This document shows positions 1 to 64,000 of a stretch of DNA of 64,000 bases, one piece after another; positions within the stretch are counted from its first letter, which is position 1, and each line of letters begins with the position of its first letter. The position numbers and the translations under genes are program-made. Under the pieces are notes generated by a model. That model did no database searches and was not told where the DNA came from. It saw nothing but the letters and a program-made list of their open reading frames with translations. Where the stretch lies: the sequence record PP942979.1; one strand, written 5' to 3'.

Positions 1-2994
1 GTAGGTCTTACCATCAACGGTAACGGCAGCAGCACGGAGCGTAGCAGTCTGGTTCTGGCTAATCGAGTTAGCAGGTACGGTCAGCTTCACGCGAGTTGAA
101 GTAGAACCGACAGACATAGTTGCATACGCAGCGCCCTGAGGCAGTGACCACGTTGGCAGTGAGGCGTACTCGTTTGTTGCACCCGACAGGCGAGTAACAC
201 GCACGAAGTAATCACCAGATACAGTGCCCTCAGTGATAGAGTCATCACCGATGATTTCCACTTTCGACACGTCATCGGTTGGTCCAACAACGGTGAACTG
301 CACGTTACCGGTCTTCGATACAGTACCAACAGTCGCAGCTACGTTGAGCTGGAAAGTCAGAGTGCCGTAGAAGCCGCTCAGTGCTTTCTTGGTGCGAATG
401 CGCCAGCCAGTTGTTCCACCAGCAACGATCTCAAAGTATTCTTGAGCCGCGGTGGACAGCGTGTAAGACAGTTCGCCGCTAGTACCCTCACGAGTAGTAG
501 AGTCAGAGAACGTCAGAACGCTATGCAGGTCGCGAGTCACACCGACAGCAGTACCGAAGTCATACACAGGCGATGGCGCTTGCGGCTGAACAGACAGCAG
601 GCTGATAACGATGATGTTCTTAACAAGCACGGACTTCTGGGCGTTACGTCCGTCGTAGGTTGCACGAATCAGAACAGTTGTGTCCTGAGTCACTTCACCA
701 GCAGACAGCACACCAGTTTGTGCGATGCTTGCGACGGCACTACCCTGAATCACAGACCACGTCGGTGAAGCTACCTGACGGTCAGTACCATCAGAGAGAA
801 TTTCCCACGCGGTGTATTGCGCAGTAGTGTTCTCGTTCATCGAATCGTTACCGCGAATCTCCAGAGAGGTCACAGTCGGTGGGTTACCAACGATGGACAC
901 AGGCAGGGTGGCAGTCTTCGTGATGCCGTTCTCAGTGTACGAAGCGTACAACGTTACGCTGGTGTTAGCGATAGGAACAGCGCCAACAATCAGTTCAGAC
1001 TTATCAAACGTTGCGTAGTTCGAAGCCTGCTGCAAACGGAACTCGTTAGGGCTGATCGTTGCAGTGTGTCCGTCAGAGTAAGTAGCCAGCACTGTATACG
1101 GAGTGGTTGTCTTCTCTTGAACAGACGACGGGCCGACGATCTTAATGCTCGACAGGTCAACGACAGGTACAACATTCACGATTGTAATATCGAGCGTTGC
1201 GGTCTTCGTGATACCGTTCTCCGTGTACGTTGCAGACAGCTTCACAGGAATGTCAGAAGACACTTTGCCTGCGTTGACGGTCTTGTTCACGATAGTAACA
1301 ATATCCAGTCGGTCAGCCGTAAACGTAGTCGGGTCAACCAGCTTGGTGTGGCCGTCAGAGTACGTAGCGAGGAACGTATAGTTCGCGCTCTCTTCACTGC
1401 GGATAGTGTTCGCACCCTGAATAGCAAGAGAGGTCAGCGTTACCGCAGCAGTCTCTTTCAGGATAGTAACGTTCTTGTTACCAGTGACGGTCTGATCTGC
1501 CGTGATGTACGTCGCAGTCAGGACGATGCTGCGGTCCTGCGTTGTCTCTTTCTTCGCAGTCACCACGTTGCCACTGATAGTGGTGTACGTAGTCGGTGCA
1601 GCAACGAAAGAGTTCGGCGTAATCATTTCAGTGTCGCCATTCGACCACGTAATCTTAAACGTGTAGGCTTCACTTTGCTGAGAAGCAATGGTAGAAGAAC
1701 CAAGCACTTCGAGCAGCGTGATCAACTGAGCCTTAACGGTGACGTTCTTTGTCGCGCTAAAGGTCAGGCCGTTATACTGATAAGTAGCAGTCAGTTTGAC
1801 CACGGTATCAGTAGAGACTTTCTTCGCAGTACCCTGCAGGCCAACGAGAGACAGAGCGTTCGCGTTATCCACCGTGAAGTTCGACGGCATGATAGTTGCG
1901 ACGTTACCGGACTTGTAGCGAGCAGTCACGGTGTAGGTCTCTTTCTGCTTATAGATCAGCGTGTCAGCACCAACGATGGAGATAGATACCAGCTCGTCGT
2001 CAGGGATGAATGCGTTCTTGATCAGCAGGTCGTAGGTAGCAGTTACCCAGTTGCCGTAAACAGGGTCACGCTTACGCGCCGTGACTTTCAGTACAACGTC
2101 AGCAGCTAGGTCAGGCGCAGACACAGTACCGTCTTGGTCGATAGTCACACCGATAACGTTCTCTTCGATGGACCATTCAACGCCAGAAGGGTTGTGCTCA
2201 ATGCTGTTTGACCACTCAGCGTCGATGTTCAGTTTGACGCTACTGTTATCCGACATGTAGCTCGCGTTGCCGGGCAGACTAATACGCAAGTTAATCAGGT
2301 GAGGTGATTCCCACTCGACGTTATCGGCGTTGGGCTTGACCCACTTACCGATATACTTGTTCGGGTTAACAGGGTCCTGATCGACAATCGCCAGAACATA
2401 CCCAGCCTGCGGTTCGTTAGAGCTTGCGACTTCAACGAATGCAGTGGAGTTCAGGCGAATCATGGTACGCGCATAATCAGGATGATCGTGATTAGTTGGA
2501 TAACGCGCATCAGCCATACGTGGGTCAGAGCTTGACACAGCGATAGGCATATCAGGGTCAGTCGGGTCAGTCTTAGTGACAACACTACCCAGACGGCTGG
2601 TGGTCGCATGTGCGATTTCCAGATCACCTACTTCGATACCCAGGTCAGCGGCATTCTCTACAACGAAACGGAAGAACTGTTTCTGAGCAAACAACTGCGC
2701 GTAGTCAGTCACGGTTACCCAGGAGCCACGGTGGTTGCCGTCAGATACAGCAGAGGTACGACGCAGCACATACTGGTACTGAGGGCTACCAGTGTTCGCG
2801 TCAATCCAAATCAGGTTGTACGGCTTCTCAGAAAACGATGGCTCAGTCAGAGACACAACAACCTGATGCACTTCCGTTTGATCGTTCGCGTTAGGACGGA
2901 ACAAGAAAGTGATTGGGTTACGTGGCGTCAGACCGCGAGTACGAGCCAGAGCGATATACTGTTTAGCAAAGCCGTCGATCGTGGTTACGCTCAT
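1..2994 (-). CDS. Ig-like repeat virion/tail-fibre protein (3' end runs off window)
   Basis: Missing from ORF track. ATG at 2994 overlaps the upstream TGA. Hand translation MSVTTIDGFAKQYIALARTRG... shows no stop in the stretches read; Thr/Val/Ser-rich beta-sandwich repeats (e.g. VKLTATYQYNGLTFSATKNVTV). Confidence 0.8.
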   Translation of the reverse strand, partial: MSVTTIDGFAKQYIALARTRGLTPRNPITFLFRPNANDQTEVHQVVVSLTEPSFSEKPYNLIWIDANTGSPQYQYVLRRTSAVSDGNHRGSWVTVTDYAQLFAQKQFFRFVVENAADLGIEVGDLEIAHATTSRLGSVVTKTDPTDPDMPIAVSSSDPRMADARYPTNHDHPDYARTMIRLNSTAFVEVASSNEPQAGYVLAIVDQDPVNPNKYIGKWVKPNADNVEWESPHLINLRISLPGNASYMSDNSSVKLNIDAEWSNSIEHNPSGVEWSIEENVIGVTIDQDGTVSAPDLAADVVLKVTARKRDPVYGNWVTATYDLLIKNAFIPDDELVSISIVGADTLIYKQKETYTVTARYKSGNVATIMPSNFTVDNANALSLVGLQGTAKKVSTDTVVKLTATYQYNGLTFSATKNVTVKAQLITLLEVLGSSTIASQQSEAYTFKITWSNGDTEMITPNSFVAAPTTYTTISGNVVTAKKETTQDRSIVLTATYITADQTVTGNKNVTILKETAAVTLTSLAIQGANTIRSEESANYTFLATYSDGHTKLVDPTTFTADRLDIVTIVNKTVNAGKVSSDIPVKLSATYTENGITKTATLDITIVNVVPVVDLSSIKIVGPSSVQEKTTTPYTVLATYSDGHTATISPNEFRLQQASNYATFDKSELIVGAVPIANTSVTLYASYTENGITKTATLPVSIVGNPPTVTSLEIRGNDSMNENTTAQYTAWEILSDGTDRQVASPTWSVIQGSAVASIAQTGVLSAGEVTQDTTVLIRATYDGRNAQKSVLVKNIIVISLLSVQPQAPSPVYDFGTAVGVTRDLHSVLTFSDSTTREGTSGELSYTLSTAAQEYFEIVAGGTTGWRIRTKKALSGFYGTLTFQLNVAATVGTVSKTGNVQFTVVGPTDDVSKVEIIGDDSITEGTVSGDYFVRVTRLSGATNEYASLPTWSLPQGAAYATMSVGSTSTRVKLTVPANSISQNQTATLRAAAVTVDGKTY

Positions 2995-3623
2995 TCATTA
3001 TTCTCCAGAATGTCGGTCGCAATCAGATGGCCGTATGATGCTTTCACGGACGTATCAGCGATGAAGGTAGAACCATTGTCGCCTACGTCTGCGTCCATGT
3101 TCACTTTGTCCTGCACGGTCTTCACTTCGACCAAAGGCTTCTCGGCGTGCATTTCATCGTGAGGCAGTGGTGTGCGCTTATCGGTGTTACGTGGGTCAGA
3201 GACAGACACGAACGTAGGACGACCGACAGTAGCAGGCTCAGTGGTCAGGCGAGCAATACCGTATTCGTCAACAGACGCGTTAGGAATATCGCTACCACCA
3301 CTAATGTCAGCAGGATCATAATACTGCGGAGCCCACAGAGAGTTGAAGTTCTTCACTTCTTCCCACGTATTTTTGTAGCCACCAGCAGGCTCTTTGGATT
3401 TACGTGCAAGGAACTTGCGATAGAACGCGCTGTTCACATCCATGCAAAGCCACACAACGTTCATCGGCAACACAACACCAACAGGCTCGGCTGAGGCGGT
3501 GATGAACGTACAACTGATGTTGAGTGTCGGGTTAATCTGACGAACGATTTGGTCTTTCGACGTATCATCCATAAAGCCCGTAACAGCCAACAGAGCAGCA
3601 GCGATTTCATTCAGTGTAGTCAT
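2991..3623 (-). CDS. Virion/tail-associated protein, paralogue of neighbours
   Basis: Start moved to ATG 3623 (GGAG SD; MTTLNEIAAALL). Shares P.N.vW, W..v, DPR..D.R.P..H..H motifs with both flanking genes. Confidence 0.7.
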   Translation of the reverse strand: MTTLNEIAAALLAVTGFMDDTSKDQIVRQINPTLNISCTFITASAEPVGVVLPMNVVWLCMDVNSAFYRKFLARKSKEPAGGYKNTWEEVKNFNSLWAPQYYDPADISGGSDIPNASVDEYGIARLTTEPATVGRPTFVSVSDPRNTDKRTPLPHDEMHAEKPLVEVKTVQDKVNMDADVGDNGSTFIADTSVKASYGHLIATDILENNE

Positions 3624-3633
3624 AACCGCTCCG

Positions 3634-4272
3634 TTAGTCAGTAGGTTGGCCGAGTTCAGATTCACGTACCTTACGCCATTGAAGCGTATTGTCTTCAAGT
3701 ACCATAACCTGATTCACAGCAGGAACCAGCTGGTCTTTGATAGGCACATGTTCTTCACCGTAGCTACCGTTGATAGAGATCATGGTAGCAGGCTTCTCAG
3801 GGTGTGTGTGGTCTTTCGGGTCACGATTGTTAGACAACGTTTCATCGCCCTCAAGCATAACACGCGACTCAGCCTCTGGGTAAGACAGATAGCCGATACC
3901 ACGAGTAATCGAAGTAGCAAGCGGAGGCAGAGTCTGGTTGATGATTTTCAGATCGTTTGGGTCATACGTCTGGTCTCCCATGGCATCGTCATAGAAGTAC
4001 AGCGCAGTCCAAACATCTTTGTACGGGTCAGCCAGGTCTTTCGTTGTGCGCTTAAACGCAGTGCGGAAAGTAGGCGACTCAGGGTCGTAGTCAATCCAGA
4101 TCGCATTGATCGGAAGGACTACATAACGTGGAACTGCATACGAGCAGTAGAACAACAGACCTAACTGCGAACCATCTTTAGGCAGACGGAACATGATTGG
4201 GTTTTTGTTCTGCTGGTGGATATTCGTAAGCAACTCAACGTTACTGATGAACTGTTCAAGTTTCAGTTCCAT
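3634..4272 (-). CDS. Virion/tail-associated protein, paralogue of neighbours
   Basis: 212 aa; PINAIWIDYDPESP and NRDPKDHTHPEKP; TAATTT motif upstream. Confidence 0.7.
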   Translation of the reverse strand: MELKLEQFISNVELLTNIHQQNKNPIMFRLPKDGSQLGLLFYCSYAVPRYVVLPINAIWIDYDPESPTFRTAFKRTTKDLADPYKDVWTALYFYDDAMGDQTYDPNDLKIINQTLPPLATSITRGIGYLSYPEAESRVMLEGDETLSNNRDPKDHTHPEKPATMISINGSYGEEHVPIKDQLVPAVNQVMVLEDNTLQWRKVRESELGQPTD

Positions 4273-4306
4273 TGTGTTCTCCGTTTACCAGAAGCGGTGG
4301 TTAAAA

Positions 4307-5002
4307 TTATACAGGGTCGCCTGACTTAGGACTGGTAGAACCGTATTTAATACGGAACATATAATCCAGGCTATCGAACGGGAAGTCATTGCGATAGACA
4401 ACATAATCAAAGCCACCGAGACTGACTTCCGCTGCGCCTTGGAAGTTGAAGTCATTGAACTCCATAGCGCCATCCCATGATCCAGAGAATCCCTGCGCGG
4501 TCTCTTGAAAATATCCATAGAGCAAACGCTTTGGCCATGCGACGTAGAAGAAGCGGTTGTTATCAGACGTAGATTCATTCGGTGGGCAAGTGATTGTTTG
4601 AGGACTCGATTCACCGAGAATAGTAGTCAGAGAACGGAAGAAGGTATCGTTGTAGTCTTGAATCGACAACACTTTATCGTGTATGCCAAAGCGAGGACCA
4701 TATTCACCACTGAACGGCACAGACACTCTAACCTTGTTCGACGTAGCATTGAGAGTGGTGCTGACGTTATACGCCTTAGCCACAAGGTCATGCTCGCCTG
4801 TATCAAAAGGCAGAGTGAAGTCGAAATATGCAGTCGTTCCAGAAGTAGGCAGGTCAAGTTTCTTGAGCACTGTACCCGCTGCATTCTCAATCTGGAGTGT
4901 ACCACGCAAAGGCGGATTATCCATTGCGACTAAGAATCGCAGTTCTTTGTTACGCAGCGAGAAACAGTATTCCAAGTTACCTTGAATGGTCAAAGTAAGC
5001 AT
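4307..5002 (-). CDS. Putative structural protein with Ig-like N-terminus
   Basis: 231 aa directly downstream of tail sheath; beta-rich (FTLPFDTGEHDLVAKAYN). Confidence 0.5.
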   Translation of the reverse strand: MLTLTIQGNLEYCFSLRNKELRFLVAMDNPPLRGTLQIENAAGTVLKKLDLPTSGTTAYFDFTLPFDTGEHDLVAKAYNVSTTLNATSNKVRVSVPFSGEYGPRFGIHDKVLSIQDYNDTFFRSLTTILGESSPQTITCPPNESTSDNNRFFYVAWPKRLLYGYFQETAQGFSGSWDGAMEFNDFNFQGAAEVSLGGFDYVVYRNDFPFDSLDYMFRIKYGSTSPKSGDPV

Positions 5003-5018
5003 AGAACCTCACAATACG

Positions 5019-5044
5019 AAAAAAGGAGGACCGAAGCCCTCCTC
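5019..5044 (-). terminator. Intrinsic terminator after tail sheath
   Basis: AGGAGGGC-TTCG-GTCCTCCT then T-run on minus strand. Confidence 0.8.
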
Positions 5045-5049
5045 ATTGA

Positions 5050-6726
5050 TTACTGACTCAGAGTTGTGGAGGTACTGCCTGTCGGGTTGATGTTGAAACG
5101 ATAGATCAGACGCTTCGTAGTACGCGTCGGGTCCAACACGATATCCAGAATCAGGTCGCCATTGGCGATAGTCTGGTTGGTGTTGTTGTTCTCGTCACAG
5201 ACAACCTGATAGCCCTGAGAACCGGAGCTACCACTACGCAGACCACGAGCCAGTTTGATCTCTTCGAGAAACTTCTCGACGATACCTTTCAGATAGCCAC
5301 GCAGGATGCTATCGTTCGGGTCAAACAGGCCAACGCGGCAAGTGCGCTGACAGACTTCAAGCACGTAGCCCACCATACGCTGAATCTGAATCTGCTGGAA
5401 AGCAGAGTTCTGATTGTACTGAGTGCTCGCTTCCCACACCGCATAGCCACCGCCCATAATATCAGGCAGCTTACGGATGTAGTTGACCTGCTCGCGCGTC
5501 ATTGCATCACGGTCGTCCTGATCATACTTCTGAGCGATAGCATGGAAGTCGAGAGGACCAGATGCAGTGATACCCGCAGGTGCGAACCAGCTACCACGGT
5601 TATTATCCGTGTAGGCAAACACAGCACAAATTTGACCAACACACGCAGTCCACAGGTAGCGGCCTGTGTCTTCGTCGAAGATTTTGATATCAGGCGTATA
5701 CAGAGCCATGTTGGTGTCGTTGACGTTCAACGTCTGACGGCGATAACGAATCGCTTTAGACACAGACTGCTCGGACGACGGGATGCCACAAATAACGAAG
5801 CAGTTAACGTGCGCAGCAGCCGCAGCTTTCATGCCGCGGTGGATGATGTAATCCTGAGTAGGACTAATCAGCAGCGTCACACGAACTTCTTCCGGATCAC
5901 CGAAGTATTCCTGATACGCTTTCGCAAAGTCATCAGAAGTACAGGTATCACCGTCAGCACCGCCCTGGAAGAAGATGAAGTCGGTGGTGAAGAAGTCGAT
6001 ATCGGTGGTGAAGTACGGGTTGCGCACGAAGCGGAAGTTGGAGCTTTCGTTTTCCATCGCGTGATCGATACGATACTGGCGGTCAAACTCATCCGCATAA
6101 TCATACAGGCTGCACTGGTAAGAGTTTACCGGATTGCTGCCGTTCTGATAGTTCTCGTACTCGTCGATATAAAACAGCTTCGTGTTATACGACTTACGGT
6201 CATCAAATGGGTCGAGACCCTTCGGACAGGCCGGACGAATCTGCAACGCCATCTGGTTGTTCCAGTCACCTGGGTTTTCCAGAATAACGTAGCCGATGAT
6301 GTTATCGTTCAACGGGTCAGTAGGCAGGAAGCCCAGCTGATCAGGAGAATCTACACCGACGATGTTACCATCTTGATCGGTATATGGGGTGATACGCACT
6401 ACAGGCTGAACAGCAGACGCGTCATCGACAGTAACCACACCGACCGCGTATTTTGCGTTCTTAGTGATACGGACGAATTTGAGCTGGTTAGTCTGTTTAG
6501 CAACAGGCAGAGCGAGATACAGGCCGAGGCCATACTTGGGATCTTTTGCACCGAAGATGTTCTTCAAATCATCTTTATTACGCACATCAACACGCTGGTT
6601 TACAGGGCCGCGACGAGCCTGACCAACAATGCCTACTACTGCCGTAGATAAAGACGTTGCACCAACGGAGAGATCCCGTACACCAGTATAAACACCAGCA
6701 GAGGAATGCGTTGAGTTAACGGGCAT
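5050..6726 (-). CDS. Contractile tail sheath protein
   Basis: Start at ATG 6726 (AGGAG SD). SAGVYTGVRDLS, GQARRGPVN, WFAPAG, LDIVLDPTRT are sheath-family motifs. Confidence 0.92.
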   Translation of the reverse strand: MPVNSTHSSAGVYTGVRDLSVGATSLSTAVVGIVGQARRGPVNQRVDVRNKDDLKNIFGAKDPKYGLGLYLALPVAKQTNQLKFVRITKNAKYAVGVVTVDDASAVQPVVRITPYTDQDGNIVGVDSPDQLGFLPTDPLNDNIIGYVILENPGDWNNQMALQIRPACPKGLDPFDDRKSYNTKLFYIDEYENYQNGSNPVNSYQCSLYDYADEFDRQYRIDHAMENESSNFRFVRNPYFTTDIDFFTTDFIFFQGGADGDTCTSDDFAKAYQEYFGDPEEVRVTLLISPTQDYIIHRGMKAAAAAHVNCFVICGIPSSEQSVSKAIRYRRQTLNVNDTNMALYTPDIKIFDEDTGRYLWTACVGQICAVFAYTDNNRGSWFAPAGITASGPLDFHAIAQKYDQDDRDAMTREQVNYIRKLPDIMGGGYAVWEASTQYNQNSAFQQIQIQRMVGYVLEVCQRTCRVGLFDPNDSILRGYLKGIVEKFLEEIKLARGLRSGSSGSQGYQVVCDENNNTNQTIANGDLILDIVLDPTRTTKRLIYRFNINPTGSTSTTLSQ

Positions 6727-6751
6727 GATTTGTCTCCTTATATGACTGTCT

Positions 6752-6760
6752 GAAATTATC
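6752..6760 (-). promoter_or_regulatory. Late-type promoter motif (C/A)TAATTT, representative site
   Basis: Also at 4303, 29991, 33603, 34485, 37602, 41917, 42817, 48229, 50356, 58204; mostly 24-38 nt upstream of virion-type genes. Confidence 0.65.
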
Positions 6761-6780
6761 GTATAAGAGACTAGAAACGC

Positions 6781-6808
6781 AAAAGGGGCAGCCGAAGCCA
6801 CCCCTTTG
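6781..6808 (-). terminator. Intrinsic terminator, tandem-wobble family
   Basis: GGGGTGGC-TTCG-GCTGCCCC then T-run. Confidence 0.85.
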
Positions 6809-6810
6809 TT

Positions 6811-7896
6811 TTAACAATCGCAACCTACGGAATCGAAGTCCAATTTCAGTCCCGGATAGAGTTCATTAAACTCCGTCAGAGGCATATTGAAACCTGCGGC
6901 ACTTGGATGCCCGTCACCGCCACGAGTACGCGCAATGTAGCGAGCACTGCCTTTGTGTCCTTCCGGATATCCTTGAGAACGGCAGCTAACATACACACGG
7001 TCTGGGTCGCGGTGACCTTTGCGCACCAGCAGCACTGTTTGGAAGTGCGGATAGTTTTCGTAGACGTGTGCGCCAGTTTCAGACGCGATGTTCTTATCGC
7101 AAGGTACAACTGCGTGTTTAACACCCACCAGCTCGTTAGGCTCAGAGAAGTTGCTGTTCTCGTCGATCATGCGGCGAATCTTCGCGTCACGATCAGCGAT
7201 TGCAGCTTCACCCTGTTTGATAATCTGCTCAATATCACCAGACAGGATAATCTTATATGCCTTGCGCACGGTGGGCGGCATATCGGTGTAGATGATACCA
7301 CACTTCTCAACGTCGCTAAACACGTCCTTAGAATAACCTTCGTAGAAAGCGAATGCGCGTTTGTTAGTACGAATCCACAGATCGCGGTCAGACACCAGTT
7401 GGGCACAGCGGATAATGTTGCCTGTGCAGGAGTATTGATGCTGCTGGAACTCACCGACATGCGCCATGTAGGCAAGCAGTGCGCCGCTACCGCCGGAAGC
7501 AAACGTCAGAGACACAGGAGAAACGTCGAGCGCAGCACATTCGGCAGCATACTTCTCTTGGTCACGAACATCGTGGTGGTCGAGAACTTTAAAGCCACCA
7601 GCTCCGAAGCGTTTAGTGAAGATAGCCATCTGCTTTTCAGTCAGAGAGAAATCAACTACGACAACGCGGGTGTAACCTTTGGGATCTTTGATGAACTCAC
7701 CTTTATCATCCTTGATGCCCTCAAGACCAGGCAGGTCTTGCAGCAGTACACCATTAGCGTCAACAATATCGCCCTGGTTTTCTGCATAGACAGCAGGATA
7801 GAAGTGAAGCGTATCATTGGAATACGCGAGTGCTGTGATGGCCGCAGCGAAACTGCCATCAGCACATCCTTGATGATAGACAACAAGTGTAGTCAT
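6811..7896 (-). CDS. DHH/DHHA1-family phosphoesterase
   Basis: YHQGCADG, VVVVDFS, VLDHH and C-terminal GGDGHPSAAGF motifs. Confidence 0.85.
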   Translation of the reverse strand: MTTLVVYHQGCADGSFAAAITALAYSNDTLHFYPAVYAENQGDIVDANGVLLQDLPGLEGIKDDKGEFIKDPKGYTRVVVVDFSLTEKQMAIFTKRFGAGGFKVLDHHDVRDQEKYAAECAALDVSPVSLTFASGGSGALLAYMAHVGEFQQHQYSCTGNIIRCAQLVSDRDLWIRTNKRAFAFYEGYSKDVFSDVEKCGIIYTDMPPTVRKAYKIILSGDIEQIIKQGEAAIADRDAKIRRMIDENSNFSEPNELVGVKHAVVPCDKNIASETGAHVYENYPHFQTVLLVRKGHRDPDRVYVSCRSQGYPEGHKGSARYIARTRGGDGHPSAAGFNMPLTEFNELYPGLKLDFDSVGCDC

Positions 7897-7898
7897 GA

Positions 7899-8765
7899 CT
7901 AAACCCAGTGGTTGTTAGAATTGTTTCCAGTTTGGGCAGCGCGAGCATGTGCAACCATCTGGCGCAAGCCCTCCAGCGTCCGTTCTAAGTGATCGCGATA
8001 GTGTTCGTCGGCAATGTTCACACCGTGATGGAATGCTACAGTAAACAATTGCCATTCATTCGATTGGCGCAGTGCTTCCATTTTACGGTAAAGAATTTCA
8101 CGACGCTCGCGGGCACGTAACAAACGCTGAATTAAATTAAGTGGATCGTGAGATTTTGAAGCAAGTTCAATGTGAATTGCATCTAAACCCTCATAGTCCA
8201 AACGAGCCAAAGCCAGCTTTGCGTTCAGGAACAATTCGCGGCGCCGAAGCTGTTCCTCCTGAGGCATACGGCGGCACTTATCTGGGTGCGTCATACGTGC
8301 AATAGCTTTGTAGATTGCCTTACACTTCTTAGCGAGGACGGCACGGGACCACTTCTCATGATCGGCCTGCTGGTCTGCATCACCTTCGTTATCACGCACT
8401 TCGTGGTCAGTATCTTCTTCGAAGTTATCGTCCACCAGCTTCTGCAAGTCTTCTGCATTCGCTTTGTCTTCGAGGTCGTCAGACTCTGCCATGTTGATAA
8501 TGATGGCCTGGAGTTCGGCGTTGAGTCGCTCAATCTCCATAATAATCGGCTTGTTGTTTTTGTTCAGCTTGTCGATTACTTTGGTAACGCGTTCACAATC
8601 AGCACTGTAGCGGAGTTCGAGTGCGGCTACTTCTTCGAGGACTTCTTCAAGCGTTTCGCCGCCTTCCTCTTCAAACTGCGCCAGTTCCTGTGTGTCCACC
8701 AATTCAGTGGACTGAGCTAACAGTGCTGGAAGTTGAGGGATAACCATCAACTGAGTATTTGTCAT
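7899..8765 (-). CDS. J-domain co-chaperone with coiled-coil/acidic N-terminus
   Basis: KAIYKAIARMTHPDK...LFLNAKLA: J-domain helix II-HPD-helix III. Confidence 0.8.
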   Translation of the reverse strand: MTNTQLMVIPQLPALLAQSTELVDTQELAQFEEEGGETLEEVLEEVAALELRYSADCERVTKVIDKLNKNNKPIIMEIERLNAELQAIIINMAESDDLEDKANAEDLQKLVDDNFEEDTDHEVRDNEGDADQQADHEKWSRAVLAKKCKAIYKAIARMTHPDKCRRMPQEEQLRRRELFLNAKLALARLDYEGLDAIHIELASKSHDPLNLIQRLLRARERREILYRKMEALRQSNEWQLFTVAFHHGVNIADEHYRDHLERTLEGLRQMVAHARAAQTGNNSNNHWV

Positions 8766-8956
8766 GGGCGAGTAAGCTCCGAGATTGGTTTAGCCACCAG
8801 CTCTGCAATGCGCGGCGGGCACTGAGGGTTGCGTTTTAAGTTCTTGTGCAACCACTGCAAGTTGTTACCTGACGAAGACACCTCAGCGCGAAAGCTGGGC
8901 AGTTTAAGTTCGTCACGGTGTTTGGCCAGCAGCGCATTCAGTTCATTCAGCAACAT
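8762..8956 (-). CDS. Hypothetical protein
   Basis: 64 aa, overlaps next start; AAGGA SD. Confidence 0.65.
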   Translation of the reverse strand: MLLNELNALLAKHRDELKLPSFRAEVSSSGNNLQWLHKNLKRNPQCPPRIAELVAKPISELTRP

Positions 8957-8965
8957 TGTTTTTCC

Positions 8966-9586
8966 TTAAAGAGAAGAAGTCATCAGTTCGAGAACATTTG
9001 AAACCACATGCGCAGGACCGATAGAGATACCAGTGTGCGCCTGCAGGTGAATACGTTTCGTAAACAGTTCGAGTGGGTCAGGCCCACCGCCTGTCACTAC
9101 GATTCGAGGTATCTTCGGGAACATCTCAAGGATGTCTCGCAGTCGTTCAATCTTATAGCTGGTGCTGTCCATCGTTACGTTGGTCAACACTAACAATGAT
9201 GGTCGCTTGCTTTTGAGTTGTTCATAGTCGAAGCGATCACCGTACAACGTTACCCAGCGAGGCTTGAGCGCTGTCTCTACGCTGTCTTCTACCGCAGCAT
9301 TAAAGATATTCAACGCTGCCATTTTCGCTCGATAGTCATTCGGGAAACTGCTAATCACCGTGATACGCGGGTCAGACTCAAACGGATTCTGAATCATCTT
9401 CGCAAGGTGAGTAAGCTGTTTGGCTTTGGAGACAACACGACCTTTGAAGTAAGGCGACATTGGCTTATAGTCCTGCGCAGCTTCAACTACATCAAAAGTC
9501 TCACGCTTGCCAAACAGTAGCTGGGGATCTACACCCAGCGTTTGCATTTGCTTTGCCGCAGCAGGTTCGAAATCGAATGTTAACAC
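8966..9586 (-). CDS. Degenerate DnaC/DnaA/Hda-like AAA+ protein (helicase-loader-like)
   Basis: ETFDVV start, LLVLTNV (Walker-B position), IERLRDILE...PRIVVTGG; no GxxGxGK Walker A. Confidence 0.5.
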   Translation of the reverse strand: MLTFDFEPAAAKQMQTLGVDPQLLFGKRETFDVVEAAQDYKPMSPYFKGRVVSKAKQLTHLAKMIQNPFESDPRITVISSFPNDYRAKMAALNIFNAAVEDSVETALKPRWVTLYGDRFDYEQLKSKRPSLLVLTNVTMDSTSYKIERLRDILEMFPKIPRIVVTGGGPDPLELFTKRIHLQAHTGISIGPAHVVSNVLELMTSSL

Positions 9587-9612
9587 AATACCCTCCGTTG
9601 TTCATGTCAGGT

Positions 9613-9620
9613 ATTTACAG
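9613..9620 (-). promoter_or_regulatory. Replication-gene promoter motif CTGTAAA(T), representative site
   Basis: Also at 15499, 18928, 28267, 35638, 38148, 47014, 49623, 49964, 53595, 55779, 63736 (minus) and 59203 (plus, before a plus gene). Confidence 0.7.
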
Positions 9621-9962
9621 ATTTGGGCTGCGCTGCCAAACAACGAATCTGATATTCAGAGCACGATCATCACGCAAGGCTGTTTCGCGTGGGTCGTGGC
9701 GATAGGCGTATTTCTGCAAATGCTCAGGTCTTTCGTGGGGTAAGACTGCATGAGCAGGATTGGGCACAGATTCATAGGTGTGACTCTCAATCACCACCAG
9801 ATTGTCAATACGAAGAACACCAGGAACCTCGAACACAGTCGGCAGATTGCCGGGCGTAGTTGCAGTACCAAGAACTGTCTCATGATACTCCACTAATGCT
9901 TTCACTAACGCCCGCCCAACAGCAGTAGTGAGCGTCAGATTATACTCGGTTCTAAATTCCAT
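9615..9962 (-). CDS. Hypothetical protein
   Basis: 115 aa, AGGAG SD, tightly packed. Confidence 0.7.
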   Translation of the reverse strand: MEFRTEYNLTLTTAVGRALVKALVEYHETVLGTATTPGNLPTVFEVPGVLRIDNLVVIESHTYESVPNPAHAVLPHERPEHLQKYAYRHDPRETALRDDRALNIRFVVWQRSPNL

Positions 9963-9977
9963 GGTGTTCTCCTATTA

Positions 9978-10349
9978 TTACATCAGTGGCATTTCTGGAT
10001 CGACGTAGGTGTACAAGAACACCACGTTCCAACCAGAGGCAGCTTCAGGGTTGTTGTGGAAGCGATATCCATAGAACATCAGGATGCCCGTACTACCTTC
10101 ACCCAGTGTTGGGTCATAGATAGTGAACGCTTCTTCCAACTTGAGCGCGTCAGCAATGCTGATAGCCCAGTTATCCAAATCAAACGGACCTTCTGGAACT
10201 TCCCACGAATACGAATGCTTCTGCCAGTGTTCGGCCTGCATGTCAGTATCTTTGGAAATCCAGTCGAGATGTTTAAGTCCCATGTGCAGAGCGACAGCGC
10301 GTGGAATGCCGTGCTCGTTCATGTAACGCTGCAATTGATCAAGACGCAT
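9978..10349 (-). CDS. Hypothetical protein
   Basis: 123 aa, overlaps upstream stop. Confidence 0.7.
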   Translation of the reverse strand: MRLDQLQRYMNEHGIPRAVALHMGLKHLDWISKDTDMQAEHWQKHSYSWEVPEGPFDLDNWAISIADALKLEEAFTIYDPTLGEGSTGILMFYGYRFHNNPEAASGWNVVFLYTYVDPEMPLM

Positions 10350-10662
10350 TGCATAGTTCCTTAATGGTGCGTGGGAAGACTGTCACATTAATGCGCGTGT
10401 GATCTTTGTGTTCAGGATGCGGTAGGCATTCATGAGACACAAGCCAGACGTTCGTGCATTCGAGTTTATCACGCATCACCATTAACAGGTTGGACATGAC
10501 AGACACGCTATGCACAAAGTTAGAATAATCGAGAGTGAGGACCATTACTTCACTCGTCGGTTCTTCATCGCCTTGGTTCCACAGGCTAACGTTCATCGAC
10601 AGGCGGGCTGCTTCACTTCTCAACATATCCATATCGAGAGTGTGCGGTAAACGCTCTTTCAT
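10339..10662 (-). CDS. Hypothetical protein
   Basis: 107 aa, AAGGAG SD. Confidence 0.7.
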   Translation of the reverse strand: MKERLPHTLDMDMLRSEAARLSMNVSLWNQGDEEPTSEVMVLTLDYSNFVHSVSVMSNLLMVMRDKLECTNVWLVSHECLPHPEHKDHTRINVTVFPRTIKELCNAS

Positions 10663-10700
10663 TTAAACTCCTTATAGCTTCAAAAGAGACAGTCTATAAA

Positions 10701-11186
10701 TTAGAGAGCGAGACCCTTAAGCAGTAAACGCGCACTGGTCAGGAATTGACGTTGTTTGTTTTGAGGCAGCTTGCGATAGCGCTGGAGGATATCCTCTAAC
10801 GAGGCGTCTTCGCCTGTACTCAGATGGACGCTTTCAATCGTGCCGAGTTCTCCTTTCATCCAGTTGGCTTTGGTGACAGTTAACAGGAAGGTGCCGCGAT
10901 ACTCCTCCACGATACGACCGCCAGGCCCGCCAACAGGGTTACGAACTTTGGTGTGCTCGATGTTTGCGATACGCTGAATCGCTATGCCGTCAGGGAATTG
11001 CGCAAACACCTCAGACAGATCAATATCTGCCTTGTTGTTCGGTGCAGGAGATTTAGCAACGAATGTTACACGGAACGTTTCGCCGCCTTCAACGTCGTAC
11101 TGACCATCATAGATGATCTTGTCGTTGGCGCGCAGCGTGTCAGTAATCAGTTTGAAAATCGGATCTGAGAACATGCTATTCCTCAA
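10701..11186 (-). CDS. Hypothetical protein
   Basis: 161 aa; true start may be the nearby MFSDP Met. Confidence 0.7.
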   Translation of the reverse strand: MRNSMFSDPIFKLITDTLRANDKIIYDGQYDVEGGETFRVTFVAKSPAPNNKADIDLSEVFAQFPDGIAIQRIANIEHTKVRNPVGGPGGRIVEEYRGTFLLTVTKANWMKGELGTIESVHLSTGEDASLEDILQRYRKLPQNKQRQFLTSARLLLKGLAL

Positions 11187-11691
11187 TGTAGTTGACGAGC
11201 ATACCGATATGATTTGTAATCATTGTCTTCTGCTCTGAGGTTAGCTCGCTATATGCAGGGATGTTTGGGAACTGGCCCTTCATTGCGAGATAGATTGTTT
11301 GAATATTTGGCGCTTCCTGCTCGACGCGACCGCGATGAATAATACAACCGCGATAGATGAATGCAGACGCAGGGCTGGTTGGTGTGAGATGTACAGGCTC
11401 AACATAGTCATATGCAACCAACACAATCGTATTGCCGAATACCTCTTTCAGCATGGACAGAGGCTCGTCTGGGTTATCACTTTCCAGATCATATGTCTCA
11501 TATGTCGCGTCAACGATACTTGTCGCAGCACCACAAAGGTTGATGTTCAGTCTGAGATCCATCTTCGTGTGAACATCACGCATATCAGGATGCGGTGTGA
11601 GAATAAAGCCCTTCTCCTTAAGGGCTTGACGCAGCATTTGGGACACTTCGATACTGCCCGGTTTATGCTGCGGTGTGTTTTGCAACTGCAT
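11176..11691 (-). CDS. Hypothetical protein
   Basis: 171 aa, TAATG overlap with helicase stop. Confidence 0.7.
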   Translation of the reverse strand: MQLQNTPQHKPGSIEVSQMLRQALKEKGFILTPHPDMRDVHTKMDLRLNINLCGAATSIVDATYETYDLESDNPDEPLSMLKEVFGNTIVLVAYDYVEPVHLTPTSPASAFIYRGCIIHRGRVEQEAPNIQTIYLAMKGQFPNIPAYSELTSEQKTMITNHIGMLVNYIEE

Positions 11692-13292
11692 TAGAATCGC
11701 CTCATGCCTAAGTTAGAGGGCTGGCCCTTCACTTTCGCTTCCGGTTCGAAGTAGTCAGGCAACTCGCTATCAAGCGCTTCACCTCTCGACACAACTCCCA
11801 TCCAATCACGCAGCTTCTTCGGTGTACGCTTCGCTTTCGCGTAACCAAACTTCCAGCACATCTTGAGAACGGAACGAGCACACTGCATAGAGCGGTCCAT
11901 CTTTGGATCAATGAACATACGAATCACAGGTGTGCGCTTGTTTTCCATCGGCGTCAGAATACGACACGATTCCTGTTTCCAGTTCGGCTCGTTGTTCATC
12001 GGCATGATGTAATACAGCGTGTCCCACTTAGGAACGTTCAGGCCGCGCTGCATCAGCTTACGCATACCGACAACGCAGCGTATCTTACCTTCACGCGCTG
12101 CATCAATAATCGGCTTACGCTTCTTCGCTTCTTTCGCGCCACCAAGGAACACAGCAGCAACTTCGTCCATGTAATGCTCATTGATACGCTGCACCAAACG
12201 ACGCGCCTGATCAGTGAACATGATTGGGATTGCGATACTTCGACCGGCATCGAGGTCTTTGATAATCCATTCAAAGATCTTATCGTTGCGGTCTGGATGA
12301 TTCGCAAGGAACTTACAGAATCGAACCCAACCACTTTTGTTGTTGTAGTTCGCTTTCGACTGCACTCTGTTTGAGGTCTTATGCAGCGTTACTTTCGGCA
12401 CAAGCTCCTCAACAAACGCCTCGGCAATCACAGGCCCGAAAATAGATTCAATCAGGTAGTGACGTCCGTCTTTACGTTTAGGCGTTGCAGTCAGACCGAA
12501 GCGATACTTCATTTTCAGAGAGGCCAGTACGCGGCTATAACAGCTTGCGTTACCAGCGTGACATTCATCGACGAACAGCGTACCGTAGTTCTCGTTCAGC
12601 AACTTGAGTCGCTTCTTCGAGTTCTTACTGTCAGAGATCAGAGACTGATAGGTCACGAGGATGATCTGGAAGTTCTTATAGTCGTCCAGAGTCTTCGGGA
12701 ATCCATACAGCTTCTTACCGTGCTTCTCTTCCAGCTCAGGCAAGTTCGTCATCGCTTCGATAGTTTCCAAGAAACCATCAAGGAAGTCCTTCTGGTCAGC
12801 CATAATGACTGTACGGAATCCAGAGTGACATGCACCAGCAGTACCGATAACTGTCTTACCAGAACGAGGCGGTGCTTTGAATACACCACACAGTTCGCCG
12901 AACATCTTCTCGAACGGCTCTTCCTGATATTCACGCAGCTTGCCTGTGAACTTCACTTTGTAGTCGTAAGGCACACGCGACGTACCGTTAACGAACTTCA
13001 CTTCTTTCAGGCTTAACCCTGCTGTCTTTTCGAAACGGTGCATCTCACCATAAGGAATCGACACATAACGCTTACCCTTAATGTCAGAGTATTTCGCCAG
13101 CACGGTTATATCAAGCAGACCGCCCTTTGAACACTGGCGGCATTCATCGGACGGTCGTATAGAACGAAACTCACAGTTCTTGCACACGGCATTTTCGAAC
13201 TCATAGTGAGTCATCTTCTTGATGATGTTGTCTGCGTCCACAACCTTAACTGGAATGTGCAGACGGCTATCGACCAATACTTTGGCAGTCAC
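11691..13292 (-). CDS. SF2 DExH helicase (UvsW-like) with N-terminal Cys cluster
   Basis: APPRSGKT, FVDECH, LTATP, GLNVP, QESCRIL; CKNC-x8-CRQC. Confidence 0.85.
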   Translation of the reverse strand: MTAKVLVDSRLHIPVKVVDADNIIKKMTHYEFENAVCKNCEFRSIRPSDECRQCSKGGLLDITVLAKYSDIKGKRYVSIPYGEMHRFEKTAGLSLKEVKFVNGTSRVPYDYKVKFTGKLREYQEEPFEKMFGELCGVFKAPPRSGKTVIGTAGACHSGFRTVIMADQKDFLDGFLETIEAMTNLPELEEKHGKKLYGFPKTLDDYKNFQIILVTYQSLISDSKNSKKRLKLLNENYGTLFVDECHAGNASCYSRVLASLKMKYRFGLTATPKRKDGRHYLIESIFGPVIAEAFVEELVPKVTLHKTSNRVQSKANYNNKSGWVRFCKFLANHPDRNDKIFEWIIKDLDAGRSIAIPIMFTDQARRLVQRINEHYMDEVAAVFLGGAKEAKKRKPIIDAAREGKIRCVVGMRKLMQRGLNVPKWDTLYYIMPMNNEPNWKQESCRILTPMENKRTPVIRMFIDPKMDRSMQCARSVLKMCWKFGYAKAKRTPKKLRDWMGVVSRGEALDSELPDYFEPEAKVKGQPSNLGMRRF

Positions 13293-13294
13293 AT

Positions 13295-13840
13295 CTATTT
13301 CCTTGAGTTCGGCAGACCGTACTCACGCTGATTGATGATGTTCATCGTATCGACAAGTGCTCTGTATGCGAAGCCGCACTTATCAATGTCCTTGATATAC
13401 AGGTCAAGCTCTTCCTTGAGCAACTCAAGCTGATCAGCGTAGCGGTAGTATTCGGCCATAATGTTTCTGACACAACGCTCGCGTTCTTTCGCAGCGCCGA
13501 CGGCTTTCAGATCTTTTGCATACGTGACCGAGGCGTAATCCTGAAACCGTTCCAACATATCATTTAACAGTTTCGAGGCTGTATGGATATGCGTCATAAT
13601 CTCAGTCATACGGCTTCGGTACGATTGATCTTGAATTATCGACTCGGCTACTTTGTTCAGTGCCTGCGGGTCAGAGATGTTTAACGTTCTGACCTTACGC
13701 ATCTTAAACAGTTTACGCGCTTCGTCTTGCAGCTCGGCCAAAGGTTGCTGAAAAATATCGTTGGTCTTATAAATATCTCTCAGCTTCTTATAGCGCTTGT
13801 CGTTCTTGACCTTTATTCGAATGCGCTTTAGGTCGTCCAT
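13295..13840 (-). CDS. UvsY-like recombination mediator (tentative)
   Basis: Helical protein next to UvsW-like gene; IKDIDKCGFAYRALVD resembles the T4 UvsY C-terminal pattern as recalled. Confidence 0.45.
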   Translation of the reverse strand: MDDLKRIRIKVKNDKRYKKLRDIYKTNDIFQQPLAELQDEARKLFKMRKVRTLNISDPQALNKVAESIIQDQSYRSRMTEIMTHIHTASKLLNDMLERFQDYASVTYAKDLKAVGAAKERERCVRNIMAEYYRYADQLELLKEELDLYIKDIDKCGFAYRALVDTMNIINQREYGLPNSRK

Positions 13841-14286
13841 TAATCACCTTTGTCAGTTACGAGAATAGGACTCTCAGGAGTCTTGTGTGGCATAGCAAAG
13901 AAACTACCATGCTCGTCTCGATAAATTAGCAGACCCCCAGAAGGACCTTCGATAGGACAGGTGAAGTTGTATAGTTTTTCGAGCGGAGGCATGTAGCCTA
14001 CAGTCACTGCGTTAAACGTACACCACTTCGCGGAGACTTCAAGCAGTGAGCCAACAACAGTGTCGGCTAGGCGCAGATACGATTGCTTGAAGTGGTAGCT
14101 ATGTTCTATAGGCGCAACGCTATCAATATCCAGCGAGTCACCATACACAGCTTTATAAATCAGACAGAAACGACGACGCCCGCGCGGGGCATTAGGTATT
14201 TCATACAGAACATCATGTATGAGCGAACAAACGTCCCCAATGAGGACGTTTTTCTTAATAGCCAGTTTGGCCAGACGTGCCGTCAT
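13840..14286 (-). CDS. Hypothetical protein
   Basis: 148 aa, coupled to both neighbours. Confidence 0.65.
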   Translation of the reverse strand: MTARLAKLAIKKNVLIGDVCSLIHDVLYEIPNAPRGRRRFCLIYKAVYGDSLDIDSVAPIEHSYHFKQSYLRLADTVVGSLLEVSAKWCTFNAVTVGYMPPLEKLYNFTCPIEGPSGGLLIYRDEHGSFFAMPHKTPESPILVTDKGD

Positions 14287-15461
14287 GCTGGCAGATACCC
14301 AAAGTACAACAGCGTGTGCGTGTCGAACTTATAGTTCAGGCTGAATGCGTTCAGGCTATTGATGTTCGCACCATGGAAGCCCATGTTGTGTCGTTCTTCA
14401 CGCCCGATGTTACGCAGCAACTCACGGATGATACGCATGTCAAGCGAGGTACTAAACTCTTTCTCAACAGGCTTCGCCAGCTTCAAGCTGTCCTGCACAC
14501 TACCGCTATCGTTACCAAACTTGAGTTTGAACTCTTGCTTCTTAACTAGGAGCTTCGCGTTCGTGTTACCTTTCTTCTCAATCAACGTCGAGATGTTGGC
14601 GAACGGTGCAGACAGGTCACCCTTAATCACACAACCAATCAGCGGCTTGCCGAGCTGTGCAATCATGTTGTCCATGTAACGATAGTCTTCATCGCTTGCC
14701 TGAATCGGAGGCAGTGTCAGAACAAACGACTCCGCTTCGGCTGCGAATGAACTGCTGTCTACGTGGAACGTTACCTTCTCTTCTCCGCAGAAGCGATAAA
14801 TCAAATCGAACATTTCGCCAGTCAGACTGAAACGGAACGGCTTCACTTTCTTTTTCAGTGCAGCGCGATAGCGAGATGAAGTCCAGTGACCAGGACTGAC
14901 GAGGCTCAGGCTCTCACCGTCACAGATAACACGACACATCACGGTCTGGCCTGTGATTGTATCTTTCAACCGAGTCAGCTTAACGCCCTGAGTCATCGCG
15001 TCGATAACTTCACGCGTCATCTCATGGCCACCTTCGATATGGTGATGCAGACCCTGTTCGACCATTGGAATCTGCTCGGCCGATACCGGACGCAGTTTCA
15101 CTTCTGCTTTGTACTTGCCTTTCTGTTCGCTGATGTTCAACGTCTTACCGTCGAACTCAACGTTCAGCTCTTTACGCTTGCTGATCAGACCGGTCAACTG
15201 AATCGGGTCGATGTTCATTACCGTGTCAGCGTCGGCGGTCGCGCCGGGAACGAGATAAGCGACGAAGGTATCGGGAGTACGACCCAGAACGAACACGTCG
15301 GACTTATACGTCACCAGCAGGTGGACGTGAGTCAGCTTGTCGTCCGACTCAGAGAAACGCGTTACGCTATCAACACGTTTAAGAATATCTGACAGGAACG
15401 TACCGTTCAGCGTTAGGCTGCATTTCTTAGCGGGGTTCTTCGGCAATCGACAAGTCTTCAT
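14283..15461 (-). CDS. Sliding clamp, DnaN/beta-like
   Basis: 392 aa with three-fold alpha/beta pattern (FLSDILKRVDSV; VIDAMTQGVKL; FSTSLDMRIIRELL); next to the polymerase; DnaX in window. Confidence 0.6.
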   Translation of the reverse strand: MKTCRLPKNPAKKCSLTLNGTFLSDILKRVDSVTRFSESDDKLTHVHLLVTYKSDVFVLGRTPDTFVAYLVPGATADADTVMNIDPIQLTGLISKRKELNVEFDGKTLNISEQKGKYKAEVKLRPVSAEQIPMVEQGLHHHIEGGHEMTREVIDAMTQGVKLTRLKDTITGQTVMCRVICDGESLSLVSPGHWTSSRYRAALKKKVKPFRFSLTGEMFDLIYRFCGEEKVTFHVDSSSFAAEAESFVLTLPPIQASDEDYRYMDNMIAQLGKPLIGCVIKGDLSAPFANISTLIEKKGNTNAKLLVKKQEFKLKFGNDSGSVQDSLKLAKPVEKEFSTSLDMRIIRELLRNIGREERHNMGFHGANINSLNAFSLNYKFDTHTLLYFGYLPA

Positions 15462-15720
15462 CTCTATCCTCTAAAACAAATTGTAGTGTGCCCTGTATAT
15501 TTACAGCATTGAGGCGTTTGCCGGATGCTGCAATCAGGCCATTCAGAACGCCAACGAAGTCAGCGCTGTAACAGTCAGGTGCTATCTGGTGAACATAAAT
15601 ATCATCAGGCACGTCACCCGGGTTAAGCTGCCAAGCAGTACGCAAGGCAGCACCCATGAATGCCGGACGTTCTACCAGATGCTTGTTCAGGAATGAACAT
15701 ACATCTTCGGCCGTCATCAT
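15427..15720 (-). CDS. Hypothetical protein
   Basis: 97 aa between polymerase and clamp, overlapping both. Confidence 0.6.
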   Translation of the reverse strand: MMTAEDVCSFLNKHLVERPAFMGAALRTAWQLNPGDVPDDIYVHQIAPDCYSADFVGVLNGLIAASGKRLNAVNIQGTLQFVLEDRDEDLSIAEEPR

Positions 15721-18700
15721 TTTTTCGCAATCCCCTTAAGAGCAGATTTGAGCATAGACTTACTGAGTTTGATTTTCTTCTTAGGCGCGGCTCCCTCTGT
15801 AGATGCAGCGGCTTTCTTCGCAGCTTCTTCCGCTTTGTACTTCTCGAACGTTTTAATGTTCTTCGGAAGTTCTGCCAGCCACTCCTTGATGTTCTTCTTG
15901 TCCTTGTTGGTGAGAGGATTAACTTTGTCCATGCTACGAATTTTAATATCGTTAGCCCAAAGCTGTTTCTTCATCCAATCGGACATGAGATGATACTGGT
16001 CTTCCATAATGCTGTCCAGTGTCTTCTCAACATCGAGGTCTTTCTCACCCAGCTCGTCACGCTTAATCTCAAGGCCGTCTTTAATGAGCTTCCTGAGTTG
16101 AACGTAAGAGAAGTTCCAACCCTGCACGTCTTTCTCGGACGCACCGATTTCAAAGTCAATCTCAGGCACGGACGTGAACGCAAACCCTTCGTGACGCTTC
16201 TGCACAACTTCGACCACTGCGCTGGTCATCGCACGTTCGATCATATCGAGCGCAAGGAAGATCCATTTGTAATCGCAGTCAACGGTCAAGGAGTCGTGTA
16301 CAGATACGTTCATGTCAAAGTCAGGGTACTCGCCGTTCGCTTTCCAATACTCATACTTCATACGGTCCAGAATACGAATCGCGGACATCATCAGGTCAGA
16401 ACCGAAGCCCTGCACTGGACTGTTTACCGCACGACGGTCACACGCTGCATGAACCATGTTAGCTTCACGATGCGACTCGGGCAACATCAGGCCCCAGAGA
16501 TGACGACGACGACCAACCGGCGACTCAACAAAGAAGTTCTCATGAGCAAACTTCTGAATCTTATCGAACCACTTCAAGCCCACAGGGAATCGTTTAAGGA
16601 ACTTGCTTTTGATCTCTTCAATCTCACCGACTTCACGTCCTGTGGACTTCGCAAGCCCTTTATTGCCCTGCTGATAGATCAGGCCGAAGATTACGGTCTT
16701 AACCGCGTTACGTACGGACTTGGTTACGTCCATTACGTTTGGAATGCCGAAGAAGTAAGCGGCGTTGATTTTGTGAACGTCACCCTCTGCTTCGACGCGG
16801 TGCTCAATCCATGGATCAGGTACTGTACGGAAACGATGACGCAGCTTACGGCCTTGCTCAAATACGTCTGCAACGCCCTGGTCACCTGAGATGATTGACC
16901 AACCACGAACTTCGTGCGCTGAGTAGTCGACCTTGATAAGCAGGCGATTCTTACGCGCAATCAGAATACGTTTGATCAACTTACCCATCTCACTACGAGA
17001 CGGTACCTGCTGCAAGTTCGGGTCAGACGCTGAGGTACGACCCGTTACAACTCCAAGATAACCATAAGTCGGTCTGATTGAACGGTCATGTTTGAAGTCT
17101 TCTGATTCACCCCAGAGCTTGAGCAGGCTGTTAACGTAGGCGTTCTTGAGCTTGTACGCTTTACCAAGTTTGGTGTAGAGAGACACAAGCGGTATATCAG
17201 CATACGCTGCCTGGAAGTCCTTGTCGAGCTTGCCCGCCTTCTTGCCGTTCTCACGTAACTGTTCCCCTTCTTTCAGAGGCTTGAGCTTCATCACATCGAA
17301 GAACAGAATCTGTTTGTGTTCCGACTTCGACATATCGAACTTGGTCACTTCGACTTTGCCCATAAGACCCATCTTAGGAACATTGTCGTCTTTGCAAATA
17401 ACCTTGTTCGCAGCCTTAACCTCAGGGCTGTTCATGAACTCACGCTCTACGTTTCGAATTTCTTCGTTGATAGGGCTGTTCGGTAGGTTGAGCTTAAACA
17501 GGTAATCAATGTCTGCGCCTGCACCTGTCGTTTCAAGAATCGAGAACGCATGAATCTGGTCGGAGATTTGCTCACTGACCATCGACTCATACTTCTTGTA
17601 TTTAATATCGTTGGCTCGCTTTTGCTGTTGCTCTGCAATACGGAACGGAACGATAACGTCGAGACCCGCATACTCCTGCACCGATTCGTCGAGGTCAACG
17701 TCTGCGATTGTCGCTCGCATCTCTTTACCGAACGACACTTCGTGGTACACCTGACAACCAAACTGCATCGTCAGGTTAGCCAAGTTATAATAACCGCTAC
17801 CGGTAACGTTCAACAACGACTTGGCGTTTTCATCGAACGCAAACTCACCCGCCTGAATATCCCAAACGTTTGCTGCATAACTACGAATGCCGAAGTTAGA
17901 GCGCATTACGTTCAGATCGAACTTCGCGTTGGTGTAGATTTGATACTTGTTATCGTTGTCCTCGAAATAATCTTTGAACAACTCACTTACCCTACGCAGT
18001 TCTTTCGGACTGAATGGACTGTCACGGTGATAGATAGGAACAACATACGCCTTCTGACCGTCAGATGATAACTGCACCGTCAAGATTTTATTCTTAATAC
18101 GATTCAGGTTCTCTGTTTCGGTATCGACTGCAACCTTCTTGGCGCGCTTCATACGCTTCAAGATTTTCTCAAGTTGCTTGACCTTCGTTACATACACGAG
18201 GTCCCAGTTACGCTTCTTACCACACGTAACTTCATCGATCTTATAGCGCATCCCCTTGTTAAGCCACGGCAACATCCAGCGAGCCATGTAGCCTAACGTA
18301 TACGATGAACCTTTGATGTGCATCGGGTTCAACACGGTGTGATAGCTGACGTTCGGCACATGGATAAAGCTGTGCTTCTTACCGTCGTACTTCACCTTCG
18401 TTGGAATCTCAACACCGTACCAGTGCTCGTAGTGATCTTTCGAGAACTGTATTTTCTCGCTGTTCAGTGCTTTGAACGGCGCTTTGCCGAAAGTCAGAAC
18501 ATAGTCTGGCTTGTACTCAACAATCAAATCACGAATACGATCCGCAAACGCTTGGTCTGCGTCTTCTTTGAACTGCTCGCCCTTGTCATACGTCTTGAAC
18601 ATGTTGTACGAGACAACAAGGAAGTTCCAGTCGTCAAGAGTTGTCTTGGTCGGAAACGTATCTTCAAGATACTGCATCTGATTCAGGAACAACTCACCTT

Positions 18701-18887
18701 CCGTACTACTGAATATTTTGCCGCTACGCAAATCTTCGGTAGGCATATGGTCTAGGACGAGAAGTGCTTTACCACCTTTGGCACTTTTACTTATGTGTTT
18801 TAGTATTCGAACACCGTCATACGTCTGCTGGTCAGCAAACTGTTCAGGTGGATCGAAGTCAAGAGCTACGTGCTTGATTTTCACCAT
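15717..18887 (-). CDS. polA: Family-A DNA polymerase: UDG-like domain, 3'-5' exonuclease, polymerase
   Basis: VAVDTET, NAKFD, YAGLD; TGRTSASDPNLQQVP; motif A DYSAHEVR, motif B RNAVKTVIFGLIY, motif C VHDS. Confidence 0.93.
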   Translation of the reverse strand: MVKIKHVALDFDPPEQFADQQTYDGVRILKHISKSAKGGKALLVLDHMPTEDLRSGKIFSSTEGELFLNQMQYLEDTFPTKTTLDDWNFLVVSYNMFKTYDKGEQFKEDADQAFADRIRDLIVEYKPDYVLTFGKAPFKALNSEKIQFSKDHYEHWYGVEIPTKVKYDGKKHSFIHVPNVSYHTVLNPMHIKGSSYTLGYMARWMLPWLNKGMRYKIDEVTCGKKRNWDLVYVTKVKQLEKILKRMKRAKKVAVDTETENLNRIKNKILTVQLSSDGQKAYVVPIYHRDSPFSPKELRRVSELFKDYFEDNDNKYQIYTNAKFDLNVMRSNFGIRSYAANVWDIQAGEFAFDENAKSLLNVTGSGYYNLANLTMQFGCQVYHEVSFGKEMRATIADVDLDESVQEYAGLDVIVPFRIAEQQQKRANDIKYKKYESMVSEQISDQIHAFSILETTGAGADIDYLFKLNLPNSPINEEIRNVEREFMNSPEVKAANKVICKDDNVPKMGLMGKVEVTKFDMSKSEHKQILFFDVMKLKPLKEGEQLRENGKKAGKLDKDFQAAYADIPLVSLYTKLGKAYKLKNAYVNSLLKLWGESEDFKHDRSIRPTYGYLGVVTGRTSASDPNLQQVPSRSEMGKLIKRILIARKNRLLIKVDYSAHEVRGWSIISGDQGVADVFEQGRKLRHRFRTVPDPWIEHRVEAEGDVHKINAAYFFGIPNVMDVTKSVRNAVKTVIFGLIYQQGNKGLAKSTGREVGEIEEIKSKFLKRFPVGLKWFDKIQKFAHENFFVESPVGRRRHLWGLMLPESHREANMVHAACDRRAVNSPVQGFGSDLMMSAIRILDRMKYEYWKANGEYPDFDMNVSVHDSLTVDCDYKWIFLALDMIERAMTSAVVEVVQKRHEGFAFTSVPEIDFEIGASEKDVQGWNFSYVQLRKLIKDGLEIKRDELGEKDLDVEKTLDSIMEDQYHLMSDWMKKQLWANDIKIRSMDKVNPLTNKDKKNIKEWLAELPKNIKTFEKYKAEEAAKKAAASTEGAAPKKKIKLSKSMLKSALKGIAKK

Positions 18888-18945
18888 CTAGTCCTATCAG
18901 AGTGTGTAACGCAAATCGATGGCTGTTATTTACAGATTTAGAAAT

Positions 18946-18973
18946 GAAAAAGGGCACCCGAAGGCACCCTTTT
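18946..18973 (-). terminator. Intrinsic terminator, tandem-wobble family
   Basis: AGGGTGCC-TTCG-GGTGCCCT then TTTTCATTTC. Confidence 0.85.
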
Positions 18974-18982
18974 GGTTAAATA

Positions 18983-20125
18983 TTACAGCGTAGATACGGT
19001 CGCACGAAACACCTGATACGCGCTCTGATAATCAGAGAATGTACCCAGCTGCTCAAATGCAGACTTAGGCAGATCGCTCGGTGCGCCCGCGGACGAATCA
19101 TACTTGGCAACAGTGAACGTACCACGACCACGAGCCTGTTTGATAGAGCCAGTCATTGTCGCAGTCGGTCCGAACACAACACCCGTCTTGCTACCGGCAC
19201 CCATCACAAGGATGCAATCTTCATCACCACCCATGTTAGCAACGGTAGCAGTCACGCTACGTTTCGGCGCAGGCAGTTGCATGGCTTTGAACATAGCTCT
19301 TACGTTCTCACCATCACCACCCTTCATCAGCGCAGCATACAGGAAGTCATAGCCGTTAGCGCTCGATGCGTTGCTGGTGCTAGGCATTCGAAGTTCAGCG
19401 GCAGTGCGCTCGCCTTTCTTAGCGGCCGCAGCAATCTCAGCGTCAGTTGCATCTTTGGTGGCCAGCAGTTTGATGACGTTTTTGATTGAACGCAGTTCGC
19501 CCAGATGAATCTGAACCTTCTTGACCTTTTTAAGATGGTCACCGACGAAGGTCATCAACCAGCCTTTCTGCTGCATGACAACAGCCACTTCCAGTTTCTT
19601 ATACTGGAAAGAGAACTGCTTGCCGGAAGCATATAAGAACTTACCAGCACCCGCAACAGGCTCAACAGCGCGGATGAAGTCAGGCGCATAGTCACGCGCA
19701 TCGCTTCTGATCAGACTGGAGTACGCAGGAGAGAACGTGCCTACGGTAGTTACCGGAGCCTGCGGCTTCCCAGCACGAGGCTTAGCGACGACTTTGTTCG
19801 GGTCAGTTGCTTTGATCTTGATTGCACGAAGACCGTTAATGGTAGCCACCAGCGTCTTGGCTTTATACAGGTTCTTCATCGCAGTGACAAGATTCTTGCC
19901 AGCAGCTTTCTTCGCAAGAGCGGTAGTTGCTTCTGCGTCGTTCAGCAGGTCAAGGACAGCGGACAGCTTCGCAGTGTCCAGCTCTTTGATTTTAACCAGC
20001 TCGTCAATCTTCTTAACGATAAGTTTTGCGTTCTTACCGAAAAGGATTTCAGCGTTGGCGATCTGCGTTTTGTTCGCAGCAGAGACCGACACAACAGTGC
20101 CGGACGGGAGAGTGATTTCGTGCAT
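18983..20125 (-). CDS. Basic hypothetical protein, putative internal head protein
   Basis: 380 aa Lys/Ala-rich; N-terminal VVSVSA. Confidence 0.6.
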   Translation of the reverse strand: MHEITLPSGTVVSVSAANKTQIANAEILFGKNAKLIVKKIDELVKIKELDTAKLSAVLDLLNDAEATTALAKKAAGKNLVTAMKNLYKAKTLVATINGLRAIKIKATDPNKVVAKPRAGKPQAPVTTVGTFSPAYSSLIRSDARDYAPDFIRAVEPVAGAGKFLYASGKQFSFQYKKLEVAVVMQQKGWLMTFVGDHLKKVKKVQIHLGELRSIKNVIKLLATKDATDAEIAAAAKKGERTAAELRMPSTSNASSANGYDFLYAALMKGGDGENVRAMFKAMQLPAPKRSVTATVANMGGDEDCILVMGAGSKTGVVFGPTATMTGSIKQARGRGTFTVAKYDSSAGAPSDLPKSAFEQLGTFSDYQSAYQVFRATVSTL

Positions 20126-20134
20126 TGCTGTTCC

Positions 20135-20701
20135 TTAACGTTTCTTGTTGGTCCAGTTGTTCTGCTTAACAGGCGCAGGTGAGGTGTTCTCTTCCGTGAT
20201 TTCGTCGTCGGCGTCTTCTTCCTCTTCCTCGACGTCATCTACTTCCTGCTCCGGCTCAGGTTGCGGTTCAGCCTGTTTAACAGGAGTAGTCTCCATCACA
20301 GACGCAGCGAGAGGTGCCTGAGACACAGTATTTACAGTAGCAACCGGCTCTGCCTCTACGGCCTGACGCGCTTTAGCTACTTCACCAACAGCGTGTTCGT
20401 GAATAACGTCAGTGGTAAGCAACGCACCCTTATCCTTCAGGATTGCATCTGCTTTCTCTTGATCCCATTGATCCCACAGGATATCAAGAGTCTTGTAGCC
20501 ATAGTTCATGCCCTTCGGCAGCTTACCGCGACCATTGAACGGCAGCCCATTAGAAGGAGTAGCTGGCTCGAACTCGTCCATCATCTCCCACTTACGTTTA
20601 GCCTCGATACACTTCGGGCCCCAGACGCCATCGCAGGCACCGTCGTACAGACCAAGCATGGTCATGATGACCTGTAGCTTCTGATAGAATTTGTTCAGCA
20701 T
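20135..20701 (-). CDS. Peptidoglycan-binding-domain protein with acidic tail
   Basis: LQVIMTMLGLYDGACDGVWGPKCIEA fits the PG_binding_1 pattern; Glu/Asp-rich C-terminus. Confidence 0.6.
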   Translation of the reverse strand: MLNKFYQKLQVIMTMLGLYDGACDGVWGPKCIEAKRKWEMMDEFEPATPSNGLPFNGRGKLPKGMNYGYKTLDILWDQWDQEKADAILKDKGALLTTDVIHEHAVGEVAKARQAVEAEPVATVNTVSQAPLAASVMETTPVKQAEPQPEPEQEVDDVEEEEEDADDEITEENTSPAPVKQNNWTNKKR

Positions 20702-20717
20702 AACGTGTTGTCCTATT

Positions 20718-20746
20718 AAAGAAGGAGGGGCCGAAGCCCCTTACCT
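20718..20746 (-). terminator. Hairpin/terminator after SNF2 gene
   Basis: AGGGGC-TTCG-GCCCCT followed by a pyrimidine run. Confidence 0.65.
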
Positions 20747-20747
20747 T

Positions 20748-23700
20748 TTAGACTGATTTGTTTTTCGACATGGTCAATTTCAACTTGTCGAGTGCGCCAG
20801 TGACCTTCTTGATGTTCGTGACGGTGTAGCCTGCTTTCACGATCTTATTGATACGTGCTTTTGCAGTAGCCGCATTCTTCACGAACCCAATCCACATACC
20901 TGGCGCCTGGTCGAACGTACCGAACTTACGAGTGTTCGGGATTTTCGTGCCGACGAAGCGTTTCATCTGCGGGTTGGTCTTCAGGTCGAACATGATACGC
21001 AGTCTGTCTTCCATGATCATCGGGTATGCCTTGACGTGTTTCTTATCGGAGGCAGACTTGTGACGAACGAGGAAGAACTTCGGCAGTTGCTCTTGACCTT
21101 TCGTTGCCAGCTTGACGTTGAAGCCCATACGCGGAGTAGACTCGTCAAAGAAGTCCAGTACGAACTCCAGACGCTTCTCCGACATACGGTCGAATTCCAG
21201 CTTCTTCTTAACTTCGATGAAGTCCAGCATCGCTTCAAAGTCAGCGTAGTACGCACAGTCGTAGTAAACGTAATCGCCGAACTCAACGAACTCGAAGTCC
21301 TTGAGTGCTTTCGCATCAGGGTCAGTCGCGTTCGCATACAGTGCCACAAATCCGTTGTACACGGTAGGAGTCAGCTCCAGTGCCATATCAGCACCAGTCG
21401 CTTCTGCAACAGCTTTCGCACCAGGCTTCATACGAGTCGTAGTGTTAGCCAAAGGAGGCAGGTCAGCAGACTTACGGCGACGAACTTTCTTGGCAGCTTC
21501 TTCAACACCTTCGTTGATTGGCTTACCAGTCTCTTTGTTCGAAGCGCGTTTGGCAGCACGGGCAGCTTTACGCGCCTGAGCTTCAACCTTCTTCTCTGTC
21601 TCTTTCGTATCAGCCGTCTGCGTTTCATCAGCAACGGTGTCTTCAACTTCAACACGGTTAGCTTCTGCGTTTGCACGTTTGCGATCTTTCTCGTTCGCCC
21701 ACGGCTTACGCTGTTCAAAGAAACGTTTCAGGTCGTTCTTGTCTACCTTAGTGGCAATGTGAACTTTGGTCGCAGGAATTGCAACGGTCTCACCAGAGCC
21801 AGCCAGACGAACACGAACGGTACTGATAGGACTATCGCCACGCAGCTTGCCGTCAACCATACGCACAGTCACAGACACGACAACACCGTTACCGAACTCA
21901 GTCACGACAGGTGCACGATTCAGAGAATCTTTCAGCCCTTCGCCGCTAGTGAAGTTACGGTTACGCGCCCAATCTAACAGACGCTCAGTGCCCCAGCCAT
22001 TACGATCAGGGATCTTCTGGTTAGCAACAAGCGGAGTCTGATCCATCACGCGGAAGTCAGTCAGAGCCGGAGTAGCTGGCAGAGCCTGCATTGCTGCAAC
22101 CGTTGTACGGCGCATCTCCTGGAACTCTTGAGATTCGATTTCGTTCAGGTCACGCTTCGCAAGGAAGTAGTCACCGAAGTCTTCCATCGTGTTGTTGTCG
22201 ATCAGCAGCTTCGCGCTCATTTTGATCGGGTCGAGCTTGTACTGATCGAGTGCTTCGTAACGCTGGTTGCCTTTCTCGTCGAAGCGAGTCTTCTCCAGAG
22301 TTTTCCACATCAGACGAGCAACCTTACCAACCTCCAAGGTCTTGTTCGTCATAACCCAGTCGATGAACACAACTTCACGAGCCATGTCACCCGGCTTACC
22401 GTTCTCGTCCAGCTTAGCAGCAGCAACGTCAGGACGGAAGATACGCGCAGTAGACTGATCGTAAGTACCCGGTGACCACGGAGTATCGCAGCGGATGATG
22501 CGGCTACCCATCTGCATGTTGTGGCCTTCGGAGATTGCCTGCTCGTTCGCAATCAGAATCTGGACGTTGTTGTCAGTTTTGAATGCGTCGAGGTTAGCGT
22601 CTTTGTTCTGACCCAGCTTACCAACTTCACCATGATACACCACAGCAACTTTCTTATAGTTGGCTGGCAGTGCGTTGTAGATGGCGTTTGCTGCACGAAC
22701 GTAACGCGTAAAGACAATCAACTTGCCCTGTACTTCTGGCTTCCAGTAGTCCGGATCGTCCGGAGGCGGAACCATTGAAGGCGGCAGCGCTTGACGCTTG
22801 AACTCTTCGGACTGCTTACGTGCCAGATACTTCTGACCGTTATAGACAGCAATGTCCAGTTCACGCGGCTCTACGCCCGGCTTCCATTCGAAGATCTGTT
22901 GCTCACCAATCATACGGTCGCGTTCTGGCTGCACTTCGAAGTGCTTACGAATACGGTCGATGATGGTCAGCACTTTCGCAGAAACGAAGTTGGTAACGCC
23001 GGCGGCTTCAAACGTCATACGAGCAACGTCATCACCCATAGGGTCAGTCAGCATCATTTCCATACGCTGGAAGTACATGTTCAGGTCAGCGTTGCTTGCC
23101 AGCAGTGCGCCTAAATCATCACCCTCTTCGATCTCGTCTTCGTCAATATCATCAGCGGCCGTGGCTTCTGCACCACCAGCTTCGTCGTCATCGTCATCGC
23201 TGCTACCGGCTTTCTTCTTCGCAGACTTGGCAGCTTCGTCCAACTTCTCCAGCACTTCTGCGTACATTGCGTTATACACTTCCTGGTGCAGCGCAGAGTT
23301 TGGAACTGACGGATCATCGATCTCAACCTGAATGAAGGTATCAATCGGGTTCGGCAGCATGAACGCCCAATGCTTACGCTTGAACGAGATGAACGCTGTA
23401 TGGTTTGCCATACGTGAGTGCGCACGACGAATCATTTCAATGTCGTCTTTCGCGCCGTCATATGCAACGTCCAGTGAGTCACCGAACATAGCAGGCGTCA
23501 TCAGTGCAGCCTGACCAACAATATCACGCACACGGTCAGTTACCAGCGTACCAGTAGCGATACGTGCATAGCGAACGGACGGAGCAGTGAACACCGCTTT
23601 GGTGTTGAAGTGAACCTGAGAGCCAGCCTGACCACCAGAGAAGTTCTTCACTTTATGCGACTCGTCGAGCAGCACATAGCTGAACTTGAAGCGATTAACG

Positions 23701-26597
23701 AACTCTACAGCACCACGCACACGAACACGCACACCGCCAATGTCAACGTTGAACGTACCAGTTTGCAAATAGCTCAGGCCGACGATGAAGATAGTGTTAC
23801 GAGGTGACTGAGAGATCACGTCGTACATACGTTCTTCGCCCCACGTGTTCACGGTATCAGCAGTAATAGGCACTGCGTTCCAGCCGTCAACGATTTTGTG
23901 TAGGTCGTCACACCAGTTCGCTACGAGGTTGGAAGGACAGATGATCAGAGGGCGAATGCCTTCTTCACCTAAGTCATCCAGCTCTTTGATTGTGGCTGCA
24001 ATATCAGTCAGACCGATGATTGTCTTACCACCGCCAGGCGCGATAAAGATTGTTGCAAAGCGCGGACGACGACGCAGAGTTTTGTGCGCTTCGACCTGAT
24101 GCGGCAGTAATGCTGCACCGTCTTTCAGACCTGGGATGCGAATATCATCAATGGTGATACCGCTGTCAGGTTTCAGGCGTTCGATCTCAGTCTCGGCCGA
24201 TTCGAAAATCTCAAGAGACTTAGGAATCACATCGCTGTACATCGTAGCGAATGGCAGGATGATCTGTTGCAGACGACCTGAGCCTGGAGCTTGTTCGCTT
24301 TCAATCAGAGAACTAAACAATTTCTTGCGATCGGCGCGTACAAGCGACTGCGCCATTTCACGGTACACCGCACCACCGAAGTAGTTGTTAAGGCGTGCCA
24401 TGTCAGACAGCTTGGACTTCTCACCCATCACAAAGTAGTGGGTGTGAGACGGCAGTGATTCGGTGGCAGCCTGAATGCTTCCCATCTCGCTCATGGAAGT
24501 TGCAATAAGGTTAGAACCACGCAGACCAGCAGCATCGTTCAGCACACGAATCATGATACGCAGCATCGTCAGAGCAGGGCGCTCGTTAGACAGGTCTGGT
24601 ACCGAGAAGTCGTTAGCGATCAGATTCTCATAGAGGTCTTTGTCCATCGGGCTTTCAGACAGAGCCGCATCTTCTGCGTCCATGCCGATTGCTTTACGTG
24701 CATTCTCCACCAGCGTTTTCAGGTCAGGAACTTGTTTGTTCTTGAGCATGAACTCGTAGGTCTGGCAGGTCTGCGCGATGATGTTCAGCAGCTCAGGCAG
24801 GTTAGAACCTTCTGTGGAGTTGTATTTGATCGTGGACTCACTCACACTCTCAACCAACTTACCGCTACCGGACTCAACTTTGGCAGCTTCAATCAGCGTG
24901 TCATACGACGGACGGAACAGAGCCATACCACCAGATGCCTGATTGTGATAAATGTTACCAATCACGTTCGCAGCAGAACGGAAGTTAGGCGCTTCACCCG
25001 GCTCCGCAAAGTCGTAGCCGAGAGCATCAGCAACGTCCAGAGAGTTAGGTGACTTCATGCCGACAGTACGAGTTTCGTTAACTGCCAGCCCGCCGCCGTT
25101 CGAGGTGTTCACGATCAGAGAGAAGTCAGGGTCGATACCGATGCACACGTCACTGAAACGAGACAGTGATTTGGCTTTCGTCTGCACATCACGGTCGAAG
25201 TCCAGATTACCGTTCTGGATAGCGAACATGTTGGTACGCAGCGTGTCGTGCTCAGTAGATAGCGGCACACCTTTTTCGAACAGGTCTTCGAGGACACCGT
25301 TGAGCGTGGTTTCGTAGGTCTTAACCATCTCAATGTCAATGTCTTCACGACGAGGCAGCACAGCCATCGTACCGTTAGGCATGATAGTCATACCGTGTTC
25401 ATCAGCAACCACGTCGTTAACCACGTAGCCGAATTTCTCACGCAGCTTTTTCAACTCAGGAAGAGAAGTGGCAGAAGTCACATAACGCGGAATACGAGCA
25501 GCACGGGTGATACCAGTACGAGTAGAACCAGCAACACGGAAGTAGTAGCTCGCCCAACCCTGGAACCAACGATACAGACACATGGTCTGAGTGTCAGCAC
25601 CCTGAGAGATATACTCCACCAGCTCTTTTTCGAAGTTAACAATCAGGCCACCTTCGACACGAATGTCGGTTGCCAGTGCTACTTCGTTGAAATCGACAGG
25701 CGTATCGTGACTGATCTTCATCGCTTGCAGCTTGCGATCAATCATCTGTTTGCCGGGGATAGAGCGGATGCCGATTGTCATGAAATCGCCCAGGCCGTCA
25801 ACTACGGATTTTTCCAAGTTGCGGAACAGGTCAATATCAATGCCGTTCATTGATGGGTGAATAGAACGCAGAGCAGCGTTATACACAGACCAGTCTTTGT
25901 CGAGCGGGATACGAATCATCTTCGTATCGAATGCGTTGGCGTTAGTGCGCTCAGTGCCAAAGATATCCTTATAGATAGTCTTCGCCACACGAATTGCAGA
26001 CTGCGCAATATCGGAGCTGTAGGTACGCAGGTTGGCGCTTTCGAAGTTCGCGTCGTTATCAACACGAGGACGGTCGCTACCCTGATTGTTCAGAACGTTG
26101 AAGTTACCGTTCGAAGCCAGCGGGCTGGTGGGGCACGGAGTACCAGACATGATAATGTCTTTGCCGCCAGGGAAGCGCGTACTGTTTTCGATGATAGCGC
26201 CAGAAGATGCAGACAGATGCTCGGCCAGAGCGGTCTTGATCTCACGACTCAGCTTATCGCCGTTCAACATCATGTTGATTTTCAGCGAGGACGCTTCGAC
26301 GTTGTTCTTGATGCGCTTAACGAAATCGTCAGGAGAGACTTCCAGCATATCTTCGAACTCTGCACCGTTAGTAACGATGTAGTTGATCAGGTCGAAGGCC
26401 GCGTAGATGCGAGCTACGGTAGAAGCGGTGAATACAGCCAGCGCCTCATAGTTACGACGGGACTTCCCTGTCGCGTACATCTTCGACGTCTTGGCGTCGA
26501 ATTCGGGCGGCAAGGGCTTGATAGCAAGTGCCTGATTAAACGTATCGGCAATTTGCTGGGTAGCCGTTGCTGACGTACTAATCATCTGATTCATCAT
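20748..26597 (-). CDS. 1949-aa SNF2-family helicase/ATPase
   Basis: LLPHQ, APGGGKT, LLDESHKVKN, IATGT, KLIVFTRY, SEGHNMQ, WSPGTYDQSTARIFR. Confidence 0.88.
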   Translation of the reverse strand: MMNQMISTSATATQQIADTFNQALAIKPLPPEFDAKTSKMYATGKSRRNYEALAVFTASTVARIYAAFDLINYIVTNGAEFEDMLEVSPDDFVKRIKNNVEASSLKINMMLNGDKLSREIKTALAEHLSASSGAIIENSTRFPGGKDIIMSGTPCPTSPLASNGNFNVLNNQGSDRPRVDNDANFESANLRTYSSDIAQSAIRVAKTIYKDIFGTERTNANAFDTKMIRIPLDKDWSVYNAALRSIHPSMNGIDIDLFRNLEKSVVDGLGDFMTIGIRSIPGKQMIDRKLQAMKISHDTPVDFNEVALATDIRVEGGLIVNFEKELVEYISQGADTQTMCLYRWFQGWASYYFRVAGSTRTGITRAARIPRYVTSATSLPELKKLREKFGYVVNDVVADEHGMTIMPNGTMAVLPRREDIDIEMVKTYETTLNGVLEDLFEKGVPLSTEHDTLRTNMFAIQNGNLDFDRDVQTKAKSLSRFSDVCIGIDPDFSLIVNTSNGGGLAVNETRTVGMKSPNSLDVADALGYDFAEPGEAPNFRSAANVIGNIYHNQASGGMALFRPSYDTLIEAAKVESGSGKLVESVSESTIKYNSTEGSNLPELLNIIAQTCQTYEFMLKNKQVPDLKTLVENARKAIGMDAEDAALSESPMDKDLYENLIANDFSVPDLSNERPALTMLRIMIRVLNDAAGLRGSNLIATSMSEMGSIQAATESLPSHTHYFVMGEKSKLSDMARLNNYFGGAVYREMAQSLVRADRKKLFSSLIESEQAPGSGRLQQIILPFATMYSDVIPKSLEIFESAETEIERLKPDSGITIDDIRIPGLKDGAALLPHQVEAHKTLRRRPRFATIFIAPGGGKTIIGLTDIAATIKELDDLGEEGIRPLIICPSNLVANWCDDLHKIVDGWNAVPITADTVNTWGEERMYDVISQSPRNTIFIVGLSYLQTGTFNVDIGGVRVRVRGAVEFVNRFKFSYVLLDESHKVKNFSGGQAGSQVHFNTKAVFTAPSVRYARIATGTLVTDRVRDIVGQAALMTPAMFGDSLDVAYDGAKDDIEMIRRAHSRMANHTAFISFKRKHWAFMLPNPIDTFIQVEIDDPSVPNSALHQEVYNAMYAEVLEKLDEAAKSAKKKAGSSDDDDDEAGGAEATAADDIDEDEIEEGDDLGALLASNADLNMYFQRMEMMLTDPMGDDVARMTFEAAGVTNFVSAKVLTIIDRIRKHFEVQPERDRMIGEQQIFEWKPGVEPRELDIAVYNGQKYLARKQSEEFKRQALPPSMVPPPDDPDYWKPEVQGKLIVFTRYVRAANAIYNALPANYKKVAVVYHGEVGKLGQNKDANLDAFKTDNNVQILIANEQAISEGHNMQMGSRIIRCDTPWSPGTYDQSTARIFRPDVAAAKLDENGKPGDMAREVVFIDWVMTNKTLEVGKVARLMWKTLEKTRFDEKGNQRYEALDQYKLDPIKMSAKLLIDNNTMEDFGDYFLAKRDLNEIESQEFQEMRRTTVAAMQALPATPALTDFRVMDQTPLVANQKIPDRNGWGTERLLDWARNRNFTSGEGLKDSLNRAPVVTEFGNGVVVSVTVRMVDGKLRGDSPISTVRVRLAGSGETVAIPATKVHIATKVDKNDLKRFFEQRKPWANEKDRKRANAEANRVEVEDTVADETQTADTKETEKKVEAQARKAARAAKRASNKETGKPINEGVEEAAKKVRRRKSADLPPLANTTTRMKPGAKAVAEATGADMALELTPTVYNGFVALYANATDPDAKALKDFEFVEFGDYVYYDCAYYADFEAMLDFIEVKKKLEFDRMSEKRLEFVLDFFDESTPRMGFNVKLATKGQEQLPKFFLVRHKSASDKKHVKAYPMIMEDRLRIMFDLKTNPQMKRFVGTKIPNTRKFGTFDQAPGMWIGFVKNAATAKARINKIVKAGYTVTNIKKVTGALDKLKLTMSKNKSV

Positions 26598-27088
26598 TCA
26601 CCCAGTTTGGTATAGTTGTCAATCATAGACTGCCACACGCTCGGTACAGGCAAGCGACGGTCTGCGGCGATATCCGATAGCACAACGGCTAATGCGTAAG
26701 CACGAAGAGGACTAAGCCCTTCGAACTTGTCGCGCGTAAACACAGACGTGAGTTGTTCGTTGGTCAGTGTCTGATACTGCGCACGATACTCGGACAGATA
26801 CGTGCCGTACTTACCGTCATCAACCGGCATGGTATCAGGGATGCTCTGAATAGACAACAATGCTTTCGCAAGAGCGTCCATAATCAGAAGCAGGTCAGCC
26901 TGATCATACGGTGTGATATCCGGCACGTTTGAACGACCCAGCAGTTCGATGACTGACTGCGGAAGTTGGATAGGCTCTCGCGCTTGAGAGATGGACTTCA
27001 TGATTCCTTCGGCAGCACCAGCATACAGCTTACCGCTATCTGCGATGCCCTTCAAAAGAGTATGAAGCCGCGAGTTTACGTCAATCAC
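26594..27088 (-). CDS. Hypothetical protein
   Basis: Start moved to GTG 27088 (AGGAG SD). Confidence 0.65.
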   Translation of the reverse strand: MIDVNSRLHTLLKGIADSGKLYAGAAEGIMKSISQAREPIQLPQSVIELLGRSNVPDITPYDQADLLLIMDALAKALLSIQSIPDTMPVDDGKYGTYLSEYRAQYQTLTNEQLTSVFTRDKFEGLSPLRAYALAVVLSDIAADRRLPVPSVWQSMIDNYTKLGE

Positions 27089-27098
27089 GGTTCTTCTC

Positions 27099-27881
27099 CT
27101 AAATAAAAATGCTCTTGACCAAAGTGTTGAGCCTCTTCTCCACAGCATGACGTTTGTACGTGGACAGGAAGCAGGTTAGCCTGCGCGATTGCAGATGCAG
27201 CGCAATAGCGTTACCCTTAACCCGCGCACAGTCAACTCCCAAATCAATACTCCACGGATGCCAAGCACGAGGCGCAAGCATCACTTGTTGAATTGTTGGG
27301 TAAGTGTCTGGCACAACAGGCAGAGGAGACTTTGCCAGTTTCTTCGTCAAATTATCAGTTTTGAACAAGGCTTTAGGCTGTTTGTTCGAAAACCAGTAAG
27401 GAACCTGCTTGTGCAGTATCTCACCTACTTTCGGAATACCACCACGCGTTGTCTGCGGTACATACACCAGATAAATATCGATCGTGGTGTTGATGCAGTT
27501 AGCAACCCGATTGTAGTCGCTGTTGGTTCGACTATGCACCTCAGCCAGCCTGAACTTATTGCTGAACTCAATACGTTGCAGCCATCTTTTCAAGTCAGCC
27601 TGTTGGACCTTGAGAAGCGCTTTTGCCTGCTCAAGAGAGTGCTTGGTGATCGGTGGGATAGGACGTAACAGGTACGTTGTGCTGCTACGAGCCAGAGAAG
27701 AAATAAACCCTTCTACAACGCGCTGCATACCAAGAGGTTGTGGTAGCGAATGAAAGAGGTCAACCGCTGTTTGTGTTGAGATGTACGCACCCCAAGCCTC
27801 GATGTACTCAGGGCTAACGCAGTCAGGAAAGTTGCGTAAGTCCAATCCCACGTCTGAGCCATATTTCTGCAAACGACTCAC
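27099..27881 (-). CDS. Hypothetical protein
   Basis: 260 aa, GTG start with GGAGG SD overlapping HNH stop. Confidence 0.65.
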   Translation of the reverse strand: MSRLQKYGSDVGLDLRNFPDCVSPEYIEAWGAYISTQTAVDLFHSLPQPLGMQRVVEGFISSLARSSTTYLLRPIPPITKHSLEQAKALLKVQQADLKRWLQRIEFSNKFRLAEVHSRTNSDYNRVANCINTTIDIYLVYVPQTTRGGIPKVGEILHKQVPYWFSNKQPKALFKTDNLTKKLAKSPLPVVPDTYPTIQQVMLAPRAWHPWSIDLGVDCARVKGNAIALHLQSRRLTCFLSTYKRHAVEKRLNTLVKSIFI

Positions 27882-28243
27882 CGTCTACCTCCATGCAGCA
27901 GTCTTGAACCACGTCGGTTGTTACTGCCGATCTGATTGTTATCGCAGTCATAGCAAAGCAGTTCGAGGTTATGTTTCATATTCGAACCACCCTGCGCATG
28001 ACCAACTTTGTGGTTGAGAATGAGTTGTGGAGTACGAGTACCACAGCGCTCACATTGTTGTCCACGCTCGTCGATGATGCTCATTTTGAGACGTGTCCAA
28101 TCACTCCTGTCCATGCGAACGTGAGTACCAGCGCGAGCACGTTCAAATCCCGTAACACCAGCAAGACGTTGAGAAGTGGACATACTTCTTCCACGACCAC
28201 CCATAGTTCTTGCTGCAATACCGCCTTTTGGTCTGTATGCCAT
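27878..28243 (-). CDS. HNH endonuclease-like protein
   Basis: CERCG...ILNHK...GGSN...NLELLCYDC. Confidence 0.75.
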   Translation of the reverse strand: MAYRPKGGIAARTMGGRGRSMSTSQRLAGVTGFERARAGTHVRMDRSDWTRLKMSIIDERGQQCERCGTRTPQLILNHKVGHAQGGSNMKHNLELLCYDCDNNQIGSNNRRGSRLLHGGRR

Positions 28244-28276
28244 GATGATCTCCTAAATACAGTTCTATTTACAGAC

Positions 28277-29101
28277 TTAGGCGCTCGCGCTAAATATCTG
28301 AACTGTCTTCGATAGACCCGCCTGATAGGCTTGCTCAATATCTTTCGCAGCGTTACGAATGATCGTTTGCGTCTGATTCTGCGCACCAGCAATCATTTCA
28401 ACAGGCAGATTCTTTTTATTCCATGCGTTAATCTGGTGGAATACGCCAACCAGAATTGTACCAGCAGACTCAGCGAAAGGTCCCATGACTTCTTCGTTGA
28501 GAATCTCTGCCAGTTGCGACACGTCACGCAGCGCACGAAGGTCAGCGATAATCTCACGCATCTGGTTATAGAGTTGCATCAGTGCGTAAATATCACGGCT
28601 CTGTTTGGATTTCGTATACTGCTCCTCACACAGTCGCGCCATTGACTGACACTGCTTGAACATCGTCATGTACTCGGCAATCTGGTCGTTCTCTTGTTTG
28701 ATAACGTCAGGCACATCTGCCATAACCTCAAGGAACTGACCTTCCAGAGCAACCATATCGGTGCTCAAACTCCGTGACTCTTTTTTCTTCTTTTTCTTTT
28801 TGATGGTATCTACTGCATTCTCTTTCTTTTTCTTAGCTTTCTTTGGCTTTGGTTCATCCAGAGACTGCATTGCCTTTTGAGATGCTGCAATATCCGAATA
28901 GAAGTCATCGGGATCAATGTGTTTGGGCAGCACGTCTTTCGAAGGGTCGGACTTATTTTTCTTCTTGACCTTAACGCCTTTGCTAACTGTCTTAGCTTTC
29001 TTGACGGTGGTCTTAGCTTTAACTTTCGCTTTACTCTTTTTCGCAGATGCTTTTGCAGGCTGGGCGAAAGAGCCAATGTCATCCAAGCTTATGGCCGCCA
29101 T
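28277..29101 (-). CDS. Hypothetical protein, Lys-rich N-half and helical C-half
   Basis: 274 aa; function not recognisable. Confidence 0.65.
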   Translation of the reverse strand: MAAISLDDIGSFAQPAKASAKKSKAKVKAKTTVKKAKTVSKGVKVKKKNKSDPSKDVLPKHIDPDDFYSDIAASQKAMQSLDEPKPKKAKKKKENAVDTIKKKKKKKESRSLSTDMVALEGQFLEVMADVPDVIKQENDQIAEYMTMFKQCQSMARLCEEQYTKSKQSRDIYALMQLYNQMREIIADLRALRDVSQLAEILNEEVMGPFAESAGTILVGVFHQINAWNKKNLPVEMIAGAQNQTQTIIRNAAKDIEQAYQAGLSKTVQIFSASA

Positions 29102-29122
29102 GTGAAAATCCTCAGTAGAAAC

Positions 29123-29152
29123 GAAAAAGGGAACCCCGCGAGGCTCCCTTTA
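29123..29152 (-). terminator. Intrinsic terminator
   Basis: AGGGAGCC-TCGC-GGGGTTCCC then T-run (imperfect stem). Confidence 0.6.
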
Positions 29153-29160
29153 GGGTTTGT

Positions 29161-29967
29161 TTAGAAGCTGTGACCTTTGATGATAGCAGCAATCTTGCCA
29201 AAGTATTCCGGGCTGTAGCGGAACATCTTGGCATAGTAGTCCAGCAGCTTGTTAACGTCAACGCCAGCAGCGGCAGACACTGAATCAACCTGCGGGAAGT
29301 GTTTCTCGTCCAACTCGTCGCCAGACAGAACAGCTACCATGCTCATGGAAGTAATCTGCTCTTCCTGACCCTGATCGTCAACAACGATGAAGCTGTTGTC
29401 GTCAGTTACGTTAGCGGCAACGAAACCAACTTTCAGCGCGCCAGAGTTAGACACGAAGCTAACCATGTCACCGCCAACAACGCTGGACAGTTCCAGATTG
29501 TGGCGAGCAACGGCCTGAGCCAGAGTAGGCATAGACGCCTGCAGGTTAACGGTAGCGGCGCCTGACACAGAACGAATCATGTCGATCAGTTCAGAGTTGT
29601 CGTTCGCGTTGCTTTCGCGCACCAGAACGTCTTCACCGCTTTCGCTACGGCGAACGGCCCACATGCGCTCGGACTTGTCCATGTACATGTTTTTCGACAG
29701 CGCCTGGAACTCGTCACCCATCTGCGATACAGGGATAACGTCCTGCATACGGCTGAGGATGGTACGAACGAAGCTGGTGGTTTTACCCTGCTCGATCATA
29801 GAAGACGCACCTTCAACAGGCATGTATTCACGATTGCAGGAAGCGCTTACGATGGCGCCGAAGTTGTCTGCGATATTCTCGCCGACGTTGTGAGTTACTT
29901 GCACGATGGCCACGCTCTGGTTGTCGTTGAGCTGGTCAATCTGTTTGATGAAAGCCTTCATTGTCAT
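29161..29967 (-). CDS. Putative virion/prohead-core protein
   Basis: 268 aa, own TAATTT promoter; internal S-x-S-[AGC] sites. Confidence 0.55.
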   Translation of the reverse strand: MTMKAFIKQIDQLNDNQSVAIVQVTHNVGENIADNFGAIVSASCNREYMPVEGASSMIEQGKTTSFVRTILSRMQDVIPVSQMGDEFQALSKNMYMDKSERMWAVRRSESGEDVLVRESNANDNSELIDMIRSVSGAATVNLQASMPTLAQAVARHNLELSSVVGGDMVSFVSNSGALKVGFVAANVTDDNSFIVVDDQGQEEQITSMSMVAVLSGDELDEKHFPQVDSVSAAAGVDVNKLLDYYAKMFRYSPEYFGKIAAIIKGHSF

Positions 29968-30009
29968 CTCCTGAATGTTTCGACAATATGAAATTAGTAA
30001 ACTTAGGGT

Positions 30010-31206
30010 TTAGCCTGTCACGCGATACCGCGCATTGACCCAGATACTGCGGTTACCAACAGTAGCCCATTTGGTTGTTGGGCTGTTTGTGATGCCGAGC
30101 TTGCCAAGTGCGCGAGCACCGTCAATCGCACCAGAACCCTGAGAACCATCACCGTCGTTGATTCCGGCCTTAGACAGTTTGTTCTTCAAGTTCGTAACAG
30201 GACCTTGAATCTGCGTTTCAAGTCTGCCTAAAGCAGCCTCAATCGAAGGTGTTCGGTCCATGTTTAAGTTGACGACTTGCCCCGTAAAGTCGAATGCCAT
30301 TTGCCCTTCTGCCTGCAACTGAGCAGCGAGCGCATAGTAGCAACTACAGGTAATCCAGCCATCTAAGATTGTGCCCTGCATGTTCGTGCCACTAAAGCCA
30401 GTAACACGCGGGCCAATCATATTGAACAGCGCAAGACCACGATAGAGATAACCAATCAGGTCAGCTTGCGTGTACTCCAGTTCAGGAATAACGTTATGCT
30501 GACGTGCTTTGTTGATGTGGTCTTCCACCAGCGATGCAGCAATAAGAACCTGAGGCGTCACTGCCCAGAGCTTATATGTCAGCATCTTGGTTGTCTTGCG
30601 TGTCGCAGAGGTGTAGTGCGCGATTAAACTAATCGGCTCAAGGCGACGAGTAGCAACCCACACAGGCACCTGAAACACGCAGGTCTTTGCACGGTTCACA
30701 ATCATCTTCACACCAGCATCGCCGGAGTCGATATCGGATGCAACGATTTGGTTATTAAGTGCGAGCTGGAATCTCAGCTTATCGCCACGAGTGTCAAAGT
30801 GGAACGGCAACGTCAGTTCAAACGTTTCGTTATCACCGAACAACGTAACGATATCCGTAACACGGTTTTCAGTCAGTGGTTCAACAATGAGTTCCTGACT
30901 GGACTGCATGATCCCTTCTTCGGAATCATAACGCCATTTGACTGTCAGACGTTTATCGTCCACCAGCCCCATGTTAGGAATCGCAACATCAGCAGTCCAA
31001 TAGCCAGGAACTTCTCCCGGCGTTGCGACTACTTGAGCCAGCACCGATTTATCGTCAGGGTCAATGAGGCTTACGACAGGCCCCATATCGTCTGACTGCG
31101 GATAAACGGGCTGGTCTAGATCATCGAAGAAACTCTCCTCGAGGACCAGTACGTTACCTTCTGTTGTGCGCATATCAGTCTGCCTTAGTGAGTCCCAGAT
31201 ACTCAA
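30010..31206 (-). CDS. Putative neck/head-tail adaptor with Ig-like N-terminus
   Basis: Helical C-domain (LEYTQADLIGYLYRGLALFN; FDFTGQVVNL) as in myovirus adaptors; tentative. Confidence 0.45.
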   Translation of the reverse strand: MSIWDSLRQTDMRTTEGNVLVLEESFFDDLDQPVYPQSDDMGPVVSLIDPDDKSVLAQVVATPGEVPGYWTADVAIPNMGLVDDKRLTVKWRYDSEEGIMQSSQELIVEPLTENRVTDIVTLFGDNETFELTLPFHFDTRGDKLRFQLALNNQIVASDIDSGDAGVKMIVNRAKTCVFQVPVWVATRRLEPISLIAHYTSATRKTTKMLTYKLWAVTPQVLIAASLVEDHINKARQHNVIPELEYTQADLIGYLYRGLALFNMIGPRVTGFSGTNMQGTILDGWITCSCYYALAAQLQAEGQMAFDFTGQVVNLNMDRTPSIEAALGRLETQIQGPVTNLKNKLSKAGINDGDGSQGSGAIDGARALGKLGITNSPTTKWATVGNRSIWVNARYRVTG

Positions 31207-32281
31207 TCAGATTGCGTAGCTGGTCGTTATACCCACCTTCGATTAGCGCTCGCGCCATTGCGACGTGGTTCGAGTTAATCGTCCTCACCACTTTAGCCTG
31301 ATACTCAGGAACGTTCTGCATGTTCTGACTCAGGTTGTAGAAGTAACTACGGACGAAGTTGGTTCGTTCCACGTTGCTCGCTTCCATATCGCTTGTGTCC
31401 TGCGTAGGAGTTAGCAGCAGGTAGAGCGCAGCAAGTAATTCCGGACTCTGGTCAACTATAGGAGATACCAACGAGGCAGCAATCTTCGTCAGTCCTTTCG
31501 CAACAAAATCAACCACAGTCTTCTCGATGAACGCTGTACCAGCTTTACCTACGTTTGGCAAATACAAGCCAGGCAGGATGTAGATGCAGAAGTAAAGCGG
31601 AAAGTCTTTGCGCATCACGTCAGAGATAAGCATCTCCGAGTAGTCTTTCCAGATGTTGACGTTGAAGTGCCATTCATCGTAAGGCACGGTACGCATCAGG
31701 TTCGACACTGACAGATCTTTCACTTGGTTCGCCTGAGATGCAAGATCGCGAGCGCTTTGCGAAGGGCCAAGATTCGAACTTGATACCAGCTGGACGTAGT
31801 TGCGTGTAACAGCACCAACAGTGTTGTACACAACGTTCAGCATTTCAACACCATTACCGTTCAGTGCAAAGATAACCGAACGAGGAAGACCGATAGTGAT
31901 GTACTCGTTATTATTGTCAACGCCCCACAAGCGCCAGTAACGCCCGCGACCGAGTTGAGTCATCGGCTGCGGGAGAATACGATTAGCGCGAGGTTTCAGG
32001 CAGAACGTGAAGCAGATACCGCTGTCAATCATGATCACTGAATCATCAGGACGATTCGAATAACCCATCGACATATCGTTATCCGTCGAGTACACGTTCA
32101 CCAGAGTGAAGTTCAGCGACTTGGTGAAAGGCATCTGAGCTTCAATCAAATAGGCGAGGACTTGACGAATGATAGTATCAAGCACATAAGGAGAAGCGCT
32201 ACGCATTTGTTGTGGCCGATACTGACCACCATACGTATTCTCCTTAAATGTGCGATCTACCTTGAAATGCGTTAACGCCAT
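31175..32281 (-). CDS. Hypothetical, probably structural, protein
   Basis: 368 aa in a late operon, coupled to neighbours. Confidence 0.6.
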   Translation of the reverse strand: MALTHFKVDRTFKENTYGGQYRPQQMRSASPYVLDTIIRQVLAYLIEAQMPFTKSLNFTLVNVYSTDNDMSMGYSNRPDDSVIMIDSGICFTFCLKPRANRILPQPMTQLGRGRYWRLWGVDNNNEYITIGLPRSVIFALNGNGVEMLNVVYNTVGAVTRNYVQLVSSSNLGPSQSARDLASQANQVKDLSVSNLMRTVPYDEWHFNVNIWKDYSEMLISDVMRKDFPLYFCIYILPGLYLPNVGKAGTAFIEKTVVDFVAKGLTKIAASLVSPIVDQSPELLAALYLLLTPTQDTSDMEASNVERTNFVRSYFYNLSQNMQNVPEYQAKVVRTINSNHVAMARALIEGGYNDQLRNLIEYLGLTKAD

Positions 32282-33570
32282 TACTTGACCGACTGTTTCA
32301 GCAGGCGTTTCTGTTGCGGGTTCAGGCCCATAACATCTGCAATCTCGTCGATCTTACGCAGAGTCAGGACGCCTTTCGCAGTACCACCAGAACCGGTCAG
32401 AGAGATCTTAATGAACTCACGACCGTTACGGCCGCTGACCATCTGATGCACAACGCTGTTCTTACCACCACGTCCTGCACGAAGCGCAGTAGAGGCCATG
32501 CCCAGGATTTCAGTAACAGCTTCTTTCTTCTCGGTCGGGCTGAGGCCAGGAACGAGACGCACATACAAGCTATCGTTCTGGACGCGCACGTTATCGAAGA
32601 TTTCTTTCTTACGACCGCGAATGGTGTGCTGTTGCAGACCCAGCGTAGTGGTATCACGCAGGTTCTGAGTAGAACGGTTGATTGGCTTACGCTCACTGTA
32701 GTTCAGGAAGCCGTCGAGAGCCATCAGGTGGTTGATGGTACGCTTCATTTCAGGAGCAGTAGCAATCTGACGACCCATCGGGAAGCTACCTGGAACTTTC
32801 TCGTCAACGATTGACGTCAGGAAGTTTTCGCTGATACCGTTAGCGACCGCGATTGTGGTAGACAGTACCAGAGCATAGTTCGGGTAGTGCATACCGTCAG
32901 AGTTCACGAAGTTGTCGATGAACACATAGGTCTGGAAGCAGATTGGGTCAGTACCGGACGCGATGAAAGTACGAGTACGAATCTTCGAATAGTCTTCTTT
33001 ATTCAGAATCTTCGACAGGTAGTTGGCGATGGTTGCAGCCAGCTTGGTATGTTCTTTCGGCGCGCCGTTTTTAACGTCGATGCTCATGAGCTTAACCAGT
33101 TTGGTCTGCTGGTCTTTCGCCTGAGTAATAACGTTGAGCAGAGACTTAGCGGCTGCGTTCTGATCTTTGAATGCGCTGAAAGTCTTGCTGTTCAGAATCT
33201 GGTAGGCAACGGACAGTTCACCAATTGCCTGAGACAGTTGGCTTACCTGCTGGTTGTATTGAGCTTTGCTCTTAACGTCAGAAATATCGATCTTAGACAG
33301 GTCGATAACTTGGTTCAGGTCAATCGCTTTTGCCTGTTTGCCTTTGATTGAGCCTTCGATATCGGAAAGTTCGATGGCCTTAGCGCTGACGGACAGGAGT
33401 TTCTGCGGGATTGTAACTGACGTGGCGTTTGCGATAACTTTATCGAGTACGTTACGGAACTCTTTCGCTGTGCGGGCACCACGTAAGGCAGTCATGTTCC
33501 CAGAGCTATAGTCAACAGATGCGCTGATACTGCTAACTTCATTGTTTTTGGCAGTCTTAGCCATGATCAT
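32281..33570 (-). CDS. Putative virion/head protein
   Basis: 429 aa, TAATTT promoter, N-terminal VSSISA and LLSVSA. Confidence 0.6.
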   Translation of the reverse strand: MIMAKTAKNNEVSSISASVDYSSGNMTALRGARTAKEFRNVLDKVIANATSVTIPQKLLSVSAKAIELSDIEGSIKGKQAKAIDLNQVIDLSKIDISDVKSKAQYNQQVSQLSQAIGELSVAYQILNSKTFSAFKDQNAAAKSLLNVITQAKDQQTKLVKLMSIDVKNGAPKEHTKLAATIANYLSKILNKEDYSKIRTRTFIASGTDPICFQTYVFIDNFVNSDGMHYPNYALVLSTTIAVANGISENFLTSIVDEKVPGSFPMGRQIATAPEMKRTINHLMALDGFLNYSERKPINRSTQNLRDTTTLGLQQHTIRGRKKEIFDNVRVQNDSLYVRLVPGLSPTEKKEAVTEILGMASTALRAGRGGKNSVVHQMVSGRNGREFIKISLTGSGGTAKGVLTLRKIDEIADVMGLNPQQKRLLKQSVK

Positions 33571-33676
33571 CCTCTACTGGGTCTAGTAATCATATCGAAT
33601 AAAAATTAGCGACTCAGGCGTGTTTTGTCCGATATAGTGTTCGCACTGACTTTACAAATTTTGGTCGCTATAAACG

Positions 33677-33707
33677 CAAAAAGGGGCAGCCGAAGCCACC
33701 CCTTTTT
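33677..33707 (-). terminator. Intrinsic terminator, tandem-wobble family
   Basis: GGGGTGGC-TTCG-GCTGCCCC then T-run; same stem as 6781. Confidence 0.85.
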
Positions 33708-33739
33708 GTTTCGTAGTAATGTCTTACCGACCAGGTCGA

Positions 33740-34417
33740 TTAAACAGTTACTTTACCTTTTTTCTTGGTCTTTGCTGCTTTTTTCGCGCCGGCTTTCTGA
33801 GCTGCGGTACCTTTGTGGTGTACCTGCTTCTGGGTAGTTTCTTTACCCTTTTTCAGACGCGGCAGCGGTTTCAGCTTCGGCTTAACCAGAGTTACTGCTT
33901 TCGGAGCGACTTTCGGCGTTACCAGTTTGCCGTCTTTGATCATCGGCTTACGAGCTTTACGCGCGGCCAGACGAGCTTTCTGCTTCGCAACCAGGTTGCG
34001 GTAGCCGGCTTTCTGTTTGGCTTTCAGGTTGCTCAGAGCGATGGTCTGACGTTTCAGCAGCAGCTTACGTACCGCGCCCTGAGAGCTTGCGGTAGTTTTC
34101 AGGCCGGCCTGATATTTAGCCAGACGCTCTTTCAGACGCTGTTCGATAGACTTCGCTTTGCCTTTAGCTTTCTGCTTACGCAGGTGCGTGGCGCGCTCGT
34201 TGTCGAACTTTTTGTCCGCAGTGGTTTTCTTCGCAGCAGGCTTTTTAGCTTTAGCAGCTTTCGGAGCCTTTGCAGCTTTAGGTGCTTTCGCAGCCTTAGG
34301 CGCTTTGGTGGTTTTCGCCTTTTTGGTACCAGTAGCTTTGGTAGCTTTCGCTTTCTTAGCTTTGGAACCGCCTTTAACCGGATCGGTCGGAGATGCAAGT
34401 TTGCGTTTTACGGCCAT
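33740..34417 (-). CDS. Histone-H1-like Lys/Ala-rich DNA-binding protein
   Basis: (KAPKAA)x3, KKPAAKK; extremely basic; own late-type promoter and terminator. Confidence 0.7.
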   Translation of the reverse strand: MAVKRKLASPTDPVKGGSKAKKAKATKATGTKKAKTTKAPKAAKAPKAAKAPKAAKAKKPAAKKTTADKKFDNERATHLRKQKAKGKAKSIEQRLKERLAKYQAGLKTTASSQGAVRKLLLKRQTIALSNLKAKQKAGYRNLVAKQKARLAARKARKPMIKDGKLVTPKVAPKAVTLVKPKLKPLPRLKKGKETTQKQVHHKGTAAQKAGAKKAAKTKKKGKVTV

Positions 34418-34533
34418 GATTATATCCTCAAGTTACAATTGAACTTTCGTCCTGTGGACATTAAGTTTTGAAATCAGCATGTAAAAATTAGTATATTCCC
34501 TAATACTTTCGTCAGGAATTTTCCTAAATCTTT

Positions 34534-35607
34534 TTACATAGCAGCATACCCTATTTCAGATAACACCGCGTTAAGTTCCTTGCGAGCACGGATGCGCAAG
34601 GACTTTTTAATCCCAGAAGCCTTCAGGTAATCCTTTAGGCCATCTCGTGGGTCAATGTCCGCAAGCGCCAGCTCACTAACATCAACTGTATCTATATTAT
34701 CGAGATCGACACGTTTATTCGTGGAATTTATTTGGGAAATGTTTGGGACGCGAGTACGGATATCTGCTGGGATCGACACGGTATCTTTAACAACAAGACG
34801 GTAGCGAATCGCAGGGTTTACTTCCAGACGTGACCAGTCTTTCTGATTTTCAATTGCAACTGTTTCCAATCTAAACCCAGGCTTGCTGTCAACAAACTTC
34901 TGTTGTACCACCAGCTCACCTTTCTTATACTGCACACGGATATGAATGAATCCTTTCGGCAGTGCTTCGCCAAACGTTTTCTGATACGGCGACCCGCAGT
35001 AAGTGAAACGTTTCTTTTCCAGAACCTGATGCAGGTGGATGTGTCCGCTGATTGTATAATCACGCGGGTCTACTTTGATATCCTTCTTTGTTTTAAGAGG
35101 GCGTCCGTTATCGCCAAGCGCGCCTACAGCTTCAACGTGACAGAAGTTGAGGCAAGGCTTCTTATGCTTGATGCTTTCTTTCGCAGGGTGTGGCAGGAAG
35201 TTAACAACGATGCCGTCAATCTCAACCTGCTTTGGTCGGAGATAGATATGCAACGACTTGAGGAAGTCCCATTCGCAGAATGTCTTGATCAAGTCCATGC
35301 TGGTGCTCGACATATCGGCCCAGTCGTGGTTGCCACCACAGTACCACGTTTCGATAACGCCTTCGTATTTGAGGAAGAACTGGAGCAGCTTGCGCTTTGT
35401 CTCGTCATCCATTTTAAACTTGTCGGTTATGTCACCAGGAACAAAGATGTGACGAATGCCATGCTCTACAGCGTACTGATAAATACGGTCGATCGTTTCA
35501 AGCTGACGGTCAACGTGATCAGTAGGGAAATGATTAGCAAGCCCCTCGAAGTGCCAGTCAGCGGTCACCAGAGCCTCTAACATCTCAGATACTTTTTTCT
35601 TTTTCAT
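34534..35607 (-). CDS. sbcD: SbcD/Mre11/gp47-like nuclease
   Basis: ADWH, PGD, GGNHD, FCH, SGHIH metallophosphoesterase motifs; start moved to MKKKKV. Confidence 0.85.
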   Translation of the reverse strand: MKKKKVSEMLEALVTADWHFEGLANHFPTDHVDRQLETIDRIYQYAVEHGIRHIFVPGDITDKFKMDDETKRKLLQFFLKYEGVIETWYCGGNHDWADMSSTSMDLIKTFCEWDFLKSLHIYLRPKQVEIDGIVVNFLPHPAKESIKHKKPCLNFCHVEAVGALGDNGRPLKTKKDIKVDPRDYTISGHIHLHQVLEKKRFTYCGSPYQKTFGEALPKGFIHIRVQYKKGELVVQQKFVDSKPGFRLETVAIENQKDWSRLEVNPAIRYRLVVKDTVSIPADIRTRVPNISQINSTNKRVDLDNIDTVDVSELALADIDPRDGLKDYLKASGIKKSLRIRARKELNAVLSEIGYAAM

Positions 35608-35655
35608 CAATACAATCCACGAGTTTCTTTGACTGCTATTTACAGAATCAAAATG

Positions 35656-35682
35656 AAAACGGGCAGCATAAGCCACCCGTTA
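35656..35682 (-). terminator. Intrinsic terminator, tandem-wobble family
   Basis: ACGGGTGGC-TTAT-GCTGCCCGT then TTTCATTT. Confidence 0.8.
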
Positions 35683-35685
35683 GGT

Positions 35686-37572
35686 TTACTTCATTTTAGC
35701 GAGGCGTTCACGACGTGCTTTAGCTTCCTCACGCATGTAGACGGCTTCTTCTTTTGCTTCTGCAAGAGCTATTTCAAGCGCACGATCACAGATGGCTTGG
35801 ATCACATGCTTCGGAGATTCATTTGGCTCAACCAGAAAATTACCGCTACGTGATAGCACCTCAGTATCAGGATAGAGTTCCTCTCTGGCCTGAGTTATAC
35901 ACAGCTCCTCGTCGATGCGGTAGATTAACGTGGCCAGCTCTGTCTTCTTGAACTTGTTCTCCTTACGCTCAAACAGAGGACGCAGTTTAGGGTGGAAGTC
36001 TCTGCGAGCATCAATAGCCACATACTTCCACCCATCAAATACCTTCTGCGCACATTCATAGTAGCGAGCATCTACACTGTCCTTGTATCGCTCAAGGCTT
36101 GCGCGTGTTGCAGCAGGGCAGATAGGAGACATGTTGGCTAGTGAGCCGATGGCGGGAGCAAGCACGTACTCGTCTCTATAGCTATCACCTACCACGTATT
36201 CTTCGTCTACATATTTGGTCTGCACTTCGCCTGTATTAACGCGGCACGCATTGTACCAGAATGCACTTTCAGGATTTTTGGTATACTTAACGAACGACCA
36301 AATCTGCGAGAGTGCGGCAGGGTATGACCAGTTCTGGATGTTCTCTTCCCTGTTTCCGTAGAAGTCCACATCACCAAGATTCGCGTCCAAGAAGTTCTGA
36401 CGTTTAGTGTGAGGCAGCTTGTCAATGAAGATTTCCATAGCTCTAGGCCTATGCGTCAGGTACTGCCACAACTTGATCACAGTCGGGTCTTCAACACCAA
36501 GTGTATCAAAAACTATATCGAGATAGTCGCCGAACTCTTGGTAGTGTTTATTCACAAGTAGCTCGGTAGCGGTGCGCACATAAAACATAGGCTGCCCCCA
36601 CTTCTCACGCGCGAGCGCAAGAGCAATGCTCGGATATCGGTCCATATAACTCCGTGCAATGTCTTCTCCGTCTTTAGTGCGCTTTGCAGCAATCAAACGT
36701 TTAACAAACGTGTTGACGTCACCATGAATAAGAGGACTTTCGAGATCATAGTCAAACTCCTCCCAGCGGCGATCTGGATAGAGCTTGCTGCTTAGTTCGT
36801 ATATGCCTTTACGTTCGGTTGTTGCGAGGAACGGATTGATGTGCTCGTCAAGCCACTCCTGCAGCACGTGGACGAAAGGCATCTTAGCATCAGGATAGGC
36901 AAACTCGACCAGATAGAGAGCGTTCACCTTTTCAGAGCCTACGAATCGATCGGACGCTTTAATCTTAGCCTTCTTTTCAAAGTAAGGCTTAGCTAGGCAG
37001 CGACCAATAGGCTTGTTGATGTTCTTGTCTGATGGGTCAATCAGATAGGCAACCAGAGTACCACCAGCGATATCCTGTTTGACATACTTCTTGTTCGAAC
37101 CTGTCTTCACGTTCATGCAGCTAACCCAGCCACGATCGGTGGACATACCTGCAATGTCGTATGGGTGCATTGAGATACAAATGAGCTGACGATTACGCGT
37201 AGCATTCACAATAGACTTACGATTCGGGTCAGAGTCGAACATCTTTTTGAGTTCTGGATTGTTCGATAACACACGACCAATCTTAACGATTCGACCATGC
37301 TTGTCCTTTCCTGCACCTGTCAGGTAATCGACGAGAACAATATCTTTCTCTGCCAGCGCGTCTACGATCTGAATCGGCGGCTTGACGTTTTGCGCAACGT
37401 TTTTGATCACGTTGTCGCTCTTTGCGTCTATATAGATACGCATGGCCTTGTGGCCTTTCTTACCGCTAATCTTTTCGAAAAGATTGAGTAAAGTCGTATT
37501 AGGCTTCCAACCTTTTCTGTACTTGCGGTACAACGAAGGAGGGAGAGCGGACAGACTGACTTGAATTTCCAT
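35686..37572 (-). CDS. Hypothetical protein with MEIQVSLSA N-terminus
   Basis: 628 aa, TAATTT promoter 30 nt upstream. Confidence 0.7.
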   Translation of the reverse strand: MEIQVSLSALPPSLYRKYRKGWKPNTTLLNLFEKISGKKGHKAMRIYIDAKSDNVIKNVAQNVKPPIQIVDALAEKDIVLVDYLTGAGKDKHGRIVKIGRVLSNNPELKKMFDSDPNRKSIVNATRNRQLICISMHPYDIAGMSTDRGWVSCMNVKTGSNKKYVKQDIAGGTLVAYLIDPSDKNINKPIGRCLAKPYFEKKAKIKASDRFVGSEKVNALYLVEFAYPDAKMPFVHVLQEWLDEHINPFLATTERKGIYELSSKLYPDRRWEEFDYDLESPLIHGDVNTFVKRLIAAKRTKDGEDIARSYMDRYPSIALALAREKWGQPMFYVRTATELLVNKHYQEFGDYLDIVFDTLGVEDPTVIKLWQYLTHRPRAMEIFIDKLPHTKRQNFLDANLGDVDFYGNREENIQNWSYPAALSQIWSFVKYTKNPESAFWYNACRVNTGEVQTKYVDEEYVVGDSYRDEYVLAPAIGSLANMSPICPAATRASLERYKDSVDARYYECAQKVFDGWKYVAIDARRDFHPKLRPLFERKENKFKKTELATLIYRIDEELCITQAREELYPDTEVLSRSGNFLVEPNESPKHVIQAICDRALEIALAEAKEEAVYMREEAKARRERLAKMK

Positions 37573-37630
37573 TGGGGATCTCTGTGTTCGGGTGATGATA
37601 AAAATTAGCGTAGAAACGACAAACGCCCCT

Positions 37631-38140
37631 TCAGGAGCGTCTATTGAATTTTAGCCAGTCTTTCCACCAATACGTAACGGGCTTGTTTTGCTTGAGCGCG
37701 TAGTCAATACAGTTCTGTGTTCCTGATGGTGCACCACAACACAATGAAATCAGACGATCTGTTTGATCAACCATGTAGTGATTGCGTTTGTTGAGTGCGA
37801 AGCCTGCTTGACCGTCCATGTGAAGCCAGTCTTCTTTTGATGTGACTATTCTTACTTCGTGGCTTTTATTAAGAAGACCGTCAAGTTCAATCACGCTACT
37901 GATTGGCCAGCGAGCATTGAACCCAGGATAAGGTAGACAGGAAACAACTTTATGTCCTTGGGATATTGCGGCAGTCGCTACAGCCATATCAAAGCCAAGA
38001 GCGCACCCGACGTAGATGATTGCATCGTCGTCCAGTGCGAGTAATCTGCGATGTGCGAAAGTATACAGGCGATCTTTTGCCTTAGGGCTGAATCCACCCA
38101 ACGATTGTGGGCGATGACCAGTGAAGGATATCTTTTCCAT
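37631..38140 (-). CDS. SLOG-superfamily protein (YspA/DUF1273-like)
   Basis: ISFTGHRP, GCALGFD, RNHYMVD, SGTQNCIDYA. Confidence 0.8.
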   Translation of the reverse strand: MEKISFTGHRPQSLGGFSPKAKDRLYTFAHRRLLALDDDAIIYVGCALGFDMAVATAAISQGHKVVSCLPYPGFNARWPISSVIELDGLLNKSHEVRIVTSKEDWLHMDGQAGFALNKRNHYMVDQTDRLISLCCGAPSGTQNCIDYALKQNKPVTYWWKDWLKFNRRS

Positions 38141-38179
38141 ACAGAGTATTTACAGAAGCACGTCCGTGTGCCGATACAA

Positions 38180-38545
38180 TTAGACCGTTACTTCGAGGTC
38201 ATGATCGCCTGAGTTCCATACGAGTTCGCGGATGTTACGAGGCATGATGATACAACCCGAAGAGGCAGTACCCGGAGCCTTGATGCTATCGCCGTGCATC
38301 TGAAATGCAGAGCGACCGAACATCTCGTTCTCTTTTGCTGGAGTCAGGTCCATAGCATACGGTCCTGTCTTCTGGCTGGTACGAGGTTTGTTCAGAGTGT
38401 AGCGACCCACAGGCAGAGGGCCCATGCCGACTACGTTCTGAGACTCGTGTTTGTTTTTGTGTTCGCCTTTACCTGCGTAGCCACGAGCGACCAGCTGATG
38501 TTGAGCGTTGAACAGTTCACCTGTCGTTTGTTTATAAATCCACAT
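38180..38545 (-). CDS. Tlde1/DUF2778-like L,D-transpeptidase-fold protein
   Basis: GYAG, GPLPVGRY, GRSAFQMHG...ASSGCI catalytic His/Cys motif. Confidence 0.8.
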   Translation of the reverse strand: MWIYKQTTGELFNAQHQLVARGYAGKGEHKNKHESQNVVGMGPLPVGRYTLNKPRTSQKTGPYAMDLTPAKENEMFGRSAFQMHGDSIKAPGTASSGCIIMPRNIRELVWNSGDHDLEVTV

Positions 38546-38642
38546 AAATGCTCCTTATAGCTCAGTGGTGATTGGAAAGAAACTGGATAAATATTGCATG
38601 TTATAAGCCTTGGTTTTTTATTGTGGAACCACGGCATAGCAC

Positions 38643-38676
38643 AAAAGGGCCTACACCTTTCGATGCAAGCCCTTTT
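38643..38676 (-). terminator. Terminator ending the endolysin-to-ART operon
   Basis: GGGCTTGCATC-GAAA-GGTGTAGGCCC then TTTT; G.U pairs favour minus strand. Confidence 0.8.
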
Positions 38677-38681
38677 AAGTG

Positions 38682-38819
38682 TCAGACTATAACTGTCTTG
38701 ATCACGTTACGGTTCTTCTTTGGGTCGAACCATACTTCTTCAATAATCTTGCCCATGCCGAAGTTAATCATCTGCACCGTGCGTCGGCTGACGAGTTGCA
38801 GACGTTTAGACTGGAACAT
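38682..38819 (-). CDS. 45-aa protein (not in ORF track)
   Basis: MFQSKRLQLVSRRTVQMINFGMGKIIEEVWFDPKKNRNVIKTVIV; AAGGAG SD. Confidence 0.7.
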   Translation of the reverse strand: MFQSKRLQLVSRRTVQMINFGMGKIIEEVWFDPKKNRNVIKTVIV

Positions 38820-38821
38820 GA

Positions 38822-39331
38822 TTACTCCTTAATCATCTTGACGCGTGTGGGATCAAAGATGCCGAAGGTAGGCACATCGTTGTGCTCACCCTCATTACCT
38901 TTAATCGAGTCATACCCAGCAAGTTTGAGTATCTTGCTGATCTCGGTATACTCGTCCCACCACATATAAACCCTTTTGTGTTGCGATGAAGGGATAAGGT
39001 TGCTAAGCGCGTCTAATCGTTTGACAAGAGTTATCGCCTCATCTTTGCCCACCAGATGCAACTGGAAGGCTTCCATGATAAGTTGTTTAACCCTTCTATA
39101 AATCTCAGCGAACTTTACTTCCGTCCACAGAGAACGGAACTTCAAGGTAGCATAGCGACCGGGGTCCGCATGAAACTTGTAGAGACGCCCACCTTCTGCA
39201 TACAGTTCGGCATACGCACGATCTGGAGTTACCCAAGTCATGTGTTGCTTCTTCGCATGATCATCTGACCAGTCTTCTGCAAGACCGCGATAGTAGATAG
39301 TGGGCGCACTCAGACTGACAAAGATCTGCAT
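38822..39331 (-). CDS. ADP-ribosyltransferase-fold protein (ART-PolyVal-like)
   Basis: YYRG, WVTP...A..YA, GYDSI...E...FGIFDPTRVK; N-terminal MQIFVSLSA. Confidence 0.65.
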   Translation of the reverse strand: MQIFVSLSAPTIYYRGLAEDWSDDHAKKQHMTWVTPDRAYAELYAEGGRLYKFHADPGRYATLKFRSLWTEVKFAEIYRRVKQLIMEAFQLHLVGKDEAITLVKRLDALSNLIPSSQHKRVYMWWDEYTEISKILKLAGYDSIKGNEGEHNDVPTFGIFDPTRVKMIKE

Positions 39332-39633
39332 TACTTACGCACACGCAATGCAGGGTCGTTCGCCTTGTCATAGCGATCAGGTCGAACGATAACAACACCG
39401 GTAGGTCCAGTTTTCACTTCCAGCAAGCCAGGAATTTCAAAACCATCGGCAGTGTCTGACACAGGGAATTTCTTCTCCAGCAGTCCACGCATCTTGGTCA
39501 GTCCTTCATTGGACTTGGCGATCTTCCCGCCCTTCATATTACGAATCAGACCAGCACTGCGACCTACGTTGAATTTGAAACCAACAGAGTTCAAAATCCC
39601 AGGCAGTGCTTTATCGATCTGAGCCGAAGTTAC
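39331..39633 (-). CDS. 100-aa -1 frameshift extension of 39630..40364
   Basis: Open -1 frame from A_AAA_AAG (39639-39633) to TAA 39331; no SD-supported start of its own. Confidence 0.65.
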   Translation of the reverse strand, partial: VTSAQIDKALPGILNSVGFKFNVGRSAGLIRNMKGGKIAKSNEGLTKMRGLLEKKFPVSDTADGFEIPGLLEVKTGPTGVVIVRPDRYDKANDPALRVRK

Positions 39634-40364
39634 TTTTTTGAAGCCACCTTGCCTGTAAGAAGTTTTGCACGTTGCTCTTTCAGTGCTTTCTTCTTAGAAG
39701 GTGAGTGGGCACCGGTGACTGCGTTTTTGTTTTTAGGGAAGAGCTTAGCCTTCTCACGGTCAATCTCTGCCTGAGTAACAGTCTTTTTCTTCGCACCTGG
39801 TTTCACCTTACGATCAGATGGAGTGCTGGCATTACCATTGACCATCTTTTCAGCTTTCATGAACTTAGGCTTGAACGCACCACGCTTACCAGTAACACCG
39901 AACTCGGTCAGCTTGGCCGCACGAATAGCTTTCAGTGCTTTGTCTGAGCCAACACCAGTTTTGATATCGGTAGCGGACAGAGGAAGATTCAAACCGCCCA
40001 GATGATGTTTCTTCGCGTGAGAGTTTGCTTCACGAATCAGAGCTTTCGCCTGCTTTATCTCAGCACTGGCTTTGGTCTTCTCGGTTTTACGAGTTTCCAT
40101 CAGCGCAGTACGCTTAGGCCCTCTAGGCAGTTGACGCACTTTAGTGGCGGCGGTATTCGATTTAATCGAAGCAGAGATGCCAGCGATAGCAGCGGCTTTA
40201 GCTTTCTTCAACAGACCAACAACTGCCTGCAATTCAGCCTTGTACTCAGTCGCTACGATCAGAGTAGTAACGCCACCGACACGAGCTACTTTATATGCCT
40301 GAGGTTTAATACGCGCAGACTCGGACGCTACGGTCTGATTAACATTGATTTTAATAAGTGCCAT
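39630..40364 (-). CDS. Lys-rich putative internal head protein
   Basis: Start moved to ATG 40364 (GAGGA SD); MALIKINVNQTVASESA. Confidence 0.75.
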   Translation of the reverse strand: MALIKINVNQTVASESARIKPQAYKVARVGGVTTLIVATEYKAELQAVVGLLKKAKAAAIAGISASIKSNTAATKVRQLPRGPKRTALMETRKTEKTKASAEIKQAKALIREANSHAKKHHLGGLNLPLSATDIKTGVGSDKALKAIRAAKLTEFGVTGKRGAFKPKFMKAEKMVNGNASTPSDRKVKPGAKKKTVTQAEIDREKAKLFPKNKNAVTGAHSPSKKKALKEQRAKLLTGKVASKK

Positions 40365-40374
40365 TTTGGATTCC

Positions 40375-40977
40375 TCAAACCAGGGCTCTGCCTGGGAGAT
40401 CGAAGTTCTTACCAGCCGAGTAATCACCCAGCGCCTGATAAAGGGAGTCACGCAGCATTTGCTGAATGATATCCGAGTTATGTGCCGAAGCGTCTTTAAA
40501 AGCAACCTCGATTGCTTCTGTTCTCGGATTCAATACAGCATAACGCAGCGGGCAGATCTTTTGCACATCACACCACGCGTCGATTCTGATTTGCAAATCA
40601 GGCGTGATTGGAATACGAAAGTCTGATAGTTGAAACACAACGCTCTGGATAGGAGGAGGCGATGACTCTGACTTAACAGTGTCAGTGCCCAGCTTCTCCA
40701 TAGCCATCGCCGCGTTGTACACGGAGGAGAACTTGGTCTTCAACGTGTTTGTTTCGACGAGCTTATAGCTATTCGCAGCAAGCCCTTGACGACGCAACTT
40801 GGCAATCTTAACAACGTAATCACCAGAGTCGTCAGAAGCAAATGCAACGTAAGCGTAGAACACGAAGCCAGACGCTTCACGCAGCAACTTATGATCTAAG
40901 GCGCGGTCACCTATGATAGCATTCAGTTGTTGCAGACCCATCTGGACTTCGCGTGACAGTGAAACGTAGATTTGCAT
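40375..40977 (-). CDS. Hypothetical protein with MQIYVSLSR N-terminus
   Basis: 200 aa, coupled start. Confidence 0.7.
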   Translation of the reverse strand: MQIYVSLSREVQMGLQQLNAIIGDRALDHKLLREASGFVFYAYVAFASDDSGDYVVKIAKLRRQGLAANSYKLVETNTLKTKFSSVYNAAMAMEKLGTDTVKSESSPPPIQSVVFQLSDFRIPITPDLQIRIDAWCDVQKICPLRYAVLNPRTEAIEVAFKDASAHNSDIIQQMLRDSLYQALGDYSAGKNFDLPGRALV

Positions 40978-41315
40978 TAGCGCAGACGAGCGAGAGCCTG
41001 TTTAGCTTTTGCCAGAGTCTGTTCGTAGTTCGCTTCGTCGTCGAACTCAGGCTCCATGCGGATCTCGATGCCAGAGATATTGAAACCTACATCTTCGTCT
41101 TCATCTTTGGTCACCATGCCGAAACGTGCAACGCCGTTTTTGTAGCTGATGAAACGGAAGTCAAGAATATCTTCCGGACCGCCTAGGTCAGACGGCATAC
41201 CGTCATCCAGCAGATCGAAGAACTCTTTCTTCGTCAGTTTGCTGAACACTGCATTAATAGCAGAGGCAGATTCGGACTTAACAGCTTCGTCCAGATTCAG
41301 TTTGATAAGGGACAT
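40977..41315 (-). CDS. Acidic protein with MSLIKLNLDEAVKSESA N-terminus
   Basis: 112 aa. Confidence 0.7.
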   Translation of the reverse strand: MSLIKLNLDEAVKSESASAINAVFSKLTKKEFFDLLDDGMPSDLGGPEDILDFRFISYKNGVARFGMVTKDEDEDVGFNISGIEIRMEPEFDDEANYEQTLAKAKQALARLR

Positions 41316-41317
41316 GG

Positions 41318-41890
41318 TTAGTGTACTCCAACTTGTTTAGTGATTGTGATAACACGCTGGTACCAACCATAGATGTTATCTTCCTGAGTTTCATCTGCCT
41401 TTGCAATGTTCTTCAACTTCGCAATACGGCAGCCGTTGTAGGCATAAGCCAATACTTTAATGTCGCGTACTTTGACATAGGCGGCAAGAGCAGCCAGCGT
41501 CTTCGGACCAACATTCGCAGCAGGAGTAAAGTCAGGGTAGAGTTTACCACGACCATTCAAGATGTTCAGTTGGTCCTGCAGTTCAGCGATTGCTGCTGGT
41601 GGGCCTGAATTAACAGCGTAGTCGAATACCCACAGTGCCAGCTCCTGGCTATACTTCGCAATTTCATCACACTTGCAGAAATCCCAGAAGTTAGCGCTGT
41701 AGATCTTATACGCGATCTCATAAGGCAGGTCTTGCATCGCACCCTTGTAACCATAGGCACGAGCGTTCTTTTCAGTGACGCCCCAACGAGTAGGACCGCC
41801 ACGGTCAGCAGCACGGTTAGTGTACGTCGAGCCACCTTCGCGATCAATAACCTCAGCGATAGCGTTCTTTCTAAACGTCAATGCGTCCAT
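41318..41890 (-). CDS. GH108 N-acetylmuramidase (endolysin)
   Basis: REGGSTY...DRGGPTRWGVT, FDYAVNSG, VGPKTLAAL, YGWYQR. Confidence 0.9.
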   Translation of the reverse strand: MDALTFRKNAIAEVIDREGGSTYTNRAADRGGPTRWGVTEKNARAYGYKGAMQDLPYEIAYKIYSANFWDFCKCDEIAKYSQELALWVFDYAVNSGPPAAIAELQDQLNILNGRGKLYPDFTPAANVGPKTLAALAAYVKVRDIKVLAYAYNGCRIAKLKNIAKADETQEDNIYGWYQRVITITKQVGVH

Positions 41891-41925
41891 AATAAAGCCC
41901 TCTGTTAGACAGACTAAAATTAGCG

Positions 41926-42768
41926 TTAGATGAACAAGTTTGTCTTCTTGAACTTCATCTTAGGGCGGGTGCCTGGAGCAGACACGATAGCATCAAAATC
42001 GGTCGTATCGAACTTACAAAACGCACGGAACTGAGGACTATAGAAGAATGCTTTGTCCAACACAGGAGATTCATCTGCGCCTGTTTGAGTCTGAGCAAAT
42101 ACACCATCATACGTCGGGAACGAAATGCCAGGCTGTCCGTTAGCACCACTTACTGTAGTAGAGGTTGGGAGGCCCATCATAGCGTAACCAAAGTTTGGTG
42201 TTTCTGTGGCTGCGTATGTTCTGAATGTACAAGCACCAGTAGACCCACCAGCTGAGGCAGTAGATGCCGCAGTCTCACCTGTCGCTCTTACATATCTAAT
42301 ACCGATGAATCCTGTGGCATACTGACCGTACGGACAGTTACCGTCATGCAGATTCATAGGAGGCAACTGTATAGGCTGACCTGAAATCATTCCTGTTGTC
42401 AGAAAGACAGTTGTTAAGGTGCTGGAGTTAAGCAACAAATAAGACTGGGCTTCGGCGATACTTGAGTTACCGCTCAATCCCCACGCCGTATTTTGTTGAA
42501 CAATATCAGTGTCGTTGGTCAAAGAATTGGACGCAGCGTGCATATACTTCAAACAGGTGAAGTGATATTTGTTTGCCTTGCGACCACGAATAGGATTGAG
42601 AAAGCCGTTGAAGCCAAGCACCGCTCGCGCGGTTCTGGCAAGCGTGTTTGCTTTCGTCATGTCCGTAAGCACGGAGAAGTCGGACGGCTCTCGACTGTCA
42701 TATAGAAAGACGTTAGGCATAGTGGGTGAGGGCCCAGCTAAGCCAGCGAATGAAGATATGTACTGCAT
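41926..42768 (-). CDS. Hypothetical, probably structural, protein
   Basis: 280 aa Thr/Gly/Ser-rich; TAATTT promoter. Confidence 0.6.
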   Translation of the reverse strand: MQYISSFAGLAGPSPTMPNVFLYDSREPSDFSVLTDMTKANTLARTARAVLGFNGFLNPIRGRKANKYHFTCLKYMHAASNSLTNDTDIVQQNTAWGLSGNSSIAEAQSYLLLNSSTLTTVFLTTGMISGQPIQLPPMNLHDGNCPYGQYATGFIGIRYVRATGETAASTASAGGSTGACTFRTYAATETPNFGYAMMGLPTSTTVSGANGQPGISFPTYDGVFAQTQTGADESPVLDKAFFYSPQFRAFCKFDTTDFDAIVSAPGTRPKMKFKKTNLFI

Positions 42769-42835
42769 AGTTTCTACCTCAGGTAGGTTGATTACAAGGT
42801 ACTGCGCGTTGAGGTAAAATTAGTTCCAAGATCGA

Positions 42836-42856
42836 CAAAAGGGGCCGAAGCCCCTT
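42836..42856 (-). terminator. Intrinsic terminator
   Basis: GGGGC-TTCG-GCCCC then TTTT. Confidence 0.8.
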
Positions 42857-43205
42857 AGAATGTCCAACGTGTCGCCCAAGCGATTAAGCCGGAGAGAATA
42901 CCGATGTGAGACAGATACGCGTACTGCAACACGTAACCCTTCACGTAGTGCTTGAGACCACCAGCATATGCACCGTCATAAATGGCAGCGATTATGGTGA
43001 ACGACATTACGTAGGTGAATACGTGCCACTTCGTCATCTCCATCACCTCGTAACAGAACACAATCAGAAAGAGAGCTACGGTCATGAGGTATACAGTGCG
43101 TTTGATTTCCGTCAGGTTAATACAGAGAACAACAGGACGTATCAGAAACGCAGCGAGTATCGACACCCAGATTAACGTTTCGTAATCGGTTGACATATTA
43201 GACAC
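42855..43205 (-). CDS. Small membrane protein (holin candidate)
   Basis: 3-4 hydrophobic segments; two possible Met starts; near endolysin. Confidence 0.5.
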   Translation of the reverse strand: MSNMSTDYETLIWVSILAAFLIRPVVLCINLTEIKRTVYLMTVALFLIVFCYEVMEMTKWHVFTYVMSFTIIAAIYDGAYAGGLKHYVKGYVLQYAYLSHIGILSGLIAWATRWTF

Positions 43206-43911
43206 CCTGATTAGCGAGATAGGTATCGGTGATGTTCGAGGTCTTCTCTACGTTACCGCGAATGTAACCTATCTCGAACACCTGAACGTTGTGTTTGACA
43301 ACAGCTTCACCAACTGTCTCACACGCACCGCTATTCAAATCAAGGAAGGCCTGACACAAACGCTCTGCTACAGGCTTGGCCAAGATCTTCATCAGCGTGT
43401 GCTTTTGGATTGCAGTCAGCTTGATAGGCAGTGCTTCGATCTCACGCTCGATATTCTTACGACCGCCGTGATAAATCCAGCGACAGATAGTTGCAGTCAA
43501 AGGCTTTTGGTGAGTCTTTGAAGGCAACGTATAGATGTACGTCATCAGACGATAGAACAGGCTGCCGTCGATTGCACGTTTCTTGAGGTCATCAAGATAC
43601 TTACCAACAGGACTCAGCTTGCCTTTCTGCGGCTCCATCTGATCGAGTTTGAGATCAACATCAAGCCCGTAACGACGCAGCGTTTCAGAATGTCCAAACA
43701 CAAAGACAATGTGGTCAGGCATATCACGAATAGCAACAGCATTACGGCTATACTCTTTCTCGCCGACAACGAACATGTACTTACGATATTTCTTGGATGG
43801 ATCAATGACACCACCAAGTGGAACGAAGGTCACACGATCAGCCTGACCTTTCTTTCTCAGCCAGCCCAGCACTTGCTCTGGGCTCTGCCGCGTTACTGCG
43901 ATTACAGGCAT
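43198..43911 (-). CDS. Hypothetical protein
   Basis: 237 aa alpha/beta then helical; possibly a clamp-loader delta-like subunit (weak inference). Confidence 0.55.
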   Translation of the reverse strand: MPVIAVTRQSPEQVLGWLRKKGQADRVTFVPLGGVIDPSKKYRKYMFVVGEKEYSRNAVAIRDMPDHIVFVFGHSETLRRYGLDVDLKLDQMEPQKGKLSPVGKYLDDLKKRAIDGSLFYRLMTYIYTLPSKTHQKPLTATICRWIYHGGRKNIEREIEALPIKLTAIQKHTLMKILAKPVAERLCQAFLDLNSGACETVGEAVVKHNVQVFEIGYIRGNVEKTSNITDTYLANQGV

Positions 43912-43913
43912 CG

Positions 43914-44237
43914 TTACTCCACCGTGTTAAGGGCTTGTGCCGTGTACTCACGCAGAGTACGTTCGATATTCTGCGCCAGCGTCGGGTGACAGATAAGCTG
44001 ATGATCTTTCATGTATACACGCAGCGAAGGACGCATCACCTTGCGAACCTGTGGATAGACGCCGAAGATTTTATGCAGAGGTGTCTTGTAATAAAACTCC
44101 TCCTGCTCGTCCATGCAGTTAATGTTTGCCACAACTTCGTACTTGGCAAAGATAGCTGGGTTACGATTGATGTACGCAGGTTCAATCGGCACACTGCCTT
44201 TCTCGTGATCGCTATTGAGCTTACCGAAGATCATCAC
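43914..44237 (-). CDS. Hypothetical protein
   Basis: 107 aa, overlaps sbcC stop. Confidence 0.65.
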   Translation of the reverse strand: MMIFGKLNSDHEKGSVPIEPAYINRNPAIFAKYEVVANINCMDEQEEFYYKTPLHKIFGVYPQVRKVMRPSLRVYMKDHQLICHPTLAQNIERTLREYTAQALNTVE

Positions 44238-46564
44238 ATTACCTTACGCGTTAACTCAGACACACCACCTTGCTTGGTGATAGTCCATTGGTTGTCAGAG
44301 AAGTGCTCAACGTCCAGAGGGGTAATCCAGTAAACGTTAGGGATGATTTGCTTGAGAATCGGTAGGAAGTTCTTCACGATATGATCGCGTGTCGCATCAC
44401 TACAGGAGTTCTCAGGTTCATCGAGCACAATAAAGTTTGTACGTCGATTAGCAGGAATGAATGGCATGATCGCAACAGCAAACAACAAGCGGAAACAGTT
44501 TGTCTCTGCACCACTCATGATTGCAATGTCAGTCGTCTTCTTCGACACCAGACGAGTAACGGTTGCACCAACACCCTGCTTGGTAGTAAACAGTTCGAAG
44601 TGCATCGGCTCAGGGAACACCAGACCGGAGTATTCGTTCAGCTTCTTCTCAATCTGTTTGAGACGGCCTTCAACCGCTTTCAGTTTGAGAGCATTGTTGC
44701 TGTACGCCTTATACAGGACTTCGAATACCTTGCGCTTGTCGATTAGCGGTTGCAGGTCTGCGAGCTTGCTGCGAAGTTCACGTAACGTTTCTTCGTAGTG
44801 TTCGTGTTCCTGAATGCGCATCTGGATGTTCTGTGCCTTGCGCTCCTTCTTCTCAATGTCTGCGATCAGCTTCTCAACTTCGGCGCTAACCTTTTTGTAC
44901 TCACCATCGATCAGATAGAACTCACGGTCAGGCTTACCAACGCCTTTGATTGCAGCACGAAGGTCTTTCAGAATCTCAAGATCCTTGATTCGGTTCTTGA
45001 TTGTCTTACGAGCTTTCTTGGGCTGCTTAACCGCTTTAGGTTTCTTGAGCGCATCACGCTTGGCCACCAGCTTCTCATACTTCTTCGCTGTCTCGAACTG
45101 TTCTTCGATTTCATCCAGCTTAGTGCCGACTGCATTGAGTTGCTTTTCAAGGTCTTTACGTTTATGCTTCGGCTTCTTGACCTTCTCTGCCTGCAATTCA
45201 GTGAGCTGGTCATTCAGCTTGTAGTAGTCGAGAGCTTCGATGCACTCGTCAATGATCGACTGAGCTTTCGTTGCAGCGCGAGCCATAGCTTTAAGGTCAA
45301 CATCTTGCCCACAGGTAGGACATGAGTTGCCGTCGTGATCGTGTTCCTGAAACGCACGATACGCCTGAACTATTGCTTTGGATTCTGCGCGGGCATCTTG
45401 TGCCTCTTCCTGAGTTCGTTTAGGAGCTTTGAGCTTAGACAGCTTTTTACTGAGCTTGTCCACGGCTTCTCGCCAGTCGTCGTACTCTTCCTGTTGTTCA
45501 TCGACTTTCTCCAGTAACGCTTCGAGGCTCTCTTCCTCTTTTACCAGTGCTCCGTGCTTCTTACGCAGCTTCTTGTTGTCAAGCGCCGCAACGTCACCGA
45601 GTGCTTTGATTTTCTTTTTGACTTCGGACAGCTCGGACTGATATTCGTCCAGTGCTTCCACAAAGTCATCGTAACGGTCATGCTCAATCAACAGACCACG
45701 TAAGGTATTCAGTTCACCTTTGAGATCGTCCGTCTCGATGCCTAACGTGTCGAGTTCATGCTTGAGCTTCTCGTACTTCTTCGCGGTTGTGCGCTGAGTA
45801 CCGAGTTCAATCAGGAGTTCCGACAGTTCGTTACGTTTGGCTTTCATCTTATCCGACTGCTTGATGATTGCCGCCAGCGTGTTCTTTTCTTCGGCGTGAA
45901 TCGACAGCGCGTTTTGTTTACGCTGTGTAACGTCCAGCATGTCCGCCAGACCTTTCGATTCTGTCTCGGCATCTTTAGCCAAGTCCAGTTTCTTCTTCAA
46001 CGCCGCACGAATGTTATCGAACACATCCAGATTGAATAACGAGGTCAGGTACTTTAAACGATCAGCAGGTTGCGCACGTTGGAAGGGATGCGGTATCTGC
46101 GACTGAATGTAGGCATAGCTGTAGAACTCGTCTTTCGACAACGGCCAATGCTTTGAGATCCACGAACGCGCTACGTCCTGACGACCTACCTTCTGGTCTT
46201 CACCGTTGTAATAAACTTTGTAGCTCTTGGCTGTTTGCTCAATACGAACAATACCACCCAACGGAGATTGCCATGACAGATCGATAACGCTGCCCTTACT
46301 GAGCATGTTACCCTTGTCTTTCTTTTTCAGAGCAAGAGGGTCAGCTTCGTAGAGCAGCGTGGGTATTGCACCGAACAGGAGACTTTTGCCTACGCCGTTC
46401 GTATTGTCTTTAACGTTTGGACTGTCGAGGTTTCTGCCGCAGATAGTTGCGAAGCCTTCACTGTCCAATGTGTCAATATCAAGTTCTTTATACACGCCAA
46501 CATCGCGAAGGTGAATCTCCTTCAAGCCGATGCCGTGGTTCTGCTTTTGCTTCGCTTTGGCCAT
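44234..46564 (-). CDS. sbcC: SbcC/Rad50/gp46-like ABC ATPase
   Basis: NGVGKS, coiled coils around CPTCGQ zinc hook, MSGAE, IVLDEPE. Confidence 0.9.
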   Translation of the reverse strand: MAKAKQKQNHGIGLKEIHLRDVGVYKELDIDTLDSEGFATICGRNLDSPNVKDNTNGVGKSLLFGAIPTLLYEADPLALKKKDKGNMLSKGSVIDLSWQSPLGGIVRIEQTAKSYKVYYNGEDQKVGRQDVARSWISKHWPLSKDEFYSYAYIQSQIPHPFQRAQPADRLKYLTSLFNLDVFDNIRAALKKKLDLAKDAETESKGLADMLDVTQRKQNALSIHAEEKNTLAAIIKQSDKMKAKRNELSELLIELGTQRTTAKKYEKLKHELDTLGIETDDLKGELNTLRGLLIEHDRYDDFVEALDEYQSELSEVKKKIKALGDVAALDNKKLRKKHGALVKEEESLEALLEKVDEQQEEYDDWREAVDKLSKKLSKLKAPKRTQEEAQDARAESKAIVQAYRAFQEHDHDGNSCPTCGQDVDLKAMARAATKAQSIIDECIEALDYYKLNDQLTELQAEKVKKPKHKRKDLEKQLNAVGTKLDEIEEQFETAKKYEKLVAKRDALKKPKAVKQPKKARKTIKNRIKDLEILKDLRAAIKGVGKPDREFYLIDGEYKKVSAEVEKLIADIEKKERKAQNIQMRIQEHEHYEETLRELRSKLADLQPLIDKRKVFEVLYKAYSNNALKLKAVEGRLKQIEKKLNEYSGLVFPEPMHFELFTTKQGVGATVTRLVSKKTTDIAIMSGAETNCFRLLFAVAIMPFIPANRRTNFIVLDEPENSCSDATRDHIVKNFLPILKQIIPNVYWITPLDVEHFSDNQWTITKQGGVSELTRKVM

Positions 46565-46767
46565 TAGATATACTCGAAGGTTTCTTCCTGAATAAGACCT
46601 TTACCGTGAATCTGCTCGAACACTTCGATCTCGTCATCGGTATACGGCTCGGCTGCTTCTGCAATCACATCGTAACTGACAGATTCGTCTTTGCGGCCTT
46701 CACCGTAGTAATGAACAGGCTTGACGATGCGCCAGACAGGGACTTGTATTAGTTCGCGCTTTAACAT
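46564..46767 (-). CDS. Hypothetical protein
   Basis: 67 aa, coupled at both ends. Confidence 0.65.
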   Translation of the reverse strand: MLKRELIQVPVWRIVKPVHYYGEGRKDESVSYDVIAEAAEPYTDDEIEVFEQIHGKGLIQEETFEYI

Positions 46768-46976
46768 TAGTGGAACACCGCAGTTGGTTCAACCCACAAT
46801 TCAGCAGCGTTATACTTTTTACGCAGCTCGTTCAGCACGGTATCAGACACAGGGCTGGTGGACGAGAAAATACACTGAGGCACTTTCTCTTCCTGACCTG
46901 TTACCGGATTAATATCGTGGTCGTGACGCATTACGTTCCAGCGTTTGTTTACGCGGATATTGATAGTGTGTTCCAT
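46767..46976 (-). CDS. Hypothetical protein
   Basis: 69 aa, first gene after CTGTAAAT at 47014. Confidence 0.65.
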   Translation of the reverse strand: MEHTINIRVNKRWNVMRHDHDINPVTGQEEKVPQCIFSSTSPVSDTVLNELRKKYNAAELWVEPTAVFH

Positions 46977-47038
46977 AGTTGTATGCCCAGGTTTGGTATG
47001 AAAGATACTGCTTATTTACAGTTTCTAGGCGTATAGAT

Positions 47039-47075
47039 AAAAAGAAGGGCCACCAGCAATGGCAGCCCCGTCTTT
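47039..47075 (-). terminator. Intrinsic terminator with tandem wobble
   Basis: GGGCTGCC-ATTGCT-GGTGGCCC then TTCTTTT. Confidence 0.75.
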
Positions 47076-47523
47076 AGTAGCGTCTTGGTTTCTTTGGCTT
47101 CTTAATCTTGGTGGACTTCGGACGCTTGATACGCTGCAATGCCTTACGTGCCTCAGCAATCTGACCAGACAGAGTAGCGCGTTGTTTCTTCACGGCATCT
47201 GTATCTTGGTCAGTGCCTTTCAGTTTATCAAGGCGGTTCCACTCTTTGACCAAACGATCAACGACAGCAGCACGACTAACACGTTGCTGATTGGTACGCA
47301 CAATATCCTGCTGCGTCTTTACCGAGCGTTGCGCTTCTAATACTTTGGCACGTCCTGACTCAATGCCTTTCGTATCACCGTCAGACTGTTTTTCGTTGAG
47401 CGTCTTACGTGCCACGGTTGCTCTGCGTTGTGCTCCTTTCAGATCATCACGCGAGTTCTCTAAACTGACTTTCGTTTCTTCAAGTGGGCTGGTACGCGCA
47501 CTCAAGCTAATGAGGATTTTCAT
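47074..47523 (-). CDS. Basic coiled-coil protein with MKILISLSA N-terminus
   Basis: 149 aa, Lys/Arg-rich tail. Confidence 0.7.
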   Translation of the reverse strand: MKILISLSARTSPLEETKVSLENSRDDLKGAQRRATVARKTLNEKQSDGDTKGIESGRAKVLEAQRSVKTQQDIVRTNQQRVSRAAVVDRLVKEWNRLDKLKGTDQDTDAVKKQRATLSGQIAEARKALQRIKRPKSTKIKKPKKPRRY

Positions 47524-47538
47524 AACGGCTCCAGAAAT

Positions 47539-47566
47539 GAAAAAGGGCAGCCGAAGCCACCCTTTT
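47539..47566 (-). terminator. Intrinsic terminator, tandem-wobble family
   Basis: AGGGTGGC-TTCG-GCTGCCCT then TTTTCATTTC. Confidence 0.85.
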
Positions 47567-47654
47567 GTAGAATGGCGCGCTATGCACCCGACTGTTAAGT
47601 CTACTACGGTTATTTTACCTCGCAGTAGTCAGCGAGGAGATTGGGATCACCTCC

Positions 47655-48191
47655 TCATGCTGATTGAAGATCGACAACTTCCTCGTCTTCTATATCAGCG
47701 GCAGACCACGAACGAAGCACGGACGCATTGCCGCGATTGCCCGTCAGCATAGATTTAACTGCTGGTTTGGCATCGCGCTCTGCATAGTAGTTGCTAAGAG
47801 CGTTCTCATTAGCGAACCACAGAATGGAGTGACCACCTTTCGGGCAGATCAGGAATTGTGCTGGACGCTGCGGAACGTTCAACGTCATATAAAAATCACC
47901 AGCACCAGTAGGACCCATCATAGGCATGGGTTTCATGATCTGCATAAAATCGTTGGCATCTTTAAGGCGAGTATCGCCTAACAGCCAGAGAGCACCTTCT
48001 TCACCTTCACGCACGGCAGACAATGTACCTTTGCGAGTAGTGATTGAACCGAATACATCCTGATCAAATCGAGCCAGACCAAAGATAAGCGATGCGAGTT
48101 TCTTTAAATCAGGAGTGGTGCATGGGCTATCAATTTTCGCCATGCCCTCAGACCCAATTGTAATCTTCGACAGTGATACAAAGATTTCCAT
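47655..48191 (-). CDS. Hypothetical protein with MEIFVSLSK N-terminus
   Basis: 178 aa, TAATTT promoter. Confidence 0.7.
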   Translation of the reverse strand: MEIFVSLSKITIGSEGMAKIDSPCTTPDLKKLASLIFGLARFDQDVFGSITTRKGTLSAVREGEEGALWLLGDTRLKDANDFMQIMKPMPMMGPTGAGDFYMTLNVPQRPAQFLICPKGGHSILWFANENALSNYYAERDAKPAVKSMLTGNRGNASVLRSWSAADIEDEEVVDLQSA

Positions 48192-48258
48192 TTATTGTCT
48201 TCCAGAGCTGTATGATTAATTGTAGTTAAAATTATCGTTCAGTCAGACATTTCTGAAA

Positions 48259-48292
48259 TAAAAATGGGCAGCACTTTGGCCACCCATTTTTC
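48259..48292 (-). terminator. Intrinsic terminator, tandem-wobble family
   Basis: ATGGGTGGC-CAAAGT-GCTGCCCAT then TTTTATTTC. Confidence 0.8.
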
Positions 48293-48301
48293 ACTTATTT
48301 A

Positions 48302-49585
48302 TCACTTCTTCTTTTTCTTTTTCTTCTTAGGCTCGTCGTCTTCTTCGTCGTCGTTGCCTAAATCAACAGTCAACTTACCGCTGTAGATGTTCGCCATCAC
48401 TTCGGTAATTCCAGTCTCCAGCATAATATCTGCCGGCACCGAAGTTGAGTTGAATGCCACTTCTGCATCAGCCAGAGCTTTCTGCAAATACACCAAACTG
48501 ACCAGATTGACTTTGATGTTGTCTTTCTTGATCATGTTCATGAACATCTTGAGGCCCGCAGACTGCCACTTGTTCGTTTCGGCGTAATGCCCCAACACAC
48601 CATGAATAATCCAACGAGCTTTCGCTACGATTGCACGTGGGTTGTTTGCTTCCCGCAGGAACTGAATAACGCCTATCAGGTCCATACTGAGATAAGCACC
48701 GATCATCTGAACGGCTTTCGCTTCCATGTCGATTTCTGGATCAGCAGCAGCCAGTTCAGCAACGAGGTTCTTATCAAAGTCTTCACCACCACGAACAGAG
48801 GCGTAGATGTTTTGCAGCATGGTGATTGCACCACGCATTTGTCCACCAGCGTACTCTGCTACCTGATGAAGTGCCGCTTCTGCTTTATCACGCGCCTTGT
48901 CTTTCTTCGGCAGGATATCAAGCTGACCACTGATCTCAATCAGGCGTTTATGAATCACGTCAGTTGCAATCGGTCTGATCGGCAGTTGCGTCATACGACT
49001 GATCATCGTGCCTTTCATCTTCTCAGGGTTCGTTGTTACGAAGATGAAGACTACGTGCGCTGGGGGCTGTTCGGTAATCTTGAGCAGCTTGGATTCAGCA
49101 GCACTGGACATGAGGTGCGATTCGTCGAAGATGAACACACGACGTTTGAACATCGGGCTTAACGGGGCCGAGTCAACAATCTTCTGTGAGCCCTCAACTT
49201 TACCTGCATCGCCGCCCATATCGAACTCTTGTTCGTCAGGATGTGCGCCACGGTCGTGCATCTCACACGAACGACACTTACCGCAGGCAGAGAACGAATC
49301 ACAGTTGATGTACTTCGCTACCAGACGTGCGAACGTTGTCTTGCCTGAACCGAGATGACCTGTGATGATCATTGTTGACGGAATCGTTTTCGACTTCTGC
49401 CAACCTTTCATGATCTTCACGATGTGGTCTTGACCAACGTAATCTTCGATACGCTTCGGTCGGAACTGATCTGCAAAGTTAACCGTGGTCAACTCAACAG
49501 ACTCGGAAGAACCGCTTTTCTTTTTCGATGGCTTATCGTCACCGAACGAACGCGACTTCTTCTTTTTCTTTTCTTCTTTCGCCAT
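48302..49585 (-). CDS. dnaX: Clamp-loader ATPase, DnaX gamma-like
   Basis: GHLGSGKT, C4 zinc module, VFIFDESH, SR motif, GQMRGAITML. Confidence 0.9.
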   Translation of the reverse strand: MAKEEKKKKKSRSFGDDKPSKKKSGSSESVELTTVNFADQFRPKRIEDYVGQDHIVKIMKGWQKSKTIPSTMIITGHLGSGKTTFARLVAKYINCDSFSACGKCRSCEMHDRGAHPDEQEFDMGGDAGKVEGSQKIVDSAPLSPMFKRRVFIFDESHLMSSAAESKLLKITEQPPAHVVFIFVTTNPEKMKGTMISRMTQLPIRPIATDVIHKRLIEISGQLDILPKKDKARDKAEAALHQVAEYAGGQMRGAITMLQNIYASVRGGEDFDKNLVAELAAADPEIDMEAKAVQMIGAYLSMDLIGVIQFLREANNPRAIVAKARWIIHGVLGHYAETNKWQSAGLKMFMNMIKKDNIKVNLVSLVYLQKALADAEVAFNSTSVPADIMLETGITEVMANIYSGKLTVDLGNDDEEDDEPKKKKKKKK

Positions 49586-49649
49586 TTTACTTCGCCCTTT
49601 ATTTTGATGCGTTACACCAGTAATTTACAGATTTTAGACAAAAAGAAAG

Positions 49650-49678
49650 GACCACATCTCAAAGTGAGAGGGTCCTTA
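49650..49678 (-). terminator. Intrinsic terminator
   Basis: AAGGACC...GGTCCTT then TCTTTTT. Confidence 0.65.
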
Positions 49679-49724
49679 TTTATAATGTGTTGGATGATAA
49701 CACATCGGCAGTGGGCGCTGACGA

Positions 49725-49922
49725 TTAGGCAAAGCACATTTCCCAGCGTGGTACAACGCGGAAGAACTGCTTAAAGTTGGACGGCGGATTCTTCTTGATT
49801 GATTCAAGTTTCTGTTCCACTACGTCATAATCTTTTATGCCACTCTCTACGGTGTGAGTGGTGAATGTACCGTCAGCCTGAATCAAATCGGCGACAACAC
49901 GGTAGCTAGGTTTACGAAGCAT
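49725..49922 (-). CDS. Hypothetical protein
   Basis: 65 aa, AGGAG SD, CTGTAAAC upstream. Confidence 0.65.
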   Translation of the reverse strand: MLRKPSYRVVADLIQADGTFTTHTVESGIKDYDVVEQKLESIKKNPPSNFKQFFRVVPRWEMCFA

Positions 49923-50015
49923 CTATTCTCCTGTGTAAAAATTTTCTCGTTCTTCTGAATTATGTTTACAGTTTACTGCGAGTAGTCACACAAGGATAAA
50001 GTCAGACAAATCTTA

Positions 50016-50344
50016 AACTCCAATAGGCTCTCAATCAAGAACATATTGGAGTCCACCCTCGCCAGATGACGGTCTAGCCAGGGCTTTCTCCCCGTGTCTT
50101 TCAATTGCACCGACACGGTAGCGCTCGCGGTCTTACGCTCTCTGTGGCTTGCGAACATATCGGCAGGTAGCAGGGTTCGCAGCCTAGAGCAGCCGCTTTC
50201 GGCCATTAGCGATAACGCGGTGTTACGCTAGTTGGCCTGACTCTGTGGCCGAGTCTGTACAAAAAAGAGTTCGGCCTATCCCCAAATTCGGCAAAAGAAA
50301 CAGGCCGAACTAAACAGTCAGCGCAAACTCCATATGCACTGTTT
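50016..50344 (-). ncRNA. Candidate structured non-coding RNA, family not recognised
   Basis: Eight consecutive stem domains cover the gap; G.U pairs favour minus strand; CTAATTT promoter motif at 50356-50362. Confidence 0.65.
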
Positions 50345-50390
50345 TGTACTGTTACAAATTAGAAACATCCTGCAATAAATCAGACAATTC

Positions 50391-50978
50391 TTAGTCTAAC
50401 ATTGGAATAAGATTTTGCAGGAAATGCTCACGATCAAACGACGAAATTCTGTGCGGATGATCGATGTGCATGTTCCAGGGTTTGTTGAATAACAGAACGC
50501 TACGAGGCAGCACCAGTTGCTCACCGACGCGAGTGAACTTGTCACGCACGGCAGTAACAGGATTATCATCGACAAGGACGTAGGTACCTTCGCCGTGTAC
50601 TTCGTTCAGGTACGCAATCTTGTCAGGATGCTGGCGGCTATCCAAAACATGAATGTGATCGAACAATGACAAGTGCTTCTCCAAAGACTTGCGCGTGTTG
50701 CGTTCGCCTTTAGGGTGATAGCCTCGATGCGTACAAATGCCCGCACTGAAACCCTCACGCACCAACATTGCAACTGTCTGGATGAAGTAGTCACGCATGT
50801 TGGCTTCAAGCATGAAACGGCCGTCTTCCAACATATCAACGAAAGGCTCAAGCCCATTCTCTGGCGTGATGTAGGAATCGGTACCTGGATAGATTCCCCA
50901 GTTCATCAGATAGCACAACATAAAGTTATGCGTGTCGAATGCTGTGTCGTCCATGTCGAAGAAAATCTTCTTAATCAT
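50391..50978 (-). CDS. HAD-family 5'(3')-nucleotidase-like protein
   Basis: IFFDMDDT, CTHR, VLVDDNP, LLFNKPWN. Confidence 0.8.
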   Translation of the reverse strand: MIKKIFFDMDDTAFDTHNFMLCYLMNWGIYPGTDSYITPENGLEPFVDMLEDGRFMLEANMRDYFIQTVAMLVREGFSAGICTHRGYHPKGERNTRKSLEKHLSLFDHIHVLDSRQHPDKIAYLNEVHGEGTYVLVDDNPVTAVRDKFTRVGEQLVLPRSVLLFNKPWNMHIDHPHRISSFDREHFLQNLIPMLD

Positions 50979-51286
50979 TAGTGCCTCGTACTTTTGACAA
51001 CCAAAGGAATGTCATTGATGAAAGCGAGAGTTAGCAACTCACCATTATGGCGCAATCGCATTTCATCGGCATTCATTACGACAACAATATCGGCGAGAGG
51101 ATCTACCTTGAACGTTGGGACTTCGATAAGCTGTGCTTCAACTTCGCTTTCTTCGTCGTCAACAACGTAATAGCCTCCATACATTAATACAGTGTCACCA
51201 TCAATAACCATATGCAGTGGTTGATCGATGTAGTAACCGTTACCGTCATCTGAGTCGAACTCAAAGTCGAAGTCCTCGTCGCCCAT
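50978..51286 (-). CDS. Acidic hypothetical protein
   Basis: 102 aa, coupled to HAD gene. Confidence 0.65.
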   Translation of the reverse strand: MGDEDFDFEFDSDDGNGYYIDQPLHMVIDGDTVLMYGGYYVVDDEESEVEAQLIEVPTFKVDPLADIVVVMNADEMRLRHNGELLTLAFINDIPLVVKSTRH

Positions 51287-51289
51287 AGT

Positions 51290-51865
51290 CTATGCCCTCA
51301 AATCAACCAAGATAGATGCAGACAAATCTCGGAGCATGTCACGACCGAGAGGTGTGTACATTGTTTGGGAAACTACAATTCGTTCAAGGAAGAGGCGAGA
51401 ACTGATAACGTCCTGCCCTGTACGCTGTTGAACGAAATCAATGATGGCTGATGGCGGTTGAATGAGGAACGTTAAGATCTCAGCGTCGTGCAGGACGCTA
51501 CCCATCTCTGTAACAGGACGCATCTCTGTTTCCTGATCGAGAATGTATGAGATCACACGGTCTTCATTACCAATATTGCGATGTGTTTTAAAGAACTTGC
51601 GAGCAGCACTCACGGTGCGCATAAAATCGTAGTCCGAAGAAGTCGGCATACGGAGAAAGAGTGAAGCTAAGAGCAGGTTTATTTCTAACTGCGGGCCTTG
51701 CTCGATGTTTAACATGGCATGAGAGGTCAGTACCACATCTAACGAGAAGTCACGAGTGTAGAGCGGGTGAGAGTTTGCTGTCTGATCAAAGTAGTCGAGA
51801 GCCATGTGCAGCCCTCGACGTTTTAACAGGTGCTCTGCCTTGATACGGTTCAGGCGGTGCATCAC
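51290..51865 (-). CDS. Degenerate HD-domain-like protein
   Basis: HD-fold spacing (LLLASLFLR; VLHDAEI) without the HD dyad. Confidence 0.45.
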   Translation of the reverse strand: MMHRLNRIKAEHLLKRRGLHMALDYFDQTANSHPLYTRDFSLDVVLTSHAMLNIEQGPQLEINLLLASLFLRMPTSSDYDFMRTVSAARKFFKTHRNIGNEDRVISYILDQETEMRPVTEMGSVLHDAEILTFLIQPPSAIIDFVQQRTGQDVISSRLFLERIVVSQTMYTPLGRDMLRDLSASILVDLRA

Positions 51866-52836
51866 TCGGCGCCACGAATCTCTTTGAGAGAGTTCTTGAT
51901 CGCTTTGCGCAGCGTCTTACCAGTGTCGATGCCGTCGATGTGGCGAGCGAACACATTCGCAAACAACGTGGTCGGATTCTTCATGATTGCTTTATCGAGG
52001 TCAGGACGACCCTCAGCAATCTGAATCTCACCCGGCCAGAGTTCAGCAACTGCCTGACTATCATTAGCGGCAATCAGCTCCAGCTCACGGACCGAGATAC
52101 TGTTCTGGCGAGCAATCGTGCGGAAGATCATGTCAACGAAAGGCAGCAGGTCTTCGGACACAACGTTCTTCACGTCTTTCGCATCACCAGCTCTCTGGAA
52201 ATCTTCCAGCAGTCCTTCGAGGTGAGTCTGCGTGATCTTCTGGACGTTACGCAGTTTCTTGAACAGCATCATCCAGCGGACTTTGCGTTTGGAACTCAGC
52301 AGGTGAGTCCACACTGATTCGCCTAAGGCAATCATCAGTTTGTTGTAGACGTCAACCGATACGCAATCACGATCAACAAATACCGTGATCTCGTCATGCC
52401 ACTCGTCCTTCTTGAACTTGGTTCGGAAGGAGTGAGTCTTCGACCCTGACTGCTGGACGAAGTTGATTTGTTTGCAGCGACGAATAGCTTCCTGAAGGCC
52501 ATACTTAGCAATCACCTTCGGAAGTTTCTTCACGGCCAGACGACAGGCTTTAGCGACTTCTGCTTCGCGCCCGTAGAGAGCGAGGCGAGGCAGACCACCA
52601 TAGACAGGCATTGATGCGTAAGGTCGGACAGTGACGCCACACACGGACATACCCGGCTCAGGGTCTGGACCCAAGACCGCAAGCACGTCACCTGCCTTAG
52701 GACTGAACTTGATCGTTTCTGTTTCCGGCGCACCAAGCGTGTTAGCCAGAATGCCAACAGTGTTGCCGGTTGCCAGAACAAGATGATTCTTATTACCCTG
52801 CCTTACGACAAGGTAATCATTTTCACTATGTTTCAT
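51862..52836 (-). CDS. Hypothetical protein, possible degenerate zincin fold
   Basis: 324 aa; LMIALGESVW where HExxH would be expected. Confidence 0.55.
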   Translation of the reverse strand: MKHSENDYLVVRQGNKNHLVLATGNTVGILANTLGAPETETIKFSPKAGDVLAVLGPDPEPGMSVCGVTVRPYASMPVYGGLPRLALYGREAEVAKACRLAVKKLPKVIAKYGLQEAIRRCKQINFVQQSGSKTHSFRTKFKKDEWHDEITVFVDRDCVSVDVYNKLMIALGESVWTHLLSSKRKVRWMMLFKKLRNVQKITQTHLEGLLEDFQRAGDAKDVKNVVSEDLLPFVDMIFRTIARQNSISVRELELIAANDSQAVAELWPGEIQIAEGRPDLDKAIMKNPTTLFANVFARHIDGIDTGKTLRKAIKNSLKEIRGAE

Positions 52837-52844
52837 AACGGCCT

Positions 52845-53363
52845 TTAATAGAGTGAGTCAGCGATATTGTAGGTGTGGACTTCCGCGGTATGTTGACGGA
52901 AGATACGACCTTCGGATTGCTCGAACGTTGCAGGACGCCAGTCTTCTTTGACTTCAATAGAAACGAGGACTTGCTCGTCCCACATATCACCGTCTTCGAG
53001 AGCATCAGCGATCATGCGAAGCGAAGCAGGACGGTCCTTGCCAAGATGCGATAACTCCGCAATCATGACACGCGGCTTGGTACGATCACCAAGTTCATCG
53101 AGCGCCCAGCCAAGCTCAGACAGAGAACGAATCTGGTACGCTTCAACTTGAGCGTTACCACGATACTCGTCTGGTCCGAAATAAACAATTTCAAAATCGT
53201 TGACGTCGGTTTGACTGACAAAGAAGTGAGGTGCGTCCGCCAGAATAGAAGGCGAGGCGCACATCTGGAGCAAGCCCATGTATGGATTATGAATCTCATG
53301 GGCTTCTACCGAACAGGACTTCCCAGCAAAACTTTTGATTATGCTGTGTGCGAGATTATTCAT
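52845..53363 (-). CDS. Hypothetical protein
   Basis: Start moved to ATG 53363 (GAGG SD). Confidence 0.65.
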   Translation of the reverse strand: MNNLAHSIIKSFAGKSCSVEAHEIHNPYMGLLQMCASPSILADAPHFFVSQTDVNDFEIVYFGPDEYRGNAQVEAYQIRSLSELGWALDELGDRTKPRVMIAELSHLGKDRPASLRMIADALEDGDMWDEQVLVSIEVKEDWRPATFEQSEGRIFRQHTAEVHTYNIADSLY

Positions 53364-53370
53364 TGTAACC

Positions 53371-53565
53371 TCAGTTCTCAGGAGTAGGTTTGGACGAGCT
53401 TTGGGTATAACTGAAACCATAGCCCACCATTTTATTTTGCTGCCGCTTTGCTCGCTGCTTGCGTTGGATCTCGGCGTCACGTTTGTCCAGCTCGTCAAAG
53501 ATACCTACGCGACGAGCATAGCGAAACTTCGGATGTACGGAGATATGTTTGACGATAGCTGTCAT
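53371..53565 (-). CDS. Small basic protein
   Basis: 64 aa, GAGGA SD, CTGTAAAC upstream. Confidence 0.65.
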   Translation of the reverse strand: MTAIVKHISVHPKFRYARRVGIFDELDKRDAEIQRKQRAKRQQNKMVGYGFSYTQSSSKPTPEN

Positions 53566-53604
53566 GCGTTATTCCTCTATGTTGATTGCTGTTAGTTTAC
53601 AGTA

Positions 53605-54129
53605 TCAATCACTCTTGCCCATTTGACGTTCGAGCACGTAAGCCAGATAGTCATCCCACGTAGCGAAACCATCTTTGGCCAACATACGGTCAAACTCGCG
53701 GTCAGACTTAGATCCCTTAGGAAAGCGAATCTTGTTTGACAGACGCTGGAGTCGGTCGTACATAAACCGAGACTGCTTAACAATCGGATTCTTCTCAGGT
53801 AAATGATTCTGCAACAATTTGTAGCTGAACACCAGAGGGAAGTCTTTGTTAGGCACCGTAACACCCAACAGCCTATGTACCGTGTTTAGGTACTGCTCGA
53901 TTTGAGCATGACATTCTGGGTGAGCATAGTACCAGTCGTCCAGTGAGGCCAAGCCATGAGTTTCCTCATAAACCATTGCGTCATACATGACCATGAGAAT
54001 CGGCTTCTCTTCCTTCTTTTCTTTGTACGCCTGAAACAAAACTGGGCAAGTCCCATATTTGTTTTGCAGCATCGTTTCCAAGATTGCTGCGAAGCGTACA
54101 ACTTCATATTCGGTAAGTACCTTACTCAT
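53605..54129 (-). CDS. Hypothetical protein
   Basis: 174 aa, GGAG SD. Confidence 0.7.
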   Translation of the reverse strand: MSKVLTEYEVVRFAAILETMLQNKYGTCPVLFQAYKEKKEEKPILMVMYDAMVYEETHGLASLDDWYYAHPECHAQIEQYLNTVHRLLGVTVPNKDFPLVFSYKLLQNHLPEKNPIVKQSRFMYDRLQRLSNKIRFPKGSKSDREFDRMLAKDGFATWDDYLAYVLERQMGKSD

Positions 54130-54132
54130 ACT

Positions 54133-55749
54133 TCACTCCGAGAATATCTTTTTGTCAGAAAACTTCTTGAGCACAAACTCGGCACAATCGCTCGTCACGC
54201 TGTCTCCATCAACGCAGAGTAGCGCACCGTCATGCTCAAGGGAATACACACCCTTGACGTTCGGACAATTAAGAATAGCATCGAACAAATACAAACTCTC
54301 CCAGCCAGACAGCATGTGGTTGAGAATGCGTTTGTCAATCTTCTTGCCTGTGTCGTCAGGATCAGGATCGTAGTTAGATCCTGTCGGGCACTGGAGTACC
54401 CCATACTCGGGTCTTCGTGCATTTTTATTCTTGCGGAACTTAGACCGATACACGTTAAGCAATTCTTTGATCGCAAGATACAGAGGAGTCATCCTCGTGT
54501 TCCAGTCTAAGATTTCCTCTTTCACTCTCGAAGCTGGTACGAAGCGAGCTAACTCTTTATAGACGTTGCTGTACTTCGTTGGTTCAAGTTGACCTGCCGA
54601 AAAAATTGTACCATACAAACAAACCTTGGCTGCGCGTCTGTCAAGTTTCATAATGCGGCTAATGTCGTCAACAGAACTAATCTGGTCGAACATCGCACAC
54701 GCAATACCGTAAGCGTCAAACTCCCTACGCAACACGTTGAACTGGCTGGACTTCATATCCCAGTTAGTGCCAATCGTGTAGCACTGCTCCTTCAAGTCCG
54801 AAGGTAAGTTCTGGAACCCACCACCGACCTCGAACAATCGCCCGCCAATCTGAGACAGCCTATACTTCGGCCAGTAGCGAACGACAAGAGGTTTCTCGCT
54901 AACGATCTGAACAGGACCCGACACTATGGTATCGAGTAACGTTTTCACCTGCAGGTATTGCTTCTTCGCCTTGTGATTAGCAATCAACGATTTGTCTTCT
55001 AAATAAGCAAGTATAGGGTCGATGTTCACTTCATTAGGCATCAGCTTATCAAGTACCTGTCGATAAAGAGCACGGCCACTAAGCACCTTAGAGTTTCCTC
55101 TGTCTCGGTTGCGATCAAGTGAACTAAGATCATGCGCAGGGCGCTTGAACGGTAGCTTAGAATTTTTCTGAATCTGTGACCACACCGTCACACCATAATC
55201 CTCCCTTAAAATTTTAAGAGGACTATAGAAACGAATGCGGTACAAAATATCGTAATGCGACTGCGGCTTAAAGTGCCCGTACATCCCGTCTAAGATTTCA
55301 GGACGCATCCTAAACTCTCGACTAAGGCCCTTTTCTTTGCTGTAAGGCTTCGTTTCAAATACGTTAGCCATCAACCACTCAAGGGACCTACCGTACGTGC
55401 CTTTTTTAGACTTGGCATATCGCCCGACAGCAACATTATCGCCACCACGCTTGTGACCGAAGACCATTGGCAGTTTTTCTTTTCCTAACGAGCTTGGAAA
55501 CGGCACCCAGACCCGTCCAAACTTCTTTTTCTTGTGTTTACGTGCAGGATAAAGACTGCATTGAAGAATGTGCCAGAAGAATAAGTTCAATTGAGCACGA
55601 AACGCAGATCGCTCGCTCTCGGGGCCGTCGTAGGGACAGGCATCAAGAACATGTTTTCGCACCCACAAAACAACTTCCTTCTCCTGGTAAGAGGGGTTCG
55701 TGATTAATACTGGCCCCTGACCGGAAACGATTCGTTTTTTCATGTTCAC
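54133..55749 (-). CDS. Divergent family-A-like polymerase without exonuclease (TV-Pol-like)
   Basis: GGRLF...FQNLP, motif A DMKSSQ, motif B RRAAKVCLYG, NHMLSG, motif C EHDG. Confidence 0.7.
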   Translation of the reverse strand: MNMKKRIVSGQGPVLITNPSYQEKEVVLWVRKHVLDACPYDGPESERSAFRAQLNLFFWHILQCSLYPARKHKKKKFGRVWVPFPSSLGKEKLPMVFGHKRGGDNVAVGRYAKSKKGTYGRSLEWLMANVFETKPYSKEKGLSREFRMRPEILDGMYGHFKPQSHYDILYRIRFYSPLKILREDYGVTVWSQIQKNSKLPFKRPAHDLSSLDRNRDRGNSKVLSGRALYRQVLDKLMPNEVNIDPILAYLEDKSLIANHKAKKQYLQVKTLLDTIVSGPVQIVSEKPLVVRYWPKYRLSQIGGRLFEVGGGFQNLPSDLKEQCYTIGTNWDMKSSQFNVLRREFDAYGIACAMFDQISSVDDISRIMKLDRRAAKVCLYGTIFSAGQLEPTKYSNVYKELARFVPASRVKEEILDWNTRMTPLYLAIKELLNVYRSKFRKNKNARRPEYGVLQCPTGSNYDPDPDDTGKKIDKRILNHMLSGWESLYLFDAILNCPNVKGVYSLEHDGALLCVDGDSVTSDCAEFVLKKFSDKKIFSE

Positions 55750-55789
55750 ATCATGATTACCTGATTTTTCTATCGTTTCTTTACAGTTT

Positions 55790-56400
55790 CAGACAACTCT
55801 TAACCCGAAAGCTACTACAGCGCTAATGCTAGGAAGGCTAAGGCTACAGCAGGCTTGCTACAACGCTCATGGCATGCTTCAACAATAGTTCTACAGGTAC
55901 ATCTTTAGGCGGCACGTTTCAGAGACATAGAAAATAAAGAAACCATGTCCTCAGCAGCCCGAACTATAGTCCATACGCACTATAGGTAGCGATCTAGCGG
56001 AAATCCCTAGGTCGTCTAAACCGTGTAAATTTTCCGTCAAAAACAGTCCGTTTTTTAACCAAACGCCCTTTTTGACTCTGAAAATGAGGAAAATCCGAGA
56101 AAAATCAAGGACTTTCTCCTCTTTTCTACCTCGGTGAAACTCAAATTGCATCATCAGGTTGAGTATTTGAGATATCGGCATGTACATGCAGCTTCATCGC
56201 ACTATAGTCACGCGGAATTAGCGCCTCAGTCCCAAAACCCTCGCGCTAGGAGCTATAACCCTGACGTAGAACCGTGTGCTGAGGGCCCAAAACATCAAAC
56301 CGTCAATAGACTGGTTATTTGGTACCAATACAGAGGATTCTTAATCCTCACACGTAGACGTCAAAAGGAGATGCTCCTAGCGCGATTCCATAGGAAACTG
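55790..56400. other. Origin-like non-coding region
   Basis: ~600 bp with no credible gene; GCTA/CTACAG/ACTATAG repeats, phased A/T tracts, palindromes, 13-bp inverted repeat. Confidence 0.5.
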
Positions 56401-56401
56401 G

Positions 56402-57061
56402 TTACTTTTTGCGCGATACTTGTTTTCCGAGTTTTACGCCGATCTGCGTCATAATACGCTTAACGGTCTCTCCATCGTGCTCTTCCATAGCGTTTGCGAG
56501 CCTTTCGCCCTGTTCGCGCGATAGCTCAGGCATAACCATTTTAAGCATCTGCGAACGCAGTTTTGCGCTCTTGGATTTGCCTTTCGAGACAGACACGCCT
56601 TCATTCGCCTTAAGCGCACTGCTAATCGCTTTCTGAACACGACGATCACCAAAAATGTCGCCGAATATGTCACCGAACAGGTCCTTGAACGACAATCCGC
56701 CGCCCATAATGTCGTCTTTCGTGAAACGAACAGGTACACCCAGCGCATTCACTTTATTGCAATGCACCGATTCGACCTGATTCGTTGTACGTCCACCAGC
56801 ACGGAAGTTCTCGTCAGGGCGTGACGCTTTGCCCTCTGCACCGGGCTTAGTGTTGCCGTTGCGCAAATCTGGATCGCCTTCAACCTGTTTGTTTTGATCA
56901 AACATATCGTCGGCAGTTTCGCTTTGATTTGGGTCGAACGGGATCTTACCTGTCAGCTTGTTTGCGTCTGGCCAGCTATCAGGAATATCAGACGCAGGCT
57001 GTGCCTTGTTCGTCATATCACCGTTTGCTTCACCACTCAAACTGATCTTAATACGAGTCAT
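56402..57061 (-). CDS. Hypothetical protein with MTRIKISLSG N-terminus
   Basis: 219 aa, GGAG SD, late operon. Confidence 0.7.
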   Translation of the reverse strand: MTRIKISLSGEANGDMTNKAQPASDIPDSWPDANKLTGKIPFDPNQSETADDMFDQNKQVEGDPDLRNGNTKPGAEGKASRPDENFRAGGRTTNQVESVHCNKVNALGVPVRFTKDDIMGGGLSFKDLFGDIFGDIFGDRRVQKAISSALKANEGVSVSKGKSKSAKLRSQMLKMVMPELSREQGERLANAMEEHDGETVKRIMTQIGVKLGKQVSRKK

Positions 57062-57070
57062 GCTAATCTC

Positions 57071-58180
57071 CTATCGAATTTTATAGCCTTTGAAAATGTT
57101 ATACGCAATCTCTTTGCGCTGTACGGGACGAGTGACGCACACCCATTCCCACTGATCGTTTTTCGCTGTGCGTTTCTTCGGTGCTTCCATAACTTTCAGC
57201 ACGTAGTTTTTGAAAGGCAGAACGAGAATGTCTTCCGGCTCAATCGCGCCGCTGCGAGCAGGCAGAACTACCGTGATGTTGCCGACAGTCAGTTCCTGAT
57301 CGTAGTTGAGCACGTTTGCTTCTTCGCTGATGTTGCCTTTAACAGGCGGAACACCTAAGTCAAAGATCATGGTGCAGTGTGTGAATGCCTCAATGCCTTT
57401 GACGCGAATCGTTACATGCTTGCCTCGCCAGCGCTCCAGATTCTCTGCTGTCAGATCGACTTCAACACCGTTCACCAGCAGCATAGGACGTGGGAAAGCA
57501 GGAAGCAGAGTTTCATTCAGACGTACCGAATAAGTCGCCTGCGTAAAGTATTTTGGAATAAGCTGATCAAAATCAGCGTAGCCGTCTTTACGTACCTGCC
57601 TGAATGTTGCAGGGCTGGTGGACTGATCAAGAGTATAGCCAGTCAGCTCTTTAATATGATGATGCGTAGCGATATTGTAGATGAAGCCAGTGCTGATAAA
57701 GCCTGGCACAACACCCTGACGGAAACAGATACCGCAGTTCGCAACGTTGCCGCCGTCCCATTTAACGTCGAACTCCTCACCTGAGTCTACGCCCATGATA
57801 TCGGCTGCGTCCATAACGGCGTTCATGCCATCATCAATATCGTCGAGGGTTACTGCTTGACGTCCACCGCCAAACATGCCCTTGCCTACGGTATCGATCT
57901 TAACGCCGCCTGACATTGAATCAGATTCTCGGCCAAGGCTTTTCATGCCTGCCGGAATATTGTCCATAATGTCGTTCTCAACCTTGTTGCAACTACAGGT
58001 GAGACCCATCTTCGCTTTCTTGAAGATGACAATATCGGTGGCGTCAACCGCAAGCGCCTGTTCGACTTTGGATTGCACGACCTTCTGAATACTGTCGAGG
58101 CGTTGCTGGACACGTTCAGTTTCGTAGGTCTTGTGCCTGTCATAGGTATTTCGTGGTCTCCCACGTTCAATCCAGCTCAT
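57071..58180 (-). CDS. Putative head-closure/neck protein with Zn motif
   Basis: CSC...CGICFRQG..PGF and EDILVLP; TAATTT promoter. Confidence 0.55.
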   Translation of the reverse strand: MSWIERGRPRNTYDRHKTYETERVQQRLDSIQKVVQSKVEQALAVDATDIVIFKKAKMGLTCSCNKVENDIMDNIPAGMKSLGRESDSMSGGVKIDTVGKGMFGGGRQAVTLDDIDDGMNAVMDAADIMGVDSGEEFDVKWDGGNVANCGICFRQGVVPGFISTGFIYNIATHHHIKELTGYTLDQSTSPATFRQVRKDGYADFDQLIPKYFTQATYSVRLNETLLPAFPRPMLLVNGVEVDLTAENLERWRGKHVTIRVKGIEAFTHCTMIFDLGVPPVKGNISEEANVLNYDQELTVGNITVVLPARSGAIEPEDILVLPFKNYVLKVMEAPKKRTAKNDQWEWVCVTRPVQRKEIAYNIFKGYKIR

Positions 58181-58279
58181 AAAAGTTCTCCTCTGTGTGC
58201 TTGAAATTAGTGACTAAGAATTTAGGACCTTCTGCCTAGCAAATACTTATTTATAGCATGTTAAATCACGGAGCCTAAC

Positions 58280-58828
58280 ATGCGTATTCTTTCAGGCGAC
58301 CCGGGAAAGGTTAACTTCGCGTTGTCTGTTCAGGAGTTTAAGGACAATCGCATTAACATACTCGGCACCCGGATGTTTCAGCATCCTATTCAAAACCTGC
58401 ATTACGATATGCGCCAGCCGGTCAAAGAGTTCATGAAGGAACTCGAAGACATATGGAAGCGCTATGGACCGTTTGATGCGATGTGCTTTGAACGATTCCA
58501 GTCGCGCGGATTGGGCGGCAACACCATTGAAGCAATCAGTCTTATGCTTGGTGTGCTGTCAATGTTCGCGCTGAAAAAGAATTGCCCGATCGATCTGATC
58601 ACGGCCAGTCAGTGGAAGAACGCGTTTAACCGCACTATGGACCTCAAGGGCTATTACGCGGAATACAATCTGACTTCGAAAAAGAGCCGCAAAGCGATTC
58701 ACGAATTTGACGCAAGCCTTATTGGCATGTATACCTTCTATCGCCAAACGAACCGGAAACCTTTTGTAGGCTTCAACAGAATCGTTGACGTTTACGTTCC
58801 GAAGTTCTTGGCAGCACCTGTACTGTGA
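58280..58828 (+). CDS. ruvC: RuvC-like Holliday junction resolvase
   Basis: RILSGDPG, CFERFQ, HEFDAS RNase-H-fold acidic residues. Confidence 0.8.
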   Translation: MRILSGDPGKVNFALSVQEFKDNRINILGTRMFQHPIQNLHYDMRQPVKEFMKELEDIWKRYGPFDAMCFERFQSRGLGGNTIEAISLMLGVLSMFALKKNCPIDLITASQWKNAFNRTMDLKGYYAEYNLTSKKSRKAIHEFDASLIGMYTFYRQTNRKPFVGFNRIVDVYVPKFLAAPVL

Positions 58829-58835
58829 GGAAAAC

Positions 58836-59201
58836 ATGGAACACGAACAACTGCTCGCTCTCGTTAAAGATGTAGTGTCTGAATTTGGCACTCCTGTATA
58901 CCTCGATCGTGGTCAGGTTGGCGAGAACAGCCGCACGTATGCCACTATCGAAACTCTGATCAACGTTCAGTCCGACGCACAAGGCACGACGCTGCTGCAA
59001 GATCTGAAAGCGAAGATCGCAGAGTATGTTGAACTGCTGCGTACCGAAGGCACGACGCGCTCTATTGACGGAGCCGTTCAGCGCCTGGAACCTGTTACTC
59101 AGGGTCAGAAGTTTACCTACCGCGACCCAATGGTAAACGAAATTCCCAACGGTGTGCTGTACTCTGTCTCCATTGGTTTTCCCATGTTTGTGGCCAATTA
59201 A
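58836..59201 (+). CDS. Hypothetical protein
   Basis: Start moved to ATG 58836 (GAGGA SD). Confidence 0.65.
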   Translation: MEHEQLLALVKDVVSEFGTPVYLDRGQVGENSRTYATIETLINVQSDAQGTTLLQDLKAKIAEYVELLRTEGTTRSIDGAVQRLEPVTQGQKFTYRDPMVNEIPNGVLYSVSIGFPMFVAN

Positions 59202-59247
59202 TCTGTAAATATCCTTACTTGGTTAACATGGCTCGTGGGATATAGAA

Positions 59248-59940
59248 ATGGCGAAGTTGAAGAAAGAACAAAAGACAGTTGTGGCTAAAAAACCTGCGAA
59301 GGTCAAGCAGTCCAAAGCCGTCAAAACAAATAAAGGAAAAGCAGTAGCTATTCATGTTGTTCAGGACACGCGTCCGATTGTGCATTGCCCTGAAATGGAA
59401 GACAAGCCTCAACCGTTTCGTTTTCGTGGCCAGTGCCCGATCACAACATGTCAGTATTGCACCCGCGAAACGCCTAACGGCTGCATGGCGCTTGACCGCA
59501 AAGAAGCCGCCGACCGTTCAATCTCTAACAGGGAGATCGCTTATTACAAACGTGGCCTCTTCCCAGAACTCAAAGAGATGGATCAAAAGCAGTTGGACAA
59601 TACGATTCGACGCGCACAAAATCGTACCCGTACTGCTATCTGTCTTACTATGTTTATTGCCGGGATTGATGATAGTGATTGCGATAGGTCTTTTCAGTAT
59701 GTAGAAGGCCGCAGTCGCATTGTCGATCAGGTTCATAACTATCTGGTGCAAACGTTCAATGACTACCGTCCGTGGATGCTGGCGTATCTCGACGACGAAG
59801 AACGTTTCTCTCAGATGGTAGGCAAGATAACCAATTCTGACTTTAATTTAGGTATGGCACTGCGGTTAACGCCTCGTAAGTATCAGACGTTCTGCCAGTC
59901 GCTGCAAAACCTTAAACAATCTGGAGACTCAAATGAGTGA
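59248..59940 (+). CDS. Cys-cluster protein with Lys-rich N-tail, putative regulator
   Basis: CP...CPITTCQYC...C then SNREIAYY helix; CTGTAAAT at 59203. Confidence 0.6.
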   Translation: MAKLKKEQKTVVAKKPAKVKQSKAVKTNKGKAVAIHVVQDTRPIVHCPEMEDKPQPFRFRGQCPITTCQYCTRETPNGCMALDRKEAADRSISNREIAYYKRGLFPELKEMDQKQLDNTIRRAQNRTRTAICLTMFIAGIDDSDCDRSFQYVEGRSRIVDQVHNYLVQTFNDYRPWMLAYLDDEERFSQMVGKITNSDFNLGMALRLTPRKYQTFCQSLQNLKQSGDSNE

Positions 59941-61702
59941 AATTTTCTCTCTCGATCAGTATCGCGCTATGATTAAGCGCAACATCCTGAGCGAGCCTCA
60001 GATGCTGGTGAAGAACCAAACCCAACCGCTGGGCCAAATCTCTTTCCAGTGCCCTGGTGACAACTTCAAAATGAAGGACGTCATCATCCCAGCAACTCGT
60101 AACGCCGTTGACCTGACTCAACAGGCACCGTTGGAAAATCTGCTGGCGTGTAGCCAACTGAAATCTCTGATTCAGTTGCAGCGCATCGCGCTGCTTAACC
60201 CTGAAGAGATGCCGCAGCCGGGTGAAGGTATCTCTCAGCCTTCTCTGTCTCAGCCGCCTGTCGCTGGCGCGCTGTCTGTTGACGGCACAACTATCCCGAA
60301 CGCTGTTGTGATTGTTGAGCAGAACGGTAACGTTTGGACCAGCACTTCTAACGGCAGCGGTGTCTTCACTGTTGACGTGTCTGGTCTGGAAGAAGGCCCG
60401 TTCTCAATCACTGTAACAGCGACCGGTTATACTCCTGCACGTTTCGACTACGAAGCAGGCCCGCAGCCACGTCAACCAATGCCTGAACCGACTGTACACG
60501 CTGTCTTTAAAGAGACGACTGTTTCGGGAACGACTGTTGCGAATGCTAATATCGTTGTATCTGTGGCGAGCAAACAGTTTACGGGTCAGGCTGACGATGC
60601 TGGTGCGTTCTCTGTGGATGTTGACCCGCTGCCGTTTGGCACTATCTACGTGACCTTCACTGCTGATGGTTATCTGGACAAGCAGGTTGATGTTGTTGTC
60701 GATAGCGTTGCCGGTTTGGCTCAGGTTGATGCAACCTCATTCCTGTCTACTGCACTGTCCGGTAAGGCAAACCCGAACGGTGAAGTCGAAATCATGATCG
60801 ACGGTCAGCCCAATCAGTTCGCTACTGCTGATGCGCAGGGCAACTGGACTGCGACTGTCGGCGCGATTAAAGGCGCTGTGTCTATTCGTGCTCTGGAAAT
60901 TGATGGGTACGATGAAGCGACTGCAACCATGCAACCGACCAAGCGTCAGTTTGGTGCAATCGTTGTTGATGACGCTGATGCGTTCGGCGAGACCCGTACC
61001 GAAGTCACAGGTAGTATTGCTGGTCTGAATGCCGAAGCGAATGACATTGCTGTTACAGTAACAGTTCAGGCTGGCGTGTACGAAGGTACTGTCAATCTGG
61101 CTTCTGGCACTTTCAACATCTCTGGTGTTGATGCAAAAGCTGGTGTGGGTTCTACTGGTGTGGTCAACGTTACCTCTGCGTTCTACGAAGATGGTTCAAC
61201 GTCGTTCACTATTCTGGAAGAGTTCTCTCCGCCTACGTTGCAGCAAGCACAGGATGGCCAGACTGCGGTAGTCGGCGATACAGCCGCTTCTACTCAGGTT
61301 AAAATCACGATGAACGGCGAAACCAAAACTGCGTCTTCAAATGCGCAGGGTGCGTTCAGCGTTGGCGGCTTCACTAACGTTGTCCCAGGTCCGGTCACCA
61401 TCGAACTGTCTCGCGCTCAATATCTGACTGCAACCTTCCAGGTCACTCAGGTAGTTCAAGCGCTGGCGCAACTCGACGCTGATCTGAAAGCTGGTGAAGA
61501 GACTGTTGCAGGTCAAGCAACTCCTGGCTCCAATGTTACCTTGACGCAGGGTAGCGTTACTGGTGACGCAGTAGCAGATGCAAGCACTGGTGAGTTCATT
61601 ATTACGCTGTCCGGCCCTCTGGTTGAAGGTCAGGCTCAGCTTGTGGCGCAACATGCTGGTTATGTTGACTACACCGACACCTTAGCTGTCGCGGCAGCTT
61701 AA
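59933..61702 (+). CDS. Ig-like repeat protein (decoration/Hoc-like candidate)
   Basis: Repeated G.T.P.A.V...G....A.AD..G.F.V units; N-domain paralogous to next gene. Confidence 0.75.
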   Translation: MSEIFSLDQYRAMIKRNILSEPQMLVKNQTQPLGQISFQCPGDNFKMKDVIIPATRNAVDLTQQAPLENLLACSQLKSLIQLQRIALLNPEEMPQPGEGISQPSLSQPPVAGALSVDGTTIPNAVVIVEQNGNVWTSTSNGSGVFTVDVSGLEEGPFSITVTATGYTPARFDYEAGPQPRQPMPEPTVHAVFKETTVSGTTVANANIVVSVASKQFTGQADDAGAFSVDVDPLPFGTIYVTFTADGYLDKQVDVVVDSVAGLAQVDATSFLSTALSGKANPNGEVEIMIDGQPNQFATADAQGNWTATVGAIKGAVSIRALEIDGYDEATATMQPTKRQFGAIVVDDADAFGETRTEVTGSIAGLNAEANDIAVTVTVQAGVYEGTVNLASGTFNISGVDAKAGVGSTGVVNVTSAFYEDGSTSFTILEEFSPPTLQQAQDGQTAVVGDTAASTQVKITMNGETKTASSNAQGAFSVGGFTNVVPGPVTIELSRAQYLTATFQVTQVVQALAQLDADLKAGEETVAGQATPGSNVTLTQGSVTGDAVADASTGEFIITLSGPLVEGQAQLVAQHAGYVDYTDTLAVAAA

Positions 61703-61754
61703 TCCTTTTACAGGGGCTTCGGCCCCTAATAGAAATGAAATTCGGAGATTTACA

Positions 61755-62408
61755 ATGAGCAAGCAAAAGACTACCGTACAGCCGATTACTCTCGCAACCT
61801 ATAACGAGCGCTACGGCAAAGACACAGTTGCACCGATGTATGTCGCTAACCGTACCGAGCCGCGTGGCAACGTAATGTTCAGCGCGAAAGACGATCTCGG
61901 CCAGCCAGTGCCTGTACTCGTACCTGCAACTTTCATCCCGATCGATCTGACCCAGCAGGCTACTAAAGACAGCCTGTTGCAGTCTACTCACCTGCGTCGC
62001 GCCCTGACTATGGGCCAGCTGGTTATCATCGACACCAAGAGCGCCGAAGAGTATCTGCGTAACAGCAAGATCGCTCAGACCGAGATGCGTAATCTGAATA
62101 AGATGAACGCGTCTATCGCTGCTGACCTGGGCGAAGAAACTGGCGAACTGGCTGCAATCGATCTGGGCGGCGGTAGCAAGAAGAAAGAGATCCTGTTCGA
62201 AGACGGTGATCAGTATTCTTCTAACCAGTTCGTTAACGCATTCATCATGCGAGCGCAAGAAGACAGCGGCGAGTCCGACGACAATCTGGAACGTGAATTC
62301 CTGTCTCGCGGTCTCGGCCTGCCTGTGTCTGAGCTGAACATTCTGCGCGAGCATATCACTCGTCCGGCAATCGTTGAGCTGATCGTTCAGGCGCTTGACG
62401 ACGCGTAA
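61755..62408 (+). CDS. Head-associated protein candidate
   Basis: NRTEPRG...VPAT..PIDLTQQA shared with N-domain of 59933..61702. Confidence 0.6.
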   Translation: MSKQKTTVQPITLATYNERYGKDTVAPMYVANRTEPRGNVMFSAKDDLGQPVPVLVPATFIPIDLTQQATKDSLLQSTHLRRALTMGQLVIIDTKSAEEYLRNSKIAQTEMRNLNKMNASIAADLGEETGELAAIDLGGGSKKKEILFEDGDQYSSNQFVNAFIMRAQEDSGESDDNLEREFLSRGLGLPVSELNILREHITRPAIVELIVQALDDA

Positions 62409-62423
62409 TCCAAAGCTACAAAC

Positions 62424-62464
62424 AAAAAAAAATGGGAGGCCCCGAAAGGAGTCTCCCATTTTTA
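62424..62464. terminator. Bidirectional terminator between convergent genes
   Basis: A-run, AATGGGAGGC...GTCTCCCATT, T-run. Confidence 0.85.
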
Positions 62465-62635
62465 TTACTGCTGCTGTTCTCTCATGCGATCAAGAAACGC
62501 TTTACCTGCGCCTGGCACAAGCACTCGCGGCTCGAAAGGAATCTTATTGATTCTGCGCTGCATGTTACGGCGAAAGCGTTCACGTAGTGCCTGAACGGTG
62601 TGTTGCTTAAACTGTGATCTGAATTTCAAAGCCAT
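62465..62635 (-). CDS. 56-aa basic protein (not in ORF track)
   Basis: MALKFRSQFKQHTVQALRERFRRNMQRR...; starts 1 nt after primase stop. Confidence 0.6.
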   Translation of the reverse strand: MALKFRSQFKQHTVQALRERFRRNMQRRINKIPFEPRVLVPGAGKAFLDRMREQQQ

Positions 62636-62636
62636 T

Positions 62637-63695
62637 CTACTTTCCTTTCTTCTCTATTGCCTTTGGTCTATTCCACCCAAGTTCTTTCGCAGGCATGATG
62701 CACTTCTTACCGTGAATATCACGCAGCGTCATACGAACTTCTTTGATCAACTTGAATGGTGCGTTGTCGGGGTCGAGCTTAATCAGCTTGCCGTCTTCAT
62801 CAAACTCACGAGGTAGTTTAAAGTGCTTGACCGGTACTGGTGAGTTACGTTCAAATTCATCTTTGATCTTTGTGCGCAACAACTTCCCACCACCATCGTT
62901 ATCTGTCATCGTATAGACAACACTCACGCCAAGCATTTCAATCGTTCTGCGTTTCGTTTCACCAAACTGCTCTGCACCGAGAACAGCCAGCGCTGGTATT
63001 CCGTATGACAGGAGAGCCAGAGCATCTCGCGGACCTTCGACAAGAACGATGTAGCGCAACTTGTACTTCTTCAAACACTCTTTGACCAGAGGCAGTGGGA
63101 ACAGGCCTTTGTCTTTTGCCCAATCGCCTTGCGAGTTCACATAGCTGGTGCCGTTCATTTGCTTACGCAGATAAGCTGCAATCCCACCTATGTATTTCGT
63201 TCCATGCTTACACGGAAAGAAACAAACGTTTGTGCCTGTATGCTGCGCATTAAGCAGACCACCAGCAGCACGAACAAGCGCACCCGGATATCCACGCCAC
63301 TCAACATCAAGCGGCCACTCCATGTATGACTTACGTCCGAGTGCTTTCATCAATAGACCGACAGACGGATAGGTACCAATCTTCGAGCCAATCTGATCAT
63401 ACGTTTTAAGCAAGGCACTGAGCGAGTTCGTTCCTGCGTCTTTTAACGCCCAGCCTTTGATCTCTTGCAGTCGAGCGTGAGCCGCTAATTTATTCCAGCC
63501 GCCTTTCTCGCCACAGCCGAAGCAGTGAAAGAATCCGAGTGGTATCTCCATGCCTACAGAAGTGTAAATACCACAACTAGGAGTCTTATCACTGTGGAAC
63601 GGACAGCACACCATAACAGTGTCGCCGTTATATTTCTTCTCGCCCGGCAGTTTACCTATTTCGTCAAGAATTATCTGATGAACGTCTTCTGCCAT
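62637..63695 (-). CDS. dnaG: DnaG-type primase
   Basis: CPFH...CFGC zinc-binding domain; TOPRIM VEGPRD and TDND. Confidence 0.88.
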   Translation of the reverse strand: MAEDVHQIILDEIGKLPGEKKYNGDTVMVCCPFHSDKTPSCGIYTSVGMEIPLGFFHCFGCGEKGGWNKLAAHARLQEIKGWALKDAGTNSLSALLKTYDQIGSKIGTYPSVGLLMKALGRKSYMEWPLDVEWRGYPGALVRAAGGLLNAQHTGTNVCFFPCKHGTKYIGGIAAYLRKQMNGTSYVNSQGDWAKDKGLFPLPLVKECLKKYKLRYIVLVEGPRDALALLSYGIPALAVLGAEQFGETKRRTIEMLGVSVVYTMTDNDGGGKLLRTKIKDEFERNSPVPVKHFKLPREFDEDGKLIKLDPDNAPFKLIKEVRMTLRDIHGKKCIMPAKELGWNRPKAIEKKGK

Positions 63696-63760
63696 ACCAT
63701 CCTCTGTCTATTTCGTAATTTACGCATATAAGCATATTTACAGATATAGGGATAACTAGA

Positions 63761-64000
63761 ATGGGTAACCAGCATCGTTATGTAGCTTCGGTAGAACGTC
63801 GCTTTTATGGACCTCAATGGTTGGCGCTATGCGACCTGATTAAGGTAGAGCCTCAGACGTGTGGTGCGTTCGCAAAGAACGGCCATATGATGGGACTGAC
63901 TCTGCCTAAAGAGTTTGATGTTGAAGCTGCAACAAAGAGCCTGCGCCTTGTCTACGCAGTCAAGGAAGAAGACGTGGCCGTGCGCTGTTACCTGTTCGGT
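63761..64000 (+). CDS. Hypothetical protein (partial)
   Basis: MGNQHRYVASVERRFYG... open to window end. Confidence 0.55.
   Translation, partial: MGNQHRYVASVERRFYGPQWLALCDLIKVEPQTCGAFAKNGHMMGLTLPKEFDVEAATKSLRLVYAVKEEDVAVRCYLFG

Follow-up and report, generated by a model that had tools for sequence, protein, structure and literature searches.

A one-piece promoter very probably switches on the DNA-replication genes of Erwinia phage phB78

In the 64,000-nt stretch of phage DNA analysed here, referred to as the window, the short word CTGTAAA recurs in front of replication genes, which raises the question of what it does and which protein reads it. The window matches exactly bases 124001-188000 in the public record of Erwinia phage phB78 (PP942979.1, Alexandravirus), a 262-kb jumbo phage of the fire-blight pathogen with about 70% of its genes lacking an assigned function. 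The CTGTAAA box, designated M1, has the consensus A-A-W-C-T-G-T-A-A-A-T-A with the core CTGTAAATA, and a TAATTT box with the full form GCTAATTT is designated M2. Genes were read with genetic code table 11; gene starts beyond the window were taken partly from a simple purpose-made gene caller.

Thirteen sites of the motif had been listed in an earlier note on this DNA. All thirteen are present, the positions given there being plus-strand starts of the 8-mer, or of the 7-mer plus one base. For CTGTAAA, the window contains 16 matches, 15 of them on the minus and one on the plus strand, compared with 8.4 expected; at least 16 were obtained in 2 of 100 shuffles. For CTGTAAAT, 11 matches were detected against 2.0 +/- 1.45 expected, and none of 100 shuffles yielded at least 11. 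Beyond the thirteen sites, 7-mer matches at 6599-6605 and 20331-20337 lie within coding sequence, and the match at 61707-61713, the only anti-oriented one in the window, adjoins a terminator hairpin. A co-oriented start codon is located 15-49 nt downstream of all thirteen sites, possibly excepting site 9620, for which the distance is 34 nt if a GTG is taken as the start and 73 nt if the annotated ATG is used. The genome-wide scan confirmed that the motif follows gene orientation, as had been claimed: 61 of 62 CTGTAAA words are co-oriented with local genes, and 39 of the 62 are followed within 130 nt by a co-oriented start (8% expected; p 3e-27). Equal frequency in the antisense orientation was not observed, sense and antisense matches amounting to 34:0 for CTGTAAAT and 26:0 for CTGTAAATA in the whole genome; matrix matches of at least 11 bits were co-oriented in 52 cases and anti-oriented in none. 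As the motif contains an in-frame stop and its reverse complement does not, codon usage would bias the strands the opposite way. Chance or codon bias as the source of the motif is ruled out by strand counts and shuffles. Some 7-mer sites are intragenic (genome positions 57280, 93811, 144337, and 246342); they may be chance occurrences or internal promoters.

The sites in the window are listed in Table 1. Targets of M1 are the genes for PolA, sliding clamp, clamp loader, an SbcD-like nuclease, primase, ligase, SSB, and both sigma-like proteins described below. The earlier statement that the motif precedes replication genes stands for PolA, clamp, clamp loader, SbcD-like protein, and primase, all assigned by Pfam or phrog; for the "second polymerase" (8966-9547), no Pfam match was obtained.

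Table 1. M1 and M2 boxes in the window and the genes behind them
Box	Position	Strand	Downstream gene(s)	Remarks
M1	9612..9623	-	SHZ78_156 (8966-9547), then 155, 154, DHH phosphoesterase	matrix 22.2 bits
M1	15498..15509	-	sliding clamp (14283-15461), 45 nt	phrog_947, DNA polymerase processivity factor
M1	18927..18938	-	DNA polymerase A (15717-18887), 48 nt	just past terminator hairpin; Pfam DNA_pol_A plus 3'-5' exonuclease
M1	28266..28277	-	HNH endonuclease (27878-28243) and genes behind, 31 nt	kept in AD1, SNUABM_1, SNUABM_3
M1	35637..35648	-	SbcD-like nuclease (34534-35607), 38 nt	SbcD-like phosphoesterase; box fixed in relatives, upstream flank rearranged there
M1	38147..38158	-	SLOG/DprA-like ORF (37631-38140)	ATG at +15, the predicted start site
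M1	47013..47024	-	small genes 196, 195 and 776-aa exonuclease (44234-46564), 45 nt	after terminator
M1 (CTGTAAATT)	49622..49633	-	clamp loader (48302-49585), 45 nt	Pfam DNA_pol3_delta2, AAA
M1, weaker variant (CTGTAAACA)	49963..49974	-	small gene (49725-49922), 49 nt	13.5 bits
M1, weak variant (CTGTAAACT)	53594..53605	-	small gene (53371-53565), 37 nt	least certain M1 site because its matrix score is <11 bits; missing in SNUABM_3
M1, variant (CTGTAAAGA)	55778..55789	-	538-aa ORF (54133-55749), 37 nt to its GTG	14.5 bits; ORF annotated at full length in SNUABM_1
M1	59200..59211	+	plus gene (59248-59940), 45 nt	sole plus-strand box in the window
M1	63735..63746	-	DnaG-type primase (62637-63695), 48 nt	Pfam Zn_ribbon_DnaG, Toprim
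M2	4304..4309	-	gene 3634-4272	
M2 (TAATTT)	6753..6758	-	tail sheath (5050-6726), 32 nt	after terminator; phrog_23
M2 (CTAATTT)	10698..10704	-	gene 10339-10662	
M2	29991..29997	-	gene 29161-29961	
M2 (GCTAATTT)	33603..33609	-	genes 32281-33564, 31175-32281, and head-tail connector	
M2 (GCTAATTT)	37602..37608	-	gene 35686-37572	after terminator
M2 (GCTAATTT)	41917..41923	-	endolysin (41318-41890)	
M2	42817..42823	-	gene 41926-42768	after terminator
M2	48229..48234	-	gene 47655-48191	
M2	58204..58210	-	genes 57071-58180, 56402-57061	

The logo of the phB78 sites revealed a conserved A-A-W upstream of CTGTAAA and T-A downstream, and no conserved -35 element upstream of M1. A purine is present at +15, counted from the C, in 33 of 39 upstream sites, i.e. 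7 nt past the box. Start codons are located as near as +15, +26, +27, and +31 from the C, which indicates that M1 acts as a -10-like element; a function as -35 or activator element is ruled out by this proximity. Since the ATG of the SLOG/DprA-like ORF coincides with the predicted start site, its mRNA is probably leaderless, and the +15 spacing is the same in three relatives despite differing spacer bases. M1 was also compared to a host sigma-70 promoter (TTGACA, 17 nt, TATAAT) and rejected as such, with no -35 information and the hexamer TAAATA.

Judged from its sequence context, CTGTAAATA is very probably a one-piece promoter switching on the DNA-replication genes of phB78. Public sequencing runs containing this stretch, present as contigs, yielded no transcript information: two metatranscriptome runs gave no match, and two wastewater runs labelled "RNA-Seq" resemble DNA. 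We infer that TAAATA serves as the -10-like hexamer and that transcription would start at the purine 7 nt downstream. The genes driven by M1 would be of the middle class; they would serve replication and recombination of DNA as well as nucleotide metabolism, and would include those for the phage's own sigma-like proteins. No phage RNA polymerase was found among the phB78 annotations, and a very divergent one may be encoded. Since none is recognisable in its annotation, the most likely reader of M1 is the host core polymerase with a phage-encoded sigma-family protein. The best explanation overall, which we regard as probable with good confidence, is a single-element middle promoter used in this way within a set of three promoter classes, in which early genes would be served by host-type extended -10 promoters, middle genes by M1, and late genes by M2 with GCTAATTT.

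TAATTT turned out to be a real second upstream-enriched word, 17 of 20 CTAATTT being located upstream of genes, and GCTAATTT stands in front of tail sheath, virion, and lysis genes. Across the whole genome, M1 was assigned to 37 genes, M2 to 29, and none has both, in agreement with the mutual exclusion proposed earlier; the notion of two interleaved regulons is upheld for this reason. Units of both kinds alternate on the same strand in the window, often with terminators between them. M2 fits the pattern TAnnnT, has a G at hexamer+7, and shows the same hexamer-to-purine spacing as M1; -35 conservation was not seen upstream of M2. The third class, host-type extended -10 promoters, was found by reading intergenic regions at 208-257 kb, outside the window. 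A strict scan for sigma-70 promoters gave no enrichment (15 matches, randomly oriented; 14 versus 20 expected).

The M1 motif is not new and represents a largely expected case, as it was already predicted in the distant relative Lu11. The GenBank record of Lu11 (JQ768459) contains three 16-nt features termed "putative middle/late promoter", each beginning with CTGTAAAT (L011 976-991, 1054-1069, and 7196-7211; pattern CTGTAAAT(A/G), with AAAA in front). The annotated boxes precede genes, one of which is the gene after the sigma homologue, and 48 copies of the word are present versus 6 of the reversed control. Lu11 and phB78 share the core CTGTAAAT, co-oriented and just upstream of genes, whereas the host differs, the Lu11 sigma is only 36% identical to that of phB78, and the TAATTT sites of Lu11 before tail sheath and ATPase genes are not annotated in its record. 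The Lu11 genome paper is reportedly Adriaenssens et al. 2012. In the PaBG paper, a sigma gene and a possible second one are named, and no promoter motif. A literature search for the motif string yielded only primers and unrelated papers.

At the orthologous sites 35645, 38155, and 47021, M1 is fixed in AD1, SNUABM_1, and SNUABM_3 with diverged or rearranged flanks; this footprint is partly due to simple relatedness, since close relatives are 82-98% identical. A related-locus search from one alignment (A2) revealed no conserved stretch. The word is over-represented in JA29, GR7B, PhiXhv-12, and Peetri, and in GR7B and PhiXhv-12 it ranks first among upstream k-mers. Vibrio and Xanthomonas jumbo phages, in which the sigma is only about 26% identical, have it as their leading upstream word. 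PaBG contains a shifted box variant, GAAACTGT. Among uncultivated jumbo-phage contigs with a sigma homologue, TGTAAA is located within about 30 nt after that gene in 39 of 56 distinct contigs. M1 occurs in phages carrying the same divergent sigma family as SHZ78_230.

The search for sigma factors suggested earlier revealed two sigma-like proteins in phB78, SHZ78_230 and SHZ78_321. The profile of SHZ78_230 matches RpoD regions 1.2-2.4 (E 1e-6), the Pfam match to Sigma70_r2 by itself being weak (E 0.05), and the Y..WW motif of conserved melting residues is retained. Its model, residues 3-232, was aligned with Z 15.8 and an rmsd of 3.3 A over 223 residues. This alignment left the three helices at the C-terminus (288-341) unmatched, and the linker is of low model confidence. 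By profile and model, SHZ78_230 appears to possess a sigma-70 region 2 including the melting residues. No Pfam match to sigma region 4, the part that contacts the -35 element, was found in the phB78 genome. The model of SHZ78_321, residues 146-379, aligns to Mtb SigH over both ECF domains (Z 10.1), and its sigma-2 domain to Bartonella RpoE (Z 9.7, rmsd 2.5 A over 82 residues). Nearly all top entries of the structure search were sigma factors, with Z values little above the helical background. The modelled fold is that of a two-domain ECF protein with sigma-2 and sigma-4. For SHZ78_321, there was no Pfam match, and single-sequence, HMM, and PDB profile searches gave only noise; neither membership in an ECF sequence family nor a bipartite -35/-10 promoter was apparent. 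When the two families were compared by hhalign, the expected regions were aligned with 6% probability.

Several known systems invite comparison. The T4 late promoter TATAAATA is read by gp55 together with gp33 and the sliding clamp. It likewise consists of one -10-like 8-mer, lacks a -35 element, and, as pointed out in the earlier note, differs from TGTAAATA by one base. Unlike the T4 late promoter, the phB78 box precedes replication genes, not late genes, and has a G at position 2. The gp55-like factor considered earlier was not recovered: in hhalign comparisons, each sigma-like family matched T4 gp55 with a probability of <1%. TATAAATA occurs in phB78 in 5 copies (2+3) without strand bias. 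A T4-type late promoter/gp55 system was rejected on account of this lack of bias, the replication targets, and the absence of gp55 similarity. In the cascade of the Bacillus phage SPO1, gp28 and then gp33/34 act on promoters that are bipartite (-35 and -10). The likeness to SPO1 would consist in phage sigma proteins re-programming the host polymerase stepwise, with one promoter class per step, but both phage classes of phB78 are single elements. For phiEco32, the ECF-like phage sigma gp36 has been proposed as the reader of one conserved 9-mer around -10. Its one-piece middle/late promoter resembles the putative one of phB78; motif and phage family differ.

Which sigma-like protein reads which box could not be assigned by presence or absence, because both families and both motifs are found in all five genomes tested. 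We lean towards M1 being read by the ECF-like SHZ78_321 and GCTAATTT by the RpoD-like SHZ78_230. Quite possibly, though short of probably, these form a relay, in which SHZ78_321 would be made first from a host-type early promoter and, via M1, would turn on the replication genes, its own gene, and that of SHZ78_230, which would then read GCTAATTT. The promoter arrangement is consistent with this order. At genome position 257273, an extended -10 promoter with an upstream box is located 60 nt after M1 and upstream of the operon of 319, topoisomerase, and 321, no plus-strand terminator was detected between this tandem and the operon, and the tandem is also present in Yoloswag. For the SHZ78_230 gene, M1, 41 nt upstream, is the only promoter-like word found, and a strong terminator is located further upstream. 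Moreover, TAnnnT and the G at hexamer+7 of M2 would suit the RpoD-like regions 1.2 and 2 and the Y/WW residues of SHZ78_230. The likeness of TGTAAAT and of the PaBG variant CTGTCAA to TGTCAAA, the -10 element of E. coli sigma-E, is no more than a lead. However, ECF sigmas normally require a -35 element, and none was seen; SHZ78_321 lacks a Pfam match, and a Z of about 10 can be reached by chance for helical proteins; at the corresponding place in JA29, three M1 boxes are present and a clear early promoter is missing; and co-occurrence in all five genomes has no discriminating power. Extended to the clade (Lu11, PaBG, Alexandravirus, and the Vibrio and Xanthomonas relatives), the two-sigma relay is a tentative proposal. 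There, a host-type early promoter would give rise to an ECF-like sigma that is extended by 145 residues at its N-terminus. This sigma would read the -35-less CTGTAAATA and switch on the replication genes together with a truncated RpoD-like sigma, which would then read GCTAATTT before virion genes; both hexamers would be -10-like and share TAA, the distinction between them being confined to positions -9 to -7 and -15 to -13.

It is somewhat unlikely that SHZ78_230 itself reads M1 and amplifies its own gene, leaving GCTAATTT to SHZ78_321 or another factor. It is the sole protein with sequence-level sigma similarity, M1 co-occurs with its family down to about 25% identity and in most relatives immediately flanks the sigma gene on one or both sides, and TG beside a TA-rich hexamer recalls extended -10 recognition. 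Yet this assignment would face a start-up problem, the gene lying behind a terminator with no early promoter feeding it; TAAATA has an A where primary-type sigmas need a T at -7, and the co-occurrence is equally true of the 321 family and M2. The start-up problem would vanish for both sigma genes if the host sigma-70 holoenzyme, modified by an early phage protein, read M1 in the manner of T4 middle promoters, and many small early phage genes of unassigned function could supply such a protein. This is improbable, as M1 has no T at -7, no separate -10 follows downstream with ATG codons as near as +15, and the box has been retained in phages of Erwinia, Pseudomonas, Vibrio, and Xanthomonas, hosts that differ widely. 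That M1 is no promoter at all is very improbable. RNA processing sites, sites for a repressor or translational regulator, and replication or packaging signals could also occur in 5' regions, where the box is found, but it often directly follows a terminator, so that the downstream genes need a new start, its hexamer-to-purine spacing is that of M2, it is not palindromic, and its orientation strictly follows that of transcription, both throughout the genome and in distant phages.

That phage sigma factors re-programme the host polymerase is a textbook principle, and the motif had been predicted before in Lu11. For a poorly annotated 262-kb phage, the box allows transcription units and gene timing to be read off directly: an unassigned gene behind M1 probably belongs to the replication phase, and one behind GCTAATTT probably has a virion or lysis function. 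The box and the two sigma-like proteins are common to jumbo phages of Erwinia, Dickeya, Yersinia, Pseudomonas, Vibrio, and Xanthomonas; therefore, a single in vitro assignment of promoter specificity would serve the whole clade, and compact orthogonal sigma/promoter pairs could come from it.

The window agreed letter for letter with bases 124001-188000 of PP942979.1, the 261,824-bp record of Erwinia phage phB78 (genus Alexandravirus; 100% match), when compared with the whole record, and all genome-wide statements on phB78 are based on this public entry. According to its annotation the genes are arranged as large one-strand blocks (see the table). Near-identical DNA to window positions 44001-50000 is present in plant, phyllosphere, soil and wastewater metagenome runs of at least 12 studies; phB78 or close kin are therefore widespread. 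A search for tRNAs and Rfam families across the window revealed none.

Every one of the 13 sites listed in the earlier note for the CTGTAAA-core box, termed M1, is present in the window and followed by a co-oriented start codon 15-49 nt downstream; for one of them the choice of start codon gives either 34 or 73 nt. The window contains 16 copies of CTGTAAA, 15 of them on the minus strand, where 8.4 would be expected in total; the three unlisted copies are intragenic (two) or anti-oriented and adjoining a terminator (one). Its 8-mer CTGTAAAT was counted 11 times against 2.0 +/- 1.45 expected, a number equalled in none of 100 shuffles. For the CTGTAAA box the signal is stronger genome-wide than in the window alone: 39 of 62 copies lie at most 130 nt upstream of a start codon (8% expected, p 3e-27), and 61 of the 62 are co-oriented with genes, in line with the orientation described in the earlier note. 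The similar antisense frequency that it had named as evidence against the motif was not seen, CTGTAAAT being present genome-wide 34 times in sense and never in antisense; for CTGTAAATA the ratio is 26:0. The genome-wide motif scan it had proposed, performed with an M1 matrix at a cut-off of at least 11 bits, gave 52 co-oriented and no anti-oriented matches. Other strongly strand-biased words of phB78 are all purine-rich coding words.

Replication genes are indeed preceded by M1, in the window those for DNA polymerase A, sliding clamp, clamp loader, an SbcD-like nuclease and the DnaG-type primase. Further targets there are a SLOG/DprA-like ORF, an HNH endonuclease and some small genes; outside the window they include NAD ligase, SSB, MazG, Dam methylase and ParB genes, the SHZ78_230 gene, annotated as a sigma factor, and also the operon holding SHZ78_321. 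This set of targets is typical of a middle class.

Coordinates of features in phB78 (window numbering unless PP942979.1 is given)
Feature	Position	Strand	Remarks
Gene block	PP942979.1 1-42.9 kb	+	annotated
Gene block	PP942979.1 42.9-182.2 kb	-	annotated
Short gene block	PP942979.1 after 182.2 kb	+	annotated; then primase on -
Gene block	PP942979.1 187.8 kb to genome end	+	annotated
Third-class promoters	PP942979.1 208130, 212942, 218641, 225971, 229393	+	
Third-class promoters	PP942979.1 234416, 238391, 240776, 253191, 257273	+	
SLOG/DprA-like 169-aa ORF	37631-38140	-	weak Pfam matches; its ATG lies at the transcription start predicted for the 38155 M1; missing from phB78 annotation, in Dickeya phage AD1 annotated 'putative ssDNA binding protein'
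ORF (538 aa)	54133-55749	-	only 54133-55467 annotated in the record, frame continues to GTG 55749; full-length form annotated in Erwinia phage SNUABM_1; M1 variant 37 nt before the GTG
Compact divergent region, 65 nt	63696-63760		primase M1 (-) and TAATTT word (+) nearly overlapping; gene 63761 follows the latter at 45 nt; sequence hardly changed across three relatives
No annotated gene	49975-50355		bounded by TAATTT word (50356-50361) and M1 variant at 49971
No annotated gene	55790-56401		
No annotated gene, 1.3 kb	PP942979.1 82465-83800		between strong M1 (83797) and PAAR-gene box GCTAATTT
Leader, about 290 nt	PP942979.1 257290-257565		from tandem M1/early promoters to gene 319; no annotated feature
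Terminator hairpins before M1 and M2 boxes (examples)	18940-18975, 35650-35680, 47025-47060, 49635-49670		common tail TTTT(C)ATTTCTA

Beyond its core the M1 logo reads A-A-W-CTGTAAA-T-A. No information is found at any position between -45 and -5, and M1 thus lacks a -35 element. The closest start codons, at +15, +26, +27 and +31 from the C, rule out that M1 is itself a -35 element or an activator box. Judged from the sequence, it must be the -10-like element. Of the 39 upstream sites, 33 have a purine at +15, in 24 cases an A; this position would be exactly the expected +1 if TAAATA is taken as the -12 to -7 hexamer. At window position 38155 the A of an ATG occupies +15, and since this spacing is kept in three relatives despite differing spacer bases, a leaderless mRNA from the predicted start site is suggested. 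Terminator hairpins are found immediately upstream of many M1 boxes and likewise of boxes of a second type, indicating that most genes in the window form short insulated units.

This second box, M2 with the hexamer TAATTT, emerged from an unbiased count of upstream words, which besides ribosome sites and terminators yielded two signals, CTGTAAAT and (G)CTAATTT. Its logo is a-c-G-C-TAATTT-n-A with a G at hexamer+7, and starts are located 29-49 nt downstream. Both tail sheath genes and those for virion proteins, a PAAR protein, endolysin and the portal region are preceded by M2. Genome-wide, 37 genes carry M1, 29 carry M2 and none carries both, and the boxes alternate along the minus strand of the window; the proposal of mutually exclusive, interleaved boxes is thereby upheld. 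In intergenic regions with neither box, about 10 promoters of a third class were detected, all on the plus strand between 208 and 257 kb amid small genes without known function. They consist of a box GCAAATAACTGG(A/T)CAAAAT, a spacer of about 23 nt and an extended -10 element TGnTA(T/C)A(A/C)T, and were missed by a strict TTGACA-N17-TATAAT scan. The distance between this box and the extended -10 is too great for a -35 element; the box could instead act as an UP element or regulator site. The promoters themselves are probably early promoters of host sigma-70.

M1 is fixed at orthologous places in AD1, SNUABM_1 and Erwinia phage SNUABM_3, most clearly at 35645, 38155 and 47021, where the flanks are diverged or rearranged. 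The decisive, more distant comparison is Pseudomonas phage Lu11, with a sigma homologue 36% identical to SHZ78_230. Its GenBank record contains 16-nt features named 'putative middle/late promoter', and the three examined start with CTGTAAAT and follow AAAA. Using the reversed word as control, CTGTAAAT was counted 48 times in Lu11 (control 6), 39 in JA29 (7), 18 in Xanthomonas phage PhiXhv-12 (4), 14 in Vibrio phage GR7B (3), 10 in Pseudomonas phage Peetri (1) and three times in PaBG (1), where the box is a shifted variant, GAAACTGT(G/A/C)AA. Across the whole genomes of GR7B and PhiXhv-12, with sigmas about 26% identical, TGTAAAT(A) ranks first among upstream words. Of 56 distinct uncultivated jumbo-phage contigs carrying the sigma-homologue gene, 39 have TGTAAA within about 30 nt after it; the reverse-complement word occurs five times in all 112 flanks. 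(G)CTAATTT also precedes genes in PaBG, PhiXhv-12 and Lu11, in the last ahead of the genes for tail sheath and ATPase, at sites left unannotated in the record.

The annotation of phB78 includes no phage RNA polymerase. The suggested search for gp55-like or other sigma factors was productive, revealing two sigma-like proteins; by profile comparison neither family resembles T4 gp55. SHZ78_230 (345 aa, encoded outside the window) gave a weak single-sequence Pfam match; its family profiles match RpoD over regions 1.2-2.4 (E 1e-6), and the Y..WW melting motif is conserved. In its AlphaFold model (pLDDT 80) residues 3-232 match sigma-70 domain 2 (Z 15.8, rmsd 3.3 A), region 3 is missing and the small helical C-terminal part was not matched. 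SHZ78_321 (379 aa), without any Pfam match, is the ortholog of PaBG gp112, flagged by the PaBG authors as a possible second sigma (PMC7412058). Residues 146-379 of its model (pLDDT 81) align to ECF sigmas, over both domains with Mtb SigH (Z 10.1), and the sigma-2 domain to Bartonella RpoE (Z 9.7, rmsd 2.5 A, 82 residues); the top rows of the structure search are nearly all sigma factors. Both families are present in all five genomes tested, and co-occurrence therefore cannot pair protein with box.

The promoters upstream of the two genes, the hexamer patterns and the likeness to sigma-E incline us tentatively, as a leaning and not a result, to a relay in which an early promoter would drive SHZ78_321, this protein would read M1, M1 would drive SHZ78_230, and the latter would read M2. 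The SHZ78_230 gene has M1 alone upstream, at 41 nt and behind a strong terminator. In the SHZ78_321 operon an early extended -10 promoter is located 60 nt after M1, with no plus-strand terminator up to the gene; Yoloswag keeps this tandem. The M2 hexamer fits the TAnnnT needed by a primary-type region 2, M1 has an A at -7, and the sigma-E -10 element, TGTCAAA, resembles M1. Against the relay, ECF sigmas normally require a -35 element, which M1 lacks, and JA29 has three M1 boxes in place of the M1/early-promoter tandem. That SHZ78_230 itself reads M1 is ranked somewhat lower on this evidence.

The M1 box of phB78 belongs to the kind of box predicted earlier for Lu11. New are the three-class map of phB78, the hexamer+7 purine geometry common to M1 and M2, a probable leaderless mRNA at 38155, the structural support for an ECF-like SHZ78_321 and the probable early promoter before its operon. 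The promoter system of phB78 would work like the classic phage sigma programmes of T4 late genes, SPO1 and phiEco32.

Follow-up and report, generated by a model that had tools for sequence, protein, structure and literature searches.

Several genes in one region of the genome of Erwinia phage phB78 (Alexandravirus, 262 kb) encode proteins that start almost identically and are otherwise dissimilar, which raises the question whether this shared N-terminus is a signal and, if so, what it serves. The window analysed here is a stretch of 64,000 nucleotides, positions 124001-188000 of PP942979.1. A previous inspection of the letters (the sequence-only reading) had cited eleven N-termini and proposed that they direct proteins into the phage head and mark them for processing. 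The translations of all 11 starts agreed with the strings cited; for two of the genes the record places the start at 26594 and 33564, i.e. one and two codons later than had been given.

Two leader peptides and their carriers

The consensus M-x-[IV]-x-[VI]-S-L-S (leader A) forms the N-terminus of six annotated genes of the window (g181, g184, g187, g197, g198 and g209; Table 1). A scan of all 322 phB78 genes found it also on g114 (NUDIX), g220, g229, g238 and, as a variant, on g071, which makes 11 carriers genome-wide and extends the group of six dissimilar proteins noticed before by five. Comparing residues 2-9 across the whole phB78 proteome in an unbiased way gave 39 pairs with at least five of the eight residues alike (column shuffles: mean 2.7, maximum 10; residues 31-38: 3 pairs), and the excess was traced to a single cluster of 10 proteins. 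Past roughly the first ten residues no mutual similarity between the leader A carriers was detected by BLASTP, and the codons used for Ser (TCA, AGT, AGC, TCT, TCC, TCG) and Leu (CTG, TTG, CTT, CTA) vary among the copies. Because the codons vary and the remaining parts of the proteins are unrelated, selection must act on the peptide and not on the DNA. Leader A is a genuine, modular tag that is selected as a peptide and kept across genera. In 26 leaders P3 was always Ser, P2 was Leu in 24, and P1 was Ser in 23 and otherwise Ala, Gly or Asn. A Sec-type signal peptide, with a positively charged n-region, a hydrophobic h-region of at least 10 residues and then A-x-A, was rejected: S-L-S follows after only four to five residues, Glu or Gln is frequent at residue 2, and leader A has no hydrophobic h-region.

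The idea of one shared leader was correct in that a common peptide exists, but the leaders are of two distinct kinds. Two near neighbours, g186 and g188, which had been recognized as having a common N-terminus, carry a second leader with the pattern M-[AS]-L-I-K-[IL]-N…V-x-S-E-S-A (leader B), whose third member, g239, lies outside the window. The three looser cases (g170, g168 and g178) do have S-x-S-A near the N-terminus, but differ from leader A. In the giant ATPase g170 both Ser residues are invariant in 16 homologues and S-x-S-A is kept, x being T, V, M or A. The Y3 orthologue of g168, Y3_174, bears a complete leader B, MSLIKLGNLDGDVVESTS|A. Taking into account that the start of leader B resembles those of the tail-fibre-region proteins g098 (MSLTKINPSL) and g103 (MSLIKVKTGL), this leader might be another kind of anchor. 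S-x-S is also found at the N-termini of a few tail- or other-module proteins (g127, g143, g115 and g095), and this counts against a capsid tag because the prohead protease should not act there.

Table 1. Carrier genes and late-promoter-like motifs in the window (window positions; genes on the minus strand start at the higher coordinate)
Feature	Coordinates	Strand	Description
SHZ78_168 (g168)	18983..20125	-	380 aa, V-V-S-V-S|A at residues 11-16, degenerate leader B
SHZ78_170 (g170)	20748..26597	-	SNF2-family ATPase, 1948 aa, N-terminal (M)MNQMISTS|A
SHZ78_178 (g178)	32281..33570	-	427-429 aa, V-S-S-I-S|A near N-terminus
SHZ78_181 (g181)	35686..37572	-	628 aa, leader A MEIQVSLS|A, leader codons 37549-37572
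SHZ78_184 (g184)	38822..39331	-	169 aa, leader A MQIFVSLS|A
SHZ78_186 (g186)	39630..40364	-	244 aa, leader B MALIKINVNQTVASES|A
SHZ78_187 (g187)	40375..40977	-	200 aa, leader A MQIYVSLS|R
SHZ78_188 (g188)	40977..41315	-	112 aa, leader B MSLIKLNLDEAVKSES|A, orthologue Y3_196
SHZ78_197 (g197)	47074..47523	-	149 aa, leader A MKILISLS|A
SHZ78_198 (g198)	47655..48191	-	178 aa, leader A MEIFVSLS|K
SHZ78_209 (g209)	56402..57061	-	219 aa, leader A offset one residue, MTRIKISLS|G
GCTAATTT motif	37602..37609	-	late-promoter-like, before g181, 37 nt upstream
GCTAATTT motif	33603-33610		before g178
GCTAATTT motif	41917-41924		before endolysin
GCTAATTT motif	13923-13930		

The g181 protein, whose family has 2065 representatives, combines a widespread N-terminal domain with a C-terminal half of helical repeats. 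Its AF2 model has a pLDDT of 93 and falls below 50 only at residues 1-6; judged by this model, leader A stands outside the g181 fold. The same N-terminal domain is repeated within 1800-aa polyvalent-type proteins, one of which has a Pfam ART-PolyVal match. The NUDIX domain of g114 begins at residue 22, homologues of g170 match Pfam SNF2_N and Helicase_C, and g178 lies upstream of a head-tail connector gene. g197 is very basic (net charge +21) and coiled-coil-like, g186 is Lys-rich (net charge +39), and g187 has an internal VKSES (residues 101-105). Several carriers are small disordered proteins, and the cargo includes very basic as well as very acidic small ones.

An ADP-ribosyltransferase had been named among the cargo, but none was detectable among the phB78 carriers in Pfam and ART profile searches, in which g184 had no match. 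Leader-bearing ART-PolyVal proteins do occur in relatives: the leader is S-L-S in JA11 and A-V-A in Lu11, and S-L-S again in an unrelated 265-kb contig with a run of seven consecutive leader A genes. SprT-like proteins bearing the leader were also found in relatives. The cargo domains belong to families known from polyvalent proteins, and ART-PolyVal-type domains are predicted injected effectors (PMC5512222).

Leaders and small-x-small motifs in related phages

The leader is kept in Y3 and JA11 orthologues despite body identities of 30-47%. It was found in Y3_193 (orthologue of g184), Y3_194 (g186, as leader B), Y3_195 (g187, as VSLA) and JA11_179 (g187, 29.5% body identity), and in 11 of 11 g198 orthologues from IMG/VR. 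g197 has the orthologues Y3_205 and JA11_189, the g209 orthologue Y3_220 starts with MRVMISLN|S, and Y3_184 retains the S-I-S of g178. Five carriers in Y3/JA11 have no phB78 homologue at all. Leader A is not private to phB78, and it is conserved while the cargo turns over.

S-x-S is a motif of low information content and is mildly enriched throughout the phB78 proteome (1.28-fold, comparable to T-x-T and E-x-E). The acidic, scaffold-like protein g135 contains 22 copies, LVSLSR included, versus 7.5 expected; this approximately three-fold excess was reached in 0 of 2000 shuffles and is the highest of the proteome (p=1e-5). In the major capsid protein (MCP) S-x-S occurs 0-2 residues past a conserved G-x-phi-phi in 31 of 31 homologues of at least 55% identity. 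The motif falls within a hypervariable linker (HSHS|G in phB78, residues 66-68), and the HK97-like fold starts at residue 74 in the alignment to phage G gp27 (PDB 6wkk). More distant relatives lack S-x-S at the first MCP site, LALSES|T. The MCP of PaBG sheds about 20% of its mass at maturation (PMC7412058). The portal and the protease have IRSES in common, and the N-terminus of the protease reads phi-x-S-x-S-F in most of 30 homologues, the remainder of that region being unconserved.

For the AF2 model of the protease SHZ78_137 (pLDDT 82.8) the top PDB match was T4 gp21 (5jbl), a weak match with E=0.06, probability 0.77 and TM 0.48; 31 of 31 sequences share His124 and Ser181. The phage group of phB78 has been assigned S77-type prohead peptidases (PMC7824862); Pfam S77 gives no match to SHZ78_137. 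Cleavage after Glu is the rule for every characterised gp21/S80-type protease (PMC5694885), and a small residue at P1 would therefore be unprecedented in this family. Two more peptidases are encoded: g136, a zincin of the head module (Pfam KMPT-N 3e-30, HExxH) located between protease and scaffold, and SHZ78_204, annotated as 'peptidase'.

The head module of phB78 is related to those of PaBG and RSL1. In Lu11, at least 13 clustered genes begin with MKIQLAVA; its scaffold-like protein has 31 A-x-A versus 16.2 expected (0/2000 shuffles) and two S-x-S versus 3.4, it includes QLAVAAA, and the MCP linker is QVATA|SS. In PaBG the leaders end with IAMA|SA, as in the basic, g197-like protein gp221 (MQLLIAMA|SA), the MCP has AYA|SG, and the scaffold-like protein contains 27 A-x-A versus 13.1 expected, IAMASA among them. 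The last three leader residues match the motif of the head-maturation substrates and co-vary with it across lineages. All comparative tests favour the proposed reading of the N-terminus as a Ser-based, T4-CTS-like capsid-targeting and processing signal, but the code is small-x-small (A-x-A in Lu11 and PaBG) and not strictly Ser.

Alternation was seen within the g181 family as well. Among the 150 best-scoring cluster representatives, a small-x-small leader occurs in at least 73 (S-L-S in 44; median length 8 aa) and [LIVMF]-x-E in 42 (median length 9 aa), and leaders of both patterns directly adjoin the start of the conserved domain. T4-type proteases cut C-terminal to Glu in motifs of this latter kind (PMC5694885). 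Leaders on this one cargo domain family differ by phage, being S-L-S in some and of the T4 type, L-x-E, in others. By mass spectrometry, two PaBG proteins are virion proteins (PMC7412058, Table 1): gp202, the giant-ATPase homologue, which has the N-terminal motif …NSLS|A, and gp83, which has a leader of the B kind as on g186, ending in A-V-A. Several PaBG proteins undergo processing (PMC7412058).

A probable head-loading tag and its alternatives

We consider it fairly likely that leader A is a T4-style capsid-targeting propeptide that ends in the cleavage motif of a gp21-like prohead protease, and leader B is probably also a capsid-targeting propeptide. The cleavage motif is predicted to be small-x-small (here S-x-S) instead of x-x-Glu. 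The carriers would be produced late in infection, the hydrophobic part of the tag would dock them on the assembling prohead core, with g135 as the likely partner, and the shell would then close round them. SHZ78_137, the putative gp21-like prohead serine protease, would cut behind the second Ser of S-x-S, and this motif is also predicted to serve in trimming the MCP (after S68) and the portal, in self-processing of the protease and in fragmenting the scaffold. The peptide of about eight residues would depart and the mature cargo would be retained with the DNA, probably until its ejection into the host in the following infection. The proposed cargo comprises the NUDIX hydrolase, the 628-aa g181 and highly charged small proteins; the 1948-aa SNF2 ATPase would be loaded through other N-terminal tags.

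The chances appear evenly balanced for a wider proposal. In a large branch of jumbo phages, most of it uncultured, the gp21-like prohead protease would have shifted from Glu to small residues, and a co-evolving, portable N-terminal tag of eight residues would send dozens of mutually unrelated anti-host effectors to the capsid, to be injected. S-x-S would be used in the Alexandravirus/Sasquatchvirus/Salmondvirus clade and A-x-A in Lu11 and PaBG. The effectors would be single-domain counterparts of polyvalent proteins, and the same domains would wear L-x-E tags in T4-type phages.

The leader could instead be a cleavable pro-peptide cut by another protease (g136, g204 or a host enzyme) for the activation or timing of cytoplasmic phage proteins. 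The additional peptidases encoded by the phage and the presence of N-terminal S-x-S on proteins beyond the head module fit this explanation, and other peptidase families, such as signal peptidase I and herpesvirus assemblin, follow a small-x-small rule. However, scaffold-like protein composition and the MCP linker change together with the motif in three lineages, and the gp21-like protease keeps the motif at its own N-terminus; this pattern points to the head protease. In addition, motif-bearing PaBG proteins are found in virions (PMC7412058). We regard this alternative as unlikely. An uncleaved N-terminal strand docking on a non-core partner (a chaperone, the tail, the 'hair' of hairy myoviruses or a host structure) is quite improbable. 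Shared N-terminal anchors are frequent in tail fibres, and both the tail-fibre-like start of leader B and the location of g127 (MLILLSESA) among tail-tube genes would agree with such a role, but it does not account for the last three residues tracking the scaffold/MCP motif (S-x-S versus A-x-A) or for the alternation with L-x-E within one cargo family. Moreover, among the carriers are enzymes of the injected-effector type (NUDIX and, in relatives, ART-PolyVal), and others are disordered and highly charged, as is typical of internal head proteins.

The position of the short leader at the extreme N-terminus of carriers several of which are small and disordered would suit a degron or anti-degron acting on stability or turnover, or else a feature of the nascent peptide or of translation initiation through which the expression level is set. 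Since the codons vary freely, the leader is not an mRNA feature, and for a degron neither the covariation with capsid-protein and scaffold motifs nor the restriction of the leader to jumbo phages having a phB78-type head module would be expected; this possibility is very improbable. Least probable, with hardly any weight, is a trivial similarity, in which the leader would be the first beta-strand of a fold shared by paralogues, or else a scar of recombination or a repeated DNA element. It is true that the leader abuts the conserved domain in many homologues of g181, but it is the sole low-confidence segment of the g181 model, the rest of the carriers are dissimilar, synonymous codons differ, and the leader is found on NUDIX, ART-PolyVal and SprT-like domains and on disordered proteins.

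Known packaging systems and timing of expression

The capsid-targeting sequence (CTS) of T4 resides on the internal proteins IPI-III and Alt and is removed by the prohead protease gp21 (Mullaney & Black 1996, summarised in PMC5694885). Leader A resembles it in being a short N-terminal peptide (10-20 aa in T4, 8 aa in phB78) common to unrelated proteins, which ends at the motif, in phB78 the predicted one, of the head protease; this motif also serves, by prediction in phB78, MCP trimming and scaffold fragmentation. In both phages the cargo is variable and anti-host-effector-like, and gp21 is the best, if weak, fold match of the phB78 protease. In contrast, the phB78 sequence is unlike that of T4, its predicted P1 is Ser/Ala/Gly versus Glu, the carriers are many more (at least 11 plus the second leader type), and the tag is known from sequence; the lineage, too, is another jumbo-phage group (Alexandravirus, Sasquatchvirus, Salmondvirus, Lu11, PaBG). 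Because the predicted site of leader A has no Glu, membership in the T4 CTS sequence family (L/I-x-E) was rejected, although the two apparently work alike.

In phiKZ, 201phi2-1 and SPN3US, S80 proteases process head and ejection proteins at S/A/G-x-E and A-x-E (PMC5694885, PMC7411985, PMC10052503). These, too, are jumbo phages; their internal or ejection proteins are numerous, the processing protease is gp21-related and the three-residue motif has a small P3, but their propeptides are mostly longer than 100 aa, unshared and always cut after Glu. Long propeptides of this type were rejected for phB78, whose leader has 8 aa, is shared and lacks Glu; phB78 also encodes a sigma factor. In P1, the head takes up DarB, a helicase-type anti-restriction protein of 250 kDa, by means of at most 30 N-terminal residues. 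This protein can be likened, by description, to g170 with its conserved N-terminal S-x-S-A and its PaBG homologue in virions, but for the P1 signal neither a role as a protease site nor sharing among many proteins has been reported, and the P1 MCP is cut after Glu120. Herpesvirus assemblin and signal peptidase I favour small P1 and P3 (A-x-A; V/L-x-A|S). Leader A agrees with them in this rule and differs in having no hydrophobic h-region; assemblin has the gp21 fold (PMC5694885). The polyvalent proteins (PMC5512222) have the same kinds of domains (ART-PolyVal, SprT-like and zincin peptidases, NUDIX, the g181 N-terminal domain), and packaging and injection are predicted for both, but here each domain forms a small protein of its own that bears a leader ('monovalent' delivery), and is not part of a giant fusion.

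If the capsid-targeting reading is correct, the head-internal and probably injected proteins of a whole jumbo-phage group, which includes biocontrol phages of fire blight and soft rot, could be listed from sequence alone, and nearly all of these genes are now 'hypothetical'. Candidate counter-defence effectors, which evolve fast, would be the NUDIX hydrolase, ART-PolyVal, the SprT-like peptidase, the giant SNF2 ATPase and the enzyme-like g181 domain. The last three residues of the tag would reveal the protease specificity of any such phage, gp21/assemblin-type proteases would not be limited to Glu at P1, and the eight-residue tag could be used, like the T4 CTS, to package foreign proteins in large capsids. 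The covariation of leader, scaffold and MCP linker offers a general, testable route from genomes to prohead-protease specificity.

A late-promoter-like motif, GCTAATTT, occurs in 15 copies genome-wide versus about 8 expected and in five copies in the window versus 1.6 expected; 11 of the 15 lie 30-50 nt ahead of a start codon. The motif precedes the tail sheath, PAAR spike and endolysin genes and the portal operon, as well as g181, g238, g178 (about 40 nt upstream) and operons with g114, g184-g188 and g209. g210, with ACTAATTT 30 nt ahead of its start, lies upstream of g209, and ATAATTT is found upstream of g198. The carriers appear, from these motifs, to belong to late transcription units. 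The statement that most of them follow TAATTT promoters is true by operon, several being in operons headed by TAATTT, but only 3 of 11 have the motif directly in front. The promoter of g220 appears sigma70-like, not late.

A common N-terminal peptide on unrelated proteins

Erwinia phage phB78 (genus Alexandravirus; 261,824 bp) belongs to the 'hairy' jumbo myoviruses together with Y3, Yoloswag, AD1 and JA11, to which PaBG, Lu11 and phiRSL1 are more distantly related (PMC7412058, PMC6143709). Its gene products include a sigma factor, a gp21-like head protease (SHZ78_137; genes are abbreviated g137 etc. below), an HK97-fold major capsid protein (MCP, SHZ78_133) and an acidic scaffold-like protein of 672 aa (SHZ78_135), whose label 'ATPase' in the record is a mis-annotation. 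The 64-kb window matches the phB78 record (PP942979.1) at 100% identity in megablast, window base 1 corresponding to record base 124001; no tRNA genes were found within it.

Translation reproduced all eleven N-terminal strings quoted in the sequence-only reading. Six genes of the window open with the sequence M-x-[IV]-x-[VI]-S-L-S (leader A). The proteome-wide scan of N-termini that had been proposed there, covering the whole phB78 record (322 annotated proteins), added g114 (NUDIX hydrolase), g220, g229 and g238, and a variant form on g071. When residues 2-9 of the phB78 proteins were compared all against all, 39 pairs shared at least five of eight residues, compared to 2.7 pairs (maximum 10) after column shuffling and 3 pairs for residues 31-38; the excess was due to a single cluster of ten proteins.

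Such a common start could be a DNA-level repeat, a promoter or a translation element, or could reflect paralogy of the carriers. The former are ruled out by the Ser and Leu codons, which vary among the copies of leader A, and the latter by BLASTP, which detected no similarity between carriers past the leader. Differing codons in front of unrelated protein bodies indicate selection on the peptide itself, thus the leader is a module and not a sign of paralogy. A nuclear import signal of the chimallivirus type was also considered and dropped, given the sigma factor of the phage and the relatedness of its head module to those of PaBG and RSL1.

A second leader (leader B, M-[AS]-L-I-K-[IL]-[NE]…[VA]-x-S-[ET]-S-A) is present on two neighbouring genes of the window and on g239. 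The three starts previously listed as looser cases have S-x-S-A close to the N-terminus, and the Y3 orthologue of one of them (the gene at 20125) carries a complete leader B. In the N-terminal S-x-S of g170, a 1948-aa SNF2-family ATPase, both serines are invariant in 16 homologues and the middle residue is variable. The motif is short, its proteome-wide excess in phB78 is a modest 1.28-fold, and it also occurs at the start of a few proteins encoded outside the head module. Two genes of the tail-fibre region, g098 and g103, have starts resembling the MSLIKLNL… of leader B (see Table), and PaBG tail-fibre proteins have the common start M-x-GLTR[IV]P. Judging from these starts, leader B may have its origin in a fibre anchor or behave as one.

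Leader A is retained in the orthologues of Y3 (Sasquatchvirus) and JA11 (Salmondvirus), even where identity of the protein bodies is down to 30-47%, and it is also found on genes with no phB78 counterpart (Y3_206; JA11_180, 181, 188 and 190). Among 26 leaders compared, the final three residues (P3-P2-P1) were Ser in 26, Leu in 24 and Ser in 23 cases, the exceptions at P1 being Ala, Gly and Asn, once each; P1' was mostly Ala or Lys. A degenerate DNA pattern representing one codon version of the leader had 17 matches in 2.9 million IMG/VR contigs, 16 of them in orthologues of g198, g187 or g238 on ~260-kb contigs of the phB78 lineage. An unrelated 265-kb contig has leader A on seven consecutive genes (encoding a 256-aa protein, a SprT-like peptidase, a 187-aa protein, two ART-PolyVal proteins and two homologues of the 628-aa carrier g181), and apart from these does not resemble phB78. 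ART-PolyVal proteins have an S-L-S leader in JA11 and on this contig and an A-V-A leader in Lu11, showing that the leader goes with the phage, not with the cargo. Four small phiRSL1 proteins encoded beside the giant helicase, protease and scaffold genes share a leader of their own, and the LigT-like gp228 of PaBG has a leader-like start (see Table).

The carriers and the two leader types of the g181 family

Using Pfam and PHROGs, a function could be assigned only to g114, whose NUDIX domain begins at residue 22; the other carriers belong to families without known function. The suggestion that the cargo includes an ART was not borne out in phB78: four leader-bearing ART-PolyVal relatives were combined into a profile, which had no significant match among the 322 proteins (g184, E=1.2). 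Several carriers are largely of low complexity and highly charged (net charge +21 for g197, -31 for g220 and -14 for g229), which is reminiscent of internal head proteins.

The AlphaFold model of g181 (60 homologues) has a mean pLDDT of 93, with values below 50 confined to residues 1-6; the leader sits on the carrier proteins as an appendage. The N-terminal domain of g181 (~270 residues) has 2065 representative homologues, some of which are repeats within 1800-aa polyvalent-type proteins, one with a Pfam ART-PolyVal domain; a helical repeat makes up the C-terminal half of g181. Searches with the confident model of the domain gave no fold match in PDB, and all BFVD matches were uncharacterised phage proteins. 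Since it lacks a PDB match, the domain is probably an uncharacterised enzyme. Nine of its residues are invariant (see Table).

In 73 of the best 150 representatives of the g181 family a small-x-small tripeptide, S-L-S in 44 of them, directly precedes the conserved start A-L-x-P-S-x-Y-R-K (median leader 8 aa). The T4 form of the prohead-protease motif is L/I-x-E. In 42 of the best 150 representatives [LIVMF]-x-E occupies the identical position (median leader 9 aa), as in Atu_ph07 (…DLIE|ALKPS) and RsoM2USA (…TLME|ALPLS). The characterised proteases of T4, phiKZ and SPN3US all cleave on the C-terminal side of Glu within a motif of three residues (PMC5694885). That the same domain follows either a T4-type site or S-L-S, depending on the phage, is the pattern to expect if prohead proteases recognise both as sites on a short capsid-targeting peptide.

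The leader-end motif in head proteins and the prohead protease

Judged by its distribution, the tripeptide at the leader end is a motif marking proteins that are expected to be substrates of the prohead protease. In the scaffold-like g135, S-x-S occurs 22 times where 7.5 would be expected, a number reached in 0 of 2000 shuffles and giving the lowest p value in the proteome; one stretch, LVSLSR, duplicates the leader end. Ser pairs at spacings of 0, 2 or 3 are not enriched in it, nor is A-x-A (7, expected 9.4). In the MCP, S-x-S is found 0-2 residues past a conserved G-x-phi-phi in all 31 homologues of at least 55% identity, with freely varying middle residue and flanks (V-H-S-H-S|G in phB78, residues 64-69). 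It lies just ahead of the HK97-like fold, which aligns to phage G gp27 (PDB 6wkk) from residue 74. The counterpart in the PaBG MCP is A-P-S|A at residue 71, consistent with the reported mass loss of 'about 20%' (PMC7412058). The first MCP site, LALSES|T, failed as a general cleavage site, as it is not kept as S-x-S in distant relatives. Most of 30 protease homologues, with identities as low as ~45%, have phi-x-S-x-S-F in the N-terminal region, where nothing else can be aligned. IRSES occurs in the protease and at residues 38-42 of the portal, and VKSES in g187, g188 and g005 (residues 14-18), the small protein preceding the portal. The annotation of g005 as a DNA ligase cannot be right because of its size; it could be a small protein of the head or core.

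The strongest argument for a link between the leader and the head protease is the apparent covariation of leader, scaffold and MCP motifs. At least 13 clustered Lu11 genes start with M-K-I-Q-L-A-V-A, A-x-A replacing S-x-S; the Lu11 scaffold-like protein has 31 A-x-A (16.2 expected, 0 of 2000 shuffles) and two S-x-S (3.4 expected) and contains QLAVAAA, and the MCP linker is Q-V-A-T-A|S-S. PaBG leaders end in I-A-M-A|S-A, its scaffold-like gp82 has 27 A-x-A (13.1 expected, 0 of 2000 shuffles) and contains IAMASA, its MCP has A-Y-A|S-G, and its leader-B proteins end in A-V-A where phB78 has S-E-S. In phB78 the situation is the opposite, S-x-S being enriched and A-x-A not.

The protease model is that of the Alexandra protein, which is 93% identical to SHZ78_137 (pLDDT of the model 82.8). 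The sole notable PDB match was T4 gp21 (5jbl), and it was weak (E=0.06, probability 0.77, TM 0.48). His124 and Ser181 are invariant among homologues, and a Cys/His cluster is present. Pfam S77 did not match SHZ78_137; Iyer et al. assigned the prohead peptidases of this phage group to the S77 type (PMC7824862). That SHZ78_137 belongs to the gp21 fold family is plausible but only weakly tested. A second peptidase, g136, is encoded within the head module.

Relation to known packaging signals and timing of expression

Fourteen virion proteins, several of them proteolytically processed, were identified in PaBG, including gp202 and gp83 (PMC7412058). The former is a 221-kDa homologue of g170 with the N-terminus …N-S-L-S|A, the latter has leader B. 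In T4, the capsid-targeting sequence (CTS), a 10-20-residue propeptide on the IPs and Alt, is needed for core incorporation and is then removed by gp21 (PMC5694885). The phB78 arrangement, as read from sequence, would work alike, and a further parallel is the N-terminal packaging signal of P1 DarB (PMC9024508). In contrast, the leader lacks one of the features that define the T4 and phiKZ families, cleavage after Glu, and it differs from these in sequence, in being shorter, in the much larger number of proteins carrying it and in phage lineage. No description of a leader of this type was found in the searchable literature, and, in agreement with the earlier remark that none was known, the Alexandravirus, Y3, AD1, PaBG, RSL1 and jumbo-phage comparative-genomics papers searched do not mention it. 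Because it appears to work like the T4 CTS, yet has no Glu cleavage site and has a different sequence, we class it as a variant of such a capsid-targeting arrangement. A capsid-targeting and processing mechanism is, on balance, somewhat favored by these observations; ejection of the carriers into the host would be pure analogy.

The genome has 15 copies of the motif GCTAATTT (~8 expected) and the window five (1.6 expected); 11 of the 15 copies are 30-50 nt before a start codon. Genes behind it include those of the tail sheath, PAAR spike, a 778-aa tail protein, the portal operon and endolysin. It is also directly 5' of g181, g238 and g178, and close variants head the operons with g114, g184-g188 and g209. 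Carriers having the same signal as tail, portal and endolysin genes suggests that most of them are probably late genes; g220 looks early. The regions in front of g197 and g229 share a terminator and ribosome-binding-site layout unlike that of the TAATTT units.

The start of SHZ78_208 was probably mis-called, since the ORF extends to a GTG and from there encodes 538 aa, the same length as the Y3 orthologue, which has a V start.

Table. Locations of features in phB78 and related phages (L003-L013, other sequence pieces)
Feature	Location	Strand	Observation
g181 domain	window 35686-37572	-	S134, H136, Y138, D139, S144, R147, W149, S151, C152 invariant in 60 homologues
SHZ78_182	window 38180-38545	-	annotated putative DUF2778 domain-containing protein; amid leader-bearing cluster, itself without leader
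g197	window 47524-47590	-	behind GC-rich hairpin and T-run; conserved TCATT(T)CTGGAG ~10 nt before ATG
g229	L006 6280-6342	+	same elements as g197
SHZ78_208, annotated	window 54133-55467		444 aa
SHZ78_208, extended ORF	window 54133-55749	-	GTG start at 55749
Upstream of extended ORF	window 55750-56401		~650 bp without annotated gene
SHZ78_214	window 59933-61702	+	annotated inverse-autotransporter (intimin-like) beta-barrel domain protein, unusual for a phage; orthologues in Y3, JA11
g005	L003 5361-5576	+	71 aa; directly before portal, behind GCTAATTT; annotated 'DNA ligase'
g098	L004 14774-15595	-	start MSLTKINPSL…
g103	L004 21261-21893	-	start MSLIKVKTGL…
g136	L005 6631-7755 (record 106631-107755)	-	between protease and scaffold-like genes; Pfam KMPT-N (3e-30), VITHELAHF zincin motif
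PaBG gp228	L011 2632-3165	+	annotated 'putative RNA ligase LigT'; start MQIKVAMYSA
phiRSL1 ORF123, 124, 127, 133	L013 7335-10310, 16860-17360		leader of ~20 aa, M-x-Y-x-I-[STK]-A-A-x-x-R-L-x-[AG]-[ST]-E-V…

Follow-up and report, generated by a model that had tools for sequence, protein, structure and literature searches.

Erwinia phage phB78 (Alexandravirus) is a jumbo phage in which one gene is written in two reading frames. This raises the question of whether the second frame is translated and, if so, how ribosomes reach it. We analysed a window of 64,000 nucleotides from record PP942979.1, in which the gene occupies positions 39331..40364 on the minus strand: 244 codons in frame 0 are followed by 100 codons in the -1 frame. 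The frame-0 open reading frame (ORF; 39630..40364), annotated in GenBank as SHZ78_186, starts with the ATG at 40364. Its last two codons, for Lys-Lys, form part of an in-phase A_AAA_AAG heptamer, and the stop codon TAA follows directly. From the heptamer, the -1 frame runs for 100 codons without a stop and closes with a TAA that overlaps the start codon of the following gene (TAATG). The product is 244 amino acids (aa) long in frame 0 and would be 344 aa long with the -1 frame. An earlier reading, made from the sequence only, had reported the ORF ending at the heptamer and stop, the two product lengths, and the overlap with an ATG without a clear Shine-Dalgarno sequence (SD). The coordinates and lengths proved correct, and the overlap and the lack of an SD were confirmed by the sequence and an SD scan. 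The reading frame changes only once, where the N-terminal domain and its Lys-rich linker give way to the C-terminal domain, and there are no other stops.

The gene belongs to a minus-strand block headed by an endolysin gene (41318..41890), for which the precomputed Pfam annotation of the relatives gives Glyco_hydro_108 and PG_binding_3. Upstream of the two-frame gene lies a 200-aa gene (SHZ78_187, 40375..40977, minus strand). Downstream, on the same strand, are the 169-aa gene (SHZ78_184, 38822..39331), whose ATG is the one overlapped by the -1-frame stop, a 45-aa gene (38682..38819), which is next after the 169-aa gene in most relatives, and a 121-aa gene with a Tlde1 (L,D-transpeptidase-like) domain (38180..38545; PF10908, E 2.9e-16), which is a conserved downstream neighbour. 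We found no credible promoter or terminator between the two parts of the two-frame gene. The two-frame protein had no significant match in Pfam, PHROGs, NCBIfam, or PADLOC, and a PDB sequence search with its second part returned nothing. A literature search found no virion or infected-cell proteomes of phB78, AD1, or Y3, and no ribosome profiling.

The frame change adjoins a homopolymer, and the relatives of phB78 are in frame, as could be expected if a base had been lost or gained during sequencing or assembly of the phB78 genome. It turned out that the identical layout, with the same heptamer and the same stop, is present in 10 distinct full genotypes, namely phB78 and at least nine environmental genotypes, and in one partial genotype. 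They were taken from assemblies of many runs in NCBI, Logan, and ENA, for which different projects and assemblers were responsible. Since independent assemblies show the same two-frame layout, sequencing error is excluded, and we leave it practically no probability. The sequence-only reading had taken in-frame homologues as a sign of a single-base error; the homologues are indeed in frame, but the error is not the explanation. In addition, the collection has the 87-aa ORF of the -1 frame in 45 of its blocks, and no in-frame copy of the phB78-lineage module was found among 5.8 billion proteins.

In more than 25 other homologues, both parts are in one in-frame ORF, and the 244-aa and 100-aa parts are collinear with single in-frame ORFs in more than 10 relatives. 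This sequence comparison supports the derivation of the two frames from one ancestral gene, and the earlier view of one split gene holds. When further relatives of the second part were sought, a search of IMG/VR returned only Erwinia phage pEa_SNUABM_5 (SNUABM_5), and a search of the JGI metagenomes returned one in-frame contig. Paralogues consisting of the N-terminal part only (232 aa) occur naturally, and therefore the 244-aa product may suffice alone. The two-frame state is limited to one shallow lineage, within which the second part has at least 94% DNA identity. Because the lineage is so shallow, the conservation of the heptamer in 10 of 10 genotypes carries little power. Conservation of the heptamer and the -1 frame in homologues had been proposed earlier as a check; within this lineage both are kept, but all the more distant homologues are in frame. 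The divergence of the module is low compared to its flanks, which points to recombination. In principle, some of the synonymous differences described below could have been imported in this way from an unseen in-frame relative.

We assessed selection on the -1 frame by comparing phB78 with L016, a genotype of the split lineage. In the -1 frame there are 13 synonymous and 2 non-synonymous differences (pN/pS 0.05, P 1e-6), and in the other two frames pN/pS is about 2. Over the 10 genotypes, the -1 frame has 20 synonymous and 2 non-synonymous changes, with variable sites distributed over the three codon positions as 2/1/18. This substitution pattern supports translation of the -1 frame in the split state, in agreement with the earlier description of this frame as coding-like. 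The pseudogene reading was rejected on the purifying selection on the -1 frame. For the same reason, it is very improbable that the gene is decaying, that is, that a recent frameshift mutation inactivated the C-terminal domain and that this domain is no longer made usefully. Decay would fit the in-frame state of all other homologues and the relaxed evolution at the end of the first part, whose last 44 codons contain synonymous and non-synonymous changes in equal number (10 of each). However, all 10 genotypes that carry the selected -1 frame are split, the frame has remained stop-free, the split form is widespread with no in-frame twin known, and the putatively coupled 169-aa gene is under strong selection.

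The first 13 codons of the -1 frame include no ATG, GTG, or TTG. The first canonical start is the TTG at codon 14, which is preceded by none of the SD-like 4-mers enriched at the starts of the phage, as derived from the starts within the window itself. The only start with an SD is an internal ATG at codon 48, preceded by AAGGA, and this ATG begins the 53-aa coding sequence SHZ78_185, which GenBank annotates within the 100-codon frame on the minus strand. The claim of the sequence-only reading that the frame has no SD-supported start thus fails for this ATG, but selected codons lie upstream of it: between codons 14 and 47 all 7 changes are synonymous (P 6e-5), as are all 3 changes within codons 14–32. 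The 34 codons upstream of the ATG therefore rule out the 53-aa coding sequence as the true product.

Another possibility is that the gene underwent fission. Ribosomes that have terminated at the frame-0 stop would re-initiate at the SD-less TTG about 35–36 nt further on, make an 87-aa protein, and then feed the 169-aa gene. The TTG is the first canonical start of the frame, gene callers on the Logan and ENA contigs predict exactly this 87-aa ORF, and the selection data, which are informative from codon 19 onward only, fit this explanation equally well. In an AlphaFold2 model of P0013, a natural in-frame relative that stands in for the phB78 fusion, an N domain (residues 22–178) is followed by a disordered segment (180–212) and a C domain (215–318), so that the break would fall in a disordered linker between two folds that are predicted to be autonomous. 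A Foldseek search with this model against PDB gave only helical-bundle noise with E above 0.5. There has also been other fusion or fission in the family: the 200-aa module, which is separate in phB78, is joined to both parts in one ORF of 557–653 aa in Yersinia phage fHe-Yen9-02, in SNUABM_5, and in a metagenome contig. The existence of N-terminal-only paralogues also agrees with fission.

However, several observations do not agree with a start at the TTG, beginning with the lack of an SD-like 4-mer before it. The 36 nt between the stop and the TTG, which would be a mere spacer, are nearly invariant, with 1 variable site against 11.2 expected from the synonymous rate of the domain (P 1.7e-4). 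According to the alignment and the model of the in-frame relative, translation from the TTG would lose most of the first helix of the C-terminal domain, the residues of which are conserved with the in-frame relatives. Among 1.84 billion representatives, the C-terminal domain had 6 matches, and apart from the split ORF, all of them were C-terminal or internal in longer proteins; at the level of sequence, the domain is never standalone elsewhere. Finally, re-initiation leaves the in-phase heptamer exactly at the stop without a reason. We consider fission with re-initiation possible but unlikely.

The heptamer itself is unusual for this window and goes beyond chance expectation. Among the 63 long ORFs, which cover 88% of the window, A_AAA_AAG in the slippery phase occurs at this site alone, and none of these ORFs contains an A7 run. 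In the gene family, Lys-Lys is mostly encoded by AAG_AAA (65 of 111 cases). Beside the heptamer, synonymous sites are constrained, with 0 synonymous changes against 3.3 expected (P 0.04). Possible stimulators are also present: an SD-like AAGG a few bases upstream, the adjacent stop codon, and a predicted stem-loop. The upstream element had been noted before and was found as AAGGTG. It lies nearer to the heptamer than the spacing that is stimulatory for -1 shifts. The absence of a strong downstream hairpin, also claimed earlier, was not borne out as such. Instead, a moderately stable, long-range stem-loop is predicted from 6 nt past the heptamer (-28.1 kcal/mol over 103 nt), only marginally better than shuffled sequences (z -1.84; 6 of 200 shuffles were as good). 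The predicted structure is kept in 10 of 10 two-frame genotypes (-25.5 to -28.2 kcal/mol), but only 4 of the 103 nt vary, too few for a test of covariation. As stimulators, these elements are weak.

A slip could also occur during transcription: if RNA polymerase inserted an extra base into the A6 run of some transcripts, these mRNAs would carry the fusion as a single frame. This route and ribosomal slippage would yield the same protein, and the lack of A7 in the ORFs of the window may reflect avoidance of slippage and of indel mutation. Efficient transcriptional slippage is known from longer A runs, and here the run is just six A. Moreover, neither the phase of the heptamer nor the adjacent stop matters in this explanation, yet both are present. 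Runs of A are known slippage sites (PMC5009743), but we regard transcriptional slippage at this one as improbable.

For slippage of the ribosome, the heptamer is well suited. In E. coli, A_AAA_AAG is among the most shift-prone heptamers because there is a single lysine tRNA (PMC5009743, PMC4066793). ARAGORN scans of the window and of the initial 50 kb of the record yielded no phage tRNA that might alter the decoding of Lys, and the record contains CDS features only. A systematic study in E. coli showed that heptamers without stimulators reach at most about 10 times the background of 0.055% (PMC4066793). Without help from the stop or the structure, the yield in phB78 could therefore fall well below 1%.

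We consider it probable, with moderate confidence, that a -1 ribosomal frameshift at this site yields a 344-aa fusion as the minor product next to the major one of 244 aa and supplies ribosomes to the downstream gene that lacks an SD. In one Alexandravirus lineage, a two-domain gene has come to occupy two reading frames. Most ribosomes would stop after 244 codons and release the N-terminal helical-hairpin domain with the Lys-rich linker. A minority would slip one base back on A_AAA_AAG just before the stop. The lysine tRNA of the host would pair again in the new frame, and the pause would come from the stop codon next to the site. The slipped ribosomes would add 100 codons, giving a 344-aa fusion with the domain order of the in-frame proteins of the relatives. 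On completing the -1 frame, these ribosomes would stop at the ATG of the SD-less 169-aa gene and begin translation anew at this codon, which would tie the output of the ART-PolyVal-like protein to the rate of the shift. The data show the layout, its recurrence in independent genomes, the selection on the -1 frame, the lack of a credible start, and the abutting downstream gene, from which we infer the slip and how often it happens, any part played in it by the stop and the predicted stem-loop, and the coupling.

The proposed coupling agrees with the properties of the 169-aa gene. In 13 relatives this gene abuts the upstream stop, at a distance of -1 to +3 nt, with ATG, TTG, or GTG as the start (often TTG or GTG) and with no SD. 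In phB78, its ATG has no SD-like 4-mer upstream. The gene is under purifying selection (pN/pS 0.06; 93 synonymous against 19 non-synonymous changes). Since it is SD-less and abuts the upstream stop, it plausibly relies for its output on ribosomes that come through the -1 frame. The earlier suggestion that the output of this "ART" gene may hinge on frameshifting is therefore plausible, the SD-less abutment being present in every relative examined. Its naming as "ART" fared less well. When the model of the 169-aa protein (mean pLDDT 71) was compared by Foldseek with BFVD, which contains predicted viral structures, the matches included "PolyVal ADP-Ribosyltransferase" and "ART-PolyVal-like" (E 1e-4 to 3e-4, TM 0.42–0.44), as well as unnamed large proteins with TM of 0.60–0.67. 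These matches agree with the name, but no ART family was found in Pfam (at E up to 0.1), PHROGs, NCBIfam, or PADLOC, there was no PDB-sequence support, and Foldseek against PDB gave nothing below E = 1. Thus, the ART-PolyVal-like identity is suggested at the level of the predicted fold only.

It is also conceivable that the heptamer at the domain boundary is an old recoding site, which the family uses in both polarities to make two isoforms in a set ratio. An in-phase A_AAA_AAG is present in the in-frame relatives fHe-Yen9-02, SNUABM_5, the metagenome contig L033, SNUABM_3, and vB_Ea_2910A, and a -1 slip there would lead to a stop after 1–3 codons, which is a geometry like that of dnaX. In these relatives, the slip would add to the full-length protein a second product made of the N-terminal part only. 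The phB78 lineage would show the reverse, with the short form coming from standard decoding and the long form from the slip. In favour of this idea, three lineages with a close C-terminal module, aligned around the heptamer with L016 representing the split one, keep the heptamer though 53–73% of their four-fold sites differ. In the codon before the heptamer, the amino acid varies among them (Val, Ala, Ser) and the third-position A is kept. Among 17 in-frame homologues, 4 of 4 in-phase heptamers sit at the domain boundary, and two in-frame heptamers have a hairpin 5–6 nt downstream. Against it, 3 of 5 "LTGKK" homologues use non-slippery codons, and most members of the family are without any heptamer. 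We regard an old site of dual polarity as unlikely.

The putative recent -1 frameshift site in the phB78 lineage can be compared with systems already described. In the orfA-orfAB arrangement of IS3/IS911, the heptamer A_AAA_AAG is the same as in phB78, and it is the commonest heptamer in IS elements (PMC4066793). There, too, the upstream ORF ends just past the site, and a -1 shift gives a minor fusion of both ORFs. In contrast, the phB78 gene is no transposase, its stimulators are predicted only, and its homologues are ordinary in-frame genes, from which it follows that the two-frame state is young and not ancestral. The tau and gamma proteins of E. coli dnaX are likewise made with this heptamer as two products with a shared N-terminus, but the shift truncates the product in dnaX and would extend it in phB78. 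Reliance on the single shift-prone lysine tRNA of enterobacteria would also be common to dnaX and phB78 (PMC5009743). Genes of tail assembly chaperones (G/GT-type) likewise belong to phages, and a late -1 shift in them yields a minor product with an extended C-terminus. The phB78 gene, in contrast, is not located between the tail tube and tape measure genes. Its neighbours are the endolysin gene, small unknown genes, and the Tlde1-domain and ART-PolyVal-like genes, so the earlier placement outside the usual tail-chaperone context was right. We found no relation of the two-frame protein to tail assembly chaperones in sequence or fold. The proposed restoration of the ancestral product resembles compensatory ("corrective" or "savior" indel) frameshifting, in which the effect of an indel next to a shift-prone run is made good by low-level shifting (Atkins et al. 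2016, PMC5009743). It differs in that the phB78 state is fixed across a lineage of many genotypes, its downstream frame is strongly selected, and both products may be useful. Judged by its sequence, the phB78 site is likely a further case of the known X_XXY_YYZ type of -1 frameshifting.

For annotation, this means that the 244-aa and 53-aa coding sequences of phB78 in GenBank and the 87-aa ORF calls in metagenomes probably overlook a 344-aa product. Should the slip not occur, we would still have a clean case of a domain that was split off without a proper start codon and is yet under selection. If the slip is real, a frameshift site is seen here soon after its birth, while close relatives make the protein from one frame, and a widespread wild lineage relies on recoding for a two-domain protein. 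The lineage and its relatives would then be a natural before-and-after pair, from which one could learn how a slippery Lys-Lys codon pair that is already in place turns into a programmed site, and which proportions of the short and the long product are tolerable to a phage. The dose of an SD-less gene, possibly encoding an ADP-ribosyltransferase of the polyvalent-protein type, would follow the rate of the shift.

The window is 100% identical to Erwinia phage phB78 (PP942979.1), a jumbo phage with a 262-kb genome that was isolated on Erwinia amylovora and belongs to the genus Alexandravirus. The two-frame gene (39331..40364, minus strand) lies in a minus-strand block with an endolysin gene at its start and a Tlde1-domain gene at its end. 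As the sequence-only reading had described, a 244-codon ORF begins with the ATG at 40364, and its C-terminal Lys-Lys pair is encoded by A_AAA_AAG, in phase and immediately before the TAA. The -1 frame is then stop-free for 100 codons up to 39331, where its closing TAA overlaps the ATG of the 169-aa gene (38822..39331, minus strand). This single frame change is the only break, with no further stops. In the 63 long ORFs (88% of the window), A_AAA_AAG occurs in slippery phase once, in this gene, and A7 runs are absent. GenBank places two CDSs here, one of 244 aa and one of 53 aa within the -1 frame. The 121-aa product of the Tlde1-domain gene (38180..38545, minus strand; PF10908, E 2.9e-16) also matches YkuD L,D-transpeptidase weakly, and every relative retains the gene downstream of this block; Tlde1 is a peptidoglycan-directed enzyme domain more familiar among type VI secretion effectors. 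Just past the 45-aa gene (38682..38819), inspection by eye shows an inverted repeat rich in G+C and, after it, a T-run (~38640..38690, minus strand); the consensus scan list does not include it. It is probably an intrinsic terminator serving the block.

Elsewhere the homologue is one undivided ORF, about 300 to 376 aa long and ending where the 169-aa gene starts; this holds for all other phage records and for nearly all proteins in the databases. The 244-aa part aligns with residues 1 to 220-240 of these homologues. In many of them, the last 85-100 residues align collinearly with the 100-aa part, at 41% identity in SNUABM_22 and SNUABM_35, 78% in SNUABM_5, and 82% in both Yersinia phage fHe-Yen9-02 and a JGI metagenome contig. 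Judging by this collinearity, the two frames of phB78 derive from one ancestral gene. A fused ORF of 557-653 aa that also includes the 200-aa upstream gene is present in fHe-Yen9-02 (L008, 627..2300), Erwinia phage pEa_SNUABM_5 (L009, 621..2549) and the JGI contig (L033, 88..2049); thus, members of the family grade from fully fused forms to split ones. Two tandem paralogues each were found in three loci of relatives (L007, 627..2506; L010, 359..2273; L015, 489..2580). A 232-aa paralogue of the N-terminal part only follows the 169-aa gene in some environmental contigs (L027-L029, 2501..3199).

According to the sequence-only reading, homologues fused in frame could point to a single-base sequencing error in phB78. 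Among the matches of a protein search were Logan-assembly proteins of 244 aa with 89% and 76% identity, whose contigs carry the 244-codon ORF, the -1 frame and the 169-aa gene all as in phB78. The 90% cluster contains 14 distinct 244-aa variants, and 45 blocks of the collection list an 87-aa ORF from the -1 frame. We collected ten distinct full split genotypes from NCBI, Logan and ENA; their geometry, heptamer and stop are identical (10/10). The protein search found no in-frame copy of the phB78-type junction module. Thus, fused homologues do exist, but the identical layout in ten genotypes with differing flanking genes rules out a sequencing error, whose probability as the cause of the split is negligible.

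Comparing the -1 frame of phB78 with that of the split genotype L016 gives 13 synonymous against 2 non-synonymous differences (pN/pS 0.05, binomial P 1e-6); read in the other two frames, these differences give pN/pS of ~2. For the ten genotypes together, the minimum count of changes is 20 synonymous and 2 non-synonymous, with 2, 1 and 18 variable sites at codon positions 1, 2 and 3. The frame had been called coding-like, and these ratios agree. With no stop in the -1 frame and this selection, a decaying gene is a very unlikely explanation. Divergence between phB78 and L016 is mosaic (38100..41400): the flanks differ by 17-20%, and a ~540-nt module, which extends from the end of the first part across the second, differs by about 5%. 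The lower divergence of the module indicates that it was exchanged among phage backgrounds by recombination. In principle, some of the -1 frame differences could have been imported from an unseen in-frame relative.

Codons 14-47 of the -1 frame have 7 synonymous and no non-synonymous changes (P 6e-5), of which codons 14-32 contribute 3 and none. The absence of an SD-supported start, claimed earlier, holds for the TTG at codon 14, which lacks any four-letter word enriched before phB78 starts, but not for the sole internal ATG with an SD-like word, which lies downstream of these selected codons. The annotated 53-aa CDS (SHZ78_185, 39331..39492, minus strand) is probably a mis-call, because the 34 or more codons preceding its ATG are also under protein-level selection.

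We modelled a natural in-frame relative, P0013, with AlphaFold2 (mean pLDDT 79). The model predicts an N-terminal domain with a long helical hairpin (residues 22-178), a disordered Lys-rich linker (180-212) and a folded C-terminal domain (215-318); the phB78 frame change maps to the linker end. A search of 1.84 billion representative proteins gave 6 matches to the C-terminal domain, and those other than the split ORF are all within longer proteins. One library protein of 2829 aa, P0059, has four matching stretches and no Pfam domain. The second part could be translated by re-initiation at the TTG, upstream of which the -1 frame contains no ATG, GTG or TTG. The 36 nt from the stop to the TTG have 1 variable site, where the domain's synonymous rate predicts 11.2 (P 1.7e-4); as codons, they have 0 synonymous changes against 3.3 expected (P 0.04). 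The second deficit hints at an extra signal. Judging from the alignment with in-frame relatives and the P0013 model, a TTG-started product would lose the larger part of the helix that opens the C-terminal domain. Re-initiation at this SD-less codon seems unlikely.

The best explanation of the two-frame gene, and a rather probable one, is -1 ribosomal frameshifting at the heptamer beside the stop. The single lysine tRNA of E. coli makes A_AAA_AAG one of the heptamers most prone to shifting there, and IS frameshift sites use it more often than any other heptamer (PMC5009743, PMC4066793). In one systematic E. coli study, stimulator-free heptamers reached at most about ten times the 0.055% background (PMC4066793). 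Three candidate stimulators are present at the site: the adjoining stop codon, a stem-loop predicted from 6 nt downstream, and, as had been noticed, an SD-like AAGG(T)G that precedes the heptamer by a few bases. The distance from AAGG(T)G to the heptamer is shorter than the spacing that stimulates -1 shifts. No strong downstream hairpin had been seen from the sequence alone; the predicted stem-loop reaches -28.1 kcal/mol, but its z is only -1.84. It is kept in 10/10 split genotypes, and its stems are not conserved in the in-frame relatives. ARAGORN found no phage tRNA in the 114 kb scanned; the phB78 record lists CDS features only. Polymerase slippage within the A6 run is very unlikely. Of the 111 Lys-Lys pairs that this Lys-rich family has in the homologous CDSs of L002-L015, 65 are AAG_AAA and just 3 are AAA_AAA, which looks like avoidance of long A-runs. 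The in-phase heptamer has been kept in five in-frame relatives despite near-saturated synonymous divergence, and in each a -1 stop follows it after 1-3 codons; elsewhere among the relatives, non-slippery codons specify this Lys-Lys. An older origin of the heptamer, as a recoding site serving both polarities, is quite doubtful.

The 169-aa gene, read earlier as ART, may be so named at fold level: its protein model matches predicted viral structures named PolyVal ADP-ribosyltransferase, a family described in PMC5512222, and neither profile nor PDB support was found. In three relatives it is annotated as 139 aa from an internal ATG (L007, 2597..3016; L010, 2364..2783; L031, 1654..2073). Since the full-length frame opens with a TTG immediately after the upstream stop, start-codon mis-calls are the probable cause of these annotations. 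In the split genotypes, the gene is under strong selection. Its start (ATG, TTG or GTG) lies -1 to +3 nt from the upstream stop in 13/13 relatives examined and has no SD-like word, as had been claimed for phB78. At the sequence level, such abutment of start and stop is the pattern of termination-reinitiation coupling. In phB78, the ribosomes translating the 169-aa gene would then be supplied from the -1 frame.
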